A DNA stretch of 62,189 nt, filler included, from Aduncisulcus paluster (GCA_024181965.1; 8 parts of 8 records of this genome joined end to end with filler, not necessarily neighbours in it); one strand, 5' to 3'. Positions 1 through 62,189 are shown, counted from the first letter of the whole stretch. Notes: generated from the sequence alone by a model not told the origin. Made by a program: numbers and translations.

Positions 1-48
1 CATGGGATAGGAAGAGGAGTCGCTCAGTCTTTGAGAGAAAGGTTTTAA
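1..48 (+). CDS. 3' end of a gene truncated by the window edge; possible helix-hairpin-helix motif
   Basis: Frame 1 reads HGIGRGVAQSLRERF then TAA (46-48). GIGxxxA resembles an HhH motif, but only 15 residues are visible. Confidence 0.25.
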   Translation, partial: HGIGRGVAQSLRERF

Positions 49-243
49 GAGTTCGAATCATGTTTAAAATGCCTGGATACAAAAGATAATTATTTATTTC
101 TGCTTATACACAATCAGTCGGTAGTTATTGAGTTAAATTAACAACAGTTAATAGATTAATATTGACATTGATCAGTGATCACTAATTCAATTAGTCTAGG
201 TTAGACTCAGTGTGTAGATGAAAGGTTTATATTTATATTTTGG

Positions 244-2287
244 TCATTTCATTGAAGAATCTTCTTCTATTGTTGGATTTTGAAATGTAACGAACCTTTC
301 TTTGGCATTAATATATACCTTTCGCTTCTCTTTCTCACTGAACATACATACCCATCCAAGGGGCAAAGGACATGGCAAAAGCTTTTTATCGTCCTCTATT
401 TTCCGTTGTATGGCATCCTTTTCCCGCAATCTATTCTCGTTAAAGGCATCCAACCTAGTTTGCCGGAAATGAAGAAATAAAAGCCTGAGAACACCTATTT
501 TGTACTCATTATTTTGATCCGATAACGCTTGAGACGGGTATGTAATATCTTCTACTTTTTCTGCACTCGGATATCCTCTATCTTCGATTTCACGATCTTT
601 CAAATGAAATGGACTAACGGAGGAGGAAGAGGAGGAAGCAGAAAACAACAATTGAGAATGGCCAGTGAGTTCAGATGGATGTTTAGCGGTTTCATGTGAT
701 TTCTTCTTTTGTTTTTCATAATCTCTTCGCTCTCTTTCTTCTTTTTCCGCCATTCTCAGAGCATCTTTGGGAGTTGGGAGAGGAGGAATCGATGGAATGC
801 TGGAAATATATCTTTGTTTCTCAAGATTAAAAAGTCTAATATTAGCTGAGAGAAGAAGAAGAAGAAGAAGTGGAAGCAGATGGAGGCAGAGGAGCGGAAG
901 AAGAACTTTTCCCCTTCTTCCTCTTCTTTTCTTTCGGAATGGATAAAGCCAGATCGAATAGTATTCTTTGTTTCTTTCCGTTCCATTCTCTGCATAGGAA
1001 TGTGTATTCACGTTTAACAGCAGATAATATCGAAGAGAGAAGAGAGACAGATAAGGAAGAAAGAGATGTTGCAGATGATTGCCAAACCTGGGAAGAAACA
1101 CCTAGTTCCCTGCATTTCTTCATCATCTGCTTCCTTCCTGAGGCATATGACGGGAGAGAGAGTGGGAGAGGAACAAGAGAGATAAGTTTAGAGATTGAAT
1201 GATTGATTTTTGAGAAAGTAATATTTTGTGAAGGTTGAGAAAGTTGAGGATTCGAACGAATATGATGAGAAACATTTGTATTTTTATGACTATAACTTGG
1301 AGAATGAGGAAAAGAGAGAGAAGGAGAAGAAGAGGAGGAAGAAGAAGAGGGAGATGAAGAATTCTTCTTCTTCTTTTTGCGACTTAAATGGGATGAAACA
1401 GAAGGAATAGTTGTTAATGATGTTCTATTTTGGGAATGTTGAGAAGAAAGTAAAGGTGGAGAGTGATGATGAATAGACCGGTGTTTGTTTGAACCCGAAG
1501 ATGCCAAAGGAAGTCGAGAATCAACTTCCCAAACAACACTTCTTCTCTTTCCTTTCTCAGAAATCGATGTTTTGGGTGGTGGAACAGTCTCCATATCATC
1601 ATCAATGTCAAAAATAATGGTTTCTTCGAGACTTGAACCCAAGGAACCTGTTTGTGGAACACTGGGATTGTGAGATAGTGAAGGAGTATCAATGATATCA
1701 ATTCCATCAATAACAGAAACAACATCTTCTTTTTTCTTCTCTTTTTCTCCATTCTCTTTTCCACCATTCTCTTTTTCTTGCTCTTCATATGTAACTGGCT
1801 TTGTTTTATCATCAATATCATCAGGATAATAATGATCGTTAAGAAGAGAAGAAGATTTAATGCTATCTTCTTCCTTAACCTTATATATAATTGACTGATC
1901 AACTCTTTCTTTCTCTTCCTTTTTCTCTACTTCTTTTGTTTCTTCCTCTTTTTCTTCTTCTTCTTTTTCTTCTCTTTCATTTTTTTCCTCTTTCACTTTT
2001 AATTTGTTTTCTTTTCGATATTTTTCCATCTCAATTTCTTCTTCCTCTTCTTTTTCAATATAGTCTTTGATAATTGGACTAAATTCACAAGCTATTCGAT
2101 TATCTTCCAATGATAATGAAGGTGATACCATTGTTTGAGCTCTATATGTGTCTTGAATATGCGATTTACAGTATCTCCGAAGTGTTATGTTGGCATGAGC
2201 AAAACGTTCACATGAAGCAATAAGAGACAGCATGGTAGATCTAACACAAACAGACACTTCATGAAGATTGGAAAATGATGACGACAT
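244..2287 (-). CDS. Low-complexity Glu/Lys/Ser-rich protein with a C-terminal WW domain, split into two frames near 842-870
   Basis: ORF 842..2287 stops just after a (TCT)n tract. The overlapping frame 244..1101 continues SANIRLFNLEK... and ends in PLPLGWVCMFSEKEKRKVYINAKERFVTFQNP, a WW-domain pattern with the second Trp replaced by Phe. Confidence 0.6.
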
Positions 2288-2843
2288 TGAAGAAATAATT
2301 GGATTTGGAATGAGAGAAGAAGAGGAAATGGGCTAGAATTAAAGTGAGGAAACAAAATAAGAATAATAAGAATATAATCAAAATAAAATGAAATTAAATG
2401 GAATATAAACATCAGTTAAAACATACATTAGCACACACTGGACATTGTACGGTCGGTTTTTCATCAAGAAGTGAAGAAATGCATTTCACACAATCTATCA
2501 AATCAAAAAACATATAAAAACTCGAAAGAACGAATAGTTTCATACATTTAAATAACAATAATATTTCTACATACATGTATGACCACATATTGAATTAGTA
2601 AAAGGATTATTGACGATATCTCTGCATATTGGACATGTAATACTATTTTCAAACTTATTAATTGCACTATCAAACCTTCTAAAAACTGAATCAACTGTTG
2701 ATGAAGAATCTATTGTTGTATTTGTCATCAAAAACATGATTTTGATTTTATCTTTGTAAATATAAAAACCTAGACGGTATTAAGAACGAAAAAACCTAAT
2801 TCGAAAGCAAATAAAAATAATTAAAATCCATATTCATAACAAT

Positions 2844-3618
2844 TTATTCAATAACAATGGGGAAAGAGAAAACAGGTTTAGGGTGTGAAGAATACATTGG
2901 GATAGTGATTTTAAGGGCATCATTTGCACTATCATACGATGTACTGCCTGCTTTCTTCAACACTACTTTGGTTTTTGCCACGTCAGCACCAGGTGGTATC
3001 TTGACCCTCTTTTCCATGATTATCTCCTCATCCAATATTTTATCAATATAAAATGGAGCATCTGCAGGAACTACAAGGATTCTAATTGCTCCATCTTCAA
3101 ACCCTACTCTCAGAGTTTCAGCTTGGATCTTTTCAAGTTCAAGAATCATTTTGATATTCTTGAGATCTTGGCGGAAATGAAACGGGTAAGAAACTGGGAA
3201 ATCGTGATCAACAATTTGAGTATGGAAATATTTCGTAAATTCTTCAACGGATGGAAGTTTTGTCAACAATGAAATAGGAACAAAACTTGTGGCGTCATAC
3301 GAAAAACTCTTCTCATGAGGTTCCATATCGGGCGTATCATCTTCTTCATCGGCTGTTCTAAGCTTTATAGCACCATGATCTCGTATTTTTTCATACATTT
3401 CCTCTTCGGCTTCCATTTCTGTAATGGAGAAAGAACGGTGGTTCATAGAAGACGAAATACCTCTAATAATTCCGTGAGAAATACTCTCATGAAATGATAA
3501 TAACCAATTTGAAATCATAATACAATATATTGGCACCCACAATCTCAAAATAGAGAAAGAGAAAAATGTGAAGATGAAATGACAAGAAGACGGAAAATAG
3601 AAACGAAAATCGGGACAT
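2844..3618 (-). CDS. HSP20/alpha-crystallin-domain-like protein; 5' end uncertain, probably with a short upstream hydrophobic exon
   Basis: The C-terminal ~100 aa (FRQDLKNIKMILELEKIQAETLRVGFEDGAIRI...EKRVKIPPGADVAKTKVVL...DALKITIP) follow the alpha-crystallin strand pattern. The track ORF starts at TTG 3548. An ATG at 3618 in another frame encodes MSRFSFLFSVFLSFHLHIFLFLYFEI. Confidence 0.55.
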
Positions 3619-4148
3619 AAACAAATTTCTATTCAATATAAATTGCAGAAAAATCAATAATCTGAATCATTATAAGAGATTTAAGTTGAAGTAGGTTGGT
3701 ATCGCAGATCTAGTGAAATTAACACCATAAATGACCATCAAATGCAGTAAATTATGTTTAAATCATGTGTTAATAAAGTCTATCCTCTTCAAGCACATCC
3801 TATCTTTTTCAATTGTCACCAAAATAAACTTTTAATAATCCTAGTGTTAAGAATCAATACTTCTCCAAATAACAATGAATTATCGGATTTGTATCAAGAT
3901 AGACAGCAATGGCGTTTTATCATAATCATAATTACCGAATACTTCACCATAAGGACTTTTTATTCATATTAGTAAAAGAAGCTTCTTATTTGAATTGAAA
4001 TAGAATAAAAATGAATTAATTGCAAATATTAATCATAATTCGTACACCAAAATTAAATAAAAACTATAGAAATTGTTGAGAAGAGAATAATTCCAAAAAA
4101 AGGTTCAAATCATCAGAAGGATCCAATAAAAACCTATCATTTCGGAAT

Positions 4149-4732
4149 TATTTTTCACACAATATTCTCAAATAAAGAGATATAAAAGAAATAAAATGAT
4201 AAAAAAGGCGAGCATGAGCCAAATCCATTGAATTTTGGAATTGAAAAATATTTGTGATGTTCCTAAAGACTTTTGCAAACTAATATCAAAGATGGAGTAC
4301 GATTTAATCGATAATAAACACATAAAATCTATTTATATTTATATATGTTTAAATAAGCAAATAATTACCTGAAAAATATATATTGTATTATTAGCAATCA
4401 AATGAGAAGATCAAAAAAAAACCTATTATTAATCCAGGATTATTTTTCACACAATATTCTCAAATAAAGAGATATAAAAGAAATAAAATGATAAAAAAGG
4501 CGAGCATGAGCCAAATCCATTGAATTTTGGAATTGAAAAATATTTGTGATGTTCCTAAAGACTTTTGCAAACTAATATCAAAGATGGAGTACGATTTAAT
4601 CGATAATAAACACATAAAATCTATTTATATTTATATATGTTTAAATAAGCAAATAATTACCTGAAAAATATATATTGTATTATTAGCAATCAAATGAGAA
4701 GATCAAAAAAAAACCTATTATTAATCCAGGAT
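4149..4732. repeat. Apparently exact 292-bp tandem duplication in intergenic DNA, probably an assembly overlap
   Basis: 4149-4440 recurs at 4441-4732 with no differences seen. The size is similar to the gap-flanking duplications elsewhere in the window. Confidence 0.9.
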
Positions 4733-4743
4733 TTGATTAAGGG

Positions 4744-7013
4744 TTAATCCATTTCTTCCAATTCGCCAGAGGATGATTCCTTGTCTCCATGGACAAGTTT
4801 ATACTCCATATCTTTAACTTTTGAGTATAAACTCTTACTAATTCTTAGCATTTCAAACTTTCCTTCACTGAAACAAGTGAAGTCAGGAACCCATTTCCCT
4901 TCAGAATCAGTCAACATACGCACACCGAAGACAGACCAAGGTCCCTGATCACTTCTAAACGCATCCTCTCCACTCAGAACTACTGCAGAACCCTGCAAGA
5001 GAAGAGAGAAGTATTCACATGGTACTCCACGTTCATACAGTTTCACAGCAGTCTCAGGGATGAAAGGAGAGCTTATACTCGAGGGGAATGGGTGGACCTT
5101 CTTGTGGCCTAAAGACGTGGAAATATGCAGAGGCATAGATTTGGAGTCATCGGAAGCCTTGACAAGAGAGGACGAAGCAGAAGAGAGAAGAGAAGCATCT
5201 CCACTCTCTCCTCTCTTCTCCTCGGCCTTGGACCCAGCAATCTCGACATCTTTAACACCAATCTCGGCCTGTTCAGCAAGATCAAGTTCTTTGCCAATAT
5301 CAACACTCATTCTCAACTTCTCATGGTCTAAGACTTCACCGAGAACAATCAACCGTCTCAAACCGGCAGCCGTAAACACGGTAGGACCGAAGACGAGAGG
5401 ATATGTATCGGCAAGAAATACACTCACAGCTTCGACTTGAGCGGTGGACAAGAGAGTGTTGAGTTGTCCCTCACTGTATTTCTTACCGAATGCAAGGTGT
5501 TTGATACGGGAAACACGTGTGTTGTATGAATTATCTTGTGGAATCTTGTCAGTCTCATCATATATCTCAGATTGGAGCAGAGATTCAATAACATCTTCAA
5601 ACGTGACAACACCTTTGACATAGTACTCGGGATCTTTCTCAATGCTTGTCTTGGAGCCACGACGGGATCTTTTGCCTCCCTTCTCTTCATCTTCACCAAA
5701 GTCAGCGGCTTTAACACCACGAACAATGCAAAAGTTAAAGTTACTCTCCTTAAACTTGTCAAGGAGAGCCCCAAGCTTCTCATCGCCGAATATCTGAGGG
5801 GCGTCACGACCATACACAGGAAGAATGGTCTTCACAGGGGTATCATCCTCGGGGTCAAGGAGAATTAGATCCTTCACAACGAGAATGGCGAGCACATGTT
5901 GTTTATCTTCACGATACACAGGGACACGACTATGGCCACTCTCCAATATCTTGGACATTGTCTTGAAATCAAGTTTCTCATCAATGGAAAGCATGAAAAC
6001 TTTGTCGAGAGGTGTAACAATGGTATCTACAGTACGAGTACTGAAATCAATGGCACCTGCAAGGAGGGTGGACTCTTCATTCGTGAAATCTGAATGATTG
6101 GAGCCAGCATGGAAGGCGATAAGCTGTTTTAATTCATTTCTACTATAGATAGTACCAATTTCCTCACCAAGAAGACAATCAAGCATCTTAGCAATCGGGA
6201 AAGTGACAATAAATAGAACAATAAGGAAGAACCAAACAACATGTCTCACATAATATCCAACTTCAAGACCATAACGATTGCAGATAGCTTGGGGGATAAT
6301 TTCACCGAAAATAGTGATTAAAGCCGTGGCAATAAAAGTTCCTGCTCCATCGCCAAACAAGGCAGCGGATATAACGGCAATAATTGCGTTAACGAGCACA
6401 TTAGATAACAAAAGCGTACAGAGTAAAACATTTCCACGTTTCCTAAGAGGATATATTCCTTGGGCCAATTTTTTTTGGTGATCTGTTCCACTGTCAATTA
6501 GAACTTGAAGCCCTAAAACGTCTAAACCGAGGAGTCCAAGGTTAAGGCCAGAAAACAGTCCTGATAGAAGGAGAAGAATTACAAAAAGTAATATCTGAAC
6601 ATNNNNNNNNNNNNNNNNNNNNCAACTTCAAGACCATAACGATTGCAGATAGCTTGGGGGATAATTTCACCGAAAATAGTGATTAAAGCCGTGGCAATAA
6701 AAGTTCCTGCTCCATCGCCAAACAAGGCAGCGGATATAACGGCAATAATTGCGTTAACGAGCACATTAGATAACAAAAGCGTACAGAGTAAAACATTTCC
6801 ACGTTTCCTAAGAGGATATATTCCTTGGGCCAATTTTTTTTGGTGATCTGTTCCACTGTCAATTAGAACTTGAAGCCCTAAAACGTCTAAACCGAGGAGT
6901 CCAAGGTTAAGGCCAGAAAACAGTCCTGATAGAAGGAGAAGAATTACAAAAAGTAATATCTGAACATATAAGGGGTATTCACTTGCATCAAAGGCTTTGA
7001 CGGAAAATTCCAT
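4744..7013 (-). CDS. CNNM: CNNM/CorB-family (DUF21-CBS pair-CNBH) divalent metal (Mg2+) transporter, ~634 aa once the artefactual duplication is removed
   Basis: Transmembrane DUF21 motifs LSGLFSGLNLGLLGLD, LLCTLLLSNVLVN and IFGEIIPQAIC; CBS pair (SGHSRVPVY, LVVKDL, GVVTFEDVIESLLQSEIYDETD); cyclic-nucleotide-binding homology region (LYERGVPCEYFSLLLQG...VPDFT). 6258-6602 is duplicated at 6623-6967 across a 20-N gap. Confidence 0.95.
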
Positions 7014-7829
7014 CAGTATTGTCAGAAAATACCCGATTATCCAATCATCAGTTCGATCCGAAAATCGGATTTATTTTGAAAAAAAAACAATAAAACAAAT
7101 AAAATAAACGATTGAATATAATCCTTTTCTTTCTAATTTATTAAATGTCTTCCATAATAACGGAGAATACACTAGAAAAACAAGAATCCTAAAATCTTAA
7201 GTAATGAATCCCTCAGAGAACCAAATTGGCTTGTAAAAATAAATATATGTTCTTTTCCATCCGCATGGTCGATAGGACGGGGCAAGAAAATATCTTCAAC
7301 GGTGATTGTTACAAAAAAAGAAAAATACCTTCACATTTTTTATGTTTCTCAAGGCAATTTATTTTTATGTCTCCATGATCTTCCATAGTCTTGCCAAATA
7401 ACTATCTCCTCCAAAAATCAGGATAAATAACATATTCTTTAATTCGTTATTGTTGTAAATCTCATGGAATTTCATTAATTTAAAGGCGTCAAGCGGCTTG
7501 ACTCAAGCCATGAAACTTTCATAAATAAAAGGCAAAATTTGATCCAAAAATGGAATTTTTTTCTCTGAGCAGCAATTATACCACGGATCCAAGGTAACAG
7601 TGTTGAAAATTTATGTTCAAAATTGGGGACTCCCCAGGAGTCGGACTCCTAAAATAGGTGTAAAATCAATGTGAATTGTCTCGTTTTCCTTGGATCTATC
7701 TACCAAACAGTTTAAATTTATTTTTGGAGGTATGTTATGGCTTTTTGTACATCATTTTTTATTGATTTGTGATAATTGAAACATCCTAATAATCACGATC
7801 TTCATTTCCAAAAAAAAGTCTGTAATATT

Positions 7830-10800
7830 ATGTCATTTTCGTGTACTCATCAGAAATCAGGGAGATTTGATTATCCTCCCATCATGAGGTTTGGATTTCA
7901 AGCTGCTGAGATCGATATTCTCGCTTCAACTGGAAAGTTTCCTTTTGGTCAAAATAACTCTTCTCTACATAATTGTCTTGGAGGAACAGAGAAATCTTGC
8001 TGCTTTGAAAATGTTCAACTCCCCTTTAAAGAACCATATTTTATTGAGAATCTATATCTTTGTTTTAATGGAAGGTCAGATCAACCTATTACTCTCGAGT
8101 TGAGCTTTACCACTGAAACTGGGGCAAAAATCACAAAGAGTGGTTACATATCACGCAAAAACTCTGGGGATAATTGGTATCGTTTGGATAATTTTGCTCT
8201 CACCGAAAAGGTTATTGAATGTGAGATTATCGTCACTTCAATGGCAACAAATTGTCAAGTACATGGCATTATATTTGGCTTAACTACTGCAGATTCGGCA
8301 AGAAAGACATCAGAATGGGAGAGTAAGGTGATCAATGGTACCTTCGTTCAAGCCTCTCAATATAATAGCCCTCCACATGCGTATACTGCTTCATCTGTTT
8401 CACAACCAGATAGTATTTATAGAGGGTCTTTTTATGGAAGTTATAATCAGAGTAATGCTCAAGAAGCCCTAACAGGTGATGGAAGTGTTGATTTCTACCG
8501 AATGCAAATTCACTTTGTTTCTCCAAGATATATCCAGCACATGTATATTAATGTGTATGGTAATGACCAGATTAAAGATGTTGAAGCCATTTTCTACTCT
8601 TCTACTGGTGTTAGAACTTCGAAATGTCTGAGAGTCAACACAACCAATTCTGGTCAGTATCAGTGGCATTCTTTTCCTGTCGACGTAGAATCTGTGATTG
8701 CTTGTGAATTGATTACAAAAACATCATATAATGGGAATCCATATGCCAGTGTCCAAGGATTATACTTCCTTGCTGATGCTTCCAAAGATAGCACATGTTC
8801 TTCTCTTCTCTCAACACGTGTTGCAGAAGGTGGAATTAAATCCCTTCTTATAAGGGAGTCTGAATATATTGACCTTTCCCTTGCTCTTGAAAAATCATAT
8901 TCAAAGTTCTCTTCCGTTCAAGGAGTGTATGCTCCAGGTCAAGATTTGGGTGATATTTCCAAAATGCTTCCATTCTTACAGAGTGGATTATGTTTTCATT
9001 CCCTCGAATTTGAATTTCATTCTCCCTTTTCTCTCTCGAGTATCCATATTTGTTGTAAAATCACTAATTATCAACCAAAATACCTTGATATCATCTTTAC
9101 TCTCGATGATGGCTCTTCTCGTATCCATAAATATGAGGTTGTTCCAAAGAGGAATTACAAGTATGAGTGGCACTCTCTTCCTGTTGAGATTGATCAAGTG
9201 GTTAAATGTGTAATTTCCCCTTGTCAATCTCATTGGAGTCTATTATATGGATTACAATTTGAAGATGGTGGACCATTGAAATCTGAATTACCATTTTACA
9301 GGACACTTTCTTTGTATAAGAACTGGAAACATCAATATTTTAATCCAGATGAACTCTGTGAGTTTGAAATTGGAGATATAGAAGTTTTTCCTGCTGAAAA
9401 AGAGGATTTAACCCTTGATATGCTTCAGGGAAAAGGTATTGCTGAATTTAAGAGTCTAACAATTCCCTTTTCAACTCCTTGTGATATTGTTGAGGTTTTT
9501 ATTCGCATTGACCGTGTAAAAAGAATTGGGTTTAAATTCTTCACTTCTGACAATGAATTTGAGATGATCTGTCAGAATAGAAATGAAATTAGAGGATATT
9601 ATTGGTTTTCTATTGAAGTAGGGATTGAGAAGGTTTTGTCTTGTGAGATATCTTGTTTGGATGAAGATGGCACTCTTTTATATCCTGCTGGAATTTGTTT
9701 TCTCAAGCATAGTGACTTAATTCATGGTATACGTCACTCAAAATCCGGGTTTTCTCCTTCTGATTTCCAAATACAAAAACATTTAGATTTTATTAAGGAT
9801 ATGAATACTCTTCCTTGTGAAATCACCAAAATACGAGGTAAATATTTGGGTTTTCAACCAAAATCTCGAATTCAAAAAGTTTTGAATGATAGTGGAAGGG
9901 TTCAATTCCAGAGCATTCTTCTTCCTTTCGTCTTTCCTCACACTGTCAATGGTGTGTATCTTTGTGTCCATGGAAATAATTCTCCAAGAGTATTAGTACT
10001 TAAATTATGGTCTTCTTCATCAGAGGAACCTGAGATAAGATATCTCAAATTTTCTCTCCCTGAAGAAAAAATGATAGAATGGCACTATTTCCCCATGTTT
10101 TTTAAAGATCTATCAAGATGTGAAATCTGCCATGAATCTTCTTGGGATGGAAGAGACTTCTCAACCCTGTTTGGAATCAAGTTCATTATGGACAAATATG
10201 CTGCTTCAATCCTCCAAGAATCCAAGACTCTATCCTTATTACAAGCCCTTTCTGAACAAGTTGATATGCGAATCAAAACAATGAAAAAGAAGTTTGATGA
10301 TGAAATTGCTATCAAATTGAAGGAACACCAAGATATTATTGACCAACAACAACAGTATATCAGTGAAATGGACTCTAAACATTCAAGATATCGAGATGAA
10401 CTTCTCCATGAAATCCATTGCGTTTCTGCACGTCAATCTGGTAAAGGGGTTAAAATTGACGTGTCTGTGAATAATGAATACAAGCAAACGAAGCAAAACC
10501 GTGATCGTATTTTTTCAGGATTATCCGAATTCATTGATATTGAAAAGATTCAAAATGGCATTTCATTGTTGTCTTCCTTCCCTCGTTCTCTTTGGCTTGA
10601 GCCATCCAAACAATTCTTTCTTTTTAACGTGTTGAGTTTCTTCTGTAATGTTCTTGACTTGCCGACAGAACTGGAGCAAACATTCTCATTGGAAGAATCA
10701 TCATATCCAGGAATCGCCTCCATTCATCACCGTATCCGTGCCATCACATGCGGTCTTTCCTCTAGTCCCAAACAGATCTGTGCCGATTGTTCCAAGGATC

Positions 10801-22409: not shown

Positions 22410-25400
22410 TCTCCTTCTTCAGATTCTCGTGGTGGTGATTGCACGATTGGAGCCAAAGGAATTGGAGGAGTCAATTTGATTGAATGCCACTCACAGCTGG
22501 AATCAGAATGGCATCGTTGGACCTGGACTTCTTTGAGGATGGATTTAGAATGGGATGGATCATCAAAGAATTGTAAATCATGTACGGTTTTAGAAACAAC
22601 TTTCTCAGTTTCTATTTCTATTTTTGGATCATCTGTATGAGGAGATTCATCAGGAGAGTAATAATTACACACAATATCAAGCTCTTTGGGTTGTTTCAGA
22701 CCTTTGGAAAGACACAAATATAACTCAGTCACTGGTTTGGGGGTCGGAAATTTAATAATGAGCTGAGAGAATTCAATGCAGCCATATCCACTCATAAATC
22801 TATTTTTAGATTCTTCATCGGTGTGAGATATTTTGAATCTGTCAAACTTATGGGGGAGGAGAAGAGGATGATCTTTTGAAACGAGTTTAGATGAAAGCAT
22901 TTGTTGAGAAATTGAAGAATGAAAAAGGTCATAATCCTCTGGAACATTGATGATTATGTTGTAATCGGTGAATTTGAGAACATGTGGATTAAAACGATTC
23001 AAAGGGGGATCGGTGAAGGGGGAAGTTCTCACAATCATCGATACATCAGCACGAATTAACCGTTTCTCATCATGACGATAGGATTTAAGCATTTGTTGTT
23101 GTTCTTTCTCACTAAAGGTCCCAGAATAGAACCGTATAGCGTATAATCGACACCAAGATAATCCACCCCACGACTCATCCGATATAACAGTACACTTGAC
23201 AACTCGGTCAATGCAGATGGGAATTTCATGCCATTCAAGACTTTGATTAATTCTATTAATAGAACAAACTTTCTCAATAATTCTACCATCCTCAGAGTGG
23301 AAATTTAAGCGAATTCTCTTTGGTTGATTTTCGTTTCCATAGCATTTGATGAACACAGAGGCGATGAATCTTGATCTGACTGACCGAGGTGTTGAAGAGA
23401 CGAAATCTGGAGCCATCATCGCGGAATCATGATCGTGAGCAGAAGATTTATCCGCGGCAAAAGGGAGAGAAATCTTATTAAAGTTAATTGGAGTGCTTTC
23501 TTCAAGGAATCCGTGGAGAGATGAAGCTCCCAGGCCCTTTGCATTCTTTGAAGCCCTTACTCGAGTCTTGTCAATCGAAATAAAATCTTTCTTCATAGAT
23601 ACTCCATCTCCTTCCTCAAATATGATCTCAGGGATTGGAATGGAGATATACGAAGAATCTATCAGGGGGTGGGCTGACTTGCGGGGAGTCACTGTATACA
23701 AGGAACCTGAGCTGGAACGAGAGGTTACACTCTCCTGGATTGAAGGCTCAGAACATTTCCTCAAGTGATGCCTTGTATGATGACAGGAGAGAGAAGACTT
23801 GTTCGATGTCATTGAAGGGGCATTAATCTGTGTGGTTGAGGAATGAGAATGAGAAAGTTGGGAGTGAGAAAGTTGGGATCCTTCAGATATTGAGTCCTCA
23901 GCGTGGGCTGATATCGGCAGGGGAGGGAGGGGGGGTAATGGGGAAGTTAAAGTGCTAGGGAGTTGCATTGAATGTGATTCGCTGGCTGATCTTCTCCCAA
24001 AATCCAAATCACCATAGATTTCATCATCCTTTCTCTCGGAATAGAACCTAAGTCCACTGATCACTGACCATTTGTTTCCACATACACTTCGGATACTTGA
24101 GATAACAACTCGCACAACTTTTCCAATGCCCGCGTGAAAATCATGTTCTTCTCTCCTGTCATCGATCATAACCTCGTGCCACCTTGATTGTCTATCATGG
24201 AATGTGGATATAAGAAGAGGAAAACGAAGGACTTCCCCATCACGAGTAATTACAAGTATATCAAGGTCTTTGGGACCGAATTGAGGGTGTTTCATGTTTC
24301 CAGCAATTAGAATGTGTATAGATGTGAGTGTTTGAGGGGTATCAAATGAAATCGAAAGGTCACGGAATGGAATTCCAGGAGATTCGGTGGAGAAATTCTT
24401 CTCTTCTTTTTTGAGAGATTGTTCTTCTTCTTCAAAGGCATCTTCAACATGATCTCTCTGCTCAAGCTCACTGGAGAAATATTGGCACGATGACAAAAGT
24501 TTCTGAGCATCCTCGAGGGAATAATCACAAGCAAATATAGTGAATTTTGAATCTATTTTTAGATTATCAATCGGTGTGAACTTGGAATAGGATGAAGAAA
24601 GATGAATGGCATCTGGGGTCCAAGAAGCAGGAAATATTACCTTACTTTTGCGTTGTTTCATATATTCAATCGTATGTTCTGAGATATTTGAAGGGTGAAT
24701 AATGGCAATGGATCTCAACTCTAAACTGACATTCTCCAAATCAGAGAAAATGGAAGAAGAGAGAGAAGAGGGAGAAGGGGGAATGTCTGTACTCGGCCAT
24801 AATGAAATGATCTCGATCTCAATATAAATGACATCATAACGACATTTAAAAGGGAGAATAACCATTTCGTCTGACCCAGGCTCTTTCTCAGAACTTGAGA
24901 CTCGGGACCAATTTTTGGGAAATCTAAATTTATACTCAAGTTTCTCACCTTCGATTCCACATGTGATATTTATATCTTTCGCACGTGTCTCACAAGCGTT
25001 AGAAATAGTCATAAAAATTCCACCAATCTTACAAGGTTTAAATAAAGGTATTTTGATCTTTGAGAAGGATATGTCAGATAATCTGGTAACGAAATTGAAG
25101 AACGAACTATTTTTAGATGCGTGTAACCCAGAAATAACACCAGAGCAGTGTGATTCATTGATCGAAGCAAAAGGGATCGGACATGATCTATCAAGTGCAT
25201 GTAACCATCGGAAATGAATTGGAACTTGGCGACTTTTTCCTTCCAATTCATCCTCAGCAATTACTATTCTTATGCCAGAGAGGGAAAATAAGCGAGAAGA
25301 CTCATCCCAACCTTCGGAAAATCCAATTTCGCATCGAACGATCGAATCAAGGTAAACGGGCAACGAATGCCATTCTTTTCCTTCAACACGAGGAAAAGAA

Positions 25401-25768
25401 TACGATCTTGAAAATATTTTCCCATCTGAACAACGGTGGAAATGGATTGTAGCCTCTTTGGGCTGGTTCTTTGATGACAAACAAAGTAATATGGATCCAA
25501 TTGCATGTGGTTTTGCTAATGGGAGAGAAATAAAGGAGATGGTAATCTCTTTATCTTCATTCAAGAATAATTCGAACTCGGATTTTGTTTTGGATGTTCT
25601 CGGAGCTTCTTTCTGAACTCGGATTTTATCTTGAGATTCGGGGAATGTAGTATTAACAACAGCTACATGCGGATCTGCACTAGGAAATGGAGGACCTTCC
25701 GATTCATCACTAATTTTGGATGATTCGATTGAGCCAGCAAAATCAACTACAGAACAAGAAGAACCCAT
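22410..25768 (-). CDS. Protein with a putative N-myristoylation/palmitoylation signal and at least five copies of the beta-rich module; 3'-truncated
   Basis: Starts MGSSCS (Gly2, Cys5, Ser6). Repeated motifs ISLPL..P..I.SI.LC, QPK, EWHSLPV...IV.CEI and LSGIRI are shared with the 7830 and 46018 genes. Confidence 0.85.
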
Positions 25769-26264
25769 TAATTATTCTTTTGTTAAGAAATTTTACGAAA
25801 AAAAACAATTGTATCTTCTCAAATAATTAAATTAGGTTGAAAGGTGGGTAAGATGGAGTTATCATTGGATATAGTTGTCACATACAATAAAAAATGATAA
25901 GAAATCAAATAAATGTTAAAATATTATAAAGACTAGTTGTAATTTTTGCAAGATTTGTTTGGATTGACCAGAAAAATCTGGATTTCGTTTTGGTTTTGTT
26001 GGGATGAATATGCTTTTAAAAAATTGCAGAATTTTAAATAAAATTGCAATTATTCGAGGGTTTCTTTTAAATTCATAAGTTATTCGATAATATAATATAA
26101 AAAAGAACGAGATAGCAAAAATTCAATTTTATTTTGGGAATTCGGGAGCAGATACAAGTGAACTGTCCAATTAAGTTTAAAGATGTTTTTTTAAGAAATA
26201 AATAAGTATGAGATAAGAAACAAAGTGAGTAAATCACGAACATTCACAAATCACAACAACAAGC

Positions 26265-27246
26265 TTAGGCACAGAGACCTGCAACAACGGAGGATTCAAT
26301 ACCACATTCGTTGTCACCCTTGACGATACGGAAGAAACCAGCTTCTCCCCAGTCAGTTCCCCAAGAGTTGGCAACAGTCCAGTACTTGGTGGAATCCTCA
26401 AGACCCCAACCAACAATCTTGATGGCGTGACCTCCCATGTACCAACCCCAGGTGTGCTCGTAGATACCATATACATACGAGTAGAAGTCTTGGTAAAGCT
26501 GGAAAGAACCCTCGACGGGACCATTTGTCATGATTTCGGTTGCAATTGCAGTCTCGTCAGCATCTACTCTATAAACAGTAGACGCCTGATAATAGAGCAA
26601 ATCGGAGCTATCCTTACAGACTTTCGGACAGCCAACCTCTCTTCCATAAATATATGTATTATCATCGTAAGGGTAACACTCATCAGTAACGGTACCAGTG
26701 GTCCTCAAAAAAATCCATACAAGGTCAATGCTACCTCCATTGCAGCCATCATTGGCTGTATCACAAGAAATGAGGTACTCGGGAGAAAGTTCAATGAAAT
26801 TGGAACCACGAGCGATAGCACAACGGTCAGAAAGAACTTCAGAAGCACCAAAAGCCCAGCAACCACCACATTCACCTTGGTCACGGATACCTCCAATAAG
26901 TCCAGGCCAGGCGGTGGAGGATTCGAAGGATTCAGGAAGAGCATCAGCAGACATGAAGTGACGCTTCACGGGAAGGGCAGGACGCTCAGTGGAAGTACGG
27001 AGGATTTTCTTGGCTTCAGAAATAGTCATACCCCTGAAACGGTCGTACATCTTGGCAGTCCACTTGGAGTTGCTGGCGTTGTGCTCAGCAATCTTCTCAG
27101 CAACCTGGAGGAGAGCAGTATCAATGGCACCGATGTGGTCAAGGTCTGGAGTACCAGCAGTAACATTACCCTCAATACCACACTCGTTAACACCCTTAAC
27201 AATACGGAAGTAACCGTCTTCTCCCCAGTCAGCTCCCCAGGAGTTG
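26265..27246 (-). CDS. CTSB: Cathepsin B-like C1A cysteine protease, last unit of an in-frame tandem; 5'-truncated
   Basis: Catalytic motifs DQGECGGCWAF, GGHAIKIVGWG and VANSWGTDWGEAGFFRI. The frame extends 65 codons upstream of ATG 27050 to the contig edge and contains a second protease C-terminus. Confidence 0.95.
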
Positions 27247-27346
27247 NNNNNNNNNNNNNNNNNNNNNNNNNNNNNNNNNNNNNNNNNNNNTTAATTAATT
27301 AANNNNNNNNNNNNNNNNNNNNNNNNNNNNNNNNNNNNNNNNNNNN

Positions 27347-30300
27347 CTTGTTCCTTTCCTTGTGCTGCGAGTGGTATCACTAACAGCACCAATCTCCTGA
27401 GTTTTGACACCAATGGATCCGACTTGTCTCTCGTGGAATGACACAGTACCCTTCTTTGAAGGTGGAGAAAATTTCACTCCAACCATATGAGGCCCTAGTT
27501 TCTTTGAAGACCCATCTTTCCTTTGCACTCGCTTCGCTTTCCACTGTTTTTCCCACTCTTCGCGTTGTTTGGCACGTTCTTTCTCCATATAAATGTCTCG
27601 TTCAATCTCTCGCATCCTTAGGCGGGTTTGATGATCAGATCTGAATGGGTTAAGTCCTGAATTATCAACGGGGCCGATCGTCCGTATCTTTTTCCCTATA
27701 GCCTTATTTTGGGCAGAATATATTTGTTTATCGAGATCTCTTTGAAGTGTGGCCAAGAATGGTGAAGTGGTGACAACAGGACTCCTTCTTTGCGTCTGGG
27801 AAGTAGGGCCCTCTTCACGTTCCAATGGGAGCACGTGCCCTTCAGAAAGTGAGGGATTCTTCTTCACTGGAGCAAGATCACAACTGTACTTGATGCCTGA
27901 ATCATTCTCTGTATCTTCAGCTTTTTGAGATAATGATAATATCCTGTCTTGCTCCTCCTCTTCTTCTTCTTCTTCTTCCTTTGAGAGTTGTTCCTGTCCT
28001 TGATATTGAGGTAAGCTTGATTCGGCAATACTGTGACCTAATCTCTTATGTTTATCAGACATTCTAGAGTGCCATACAAGGCTCCGTTGTAGGATACGAT
28101 GCCTCCATCGTGATACTGACTTTTCCATCCATTCTCTTTGTTCTCGCAAACCCAATAATCCTTCCATGAGTTGGAAATTATTCATAAATAACAAAATCTC
28201 ACTAGTTTGGGGGAAATCTGAAATAAACCCGAATCCACGGGAAGGAACAGCAGCTTCTGTTCTAAATTTAGCCATAACCCCATCAATATTGGCCCTGTGA
28301 CTGAAATTCTTAGCCTTTCCGCCCTTTCCTTGTCTAGGGTGTTGAGAAAAAACAACTTTGGAGGGAGATCTCACAGGAGGGGATCTTATCGAATTTGGGC
28401 TTGAAGAGGAAGGCGAAGACATCTCTCGTAGACTTCTGGGTGGAATCATATATTCTTTCATAATTTCTGCATCACCGCCACCCTGAACACCAATCCTCGC
28501 GCTTTTCTTTGCATTTTCACTCACAAACAGATTGCAAGAATATCCTTGATAATGGTGATGCTGTAACATTTGTTTCACAAGACACATTGAACGCACAATG
28601 GGACAAAGATAACAAGATATAAGACGTTCATGAACTGGAGATAATAATACTTCCTCACAACCACACTCTCCTTCTTTTCTCTTAGTTGAGAGACCGACAG
28701 AGCTCAGTGGGACTGAGAGCAGGGATAGTAAGGAAGAAATCGAAGGAATGCATTCTTTGAGACATGAATGGGCTGCTGAAAGATGGGATAGCATACATAC
28801 ACGACGATCTTCGACAGATGAAGGGGTTGATAAGAAGTTGGAGAGTGCCACCGAATCCATCTGAGACCAAGGCAAGGTACCTTCACCATGAACAACCTTT
28901 CCATCACGTAGTATGTGAGATATTCTCGATTGGTGTATTGGAGATTTCGTCGGTTCCTCTTCAGAAATCGAGTCCTTTAATCTATGACTTGCTTGCTCAG
29001 GTTCTTCTTTTTCTTCTTCGTTATTGGATATATCATCACCTTTCCTTTCTTGTTTCTTTTGTTGAGATTCCTCTTCTTCCCCTTCTTTCAGTTTCTGGAG
29101 TTCTTTCTCCTGCTGCGCTTTAAACTCTGGTCTTTGTTGCCCTGCCTCTTTCTTTCTCTGCAAAAGCCAAGAAATATCGTCAATAAACATCGAGCTGAGT
29201 GGAACTCTGTTGAAACGTCCTGATAAATGCTTTATAGCGCCTGTATACGTCATGGATCTTTGTTCGTGCACATTCTGGGCAGCAATATACTTACTGAAGG
29301 TCTTAAGGGCAGGCGAGGCACTGTTTCCGATGAATAGCCAGATATCCTGTTGGATATAGTTATATTCAGGGGCCATTGGAGGAGGATTCGTATCTTTTCC
29401 AGCACCATCATAGTGCACTGGTGAAAATGTTGACGAGGAATTCTCAGAGAAGGACACAGAACCACCTCTTTCTCGTTCAAGGGGATGGGACTGGTCAATA
29501 GAACATGGGGGCGTGGGAACTCGTTTGAAATCAGAGTCGGAAGTTGTTGTTGTTGATATACAATTGCCTCTTTCATCGCGTTGACTAAAGGGAGAGGAAG
29601 AGAGAGCAACAGCTGGGGTAAATGGGTCAAACACATGCTCTTCATCTTCTTCAATCGCTAGTTCTGAACAGACAGAGACAGATGTGACTTCGTGAGTACT
29701 AGCATCTTGTGATTCCATGTTAGATATGGTGGTGCTGAAGGCCTGGTCTCCAAGATCTGTGGAAGTGGTAGAGGTCGTGCACTGGAGTGCATCGGGTATC
29801 TTGTGTTCTTCGGCATCATCAGAGAACACAATACCAGAAGAATGTTCCAAGGACTCGGATTTCTTGGTTCTTGACGAACAAATGGCAGATACTGAAGGAT
29901 TTCTTTCCTCGTCGCATTCCTTGATAGAGCGTAGATTTGACCGGGCTGTCTCCGAGGAGTCTAAAAAGCCATGACGAAGATGTACCGATGTAGCAATTCC
30001 ATCAGTGGCGAATGAAAACCGACGAAGGGGGACAGAATGGGAAGAATCTGTGAATTTGGGAGAGTGTCTAGTCGTTCCGGGTGGAATAACTTCCATTATG
30101 GGTTTATCAATAACTAGAGACGGGGTTTTTGGAGATGAAATTGAAGGTAGAGGGTGCGTAGTTGGCATATGTTGATAGTAAGACTCAGAAGCACGCCGTC
30201 CAAACAAAGCTCCAGATGGAACATATTCTGAAGACTTATTCGTTTCATCTTTTAAGGTATGGCTCCAATATGGTGCAGATATTGACAAAGGAGTGAAAGT

Positions 30301-30819
30301 TAGTGCGATTTGGGCCACAAATTCCGATATTGTATTTGTGGGAGCCATATGAGTTTCTTTAGGGGATCCATATGAATCATCACATGAATCAGCAACATCT
30401 TCCGACTCAGAATAGGTTGGACTCATGGCAGCTCCAGAACTAGATAAGGATTCAGGTGATGGATCCATTTCGAAGTGTAAAGGTGGAGAAATGGGTTCAT
30501 ATTTGGAATTATACTTTGAAAGTAATTGCTTAATATTTGAACTTTGTGTATTTATGCTCTTCTTACGGAAAGTATGAATAGCAATGAGAGATTTATCTTG
30601 GGTAATATTATCTAAACATTCAGGGAAGACGGCACGTGAGACCTTAAAATCCTGAACTTTACCAGTGTTATCTGATTGTGAAATATCATCATCTTGCTTT
30701 GGTTCAACTAAAAATAATGTGATGGCCGATTTGAACGATATTTCAAGAAAATCACGAAGCAAAAATCGTCTCTCTGTTCTAAATAATTGCGGAGATTCAA
30801 TAGATGTGGATTTGCTCAT
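27347..30819 (-). CDS. Large Ser/Glu-rich, mostly disordered hypothetical protein; 3'-truncated
   Basis: Uninterrupted ORF of more than 1150 codons, first ATG at 30819. I recognise no domain. Confidence 0.75.
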
Positions 30820-31110
30820 CCAAAAATCCACTTAATTGGTTATTTCTCGACAAAAACGCAAAAAAATTACATTTGGGTTTATTGAGAAAAATGTCGGGGA
30901 AAAGCTTATTGATATGCTGTTTTTCCAAAATATATTATGAAATAATTGTCAATATTGAATCATTTTTTTATATTAAGCATTTTGTGTTTTTCTTTCGCCA
31001 ATACTGGAGGTGAGAAGATGAAACCGTTTTTTATAATCCTCATTGAAAGTTAATGTCTTAAATATTTTATTATTGAATATCTTTTACCTGATACGATTTC
31101 AATTCGGTGT

Positions 31111-31622
31111 TGTAATCAACTTATGATGTTGTGATAATATTATAATCCTCTTTAGTCAAAAAGTTTTATCCATTGAAACATTTAATTGGGTTTATTGATT
31201 CTTTTTTTAATTTTTTTTTAAATCTTCACTGTTACGTGATTTTTGATAATATTCGACGGTTGTTGTGATATTTTATATCTATATAGATTTTAAAATGGTT
31301 TCCCTATGTAAGTTATGGCAAATATGCTTTATTAAAATGTTTTTGGTTGAAAACATNNNNNNNNNNNNNNNNNNNNTGTAATCAACTTATGATGTTGTGA
31401 TAATATTATAATCCTCTTTAGTCAAAAAGTTTTATCCATTGAAACATTTAATTGGGTTTATTGATTCTTTTTTTAATTTTTTTTTAAATCTTCACTGTTA
31501 CGTGATTTTTGATAATATTCGACGGTTGTTGTGATATTTTATATCTATATAGATTTTAAAATGGTTTCCCTATGTAAGTTATGGCAAATATGCTTTATTA
31601 AAATGTTTTTGGTTGAAAACAT
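31111..31622. repeat. Gap-flanking duplication (31111-31356 = 31377-31622), assembly artefact
   Basis: The same 246 bp occurs on both sides of a 20-N gap. Confidence 0.9.
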
Positions 31623-31725
31623 CCTCCGATTGCTTTCTTGCTTGTCAACGTCTCCGAATGAATTTTCCTTTTCTTGTCCATTACTATCCATATTGTCATA
31701 TTGACACAATTATTTATTATATTAA

Positions 31726-34700
31726 ATGAATAATTCAAAAATATTTCGTCGATTTCAATTAGATACTGATGAGATAAAGACGTTTTCATTATTTCTTTCG
31801 ATTTGCAATAGAAAGACAGTATATAGACGACAAAAATGTATTTTAAATCGTATATATCCTACAATAGTTTGTATATTTAAGAAGAATACCGATATTTTCT
31901 GTAAGATATACAAAGATTTAAATTTAATACTGAATATTTTCCCAATTTTACAATCATTCTCCCACCATTTTTATACTTCCAGTGACATCTTTAAATCTAT
32001 CGGTTATCTGGTTGGAATGGATTATTTTAGTTTCATTCGACATTCTTGCTGTTCTTCAAGTTGGTTTCACTGGATAGTTTCAAGATTATCACAGGAAAAT
32101 CTCTTATTTATTCTAAAACATTATTCCAAAGCGAGTTTATATGCGGTTTATTCTGGCAATTGTATTTTTTTGAAAAGATATCTTGTCATTTTGAAACATG
32201 CCAGCTCTGAATCTCTTGGATTGTCGGCCATATGCTATCAACTGTGTCATAATCAACTTTTTTTCATTGAAGTATCGTCATCTCAGACGCTACAGTATCT
32301 TTCTACTGACAGGGTCCTTGTGTATGCTCTAACATCGATGTGGACGAGGTCCGAGGATGTTATAAGATATCTAAATGAAGTCATATCAAATCCAAAGCAA
32401 TCAAAATACTCATTCAACAAAGTCTTTGTCTCTCTTCAAATCTTGAGCACGGCTGTGAGCAAAATGAACGGCCAGGATCGTTCGCTTGCAGCCAAAAGAC
32501 TTATACATTATCTTGGCACAAAGCGAAGTATTTTTTGCAAAATATTTTTGGGTGGAATTTTCGTTCAGCAACACTCGAAGGCAGATTATAGCCCCGATTT
32601 ACTTTCAACTGTCCAAAAACGATTTTCAATCGATCTGCTCAGTCAGTATTTCCACGATTATTTGGATTATATCTCGATAAGTATTGCTTCAAAGAAGCAA
32701 TTCAGATCGGATGATTGGTTTTTGCAACAATTATATCGCATAATTCAGGTTATTCGAAATGGACAATGTGATTGCAATATTTGTGAACGTTTTGTCGAAA
32801 TTGTAATTTCTGTGATCTGCCAACGCATTATTTTTCATGAATTTGAGGAACGAATTCTTGAGAAACTAATATTTGTTATTATGTCGAATGATAATTGGAA
32901 ATATCTTATCTCAAACCCTTCGGGAAGTGTGCTCAAGTTGCTCTTTATTACATTGATATCTCTTGCTTTTGCAATCACAAAGTCTGATTCGTCGCAATTT
33001 CATGCTTTTGATGGTATTATGGTTCATGAAATTAATTCTATTTGTTCACAATTATCTCCTTTTCCCTTCATCCACTCTGGAATTCTGTTTTCTCTTCATC
33101 TCTTACAAGCATCAACCATTTATATTGAATTTTGTTGTGCAATCCCAAGTTTTATTCCATACATTTTTGATGGTTTGTTCAATATTTGCACTCAACTTTT
33201 GGCCTTTCTCTCGTTTTCAAAGCTCCATAGTGTTGCATTTGATGCAATTATTGATATTATCAAGCGATGTCAGTCTGAGGTAATTAAAACGAAATTCCTT
33301 TTGCTCTTTTTCAAAATTTGCTCCTTTTCAATTTCTCTTTGTAGAAAGGATCCCTTTGTCTACGTGAACCCTCTCATATTCTACGAATTATCCTCTTTAA
33401 TAACAAATGAGGAAATTCAACTCTCATTATTTGCCGTGATCAATACATGCACGGTGTTTTATCCTGATAACAAGCGCTGGAAAGAAGTCATGTTTGAGCT
33501 TGAAACTGGTCCAATCGGATCGCTTTTCGATATTAACACACTTTTGAATGCGTATTATGACCAATTATTGTTACCTATATTTAGTTGTTCGGATGATTAT
33601 AAAGATTTCTGTCTTCTCGTTACGAAGAGGAACCCGCATTTCAACTCAGCCAAACAGAAATCCCACATCTTAATGGCGATATTGGCAACATATTATTCCA
33701 TTAAAGAGCGTAAGAAATACAGAATGACAATTAATTTTTTTTCCAAATGTTTGTTTCTCATCTTCCAACGTATTCAAACCAACCTTCAGGATATTATTCA
33801 GAACTGTGGGAAGGGAACCAAGAATAATGAAGAAGATTCCGATTTTATGATTGTTCTTAATCAATATCTTATTGATCTATTTTTATATTTTTCTGAAATT
33901 TTCATCCAGTTTCCTCAATTATCCATTTTTTTTGGTGAAGGTCAATATTTTGTCTTCCAACTGTTTGAATTAATGAAAGAAGTTGGTTTCTTATTTAGTG
34001 GACAAAAAAAAATTGTTGACTGGACAATGTCCGTCATTCAGCATATTTTCCAGCTTATATACGTTCACCTCCATGAACAGTCATATGATAAGCCACAATG
34101 TGACCACGAACAGTGGCGATTGAATGTAGAATTTTGTTCCCAAGTGCTTGAGCTCATATTTTATGATCATTTAGGATGTCTTCGACAACATAATCATCAT
34201 CTTCCTTCAGAATCGATGATTATAGTCTTATCAAAGCATCGGAAAAGGGCACATCATAATTTAATACCTTCTCAATCGGTTATTTCAACAAATAGATGGG
34301 GAAATTATCGCAATTTACTGGTAAAATTTGTCAAGACAGTGGAATTGTTTTCTTCAAATGATAAGAAGTTCCAAATCCAAACTTTTTCTCCAGATTCTTG
34401 GACGTTGACACCGATATGGTTCCAAAACATTATTGGACATCGGTTTTTTGTTCCAATTTGGTGTGTTATTGAGAAACTTTGTTCCTTGATCATCACTGGA
34501 AAATCTCACTCTAAACAAACACATTTTTTTATTGATTGTGTTCGTCGCCTTTCGATAATCATTCTCTTTTCATTGAGTTTGTTTAATTCTCCTTCTGCCA
34601 AAAATATTTGTTTTGTTCCGATGTTTCCTCTTGTTGGTGTTTGTCATTTCTGCACCGAGCTTATCTTAAAAGACACAAAAAATCATGAATTGAAACGTAT

Positions 34701-37700
34701 TATTTGGAAAGTATTTCTGAATTGTTTCAATATCATCCAAAAACATTTCTTTGTTGATCCTTCTCTCGGTGAAGAATCGCTGGATAAACATAATTTACAT
34801 CTCCAAAGCTCTTTCAAAATATGGTGGGAGAGAAAGTTTGAAAAACTATTCCCAAAATTAGTTTCTCAAATTCTATTTTCGAGTGAACAATATTCAGCCC
34901 TTACCATTCATTTCTTTTCGTATGCTTTTCAAACTGGGTTTTCTATTCCTCATGAATGCAAGATTGTGTTACATTTCTTTGCTCTCACAAATCAAGGATG
35001 TGAATGTTTCCTTATTCCAGAATTGGAATGTAGACAAACTTTAAAGAATCATGAGAGATTAGTTGTTGAGAACCTTGATCGATTGATTTCTATTACAATG
35101 AACCATTTTTCATCCATGATAGACGGTAGCATTGGCGAACGTGTGTTATTTGAGCATCCATTTGTCAATAGTTTTTTTTTACAGTTTGCAAGACGTTTTA
35201 TAATTAACCTGGGTCAATCTAAAATATTTCTTGACCCAATCGAAGACTTGTCAGTCCCGATATTTCGAAAGTTTTTGAGGAAAAAATTGGATTGTGCTTT
35301 GGACATTGTGAGTTGTATTCTCTTTCCGAACGAACCCACTTTCCAATCAAAGGAAACGTACATGTTGAGTTTCAAATTTATGGTTCTTTCATCAATTTTT
35401 ACCAGTTTTCCTGTGTTATTGAAGCCTAAAAAGAACTTTGTTGATGAATTAAGAGCCGTATCAACCATATTTTTCCCAAATTCACTGATATTTTCGATTT
35501 TCCGTGAAATGAATATGCTTGGAAGAAGAACCAACACCGATGAAAATGGTATTACTTCGCTTTTCCCAACGAATTGTATCCTTTTAAATTCAATTAAGAA
35601 TGCGTATTGTAATTATGTTGAGAATGGACGATCTTACGTTCAGATTTCAGGCATATTAAAACGTGGAGTGTGTCCATTCATTCAAATATTCTGCAGATTA
35701 CTTTCGAGACTGTTATGTGAACGAGAAAGTGGAGTTTGTCGGAAAAAAGATATTTTCTTGTACAATATTCTGAGATACTTTGTAATTAATATTTCTTCAA
35801 GAATAATTCATATTGGAATTATTGACACAATTGTATTTTTCCTCCTCAAAATTGCAATCAGGAAATTTTACTCTTCATCGACTGAATTTTATGCCAATTT
35901 GAGTTGTGAAGGGAGCTTGTTTCCTTTGTATGGCAAACATACTCCCCCTTCTTCCATGAAAAAAGACCTTTCTTTGTCTCCTCCTTCAAAAAAAATGACA
36001 GTTTGCCCATTGGATTTATCGGATCTCTTTATTTTACTCAACTTATCTCTCAAAAAGAGTGAAAATCTATTTGTCTCCTTTCCTCTTGGTATCTCTTTCA
36101 TAATATGTATTATTTCTGCGCTGTTATCTATCCCAACTGTCACGAACTTACCTCTTTCTTGTGATTCTTNNNNNNNNNNNNNNNNNNNNATTGCAATCAG
36201 GAAATTTTACTCTTCATCGACTGAATTTTATGCCAATTTGAGTTGTGAAGGGAGCTTGTTTCCTTTGTATGGCAAACATACTCCCCCTTCTTCCATGAAA
36301 AAAGACCTTTCTTTGTCTCCTCCTTCAAAAAAAATGACAGTTTGCCCATTGGATTTATCGGATCTCTTTATTTTACTCAACTTATCTCTCAAAAAGAGTG
36401 AAAATCTATTTGTCTCCTTTCCTCTTGGTATCTCTTTCATAATATGTATTATTTCTGCGCTGTTATCTATCCCAACTGTCACGAACTTACCTCTTTCATG
36501 TGATTCTTACTTCCTTGGAATCAGATTAATTCAAGATCTGTTGCAGATTTTGTCAAACAATTCAAAACTATCTCAGCTCTCTCAGGGGAAAACGATTCAA
36601 AGTACGGATACAAGCAAATCTATCCAATTGTTCCAGGGAAAATATACGAAATATCTGCCATTTTCTCGCAGAATGAGTATAATTCATGAACGACTGGACG
36701 AATTTGATCTCAAAAGGTCACTCTCCAATTTTCGTAAATTCGTTGGGTTTGCGGTTAAAAAGGCGCCCCAAAAAGATATTCATATCTCAAATTTTTATTT
36801 ATTTATGTTTTATGATGATTTTTGCGCACAATACACGGCATTTTCCCCTTACTATTGGTATCACATTACTTCTGTCTGCAATGATGAAAAAGCTTTGTTA
36901 TCACTTGCTTATTTCAACTCTCACACGAAAGATAGTATCATTTTCAAGGAAGGAACGGAAGAATACCTCTCTTTAGTTCGATCTTTACATGAAAAGCCTA
37001 ATATTCCTGCAGCCAAGTTACACGGTGTGTTTGCACTTATTCCTTGTGTTAAAGTTTTCCCTAATTTAGTTGTAACATCAGCTCAAATTCAATGGATTTT
37101 CTATGAGATTTTTCGATTGCGAGGCCCTTTTTTCAAAAACCTCAAAGTTCAATGTTTTCGATGTTTATTCCACCATTGTTCAAAGTCTTTCAAAGAAAAT
37201 TTACCTTTTCATAAATATGAACATTTGCTTTCAACCAGATGTGTGAGTAATTGTTACGATTACGTTAATTCTTTGTCTCGATTCCATTTTACTCATCGAA
37301 GCTCATTTTCAACGGTCGAATCATTCCTCTTGCTTATTTCTTTGAATCATATCCTCACAAAAGTGAAACTCACATGGGGTGGGCAGAAAACTTTTCACAA
37401 TGGAAGAACGCTTGTGGAACTTACTTTTGCCCTATTAACTAAGATTCTGCCTTATATTGATTCAGAAAGTTTTCGCCTGCCATTCATTTATTCTATTATT
37501 TCTCTTTCTTTTTTCTTTCTGTTTGTTGACTATTCTTCTCATATAACTCCGAATACATCTCTTAATATGGTATATAACATCAATAAGGATAAATTCCCTG
37601 CATGGTCATCCAAACATTTTGTCCTTCGTACAATTCGTCAGGCTGGGACCATATTATCATCTCATTCTCTTCAAAATTCCTCTTGTTCTCACTATATGAC

Positions 37701-37971
37701 TATTCTATTCTCTTTTTTTAATGCATTGATGCCCTTCTTGAGTCCTGATTCTGTCAGATACTTGGAAAGAATTCCATTATGTATATCTTTTCCATCCTTG
37801 TTGTGCTCTAAACTCTTTTCCATACAAATTGAACCTTCGGTTGAGATTGAGGAGAACACAAAATTGCACCAAATCATTAATAATTCAATTGGAAATATAT
37901 TGCCAATCACTGTTCTCAAACAACAAAATAATACTTGGGATGATTTTTTGAGAGATTATTGGCTAAGTAGT
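31726..37971 (+). CDS. ~1970-aa Phe/Ile/Leu/Cys-rich hypothetical protein, possibly an alpha-solenoid (HEAT/ARM-like); 3'-truncated
   Basis: An ORF of ~6 kb in very AT-rich DNA is very unlikely by chance. It has amphipathic helical patterning. 35851-36169 is duplicated at 36190-36508 across a gap. Confidence 0.7.
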
Positions 37972-38071
37972 NNNNNNNNNNNNNNNNNNNNNNNNNNNNN
38001 NNNNNNNNNNNNNNNTTAATTAATTAANNNNNNNNNNNNNNNNNNNNNNNNNNNNNNNNNNNNNNNNNNNN

Positions 38072-38469
38072 TAAGTACATTGACGATTCTTTGTTGACGT
38101 ATTATGCCGTTATTATTTTTCAATGTCCGATAAGATTCTGAGATTAGCAAAATAGAGATAGATTTGCTTTTGAGAGCAATTGAAATCTCTAAACAAGAGT
38201 TGACGACTACTATACAAGTTCAGTTAAGAAAATATGTTGATAAATTTAATGCTGGAGCAGAGATTAATCTCCAAAAAGAATTTTATCAACTTGAAACTAT
38301 TTCAAGATTTTTTCAAAGTATTCCAATGTCAGGAGCTGCCGTTGAACGATTTTTTTCAATCATGCATCAGAATAATATCAAATTAAGGGGGGGTCAAAGC
38401 ATTGAGACACTTATGGAGAGAACAATATATATTTTTAATTCAAAGAATTTGAGAAAAGAATCGGAATAA
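38072..38469 (+). mobile_element. 3' fragment of a degenerate hAT-superfamily transposase (C-terminal dimerisation domain)
   Basis: LETISRFFQSIPMSGAAVERFFSIM...LRGGQSIETL matches the hAT SIPxSSAxxERxFS motif. There is an in-frame TAA just upstream (~38131). Confidence 0.8.
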
Positions 38470-38654
38470 AACTGATAAAATACTGTTGGGAGAAAAATAA
38501 TAATATAATAAACCATTCCATTTTGTTATGTCCGCAAAGAAAATCAAATCAATAAGATGGTCGAAATTGAAAATGGAAGAAAAGAATATATATTATGAAA
38601 TAAAAAAGAAAATAAGCATGCTGCAAAATTACAATAAATTATTATTTATTAGAA

Positions 38655-40369
38655 TTGAAATATATCCATATTTATAAATGTTTCAGGAGCCAATCTGCAA
38701 GGTTGAAAAATAAAATCACTGCCCACAATCCCCGAGTAATCGCCAAACATCTCCAAACAAAGAAACACTCAGAAAAATTCTTTAAAAGATATTTTAATCA
38801 ACATTTATTATCCGCTCAATTTAGAAACATCCATGAAAAGTTGGTAGAAAGGTGTGATTCATTAGGTATTTCAGTTGGCATAATTTCAAAGCTATTTTCT
38901 CCCGATATATGCGATCTAATTCAAAATTACCCAGGACCAATGAAATTTTCAAGAAGCACAAGCTATAGAATTCAACAAGAAAGCCTGATAAAAACTGTTA
39001 ATGGCCAGATAACTAATCGGCCCCCGCCACCGTATTCCCTACTTCTTGATAAGTATAAATCAGGTTCAAAACATTTGTTAATGGTAATGTTAAAATCATC
39101 AAATATTTACTTGGCACTGGATTATGTAGATCTGGAGATGATCCAACGAGATCTTGAAAAGGCCAGATTGGCACAAATTGAGACGATCCAAACGTCCCGT
39201 GAAATTTTGCAAAAAGATGAAGAGGAGGAAGATGAGGAAGAAGAATCAATGTCAAATTCCATTGTCATTAATCGATCATCCTGTCTTGATGATATCACAG
39301 TACCAAGAGAAGAAATGGTCAAAGGCATAATCAAAATCTTAAATAAGCATAATATTCAGAAATGTCATATATCAGCGATCATTACTGATAGGGAAAAGAT
39401 CATGGTGAGTATTGCTAACCAGTTGTTATCTGAAGGCTATGGATTTGTAGTTACCCATTGTTCTGTCCATATTGTTAATATTATAATAAGGGAATATTTA
39501 TTGTTTAAGATTCCTGAGTATGCAAAACTCTGCAATAATGTTACCAATTATTTTAGCGTTCAAAAACCCGCTCGGTATGAGGCTCAAAAAATATTGAAGA
39601 TCAATATCAAAAATTATACACCAATCCGTTGGTCGAGCGCGATAGAAACTTTAAATAATATACACGAAAATTTTGAAAAATATAAACAAATTTTTAAATT
39701 TATGGCCGAGAGTTCACAAAAATCTACGTTAATTAGGTATTTCAGTGATAAAAAATTACAATCAACATTATCTTACTTAGCAGCGCACTTTTTCCCTTTA
39801 GCTCAAAAGATTATAAATCATTTACAGTATAATTATCATGATTATAAGATTTATTATGAATTGGATTCTTTTGTTAAGGCGTTGGAAGGAAGGCTTGGTG
39901 GAAGGCAAATTAAGACACGACCATATACGGATGCACTTTATTATTTAAAGAAAAATCTTAATTTATATTATTTATTTCCATATTTTACCCCCGAATCATG
40001 GGATTTCAGGAGAAGGGTTGACATCGAAAAAGCCCGAGTTAGTTTTGTCAACATCATGAAAGAACCAAGGAGAATAAGATATGACTTGGAGAAATCTTTC
40101 TTAAAATATATTGTATTATTCAAGCATTCTAAAAACTAAAAAAGGCACTGTTAGATAGTCCTGACATTTTTAGGAGACATTTTCCGGAACTTGATAAATA
40201 TCGGAAGATAATTCAATCAATCCCATTTTCAGGATCAGCGATTGAGCGATTTTTCAGTATTGTTTCATATATTAATAGTTATAGAAGGAGACACCATTCA
40301 ATTAAGACTTTGATGCTTGAAAGTCAACAGGATTATAATGCGAAACAATACCAACATCAACAAGAATAA
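38655..40369 (+). mobile_element. hAT-superfamily DDE transposase gene, frameshifted near 40133
   Basis: LLLDK (Asp1), IITDRE (Asp2), HCSVH (CxxH) and TPIRWSS lie in ORF 38655..40139. The Glu motif FPEL...IQSIPFSGSAIERFFS lies in the -1 frame 40133..40369. No terminal inverted repeats were identified. Confidence 0.85.
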
Positions 40370-41012
40370 CATATAAAATTAAAATGAATTTATCTTTTAA
40401 AATTTAATAAAAATGAATAGAATTAGCTTAAATAATGTCAAACAATTTTCTTTGTTTATTTCGAAGTTGGTTTCTTAAATTATAAATATTAAATAATAAG
40501 TTGAAAAATATTTGATTTTTTCTCGAATAATAATAAATATAATAGAATTTATGAAGATATAAAAAGAAATTAGCAAATGACAACGAAAAGATAATTAATA
40601 TTTATAATCAATAAGAAGAATGAAATATAAAGAACAAAAAAATAAAAAATCGTAAAGTTAACATACAACAATTATTATCATGTAAACAAAAAGGAAAAAA
40701 ATACTCAAATTGGAAATGGCGGGCTGAATCATGTGTAGAATTATGAATTACTAACAAATAAATAAAAGGGACTTAAAGTTAGAATATACGTATTTTTTAT
40801 TTTTTTGATAAATTTATCCATTGGGGCAGGGGACTATCTCCTTGATAAAAGGATTATATACAAATTCATGGGGCAAAGGTTCAATAAAATCCTAATTTAT
40901 CGCTATTTATTTATTTTAAATTTCTTCTTCGAGATGTGAGACACACTGGTATCATATAACATGAATATAATATAAATGAAATGTGTCAATGATATATAAC
41001 AAAAATTATGTA

Positions 41013-41103
41013 TAGTATAATAGATCTTGTGGTAATTCATAAATTTAGACCAGTCCTCTTTTGAAAACCTTGTTAGAAAAGGTGGTTTTAATAATTCGGC
41101 CAT
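41013..41103 (-). pseudogene. Possible remnant of a gag-like N-terminus
   Basis: MAELLKPPFLTRFSKEDWSKFMNYHKIYY resembles the PP-x-L...W..F...Y pattern at the start of some retroelement Gag proteins, then decays into AT-rich sequence. Weak. Confidence 0.2.
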
Positions 41104-41671
41104 AATACTAAAGTATTAATACTGTAAGCTAAGCCAAATTTATTCAAATAAACGGTTCTATAAATAGGACATCCCTGAGAATGTCTGTAGGTACGGATCA
41201 ATGTCCGTAACAGAAGGAAATTAATTTTTGATCGATTATTTTTGTCATTCGATATAGAGGAGTATGTGTTATTGTTGCTTTTTCTAATAGTAAATGTCGA
41301 AAGTCTTTAATTTCTTTGTTTTTGGGAGTCATAGTCTTCTTGAGTAATGATATATGTTTTGTTGAAAGAATATGGCTACATAAAGCAAATTTGGAGTTAA
41401 CGAATGTTGATTCACATTAGGTCAGTCACCGAATACCCCAGTATTAATAAATGAAAGAGATTTATTATGTTAATCGGGCCTGTTTATTCATAAATAACGA
41501 CCGTTTTCGTTTGACTCCCGGTGAAATATGAAAACGGCAGGGATTAACGAAAACCCTCGGGTTTAACGCAGACGATCCACAACAATATGAAAACACCTAT
41601 GTTATTATGAAAAGGGTGAATTCGAAATTAAAAAGTCATATTTTATTAAAAAAATAAAAAAAATAATTGTT

Positions 41672-41918
41672 GATCTCCCTAGAATGGTGGTAGACTGGTG
41701 TCCTCTTATTCCGCAAATCCTGGGTTCGAATCTCGTCATCGGCCAATTTCGAGTATAGAACTACCGTTAGTACCGCAAACGACACTACCCCAAAGGTCAG
41801 ATTGATGGCTTGGATTATGAGATGTCGTTTGTAGCCGACACTCGGAATTCTCATACTGCTCCAACCGTACGAACCATACTACAGCGTTAAAGGATCGCCT
41901 AAAAATCGTTGTTTTTTT
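41672..41918 (+). ncRNA. tRNA-derived (A-box/B-box) element followed by a long stem-loop and a T7 run; SINE-like or Pol III ncRNA
   Basis: TGGTGGTAGACTGG (A-box-like, 41685-41698); GGTTCGAATC (B box, 41723-41732); nested stems 41745-54/41840-49 and 41775-84/41823-32; T7 at 41912-41918. It does not form a valid cloverleaf. Confidence 0.5.
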
Positions 41919-42102
41919 GCTTTTTGAAAATTTCTTTTTATTGGATACACTTTTTATTGGATTTAGAACAAATAATTTTTTTGTTGTTCTATTTTTAGAA
42001 TTCTATTTTTAGAAATCACTTTTTTTATTTACACTATAACCTTTGTAATATTCATTAGAATCCGATAATTCGAATTACTTAAGGAGATAGAATAATTTTT
42101 AT

Positions 42103-43055
42103 TTATTCACCTGATTGACTCGATGTTCCTCTCTGGGTAGCTGATACAGAAGTGGAAAGAAAGGACAAATCGGGATGTAAGACCTCTTGAGCTGTTTCAA
42201 CTGTCCTTTCTTGTTGTCTTCTCCGTCTTCGGGCTGCTTGAGAGCTGCGTCTCTTTCCAATTTTTTCTTGTTCTTCTTCGATCCATTTCTTTTCTGCGGC
42301 ACGATGAAATTCCCATTCATTATCTCTTAATGGACTACCTAAAATTAAGAGATTTGTGAGAGCACAGCATGCAACCATTGTTGATCGATAGATATCAGGA
42401 GATAAGATCCATGGACGTACCAAAATCCTCCATGATCTTTTCAATCGTCCAAAAAATTGTTCAACGATCATTCGGTCAGCTGAGATGTCCTTCTGCCTTT
42501 GCCTCTCTGCCCCTCTGAGTCCACTTTTGTGTTCAAATATAACAACTTTCACGCTATAGGGTTCTAAATCGATTCCTCTATATGCCATATCCCCTAAAAT
42601 GGCATTGCCCTGGAGATACTCTCTCAGGATATCAGCATGTTCTGTAAACATCGTTTTGTCATGGATGGACCCAACAAAACCAGCATAGACAAATCTAGCG
42701 ATGCCTTTCACATCAGTTATTACTTCTGACTTTATGCCAAAGGCATTGTGTTTGTGACTATACCATTTCTTTTTTTCGTCCCACGTTCGGCATCCGAATG
42801 GGGAACATTTTTGGATCGTTCCGTCAACTACCAACTTTGCCTCGGGGACATGTCTGGCCGATGATAATGAGGCCTAGTAATGAATTCTTCCCCAAGTTTT
42901 TCTTCCATAATACAGATTGTAAGGCCGAGAATTCGACTTATCGTTGTATCACTCGTTTTAAGTGTTGTGGCTAGAGCTCTGCTATCACAACCACTTCTCA
43001 GTTTAATAAGTGTGATGAGGACTTGTTCTTCATCTGTGAACTTCTGTCTTGCACC
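42103..43055 (-). mobile_element. PIF/Harbinger (DDE_Tnp_4-type) transposase with an upstream HTH, frameshifted at ~42840-42875; 5'-truncated
   Basis: VVDGT, YSHKH, GSIHD, ILGDMAYRG, RMIVEQFFGRLK..W.IL and ACCALTN. The adjacent frame upstream encodes FTDEEQVLITLIKLRSGCDSRALATTLKTSDTTISRIL (HTH_Tnp_4-like). Confidence 0.9.
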
Positions 43056-43155
43056 NNNNNNNNNNNNNNNNNNNNNNNNNNNNNNNNNNNNNNNNNNNNT
43101 TAATTAATTAANNNNNNNNNNNNNNNNNNNNNNNNNNNNNNNNNNNNNNNNNNNN

Positions 43156-44803
43156 ATTGGTCTTATTCAAAAAAACCTTTGTTGAAGGTGAATATAGAGA
43201 TCTTCCTTTTCACTTTGAACAACGTTATAAAAAGCAGCGTATCACAGATGGAAATAATGTCTATCAGTGGATAATTCATAATACTCTATCTCTTGTATTT
43301 TTAATTGCCTATGATAAGTCTCTTCCAATCGAGCAGAGAGTTTTCGAAAATTTTTTGAAGAATCTCGTTAATCATTTCATTGAATCTCATGAGGAAGATG
43401 TTAAATCTATTACCAACAATCATGATGTGTCCAAATTGGACAAAATTCAGTCTTCTCTTGAAAAATACTTGTCAAGTATGTCCAAGCCAACCAAATCTAA
43501 ATTTAGATCTGATAAACTTCATGCTCGAGATTCAGGATCAACAACAGCGTCCCCTTCTAGTGTGAGCACTACTGATATTCGAGAAAGATTAGCGGCTCGA
43601 AAGAAGGTGAAAAAAATCACCGGGCAGAAAACTGCACCAAAAGCATGGGAACAAAAGAAATCTTCCAAAAAGGAGAGTCCCAAACCAACGGAAGAGGAGT
43701 TACTCGATCATAGTGCCGATAAACGTCGGCCAAAAGAGGAAGAAGAAGTGTCCACTGTTGGATCTTCCCCAGCCAGTCTATTTTCCCCGGTTGTAGAGGA
43801 AGAGAAAGAATCGGGACCCTCTGTATGGGGAAAGATCTTCAGCACCTTCACTGGTGGCCGAGAAATGACTGCTGCTGAACTCGAAGAAGTTCTTTCAAAG
43901 CTCAGAACCAATTTGGTGAGCAAAAACGTTGCTTCTAAGGTTAGTGATGACATTTGCCGATCTGTTAAGAGATCTCTTGTCAAAACAAAGAAACCCACAC
44001 TCTCCTCTGTTCGTGGTATTGCTCAAAAGGCCCTTGAACAGGCTGTAAAACGTGTTCTTATGAGTGACCACACTCCAGATGTCATTTCAGAGGTTAGAGC
44101 TGCTGCCACTGCCATGAAACGAGGTGATAGGTCGGAGCCCTACAAGATTGTTTTTGTTGGTGTGAATGGTGTTGGTAAGTCGACCACTTTGGCCAAGGTC
44201 TCTTTCTTCCTGAAAGAACGTGGTGTTTCCCCACTCATCGCTGCATGTGATACCTTCAGAAGTGCAGCCGTGGAACAGTTAAGGAAGCACAGCCGTGCTC
44301 TTGGAGTGGATGTGTATGCTCGTGGATATGGTAAGGATCCAGCTGAAGTTGCATCGAGTGCCATTCGTGCTGCTAAATCTGCAGGAAAAGAGTGTGTTCT
44401 TATCGATACTGCCGGAAGAATGCAAGGTAACCAACAATTGATGGTTGAACTTGCCAAACTTGTGACTGCTGTAAAGCCAGAGCTGGTTTTATTCGTTGGA
44501 GATGCTTTATGTGGAAACGATAGTATTGACCAATTGACCAGTTTTGAGAAGACCCTGGGCGAATTCTTCCCAAAAGAAGCCATGGATGAAAGAGAAAGAT
44601 TGGGGCTTTGTGGATCCAATGGAAGGAAAGTCATCAATGGAATTGTCCTTACGAAATTCGATACAATCGGAGACAAACCTGGAACTGCCTTATCACTTGT
44701 CTACCAGACGAATGTCCCCATTGTGTTCGTTGGAGTCGGACAAAGGCATGGTGATCTCACACAACTTGATGTGAAACGGGTCACAGCAAGTCTTGTTTTG
44801 TAA
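43156..44803 (+). CDS. SRPRA: Signal recognition particle receptor alpha subunit; 5'-truncated
   Basis: N-terminal longin-like SRX region, charged linker, and NG GTPase motifs GVNGVGKSTTLAK, ACDTFRSAAVEQL, DTAGRMQ, TKFD and VFVGVGQ..DL. Confidence 0.96.
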
Positions 44804-44869
44804 GATGTGCGAAGAATTTAGTAAATGTTCCTTTTTTTCATTCCTCTCTGTGGATATTAGTAATATCTA

Positions 44870-46018
44870 TTACTTTGATGTGAATACAAGGGAGTAAATT
44901 GAAAAAACTCGGCTGTTCCTTTGATCCCATTGACCTTTTCCTTTAATTTCACACAACACGACATCAGACAAATCAATAGAAAGATATTCCCATTGATAAT
45001 TGTCTTCAGGCATTGCAAATTTATACTTAATGGATGTCTTCTTGCCATCTGATTGAGTGAATTCAAAGAGAAGAGAAGGTGAACTGAAATACGCATTCAC
45101 ACAAATATATGCACCTTTCAGAGGGCTAGGTGATAGAAAAGGGATAGAAATATAGGAAAAAGCAATGCCGTCACCAAATTTCATCTCTCCTTTTAACATT
45201 TTCTGAGCCTTAGCACTCTGATCATACCCCTCAGATTCCTTTCTCTCTGATTCATCTCTCGCAGTGACCAGAGAAGATGAAGTCATAACGATTGAATCAT
45301 CACTCAAAGTAGGCCTAGATTTGATCCCTCCTATTTTTACAAGCTTAGATTCCACCGATAACTAGCAACAGAAAAGGGTTGTGAAAAATAGATATAAGAA
45401 ATATCAATTGACTCAATTGAAGAAAAAAAGACCATATAACAAACGTACAGCTTCATGCCACATCTTTTCGAAAATCAATTCTTTGGATTCACGGAGAGCG
45501 GATTCTTCAGGAGTTTCTTCTCGGATGAAAACAAGAGAATGGATATTAAAACACGATTTGATCCTTCCCATCCCTTTAATCTCGCATAAAACAACATCAG
45601 ATAGGTCAATTGGAAGGAAAAACCAGTTAGAGCATTTTCTATAGCGAAAATTAAATCTTTTGGATATCTTTTCTCCTTTTGACGAAGAAAAAGTAAATAC
45701 AAGATAGGATGGTGGAGCAGAATCCTTGTTGAGACAAATATAAGCACCTTTCATTGAATTTGATTGAGAAAATGGAATTGAAACAGATGTAAAATATTCA
45801 TAATTTCTCTCGCCTTTCATCATTTCTTGAGCAGATGAACTCTTATCAATATCTTTGCCACTTCTATCCTCTGTTTCATCTGTGGCCGAAATATCTGAAA
45901 AAGATAGATTGTTGAGAACTGTGGGATCATCTCGAGGAATAGGAATGCAAGAAATGTCACCCTCATTAACAAACACAGCAGATGAAATTTCCACGCTTTC
46001 AAATTTTAAATGACTCAT
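44870..46018 (-). CDS. Two-exon gene (46018-45449 + 45361-44870), 353 aa, made of two tandem copies of the beta-rich module
   Basis: An 87-nt phase-0 intron at 45448-45362 (GTACGT...TGCTAG) joins KMWHEA to LSVESKLVKIGG in frame. Both halves share AQ(E/K)M(M/L)KGE, SIPF...KGAYIC, W.(F/Y)L.IDLSDVVLCEIKG and I.SLVF. Confidence 0.88.
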
Positions 46019-46070
46019 ATAATTTTTGGACTTCAGTTATTTATAACCCTATAACTTCCGCGAGAAAACA

Positions 46071-46143
46071 CCAATTTCCTGCCACGGCAGAAATCGAACT
46101 CTACCGCCGCCGGCGGCGGTTGCAGTATTCAATTGGCCGATGA
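46071..46143. repeat. GC-rich imperfect inverted repeat with a perfect 18-bp palindromic core
   Basis: ACCGCCGCCGGCGGCGGT at 46103-46120, CCAATT/AATTGG ends, and a side inverted repeat CTGCC-AC-GGCAG. Confidence 0.8.
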
Positions 46144-46653
46144 TCATCAAATGATAATTTTAAAGATTAATGAATAAAAATAACCGATAAAAATTTATTA
46201 TTATCGTTTAGATAGAATCATCATGAAGTCATTCATGAGAAAAAAAAAAAGAGAGAAAAAATGAAAATTAAAGAAATCTTATCACATTCTATGAATAATA
46301 ATAAGGATCTTATGCTCCAATACCACATTCAACTTGCCTAAATCATGAGATATAAAAGGAAAAAAAAAAAAAAAAAAATTCCCAAACCAAAACGGTGATT
46401 CATACTTAAGGTATTCGCAAGGGGAAGATAAATAAAAAACAAAATTCACAATAATACCATGCAGATTTTTGTCATGATAGTTGCTCAGATATTCGCAATA
46501 AAAAAAGGGAAGTGACAAAGGCAACAAATGAAATGTGAAAACAAAGAAAAGTATAAATAATTGTATCAAAATAAAAATAAAAATAAAAATAAAAATTATT
46601 TCAAAACCAGTATTGAAGATCCATAAAATTTATAGTGCAGTATATGTACTATT

Positions 46654-48592
46654 CTATTCATCCGCTATTGATGGCTCAGTTCTTGAACTTCTTGATCCCC
46701 TTCTTTTCTTTTGCTTTCGAGATCCAATTTTCATTAGTTTCTTGGTAACAACCCGATGTTTTTTCGAAGATCTTCGGACATGAGGTTCCGCGCCATCCTG
46801 ATGGGCCCCATCAATGCCAAGCCCAAGAAGATGAGAAGGAGAATCTTCTACTTTCACGAACTCACTCCCAGCCATCTTTGAAGTATCCTCAACACACACC
46901 ATAGAGATGGGAGGTTGAACAAATTGTCCACCATGCAACACCGCACGTGGATTGTATTGGCGATCTCCACGGTCATGTTGTGGAGAGATTTCATCTCCTG
47001 GAAGCACAATTTGCACTCTTTTCCCGCCTCTATTCGTACGACCACTCTGTTGTTGTTCTTTGAAAGGAGATGAAAAGGAAGTGGCCCTCTCTCTCTTTTC
47101 TATTCTTGCCTTTTCTTTTCCTCGTTCACTTTGACTAAGAATCTTGGCAGCACCGAATACGACAGTAGACACAGTATCTGACGAGGAAAGGCCATTTCCA
47201 ACGGAAGAAGAAGACAATCGTCTTCTTGAGGAAGAAAATGACGACCTTCTTGGCGAACCTCCTCTCGGAGAAGATTCCTTCCTTGACAAACGAACCATTG
47301 AATATATCTCAGTCGAATAAGGAGGTGATGCTGGCGATGAACTAATTCCAGAGTGAGGAAAGTTTGGACTGCTATACTGAGGAGAAACAGACATGGAATA
47401 ACTACCGACCATGGGGAAAGCTGTGGAGTTGTGGACAAAGGAATTTCTTCGAGAGACGTGGAAGGAAGATCTTCGAGAAGCTTTGGAGGAAATAGAAATA
47501 CTAACATCGCGGCTTCGAAACTTCCGAGATTTTTGCAGCTTTTCAAGCACATTCTTGAACATCCACTGACGAAATCGAGGTGAGAATATGCAAAAGAACG
47601 TGAATAAACCCACAAGTAAGATTGATAGCCCTACAAGAGCCCATCGCAGAGGAGATCTTTTTCTTTCGAATGTTACACATATCGGAAGACTATTAAGACC
47701 CTCGATAGCAACTATTATCGGCACTGACACCTTTCTGAATACATTTGAGGAATTGATTGTTCCCAGATTAGTATTAATTGTGCATAAATGTGAATTAATA
47801 GACTCACAAATATCAGTGTGATCGCCTTCTGAAATGGAAACAAAGGTTGTTGAGTCATCAACCGCTAGTTCTTCCTCATTGTATTGTCCAATAGATGATG
47901 ACGTTGAGACTGAAGTAAAAGGATCGATAAAAAGGGAAGTAATGTCAATCTCAGAAGAATCACTGTCACTATCGTATTCTAATAATACCAATTCTGTTCC
48001 ATTCTTCCTGGTGTACTGGAAATTACCAACTGGAAGAGCCTTTTTCTTAAACACACAGATATCCACGTCAACATTCTTTGTAAATTGGTAGAACTCTTCA
48101 AAGAAAGAGAAAGTAACGGAATCACACCCACTAAATTCATCATTAGGTTCGTATTTAAACCGAATAATGGATGAATCATCATCTGAAATTGAAGAAACAG
48201 TCCCATAGTTGGGTTCTGATATATCGGATATCACGATAGAGTTCTCACTGGACACAAAAGAGAGAGGGTAGAGAAGCAAAGATTCATCCAGATCGATGGA
48301 ATATGAAGGGTACTCGATTTGAACAATGGGTTCAATCACTCGAAGGGTAATAGGAAACACTGAAACATTGCCAATGAGACACACAGAGAAGTCAATAGCA
48401 GAGGGAGAGTACATTGAAATGGATCGCAAGCACGATTCAATATGATTGACATTGCCAGAGAGAAGATGAGTGGAGTCCGAGGGGGAGCAATCAGATGGGA
48501 AGGTAAAGTATTCAAGGAACTCATCCTCATCGATCAAATACTCCAAAGCTGCATCATCACATGCAGAAATTCCGAGATTTTCAGCATCGCTG
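46654..48592 (-). CDS. Single-pass membrane protein with an acidic beta-rich ectodomain (Ig/cadherin-like) and a Ser/Arg-rich cytoplasmic tail; 5'-truncated
   Basis: TM segment WALVGLSILLVGLFTFFCIF followed by basic residues. EPNYGTVS...FKYEPNDEFSGCDSVTF resembles the bacterial Ig-like (Big_9/tandem-95) motif. Confidence 0.75.
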
Positions 48593-48692
48593 NNNNNNNN
48601 NNNNNNNNNNNNNNNNNNNNNNNNNNNNNNNNNNNNTTAATTAATTAANNNNNNNNNNNNNNNNNNNNNNNNNNNNNNNNNNNNNNNNNNNN

Positions 48693-48990
48693 CCTGGATC
48701 TTCTCAGCGCTGGCTCCACTGAAACGTTGAGCCTCAGCACCGTGGGAGAAGGCGATGAAAGTGGGCATAGCTGTGATCTTAAGGTAACCAGTGAGGGAAG
48801 GGTTAGCATCAACATCAATCTGGATGAACTTAACGGCAGCGTTGGCGGGGTCTTCAGCCATAGCGTGGTATCTGGGAGAGATGAACTTGCAAGGACCACA
48901 CCATTCGGCGAAGCAGTCGATAATAACTTTAGGGTTCTTAGAAACGAAGTCCTTGAATTCGGGGAGAGTTTTGATGGTAGTAACGGTCAT
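48693..48990 (-). CDS. TRX: Thioredoxin; last few codons cut by the contig end
   Basis: VIIDCFAEWCGPCKFISP, IDVD, AMPTF, FSGA. Confidence 0.97.
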
Positions 48991-50016
48991 TATTATTTAG
49001 GATACGGCGATGTTCAGAAAAAAAAAGATATGTCATTGTTTTGTCGCGATGTCTATTTTGGGTTCAGATGAACATGAACAACAGTCCACAACCACACATC
49101 ACAAGAAATCAATTTTTTTGGATGGAAATATTGATGCTCTTTTTTAAGTTATAAATGGACAATGAACACCGAATCAAGCCCATACATCGTCGGATAGAAA
49201 ATTGATGATCTGTGAGGGTGAAATCAACCAGACCACAAAAATGATGTTAAAATGATATGGGAGATATCCACATGAACAGACGTGGCCAAGAATGGGGATT
49301 TGAAGGGGTTATACTGTCATTCTTGCTTGTTCTCGAACCTGAAGACGATCTATAACACATCTTTTTGTTATGTTGACGAAATTGTGTTTCTATGTGAATT
49401 CTGGACGAGTTGGAGGATATATGGACGGGATTATCGAGTATAAAAACATATTATTGATTCGATTAATTTTATTAATTGCGATATTACTACAATATTGATT
49501 GAGATTGAGACAATTGATTATTGTGACATAGTTTCCTGCATTAAAGAGCCGTGGATTGGGAAAAGAACTCATGAAATTGTGATTATAAAATCGATTGTGG
49601 ATTTATTCCCGCGTGTAGCTTTATACATAAAATGAAGTAGAAGATGGCGAGGCCATAAGAGTCCTTCTTCTCTATCTTAAAGATCAACATCAGTGTTAGA
49701 GGAAGGTGCAACAAAACTAAATTTCATTTTATCTTATGGTGTCAACAAACAAAAAAGAAAAGTAAATATGATATGAACCAGTCGAAAACGCTTCTTCAGC
49801 CCGGAATTTTATTGGAAGGCTCTTATAGCCCTGTTCTTGACCTTGATCAATGAGCGTTTATTTCACCCGGTGTTGTTGCCTTTCGAGGCGGTAATATGGG
49901 ACAACATTGTGTTCACATTGTGTCCAACAATATAGTACAGTAGTCTATAGTGTATAATCTGTACTATATCATCAAAATCCATCAATTATTAATATTATTC
50001 TCTAATAATCAATTTC

Positions 50017-50560
50017 TTACCATCCACGGAAATGTTTGATGGCCATTTCTTCATAGTCTAACTCTGCTCTCGCCCTCTCTTTCCGAAGCCTCTTCTCTCG
50101 CCCGGCATCTCTAATGTCTCGAATATCATCCTTGAGGAAATCTTTGGCATCTTCTTTCAATTGTTCAAGCTCCTCTTGCTCTTTGGCCTCTTCGGCCAAT
50201 TCGGCCTCGATATACCAATGATTGTCGCAGCGAGGGCAAAACCCATCTGAATCGGGATCGAAATCCTCGGTATCTATACGGAAAACTTTCTTGCACTTCT
50301 TGCAAGCCAGAACAAGCTCTGGTCTCTGGGGAATGGGATGATCAGAAACTTCTCTGTGGCATTCACCACAGTCAAACCATTGCTTACAACAGGCTGCACA
50401 AAAAAATACGTACAGAAAAATAAATAAAAATTAATTGTTTTCTCTGTAAATACTATACAAAGCAATGATGAAAAATTGGAGAAAAGATCCATTTCAATTG
50501 GAAAAAGAAAAACATACGTGCATAAATTTGAACTTGTGCATTGAGAACGTGCTTGCACAT
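50017..50560 (-). CDS. CHY-type zinc-finger protein, two exons (50560-50518 + 50393-50017), 139 aa
   Basis: A 124-nt intron at 50517-50394 (GTATGT...TGCAG) gives MCKHVLNAQVQIYAPCCKQWFDCGECHREVSDH...LACKKCKKVF...FCPRCDNHW, the CHY zinc-finger Cys/His spacing. Confidence 0.92.
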
Positions 50561-50781
50561 TATAATATGTTGTAATATGAGACAAAACAACAGTTGTGAA
50601 ACAAATCCTGTCTTCATCCTTTTGTATTTTTTTATGACAAATAATATTAGATGTATTGATCTTAACAATACATTGTAAATAAATTTACCCCAATAAAATT
50701 CTGTAAATACTCTTCATTCACCTCCCATTGACAGTTCTAATTCTCCCATGAAAATCATGCTTTTGTGAAGCCAATGATTTT

Positions 50782-51756
50782 ATGGATAAACCACCTAAGC
50801 CTTTTTTAAAGATAAATAAGAAATGTCTTTTTAAATTAAATATTATTTCTGGAGATTTTCCACTCTTTGTTATCTTTCCAAAAGGAAAAGCTGTTCAATC
50901 ACTTGGACAACAATTTACAAGATTGATGGTGTCTACCTTGTGTTTCCCGTTACATATAGTGACATGCAAAGTGTTACATCCTCTTGAAGCAGCTTATGCC
51001 ATCTATGTTGGTGATAGGATAGTTGGATCTGTTGACGATTTGGCCCTGTTTGAGCATGAAATGCATGATCCAACCTCCCCAACAAAAGAAATCCCATTTA
51101 TTGGCGATATATCTTTCCATTCTAAATATTCTTGTGATATTACAAAGTCTTCTGCAATTACATCTATTTTAATGTCTTCTCGATTTTATTCCACTAAATT
51201 CCTCCCATATCACGTTGATTCTTATATGCCATCTATTTTCTATGCTTATCTTTCATTGAAACTTGAATCATATGCCATCGATCTCATTGATTCCGATCGT
51301 GTTTGTGCCTATTTTCATTTTGCTCAATTACCATCTTTGTTGGATTCAAAACATCAAGACAAAGAACCAATTAAAAATAATCAATATGTTTCTTATGGGA
51401 AATGGATTGTAAAACGATTAAAGTCCTCCAAAGTTGTAAATGTTATAATCCAACCAGAGATCCCCTTCATAAAGAAAGACCCCTCTTCCAAGACCCAAAG
51501 TACACCAATGTCCATCATTCCATGTTTGTTTTCTATTTTTGAAGAGGGTGAACTGGATAAAGAGATTGTCCCAGAACATTCTTCTCCCATATTAACGAGG
51601 AAGTCTGAAGAATCTCATCCATTTTCCACCATATGTCTTATCTCTGAGGGAGGATATTCCTTTGTTGATTTTCGAGATGTATCTTCACTAGATGATGTTA
51701 GATCTTCAATTGTGTATAAATCTAAGAAGAGATCACAACTTTCGATAAAGAAATAA
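50782..51756 (+). CDS. Hypothetical 324-aa protein; the N-terminal part weakly resembles a glutaredoxin fold lacking CxxC
   Basis: ATG-initiated ORF. FVIFPKG...IYVGDRIVGSVDDL recalls the Grx pattern VVIFSK...IFIxGxxIGGxDDL. The fold call is weak. Confidence 0.6.
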   Translation: MDKPPKPFLKINKKCLFKLNIISGDFPLFVIFPKGKAVQSLGQQFTRLMVSTLCFPLHIVTCKVLHPLEAAYAIYVGDRIVGSVDDLALFEHEMHDPTSPTKEIPFIGDISFHSKYSCDITKSSAITSILMSSRFYSTKFLPYHVDSYMPSIFYAYLSLKLESYAIDLIDSDRVCAYFHFAQLPSLLDSKHQDKEPIKNNQYVSYGKWIVKRLKSSKVVNVIIQPEIPFIKKDPSSKTQSTPMSIIPCLFSIFEEGELDKEIVPEHSSPILTRKSEESHPFSTICLISEGGYSFVDFRDVSSLDDVRSSIVYKSKKRSQLSIKK

Positions 51757-52247
51757 CCAATCATCGTCAAAAATAAATTTTTTTTTTTATCATGTTTGAG
51801 TTTTTGGTGTAGATCGTGAAACCGGTTCCCGGCGAGAGTTTCAACGCCGTGTTCACAAGGCTCGTGCGGCACGATTTGATTTCGAAACTTTCGAAGGTTG
51901 AACCTTTGGCCTGATAAGACACCATTAAAATATTACTAATTTGATTCATTATAAGTTTATATCCAAATAACACCAAAATTATTCTGATATACCGATTCCA
52001 AGCCTCCATCATCACAAATTTAATTTTCCGTTTCCCCTTTGAATTGATGTAACGCTTTTATTTTCCAACCACGAGACTTTTCCCATTAATTTATCATTTT
52101 TCATGGAATCTTGTTGCAATTTTTGTGTATTTTGTTATATCTTTTCTCTATAAGTTTGACAAGGAGATTCGATAAAAAAATATGACATTCTCTCTCTTGA
52201 ATCAACGGAAGATCAAGGTAAAATAATTATTTCTAAAAACCTTGGTC

Positions 52248-54599
52248 ATGTCCAAAAATATATACTTTTCGGAATCAGAAGAATCTGAAATTGAAAGTGA
52301 GAAAGAGGGTAAAGCTATATCCCAACCAGAGAAGCCCAAAGAAGTATCAATTTCCGAAGGAAAGGGAATAGGCACAAATTCAACGAAAGAAACTCAAATT
52401 CATGATTTCGAAGCATCTTTTGATCAATATGAAGAGGGAGATTTAGGTATAGTTTCTCCCGACATAGATATAGATGCTCTTCTTGCAGAAGAGGAGAAAA
52501 TATCACCACTAGAAGTTCCAAAAGAAGAAAAAGAAGAAGAAGAAGAGCCTGTCATTGAAGAATATGCAGATCTCCCTCCACTCTACTCCTATAAAAAAGA
52601 AGAGGAAGAGGAGGAAGAAAAATCTCCACTTCATGGCGAAGAATTATCAGAAAAGAAAATGTTTGACCAATTGATGGAACATATTTCAAAATCAGATGAA
52701 GATCAGATTCTTCGAGGTGATTTTTCAGAAGAAGAGGAAGAAATAAGTCCTGGTGCAAGCGCTCATACTCCACAGCCTCAATTTCCATTTGGCGCAGAAA
52801 GTCCTTCAGAACCAGCTGAAATAGCATCCCCAAAGATGGAAGAATCCGATGACATCGAGATATCAAGATTCCTGAAGTCTCCAGTGTTTGATCTTGATAT
52901 TGAAGAAGAACAGGAAGAGGAAGATCATTTTCAGAGGATGAAAACAGAATTTGACCATGTCGATTATCTCATTCAATTATTCGAGGAGAAGGAACAAGAA
53001 GAGGAGGCAAAATTCGCTCCGCCCAAAGATATTACTCAGAAACCTCTTGGTCGAGAGTCTATCTCAGAGTCAATGCTAGAATCACAAGAGATGAAGGACC
53101 AATGGAAAGAATGGAGATCGTGGGAAGGATGGGAGAAATGGAAAGGGAAGAAAAAGGCAAAGCCAAATAGAAGGACACGTTGCAAACGTAAAATTAGAAT
53201 CCTAGAAAAAAGATTAGATTCCTTAAATGAACTTCTTCATGAAGATTCAAGTAGTTTACTTTCTAGCATAAAAATTGGTGAAATTCAACAAGAAATTTAT
53301 CAAATTACTCAAGAACTTAACATTCTACGCAAGAAAAAATTTAAAAAAAGGAGAGGGAAGTCTCAAAATCATCTTCATTGTGACTTTCACCGCATTCTAC
53401 CCATCCCCACTCGCACATCTACCACCTCCCCTACTCTCTTTGATTCGCTCAAACAGCCAGAAATATCTCCAACCGATCTATTTTTAGAAGCTGGAGAACT
53501 TGCTGCCTCAAATTATCGGTATTTTCACAGTGTTGGCAAACGATTATTCGATGGAACCCCTTCACACGAGCGTTATGTATGGGAACGAACGTTTTGGAAT
53601 CCGAATCCGCTTGACTTGATCCCAAAGATTCCTCAAATGTCCCTATTCCCAGCTTCATATTACCCTCTTCGTCTTCTATTACAGCAAAGAAACAATCCAA
53701 AGAGTTTATACATTGATGACACTGGATCATCCTCTACATCGGTATACTCTGCTTCAAATACAACCAAATCCAAGAAATCTACAATTCCTCGCCCACGGGA
53801 TAACCTTGCATTCTCTCTTGATAAAATACAACTTCAGCATTCGTGTTCATTTCCATACCATCTCTGGCTCAATGATACGAATCCAAGACCCTCAGAAAAA
53901 AAGAAAGAGTATTCATCTCGAGATCCATTTCCTGGTAAAATTCCTTGGAGGAGGTATGGAGTTAATGACCATATTATCCACACAAATAGAATTGGGCAAT
54001 ATTCACTTCAGGTATCCTTCATGAATGATCCTCACATAAAATCACACCACCTTCCATCATCAGTGAGCAAACTCCATCGTAGAAGTTATTTTGGGGAGGA
54101 TGAACGACATTTGACAGATCCCAGGTCCACATGTAGAAGAGAAAATGGAAGAAGAATAGAAGAAGAGAGAATGCGGAAGATAAATCGAAGAGGAAAATGG
54201 GAGATTAAGCTATCACGCGAAGAATTGGACAAATTGGTAGAATCACATCCAACGGAATCTGCATCAAAGCCACAATCCTTGGATCAAAAACACGATGAAA
54301 GTTCAATTAATACCTCAGAAGATCATGATATTGATGAAATGGTTGAATCCATTGACGATAAAATTACTCCTATTTCTACTCCCCCACATGGGCTTTCGAG
54401 TGATCTTCCTCAGTTTGATACTTCTGAAGAAAGAGAAGATGAGGGTGAAACAATGCAAAAAGACGAGAATATGAAAGATATAGAAGATGAATTAAGACCC
54501 AAAACTTCAGAAGGAATATCTAACGATGATGAAGTAGAAACATTGGAAGATAAACAAATTATTCAATCACCAAAACATTCCACATATTGCACTCCTAGA
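52248..54599 (+). CDS. Acidic, largely disordered hypothetical protein with a short coiled coil; 3'-truncated
   Basis: ORF of ~780 codons from ATG 52248, with poly-Glu tracts. No recognised domain. Confidence 0.75.
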
Positions 54600-55390
54600 N
54601 NNNNNNNNNNNNNNNNNNNNNNNNNNNNNNNNNNNNNNNNNNNTTAATTAATTAANNNNNNNNNNNNNNNNNNNNNNNNNNNNNNNNNNNNNNNNNNNNC
54701 TTTTCAAACAAGGAATATCAACATGCGCCACAGTGCTTTCCGAAGAAGACGTAGTACTACTAGTAGTTGCTGGCATTGTATTTTAGCAATAACGTTATTG
54801 TTAGTTTATCTGGGATTTATGTCCGTGAACAAATTTATTAAAATAAAAGCGCAAAATCTCTTTACAATAATTTTTGGATCCCCCAGAAATGGAAGTCAAA
54901 AAAGTATTAATCTCTGCAAGGTGGCGACAATAATTAATTCGAATTATATTAATATAAAAATTAATATAATTATAATCCTAAAATAAAATAATAAAATAAA
55001 CCATTGTAATATCAGTCCTGCTAACAAATCTTTCTTGAATTTCTATTATTTCTGTGATCCGAGAAACTTTTCCAAAAGAAAGTTCACTCGTTACCGGTAA
55101 AACTCATGACATGGGATAAGTTGCCTCAATTCTTGATCACACTTGATCAATTGTTCCATATGATCACAAATACCAAGCCACTGCTTGAGGTAGTCTGTTT
55201 TATGATGACAGGAACTTTTGTTGTTTCATTTCATTTTATTCCGGAATATAGTCACCAATACCAAGTAAATGTCGACTCAACAGATTCTTCACAATGAACA
55301 TTTTGAATACAGATACAATATCAAGGAATCCAAATCACGATCCCCTCCATTATCAACTTGAACAACAAACACACAACCTCAACTCTGCAC

Positions 55391-58016
55391 TTATTTGATG
55401 TAGCGTTCACCTGTTTCTCCTTCATACTCTTCAAGCTGACATTCAATGTACTCCTCGAGAGGCGGACATTCCCACCCTTCTCCAACATCAGGGAGCAAAT
55501 GTTTGATCTTATCGGTCAATGCACGAGCTTCTTGGATCTTCATTCGTTTGAAACGGTCTGGGTTCAAGAGTCCCGCAAATACCTCAAGAAACACTTTATA
55601 CACTTCCTTGTACTTCCCACCATCCAGAGTTTCAAGGTCACGGAATATATCACTATCGAGGAGTTGTGGGAGACATTCTGACTTGGACACAAGATAACTT
55701 AGTCTGGAGCACAATTTCAAGTCAGAATCGTCACTAGCAGGAATTCCAGTGATTGCAGGATGAGACATGAATGGTTGTTCCATCCTTTTGAAGAGAGACC
55801 AGATCGTCAAAATAACTCCCCATGCATCACTGCGTTGGGTATATAACGCATTCTTCAAACTCTCAGGAGCATTGTAACACAGAGTGCCCACAATCGATGG
55901 TTTGTATGAAAATGAAACATGTGCAGAACCTGATTCAGCGTCTTTTGTGGAATGCTCTGATGTGTTGAAGGACGATAGCTGAGACATTGTATCACGAATC
56001 TTCACAAGACCCAAATCTCCGAGAACAACCTTACACTCTCCTTTCGAAGCATCATACCGAACAAGGAAGTTATCAGGTTTAATGTCGCGATGAACAAGTT
56101 GCTCCTTTGCAGTAAACACATCAGAGACACACTCGATGATGGCAACACACAAGGATGCAATCTTCACAGGATCATACACAAGGTCCTCTTCATCATCAAA
56201 AGAAGGGTCACATTTAGAGAGATCAACAGCCCAACTCATCGCAAACTCCATGACATTGCCACCTCGACAGAACTCCATCATGATCCCTAACGTCCCTTTC
56301 TGATCAGAGTCAAGCAGATCAAGAATGTGCAGAGGACGAGGAACACAGCTTTGGATGGCTGGAATAGAATATAGACGATCTTGACGAGCGAATTCTTTCT
56401 TCATGTTCTTCACACATTTGGCATTGTTTGCACTTGTTTCAAGATTCTTCATGCACTTCAGAGCACACAAGGATGAAGGGAACGATGTACCTGGATATTT
56501 AACACGAGTGAGGATGACAACACCAAAGCCTCCTCTCCCAATGATACAAAGAGGAGTGAGACAAGAAGAGGAGGTCAAGGTTTTGGGGAGGGGCATGGGA
56601 GGGTCATGGAAGGGTGTGGGTGAAGGTTGTGGTGAAGGTTGTGGTGACGGTTGTAGTGGAGATTTGGGAACTACAGTTTTGGATGAAAGATCTTGTTCTT
56701 TCTCGGGGAAGAGTGTTGGAGGAGGTTTTGAGGAGGTTTCGACAGGTTTGAGAATTAATTTGGCGGATTCAGGTTGGGAATCAATTGGACCATATTTCTC
56801 AAGTTTCTCAGCAATGACATCCTCAATTTTGGGAGCTTCCCATCCTTTGCCAAAGCTTGGAAGGAGATGTTTGATTGACTGAACCTTCTTACGAGCATTA
56901 TGAATACTCATCCGGTCATAAGGATCAAATTTCGTCAAACCCTCAAATATTTCATTCAAACACTTGAAAACAAACTCATATTTTCCACCATCAATGGTCT
57001 TGAGGGATCTGAAGAGAGGAAATGAAGAGAGCTTAGGTGTACGACCTTCTTCGATGATAAGTTTTATAATACGAAAACCATCAAATATTTCATTCCAGGT
57101 TCGTTCATCCTCGGATTGTTTTACAGAAATCAGAAATTCTCGTAATATTGGATCATTTATCAAAGGATTTTCACCATAAAATAGTGATAAGATAGATATA
57201 CCAACTGCGTATGCATCTGAAGGTCTTTTGTATAAACATCCCAAAAAAGCTTCAGGAGCGTCGTACAAATTTGCAGTCACGATCGCCTCTATCTTTGCAA
57301 AATCATATATAAGAGAAGGTGAACGTATATCTTCCATACCAGGAACATTAAAATCAGTAAGAACAACAAAACATTTGTTAGAATCAGGACAAACTCGAAC
57401 AAGAAAGCTTTCAGGTTTAATTTCTATGAATAAGATAATTCTTATCCTCCTTTGCCAAGAATATATCATCAAGACACTCAATCATCTCAACACAGACAGA
57501 ACTCAATTTAACAGGGTTCATTGTTTTCGGATCGTAGAATGATAAGTGCTTGTGGGATGAACTCTCAGAACTTGAATCAGAGTCAGAAGTAGAAGAACTT
57601 GAGCTTTCTTCTTCCTTATCATCTTCAAAATCCACACAATACTTTCCATCACTACACCAAGACTTTGCAAATTCTACAATATTTCCTCCAACACAGTATT
57701 CTCTGACATAACCACGTTGACCACGGAAAACCTTGTCATCACAAAGATCAACAAAACAGACAGGACGAGGAATTCGTCCAGGTATGACCCTAGAATACAT
57801 TTCCTTGATAAGTTCGAATTCTTCACAAACTAGACTTTGATCATATATAAGCTGTAGAAGATATTGGTCCGAATTGAAGTCAATCTTTTTAAACACACAA
57901 AAATCATCACTTCCTTTAAGTTTAACAAGCTGCCATTCGTAATATATTGTTCTATTGAGAATACATTGACAAGAGATTTCTGAAGAATCTCATATCTCTT
58001 TTCTTTTGGTATCCAT
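55391..58016 (-). pseudogene. Tandem two-kinase-domain gene; first domain disrupted (in-frame TGA and frameshift), second intact
   Basis: ATG 58016 reads MDTKRKEI*DSSEISCQCIL (TGA at 57992-57990). A frameshift at ~57420 falls inside HR(D)IKP. Domain 2 has IGRGGFG, ALK, HRDIKPDNFL, GDLGL, GTLCYNAPE and SDAWG. Confidence 0.8.
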
Positions 58017-58131
58017 AAATTAAAACAAAACTACAGAAATATTCGAGAATTAAAACCACACTAGATGCAAAATCAAATGAGTTTTAAGTAATAATGAATT
58101 ACAAACCGTGTNNNNNNNNNNNNNNNNNNNN

Positions 58132-58283
58132 TAATTCCGAATTTTTTCAGCAGGCCGGAAACGCATCCTTTGTCCTTTGCTGCAAAGGCTACGTTCTTGC
58201 GAACATTAAGATGCGGGAACAGGGTGTATTCCTGAAAAACAAGACCCAGTCCCCGCTGTTGGGGTTTGGCAAAGTTTTGAGTG
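58132..58283 (-). other. 152-bp bacterial-type ABC-transporter ATPase fragment isolated between two N gaps; probable contaminant
   Basis: Translates PQQRGLGLVFQEYTLFPHLNVRKNVAF (Q-loop region of ModC/PotA/FbpC-type ATPases), with higher GC than the flanks. The flanks 57722-58111 and 58304-58693 are duplicates of each other. Confidence 0.85.
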
Positions 58284-59308
58284 NNNNNNNNNNNNNNNNN
58301 NNNCACGGAAAACCTTGTCATCACAAAGATCAACAAAACAGACAGGACGAGGAATTCGTCCAGGTATGACCCTAGAATACATTTCCTTGATAAGTTCGAA
58401 TTCTTCACAAACTAGACTTTGATCATATATAAGCTGTAGAAGATATTGGTCCGAATTGAAGTCAATCTTTTTAAACACACAAAAATCATCACTTCCTTTA
58501 AGTTTAACAAGCTGCCATTCGTAATATATTGTTCTATTGAGAATACATTGACAAGAGATTTCTGAAGAATCTCATATCTCTTTTCTTTTGGTATCCATAA
58601 ATTAAAACAAAACTACAGAAATATTCGAGAATTAAAACCACACTAGATGCAAAATCAAATGAGTTTTAAGTAATAATGAATTACAAACCGTGTCTAAGTT
58701 CAAATTTGAGGTATCCCTCAGAATACTTTTATTCTATCTTAATATGACATATATTTCGTGTAAATAAATATAATGGCTTTTTATTTTTCCCAAAAGATAT
58801 TCCATTGTTCTTCATCAATACAAAAATGGAGCTTTCGATTCACTATCTCATGATTATTCAATATACAGTTCACAAATAAAAGTCATCTAAGATTGTTCAA
58901 TACAAATAAAATGTTGTCATATGATGTGAAATTCAATGACATTAATATCTGACGACAAAACGATAAAATTGTTTCCAGAGAGCGAATACAACATAGTTCA
59001 TCATGTGTTTTTAAAATTTATGAAACAACCCCAAATATAACTCTCGAAAGTTATTATTGATGATCGTGAAGATAAATCTATGCTAATATAAAAATTTCAG
59101 CCCCTTTTCTCCTGATTTGGACATTATAACATGCTCAATCATTCTTTGTTTGGCATTATCATTCTCTTGTGTTCTCTGGTTTATTCTTCATTTGGCGAAG
59201 TAATTGAAATTACAGATGAAGACACTCTTTTCTCAATTATGAGCGAGTCTGACACTATTATTAAGGTCTGATTCTCTGACTAATTATTTCCAAGATTGAG
59301 CATTTTGA

Positions 59309-61684
59309 CTATACATATTTCTCAGGTCTTTTTTCAACGGAGCTGGATTTCTTTATAAATTCGTCAATCATCTCCTCCATAGTGAATATGGGTAAATCTT
59401 CCTCGATTCTTGGAATCCTTCCTTCATAAGCAAGAATCCAATCACGAGCTTGTTGTACCGTAATCCTATCTTCAACACTCGCCCTTGTAAGATTGTTGTA
59501 TATTTTGAGAATCAAATCCGCCAAATCCTTTTCAGACTTACGAAGACATTTAAAAGAACCAAGAGATCCTAGATCAAGAATATTGCGCTCTTTCAAATTT
59601 TTCTTAAAGCGTTCCATATTTGACGGCTCAGTGTAAGATCGATGATACAAAACACCACCAGAAAAAACGGAATAAATGGAGAGTCCCAGTGCATAAGCAT
59701 CACTCTTTTGGGAATATTTCTTCTCAAATAGAGCCTCATACGAGTGATATATTCTCGTGCCACACGAATGGACACTTGAAGAAATATCGACAATGGGATC
59801 TGGTACATCAGCCAGTCCAAAGTCAGAAAGAACAATCTCGTGTGAATTATCTGGGTTAACTCGCACCAAAAAGTTCCCCGGCTTAATATCCTTATGGACA
59901 AGGTCAGGGTTATCCTCGAAAATTGTGGCAAGACACATAATCATCCCAATTGCAAGAGCGGCTTTCTTCTTTGAGAAAAAGATACTATCAGCATCAATAT
60001 CGGCTGATTTTTCAATAAGAACATCATTCTTGGAGGAAAGACGACTCTCACAGAAAAATTGTACACTTCCTGCCTGGCAAAACTCCATCAAAAAGCCGAA
60101 AATACGCTTGGAACCGACTGTATAATCAACGATATTAATAGGACGAGGTATACAACTCTGACATTTGGAATATATCTGTTGTTGGCCCCTAAATTCAGTA
60201 ATGCAGTTCTTCACATTGTCACCTCTGAATTTCTTGAAGATATAATGCTTTTCGATTCCCTTGATTTTGACAAGAAACACATCAGCGAACCCACCATTCC
60301 CAATCTTACATTTTGAGTCAACAGGATCAGAAACAGGAAGAGGAGACTCCACAGTCAGACGCATCTCAAGTTCTCTCACTCTCTTTTTAAGGGCTTCATT
60401 TTCCTCCACGACCTTATCATATTTATGCCTACTAACTTCACCACAAGAATGGGATGAAACTCCAGTTCGACTCGAATCTGCACTGTACGTTTTCTCTTGG
60501 CCGAATTCATTGAAATACCTTGCATCTTTAACATATTTATGATCACGGACGTCTTTTGCAAATTGTTTGAGCTGACTCTTTCTATAAACAATGAATTGCC
60601 CAGCTTCACATCCACTCCTAGAAATTCTCATGGCACAATCTTCATCAAAGATATTGAATGTGAAGACTTTGTTTCTATCAAAATATTCAAGTAACCTCCA
60701 GATTACTTCCTTCGAAGGCATTCCACTAGAAGAAATGATTTTACCGTGATATTTCTCCTTTAATTGGACAACAACCTTAGGAGCAGAAATATCTTTCTTT
60801 TGGCTCTCGTATTTTCTTGAAGAAGAAGTTCTTTTGTCACGATGGGAACGGGACGTGGAGCTATTTTCCTCAAATGCCCCTCCATCATCTTCAAACGCCT
60901 GGAATTCAAGTTTATAATTGTCGCAATGAGTTGATGAGGAGTTCCTGCGAATGGAAAACTCTTTGTTTTTCATGTGAAGACATTTTCTAGCTTTCTTGCT
61001 ACTTGCAAATGCAACGTGATAGTCTCCGGCATATGATCCAGTTTTCCGAAAAAATACTTTGAGATTCCCAAACTCCTCACAAAGAAGATAAAATACAACG
61101 TACGCTGGAACCTTCTTCGATGTCGAGACAAGGATTCGTTCCTCGGCTCTAATCTCATCGAGACTCACACAATTGATGGAAATGGAAGATTTTGGGTGGT
61201 AATTCATTACTCTATATGCTAATTCATAATCCAAACGGGTTTTGCAATAATACAAATATTGGGGATATTTATGATCAAAAATTTTCAATTTTTGCGGAGT
61301 TTTCTCCATTTCCACTCCATAACTATTGAGAAAATAGTCACCTGGTTCATCCACCAAAAAAGGAAGACGGATAGCTCGAATGCAAATATTTGAAGAAATT
61401 TCAGAAAAAGCGCGATAATCCTCCTTATTTCTAAAATAATAACATAAGATAACATCACGACATTTACAATCGTGATCAGACGAGGATTTGGAATAAACTA
61501 GCTGATAACATTCCTTAATCTGCTTTAACACAACATTATCCCCTTGCAAATGAATAATAATCGAATCTTCAAAGGTAGTCTTCTTTCTTATGGAAACGGT
61601 CGATGTTCTGAGAAATTTTTTCTTGAGATCCTCAACATCTTCATCTCGCAAACCAACAATAACCAGATACGAATTCTCTTCCAT
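59309..61684 (-). CDS. Ser/Thr protein kinase with an N-terminal alpha/beta (RRM-like) region and a short coiled coil
   Basis: First ATG at 61684. IGNGGFADVFL, IFKK, HKDIKPGNFL, SDFGLA, CGTRIY and SDAYALG. It shares (I/V)PRP and (L/M)MEFC motifs with the adjacent kinase gene. Confidence 0.9.
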   Translation of the reverse strand: MEENSYLVIVGLRDEDVEDLKKKFLRTSTVSIRKKTTFEDSIIIHLQGDNVVLKQIKECYQLVYSKSSSDHDCKCRDVILCYYFRNKEDYRAFSEISSNICIRAIRLPFLVDEPGDYFLNSYGVEMEKTPQKLKIFDHKYPQYLYYCKTRLDYELAYRVMNYHPKSSISINCVSLDEIRAEERILVSTSKKVPAYVVFYLLCEEFGNLKVFFRKTGSYAGDYHVAFASSKKARKCLHMKNKEFSIRRNSSSTHCDNYKLEFQAFEDDGGAFEENSSTSRSHRDKRTSSSRKYESQKKDISAPKVVVQLKEKYHGKIISSSGMPSKEVIWRLLEYFDRNKVFTFNIFDEDCAMRISRSGCEAGQFIVYRKSQLKQFAKDVRDHKYVKDARYFNEFGQEKTYSADSSRTGVSSHSCGEVSRHKYDKVVEENEALKKRVRELEMRLTVESPLPVSDPVDSKCKIGNGGFADVFLVKIKGIEKHYIFKKFRGDNVKNCITEFRGQQQIYSKCQSCIPRPINIVDYTVGSKRIFGFLMEFCQAGSVQFFCESRLSSKNDVLIEKSADIDADSIFFSKKKAALAIGMIMCLATIFEDNPDLVHKDIKPGNFLVRVNPDNSHEIVLSDFGLADVPDPIVDISSSVHSCGTRIYHSYEALFEKKYSQKSDAYALGLSIYSVFSGGVLYHRSYTEPSNMERFKKNLKERNILDLGSLGSFKCLRKSEKDLADLILKIYNNLTRASVEDRITVQQARDWILAYEGRIPRIEEDLPIFTMEEMIDEFIKKSSSVEKRPEKYV

Positions 61685-62008
61685 ATGTTTGAATAAAAAG
61701 AAATTATCTTCAAAAAAGTTACGAACTGACCGAAAATGGAAATAATAGCTCAAAAAGCAAAAGAAAACCTTATTCAAGCGCTTAAAATCATTAATATAAA
61801 TTAATCAATAAAAAAAATAATAAATTTAATTTTATTCACAAAAATAAATACTTTGGGGTATCCTTGGACACTACGCCATAAGAATCAATTCAAAAAAGGA
61901 TATAAAAGAAAGATAACAACTATCGATTAATTTTTTTTGAATTCTAACTCCCAATATCACAAAACAATTTTACATCAGCCAAGAAGTTCAACTTCTTGTA
62001 AGAAGTTC

Positions 62009-62189
62009 TTATTTACAACATCCCTTCTCTTTATCTTTGTCATGTGATTTAATAAAGTCAACAAAACTATCTTCCCCGTCCGATTTTTCTGCCTCTTCTG
62101 CTTCCTTTTCGGTTTTAATTGATAAGGAAATGGTTTCTCTGATTAAAGTAGTAACTGCATCATACAATCCTGTTTCTCCCGTCTCCTTC
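62009..62189 (-). CDS. C-terminus of a probable Rab-like small GTPase, cut by the window edge
   Basis: KETGETGLYDAVTTLIRETI (G5/helix 5-like), a charged hypervariable tail, and a terminal KGCCK* double-Cys prenylation motif. Confidence 0.6.
   Translation of the reverse strand, partial: KETGETGLYDAVTTLIRETISLSIKTEKEAEEAEKSDGEDSFVDFIKSHDKDKEKGCCK

Follow-up and report, generated by a model that had tools for sequence, protein, structure and literature searches.

In the discoidin domain receptors (DDRs), one extracellular DS domain is followed by a transmembrane helix and a tyrosine kinase. F5/8 type C and CBM32 domains are mostly secreted or extracellular; in the F5/8 type C domain a disulfide joins the two domain ends, and the lipid-binding C domains of factor V/VIII carry paired hydrophobic spikes. 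The fornicate Giardia has a lineage-specific and very large expansion of cytosolic NEK kinase and ankyrin-repeat ('21.1') proteins, in which the helical ankyrin repeat is both kinase-fused and kinase-free and many of the NEKs are inactive. DOC domains (APC10/Doc1, HERC2, HECTD3, CUL7/9) are found once per protein, in ubiquitin ligases, and are generally regarded, as one article also describes, as protein-recognition modules inside large enzymes (PMC5222566). The same article describes a common surface for protein–protein contacts in the intracellular members of the fold, APC10, IFT25 and the Cep104 N-domain (PMC5222566). The discoidins of Dictyostelium are cytosolic discoidin-fold proteins in a bacterivorous protist, and a preprint reports them as sensors of bacterial surface glycans, with one discoidin domain and an H-type lectin domain, the latter doing the recognition (bioRxiv 10.64898/2026.06.18.733164).

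The window analysed here is a stretch of 62,189 nucleotides, filler included, which runs of N split into eight contigs of Aduncisulcus paluster (Fornicata). It holds exactly 12 copies of one module, five in a kinase gene starting at 7830 on the plus strand (g1), five in a gene starting at 25768 on the minus strand (g2) and two in a small spliced gene starting at 46018 on the minus strand (g3). A profile seeded from the two g3 copies alone led to the five copies in g1 and the five in g2. When the 12-copy profile was run against the 683 six-frame ORFs of at least 40 aa, the same 12 copies were recovered and no 13th was found among these ORFs, the next best having an E value of 0.1. In cross-validation, the E values with the g1-only profile were 1.4e-51 for g2 and about 1e-14 for the two g3 ORFs; those with the g2-only profile were 6.2e-57 for g1 and, for g3, 7e-12 and 6e-8; and those with the g3-only profile were 1.7e-31 for g1 and 1.1e-13 for g2. 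The best unrelated ORF scored 0.19 or worse. Some weak copies were not significant on their own, such as g2 copy 2, for which the g1 profile gave an i-E of 0.087; of the five g2 copies, two were picked up by the g3-only profile. The modules of the three genes are only about 20% identical to one another, and the aligned copies gave the core consensus F..IPF..P..I...YIC......QPK.L...F...DG....WH..P.....VV.CEI.....W.......GL.F.

An earlier sequence-only reading had counted 12 copies in the same three genes (5 + 5 + 2, the last g2 copy partial) and had given a similar consensus for a module of ~90 aa. The count was borne out by the cross-validated profiles (E 1e-8 to 1e-57), the copies align significantly across the three genes, and the consensus was reproduced. 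The ~90-aa module itself stands as a conserved core, but it is only part of a ~140-aa domain. This core forms the C-terminal two-thirds of a conserved repeat unit of ~170–185 aa; the start-to-start spacing of the modules peaks at 160–190 aa, and conservation extends over the ~70 residues upstream of the core, with the consensus VKPEF..GD..IPIPRDDP.II.P.FS.VK.KDD..KES..YDQS..AQ.MLKGE. According to the structure models, the unit is predicted to comprise about 140 structured residues and to end in a linker helix.

AlphaFold2 gave confident models for the core of g1 copy 5 (pLDDT 89.0, pTM 0.80) and for the full unit of g3 exon 1, modelled with a 38-sequence alignment (pLDDT 93.2, pTM 0.86). In VIA-align, the full-unit model matched CBM32 7jnb_A best (Z 13.4, 140 residues aligned, rmsd 3.5), followed by CBM32 2v72_A (Z 11.6), another CBM32 (Z 11.3), IFT25 (Z 11.1), the F5/8C domain 3nng (Z 11.0), APC10 (Z 10.9) and the DOC domains of HECTD3 (Z 10.8) and HERC2 (Z 10.6). 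The alignments to CBM32, IFT25, F5/8C, APC10 and DOC covered 117–140 residues at an rmsd of 2.4–3.5, and model residues from about 31 to 167 span nearly whole target domains (2v72_A residues 2–138 of 137; IFT25 1–134 of 132). Foldseek placed APC10/Doc1 1gqp_A first (E 1.3e-4), with 12 matches at E ≤1e-3. The core model also matched discoidin I 2w94 (Z 8.7). APC10/DOC, F5/8 type C and IFT25, which had been guessed from the strand pattern, are all among the top structural matches, and the unit is predicted from these models to be a complete galactose-binding-like beta-sandwich, belonging at fold level to the galactose-binding domain-like superfamily. Since this fold is common to lectins, lipid binders and protein binders, it does not choose the ligand.

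At the level of sequence, the F5_F8_type_C, CBM32 and ANAPC10 Pfam profiles gave no match at E ≤1 in the proteins of the window and none at E ≤5 in 38 family members. The 12-copy profile found no related match among all PDB sequences, its single match (E 1.5) being an unrelated chain. Compared at HMMER level, the module represents the core of discoidin/CBM32/DOC-type domains whose sequence family had not been named before. F5/8 type C and CBM32 domains are the best structural matches and are similar in size once the N-terminal extension is counted, but the A. paluster proteins are without signal peptides. An identity as an F5/8 type C domain proper was rejected: an N-terminal hydrophobic stretch is present in one of 152 proteins (P0124), and two cysteines are conserved (in 77% and 92% of units), both in mid-domain strands and not at the domain ends. 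The APC10/DOC proteins share the beta-sandwich (122–154 residues aligned in VIA-align) and an intracellular location without a signal peptide; they differ from the A. paluster family, which has up to 14 tandem copies and a kinase as partner. With 1 to 14 tandem copies, and with no HECT, cullin or RING domain found by Pfam in 151 family proteins, an identity as APC10/DOC proteins was also rejected.

The g1 gene (7830..13542, plus strand) corresponds to the public protein ADUPG1_008901 (P0003) at 100% identity, the public model having an extra short upstream exon. Five discoidin-like units are followed by a long K/E/Q-rich region with weak coiled-coil-type matches and by a C-terminal Ser/Thr kinase. 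The cores lie at 7977..8300 (i-E 2.6e-31 with the 12-copy profile, 4e-8 with the g2-only profile), 8466..8780 (7.1e-34 and 1.6e-10), 8967..9272 (1.8e-32 and 1.8e-15), 9420..9713 (the weakest of the five, 1.3e-25 and 0.0011, and 0.036 with the g3-only profile) and 9879..10196 (3.2e-33 with the 12-copy profile; the basis of the first structure model). The kinase domain (12640..13542; Pfam PF00069, E 2.8e-33) has the motifs HCDLKPQN, DFE and APE in its translation, unlike the main type of the family (HRD[IV]KPxN, DLG), and its best sequence matches in the PDB are to phosphorylase kinase, CaMKII and Aurora (E about 1e-15). A 20-N scaffold gap at 12616–12635 interrupts the gene, and the kinase domain lies beyond it. 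Within 12329..12922, 287 nt are identical (100%) on both sides of the gap; this is an overlap left unmerged, through which about 96 codons stand twice in the public model P0003.

The g2 gene (22412..25768, minus strand; public protein ADUPG1_008906, partial, P0010) has five units, and neither a Pfam family nor a recognised partner domain was found in it; its 3' end is truncated by the contig end. Its cores are at 25253..25567 (i-E 8.3e-31 with the 12-copy profile and 2.7e-14 with the g1-only profile), 24734..25093 (5e-21 with the 12-copy profile; divergent, with a long insertion), 24032..24394 (1.1e-28 and 5.2e-8), 23117..23461 (1.1e-33 and 3.5e-19) and 22460..22798, where a partial and divergent copy beside the contig end covers profile positions 1–90 of 105 (1.6e-22 and 1.9e-4). 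The g3 gene, also on the minus strand, has one complete unit of 190 aa in exon 1 (45449..46018, core 45515–45823) and a second unit of 163 aa plus the stop in exon 2 (44870..45361, core 44873–45187). Between them is an 87-nt intron (45362..45448, GTACGT...CTAG) with an in-frame stop inside, its GT being at 45448 and its AG at 45363–45362. Splicing, as proposed earlier, is supported by these GT/AG sites, by the colinearity of the joined product with the two-unit paralog P0057 and by the length of the annotated ADUPG1_008911 (P0223), 353 aa or 190 + 163, to which exon 1 is 100% identical over its full extent. The neighbours of g3 are ordinary, an SRP-receptor-like gene and a Ser-rich ORF.

The profile search of 1.84 billion proteins (50% clustering) gave 181 matches at E ≤1e-3, of which 138 were at ≤1e-10, and a further 120 matches came from short proteins of 74–529 aa. 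Pooling gave 257 distinct proteins, which carry 609 modules in all and between 1 and 14 each. Three members are present in a transcriptome-derived EukProt set, a sign of their transcription. The source organism was A. paluster in 20 of 20 sampled matches and in 120 of 120 short-protein matches. As far as these databases show, the family appears to be confined to A. paluster; since the source was seen for about 140 of the 257 proteins only, this restriction is a sample result, and few close relatives have been sequenced. The A. paluster assembly is reported to be fragmented, with 25,863 contigs, an N50 of 4.6 kb and a BUSCO of 40% (PMC9933649), and many family matches are labelled partial.

The family kinase profile detected a kinase in 52 of the 257 proteins and none in the other 205, a share that, like the copy numbers, is uncertain in both directions because many gene models are partial. 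Pfam Pkinase was found at E ≤1e-5 in 40 of the 150 matches listed (of 181). The modules are N-terminal to the kinase in 49 of the 52 proteins and on both sides in one, and the commonest form in the family is the two-module protein (145/257). The motif H[RCG]D[ILV]KPxN is kept in 40 of the 52 kinase segments, and DLG, DFG or DFE follows within 40 residues in 37 of these 40; the 12 kinases without the motif are mostly fragments at the protein end. As judged from these motifs, the fused kinases mostly keep the catalytic-loop Asp/Asn and the Mg-binding Asp of active eukaryotic kinases. Across 151 family proteins, the Pfam domains were kinase, PARP (one, P0006), LRR (one, P0041), thioredoxin, NYD-SP28 and DUF5679; PARP, LRR and thioredoxin are rare partners.

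The arrangement of these kinases recalls that of the DDRs, as a discoidin-fold domain stands N-terminal to a protein kinase in one polypeptide, and the DDR1 DS domain is among the structural matches of the module models. The A. paluster members differ in having no signal peptide, in their tandem arrays and in the Ser/Thr-type catalytic loop, HRD[IV]KPxN in most kinase-bearing members. No transmembrane-like segment was found between modules and kinase in any kinase-bearing member, and an identity as discoidin domain receptor tyrosine kinases was rejected; the discoidin–kinase fusion of A. paluster is an independent invention and not homology of architecture. The likeness to Giardia NEK/'21.1' lies in a large cytosolic family of a fornicate with a repeated binding domain, both with and without a kinase. 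The repeat of A. paluster is, however, a beta-sandwich, and its kinases mostly keep their catalytic motifs. They also find their best PDB matches, among the 60 listed, in PAK and RIPK1 (P0107, E about 5e-7) and in CaMK and Aurora (g1); NEK is absent from those listed for the g1 or P0107 kinase.

A hydrophobic 19-mer above the threshold was present in 11 of 152 proteins, and most of these segments are within beta-strands or the kinase. On this basis, the family proteins are predicted to be cytosolic. Our results agree with several further proposals of the sequence-only reading, namely a large genome-wide expansion, a lineage-specific family, the existence of kinase-fused and free forms and the lack of signal peptides. 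Its description of g2 as membrane-anchored did not hold up in the same way: g2 has no transmembrane-like segment, and the sole anchor candidate is the acylation-type N-terminus MGSSCS, which depends on the ATG at 25768 being the start, while the public model starts elsewhere. An anchor of g2 is weakly indicated at best. For ligand or pathogen sensing, the use that it suggested, the hints that may be offered are the loops that vary at one presumed end of the domain (see below) and the few PARP and LRR fusions.

In an alignment of 74 two-unit paralogs (median pairwise identity 70%, range 44–85%), the alternate loops 72–77, 97–104, 124–130 and 151–158 had a mean of 2.49 bits, compared with 3.62 bits for the opposite turns and 3.76 bits for the strands (Mann-Whitney p 0.003). 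From the strand connectivity, and not from coordinates, we deduce that the variable loops should share one end of the sandwich. S, P, K and E abound in them, and the last one has the consensus GKG.W..K..R, in which a conserved Trp (82% of occupied positions) has basic neighbours; this Trp is missing in g3 unit 1 and its subfamily. The variable loops also exceed the others in length, and in any family it is the long loops that vary more.

Taken together, we give a probability of about 55% to the explanation that these proteins are a lineage-specific, cytosolic family of recognition domains on the galactose-binding-like fold, coupled to kinases. By analogy with other members of the fold, each domain would be a binding module whose variable loops, at one end of the sandwich, touch the ligand, and this ligand would more probably be a protein than a glycan or a lipid. 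Roughly one gene in five appears to have 1 to 14 domains ahead of a Ser/Thr kinase with intact motifs, and multivalent binding would position or regulate this kinase. Most other genes would encode soluble bivalent two-domain proteins, with a role as adaptors or decoys toward these ligands.

It is also possible, with a clearly lower probability, that the family is a repertoire of cytosolic lectins for glycans of bacterial prey or invaders escaping the food vacuole, with the two-domain proteins serving as bivalent lectins and the fusions to kinase, PARP and LRR as signalling receptors of an innate surveillance. The three CBM32 matches at the head of the structural comparison, the predominance of the bivalent architecture, the loop variability toward one deduced end of the sandwich and the rarely seen PARP and LRR fusions are consistent with it. 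A. paluster is moreover a bacterivore kept with food bacteria (PMC9933649), and the discoidins of another bacterivorous protist give a precedent for cytosolic lectins that sense bacteria. But the CBM32 and F5/8C models are unmatched in sequence, and the PARP and LRR fusions are single proteins. According to the preprint, recognition in Dictyostelium relies on the H-type lectin domain rather than on the discoidin domain (bioRxiv 10.64898/2026.06.18.733164); Pfam found no H-type lectin domain in the 151 A. paluster proteins, whose sequences are unrelated to the discoidins at HMMER level. The cytosolic members of the fold mostly bind proteins, as far as the source describes them (PMC5222566).

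Somewhat less probable again is a diversified, germline-encoded repertoire of cytosolic receptors, whose loops would recognise non-self (bacterial prey, escaped contents of the food vacuole or viruses) and whose kinase, PARP and LRR fusions would signal. If true, an innate-immunity-like surveillance comprising 250 genes and 600 domains or more would have arisen independently in a free-living metamonad.

We regard it as unlikely that the domains dock on acidic phospholipids like the factor V/VIII C domains and, with N- or C-terminal lipid anchors, hold the kinases at the cytosolic face of a membrane. The F5/8 type C fold match and the Trp with its basic neighbours point to this, as does the MGSSCS start of the g2 ORF. 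An MGxxx[STAGCN] start is present in 12 of 139 Met-starting members, several with a nearby Cys, against a rough chance estimate of 3–4. A Cys stands at position -4 in 7 of 152, where about 4 would be expected; five or six of these resemble CaaX boxes. Against it, the loops seem to be without the paired hydrophobic spikes, one subfamily is without the Trp, the g2 start is uncertain, and the acylation motifs are modestly enriched in a small minority. Still more doubtful are structural or cytoskeletal repeats, whose arrays would build the flagellar and feeding-groove apparatus with the kinases as incidental regulators. Ciliary IFT25 and the Cep104 N-domain have the same fold, g1 has its coiled-coil-type matches, and an N-terminal dynein-regulatory-complex domain (NYD-SP28, E 3.1e-14) is found in P0032, whose source name accords with it. 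This flagellar domain is, however, in one of 151 proteins and may come from a merged gene model; no tie of the family to the cytoskeleton was found, and structural components do not usually show a recent expansion to some 74 or more soluble two-domain paralogs (70% identity).

That the expansion is largely assembly redundancy, fragmented gene models or a mobile or repeated element carrying a two-domain gene is very improbable: the assembly is fragmented, many matches are partial and all six 20-N gaps of the window are flanked by 228–345 nt of identical sequence, but the matches are distinct sequences because they come from 90% and 50% identity clusters, the 74 two-unit proteins and the three genes of the window are far from identical, several members are on the same long contigs with different locus tags, g3 has ordinary neighbours, and no transposase or reverse transcriptase domain was found in 151 proteins.

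Returning to the kinase-coupled recognition family that we prefer, its hundreds of genes in a free-living anaerobic flagellate look like a home-grown toolkit for intracellular recognition and signalling.

Twelve copies of the conserved module were recovered in three genes of the window, as the sequence-only reading had proposed: five in the gene at 7830 (+ strand; ADUPG1_008901, P0003), five in the gene at 25768 (- strand; ADUPG1_008906, P0010, partial) and two in the gene at 46018 (- strand; ADUPG1_008911, P0223). A profile of the 12 copies, run against all 683 six-frame ORFs of at least 40 aa in the window, found exactly these, and the next best ORF had an E-value of 0.1. As this self-scan was circular, profiles were also built from one protein at a time. 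They matched both of the other proteins at full-sequence E-values of 6e-8 to 6e-57, against 0.19 for the best unrelated window ORF, and the repeat is real. A profile drawn from the two copies of the 46018 gene alone picked out five in the 7830 protein and five in the 25768 protein, and a MAFFT alignment of the 12 module stretches returned the consensus described earlier. Some copies are weak when taken singly: copy 2 of the 25768 protein had an i-E of 0.087 with the 7830 profile, copy 4 of the 7830 protein had an i-E of 0.036 with the 46018 profile, and the latter profile detects just two of the five copies of the 25768 protein. The fifth copy of this protein is partial, as noted before: divergent and adjoining the contig end, it matches the profile only up to position 90 of 105. 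The window of 62,189 bases consists of eight contigs separated by N runs, and the statement that three of eight carry the module is literally right.

Aduncisulcus paluster is a microaerophilic, bacterivorous, free-living fornicate with a fragmented draft genome (29.4 Mb, 25,863 contigs, N50 4.6 kb, BUSCO 40%, 15,316 predicted proteins; PMC9933649). The 20-N scaffold gaps of the window (6603-6622, 12616-12635, 31357-31376, 36170-36189, 58112-58131 and 58284-58303) are in all six cases bordered by 228–345 nt of 99.7–100% identical sequence; they are unmerged contig overlaps that artificially duplicate parts of gene models. One of them lies inside the 7830 gene, which runs from 7830 to 13542 on the + strand, ends in a kinase domain at 12640-13542 (PF00069, E 2.8e-33) and was identified by protein search as A. 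paluster ADUPG1_008901 with 100% identity. Because the 287 nt on either side of this gap are identical, about 96 codons of the public 1,900-aa model are artificially duplicated.

The 46018 gene is spliced, as had been suggested, by removal of an 87-nt intron that begins with GT at 45448 and ends with AG at 45363-45362. The joined product aligns colinearly with the two-unit paralog P0057, and its 190 and 163 residues add up to 353 aa, as long as the public ADUPG1_008911, with 100% identity in exon 1. Convergent with this gene is an SRP54-type GTPase at 43157-44803 (+; PF00448, E 1.7e-52) with an N-terminal helical bundle (PF02881), which by its domains looks like SRP receptor alpha. In the 25768 gene, the open frame starts with MGSSCS at the ATG at 25768 (window 25720-25960, - strand), a motif of the N-myristoylation plus palmitoylation type. 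The public partial model ADUPG1_008906 instead takes its start, MISYHFLLYNCFF, from very small exons further upstream, a prediction that looks doubtful. A papain-family cysteine protease (26265-27050, -; PF00112, E 2.9e-58) lies upstream of this gene on the same contig. Seven other long ORFs of the window, of 414–1,481 aa (16086-19883, 19813-22309, 27347-30831, 31726-36169, 38655-40139, 46654-48546 and 14063-15307), matched no Pfam family at E ≤1e-4; among them, the ORF at 46654-48546 is rich in Ser and has a single hydrophobic segment.

The core consensus of about 90 residues was upheld, but the core is not the whole conserved unit. Among the 152 family proteins first collected, the spacing of successive module starts peaks sharply at 160–190 aa, and an alignment of 307 units showed that about 70 residues preceding the core are also conserved, with the consensus VKPEF..GD..IPIPRDDP.II.P.FS.VK.KDD..KES..YDQS..AQ.MLKGE leading into the core. 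AlphaFold2 gave a pLDDT of 89.0 and a pTM of 0.80 for the core alone (12-row alignment), and 93.2 and 0.86 for the 190-aa unit of exon 1 of the 46018 gene (38-row alignment), with no residue of the unit below pLDDT 50. The modelled unit consists of an N-terminal hairpin, a short helix, a sandwich and a C-terminal helix (170–189) that would link successive units.

The core model was matched by Foldseek in the PDB to IFT25 (top, E 1.5e-3), APC10 and an F5/8 type C domain, and the best matches also included the HECTD3 DOC domain and the muskelin discoidin domain. The VIA-align Z scores of the core were 11.0 for the F5/8C domain 3nng, 10.8 for muskelin, 10.4 for HECTD3 DOC, 10.3 for IFT25 and 10.1 for APC10. 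With the full unit, Foldseek placed yeast APC10/Doc1 first (E 1.3e-4) among 12 matches at E ≤1e-3, and VIA-align gave Z 13.4 for the CBM32 7jnb_A (140 aligned residues, rmsd 3.5), followed by BF3416 (12.0), CBM32 2v72 (11.6), IFT25 (11.1), F5/8C (11.0), APC10 (10.9), HECTD3 DOC (10.8) and HERC2 DOC (10.6). Residues ~31–167 of the model cover essentially the whole of the 130–150-residue target domains. Since these scores exceed the background stated for VIA-align (typical best Z 7–8) and the top matches all fall in one superfamily, the modelled unit can be taken as established to have the galactose-binding-like fold that had been guessed from the strand pattern. Sequence searches were silent: Pfam matched the module to no family in the three window proteins, no Pfam family was matched by more than one of 38 family members at E ≤5, the 12-copy profile gave nothing useful against PDB sequences (best E 1.5), and the best score of the full unit in an ESM Atlas look-alike search was 0.83, below the level counted meaningful.

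The 12-copy profile matched 181 proteins at E ≤1e-3 (138 at ≤1e-10, 77 at ≤1e-30) among 1.84 billion representatives of 50% clusters, with up to 14 modules in one protein. All 20 matches whose source was looked up, drawn from the top, middle and last ten of the 150 listed of these 181, came from A. paluster. A full-unit alignment search among proteins of 74–529 aa gave 120 matches, 105 of them additional to the earlier set, and all 120 were from A. paluster (119 from NCBI, and one from a transcriptome of the same strain in EukProt). A word-indexed homolog search of longer proteins with the 12-copy alignment, which is limited in sensitivity, returned only two of the window proteins. The pooled family holds 257 distinct proteins with 609 modules, counts that include many partial gene models; one module is present in 51 proteins, two in 145, three in 23, four in 18, five in 11 and six to fourteen in nine. 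This bears out the large genome-wide expansion expected from the three contigs. The restriction to A. paluster covers the 150 listed of 181 matches by sample, applies to a pooled set in which about 114 of the 257 proteins are without a name look-up, and is to be read against the few close relatives sequenced. At least some members are transcribed, since three are found in the transcriptome-derived set. The two-unit member P0249 (ADUPG1_006404) carries the UniRef name "LAGLIDADG homing endonuclease", with no Pfam domain recorded, and the name is probably spurious.

The free and kinase-fused forms described earlier were both found in the family. Pfam Pkinase (E ≤1e-5) was present in 40 of the 150 listed representatives and in P0004, and with a profile built from 12 family kinases a kinase was detected in 52 of the 257 pooled proteins. 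In 49 of these the modules precede the kinase in the chain, in one they flank it, and in two the order is ambiguous. Other partners among the 151 scanned proteins were a PARP catalytic domain (together with a kinase, in the 3,335-aa P0006), LRR (P0041), DUF5679 (P0014) and NYD-SP28 (P0032), each in a single case, as was thioredoxin (P0067); the full-unit alignment search added a second thioredoxin-bearing member, P0217. P0032, with its dynein-regulatory-complex N-terminus, may be a merged gene model.

The motif H[RCG]D[ILV]KPxN was kept in 40 of the 52 kinase segments, followed by DLG, DFG or DFE in 37 of these 40, and the segments without it are mostly fragments at the protein end. As the catalytic motifs are kept, the family kinases look catalytically competent, as far as motifs predict. 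The main type (e.g., P0007, P0054, P0107) has HRD[IV]KP[DEN]N and then DLG, not DFG, large inserts and a mostly unrecognisable APE ([AGSP]PE in 7 of 40); the best PDB matches of P0107 were PAK and RIPK1 at about 5e-7. The kinase of the 7830 gene is atypical within the family (HCDLKPQN, DFE, APE), and its best PDB matches were phosphorylase kinase, CaMKII and Aurora at about 1e-15. Judged from these sequences, the family kinases are divergent, and the main type forms a divergent clade, possibly a lineage-specific one.

In a hydrophobicity scan, 11 of 152 proteins had flagged segments; as these were nearly all module strands or kinase motifs, the family is taken to be cytosolic, as had been suggested. 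P0124 alone had an N-terminal hydrophobic stretch, in agreement with the suggested lack of signal peptides. A secreted or receptor reading was therefore rejected, as the 152 proteins essentially lack signal peptides and transmembrane segments. The membrane-anchored form proposed for the 25768 protein was likewise not borne out by a transmembrane segment, which leaves the acylation-type N-terminus of that protein as a possible anchor. An MGxxx[STAGCN] start was found in 12 of 139 Met-starting family proteins, several with a nearby Cys, where roughly 3–4 are expected by chance. The enrichment of C-termini resembling CaaX prenylation boxes is marginal (Cys at position -4 in 7 of 152 vs. about 4 expected; P0065 CTIV, P0103 CDIM, P0108 CTVV, P0116 CCIV, P0148 CCAQ and P0107 CTGV). 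It is these termini that suggest a minority of the family may be lipid-anchored, and that speak for the membrane-anchored form proposed earlier.

The 74 two-unit proteins of 330–400 aa had a median pairwise identity of 70% (range 44–85%, 300-pair sample), which points to a recent burst. In unit 1 of the 46018 protein, loops 72–77, 97–104, 124–130 and 151–158 had a mean information of 2.49 bits, against 3.62 bits for the intervening tight turns (85–88, 113–116, 139–142; Mann-Whitney p 0.003 for loops vs. turns) and 3.76 bits for the strands. In an up-and-down sandwich alternate connections sit at the same end, so, from the strand connectivity, the variable loops should form one face of the domain and the conserved turns the other. 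The ligand sites of F5/8C and CBM32 domains are built of loops at one end. PMC5222566 describes the sites of APC10 and IFT25 likewise. The pattern of variation agrees with a diversified binding surface without proving one, given that the loops that vary are also the longer of the connections.

The best-supported reading is that the module represents a lineage-specific family of cytosolic discoidin/DOC-like domains, putatively binding. Tandem domain arrays would recruit ligands to an active Ser/Thr kinase; far more often, the domains occur in soluble, bivalent two-domain proteins. By analogy, a protein ligand is favoured, because inside the cell the members of the galactose-binding-like fold serve as protein-binding modules. 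A glycan ligand is a credible alternative: CBM32 modules are structurally nearest, A. paluster eats bacteria, and Dictyostelium discoidins are reported in a preprint as cytosolic sensors of bacterial glycans, although there recognition is by the H-type lectin domain (bioRxiv 10.64898/2026.06.18.733164). Lipid binding ranks lower, and readings of the family as structural or as an artefact rank lower still.

The nearest analogy in logic is in Giardia, where NEK and ankyrin-repeat proteins are reportedly expanded in kinase-fused and free forms. The likeness lies in these two forms in a fornicate, whereas both the repeat and the kinase differ from those of A. paluster. The main text of the A. paluster genome announcement does not mention the family (PMC9933649), and none of the papers listed by full-text literature searches on A. 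paluster with kinase, discoidin, galactose-binding, APC10 or jelly-roll describes it, although supplements may list orthogroup expansions. The fold is already known; the literature searched gave no account of the sequence family or of how large it is, of its confinement to one lineage or of its architecture. Since lineage-specific domain expansions are common in protists, the finding surprises less than would a new fold or mechanism; its interest would rise to high if a surveillance reading were true.

The family is borne by at least 257 proteins, about 1.7% of the 15,316 predicted for A. paluster (proteome count from PMC9933649), and a name for the fold would at one stroke annotate hundreds of proteins now labelled "hypothetical". 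Up to 14 tandem discoidin-like domains preceding a cytosolic Ser/Thr kinase, together with recently amplified, soluble two-domain paralogs, is an apparently undescribed architecture. It would be the second huge lineage-specific system of binding repeat plus kinase in Fornicata, independent of the one in Giardia, and such a second system opens what these systems sense to comparative and biochemical tests.
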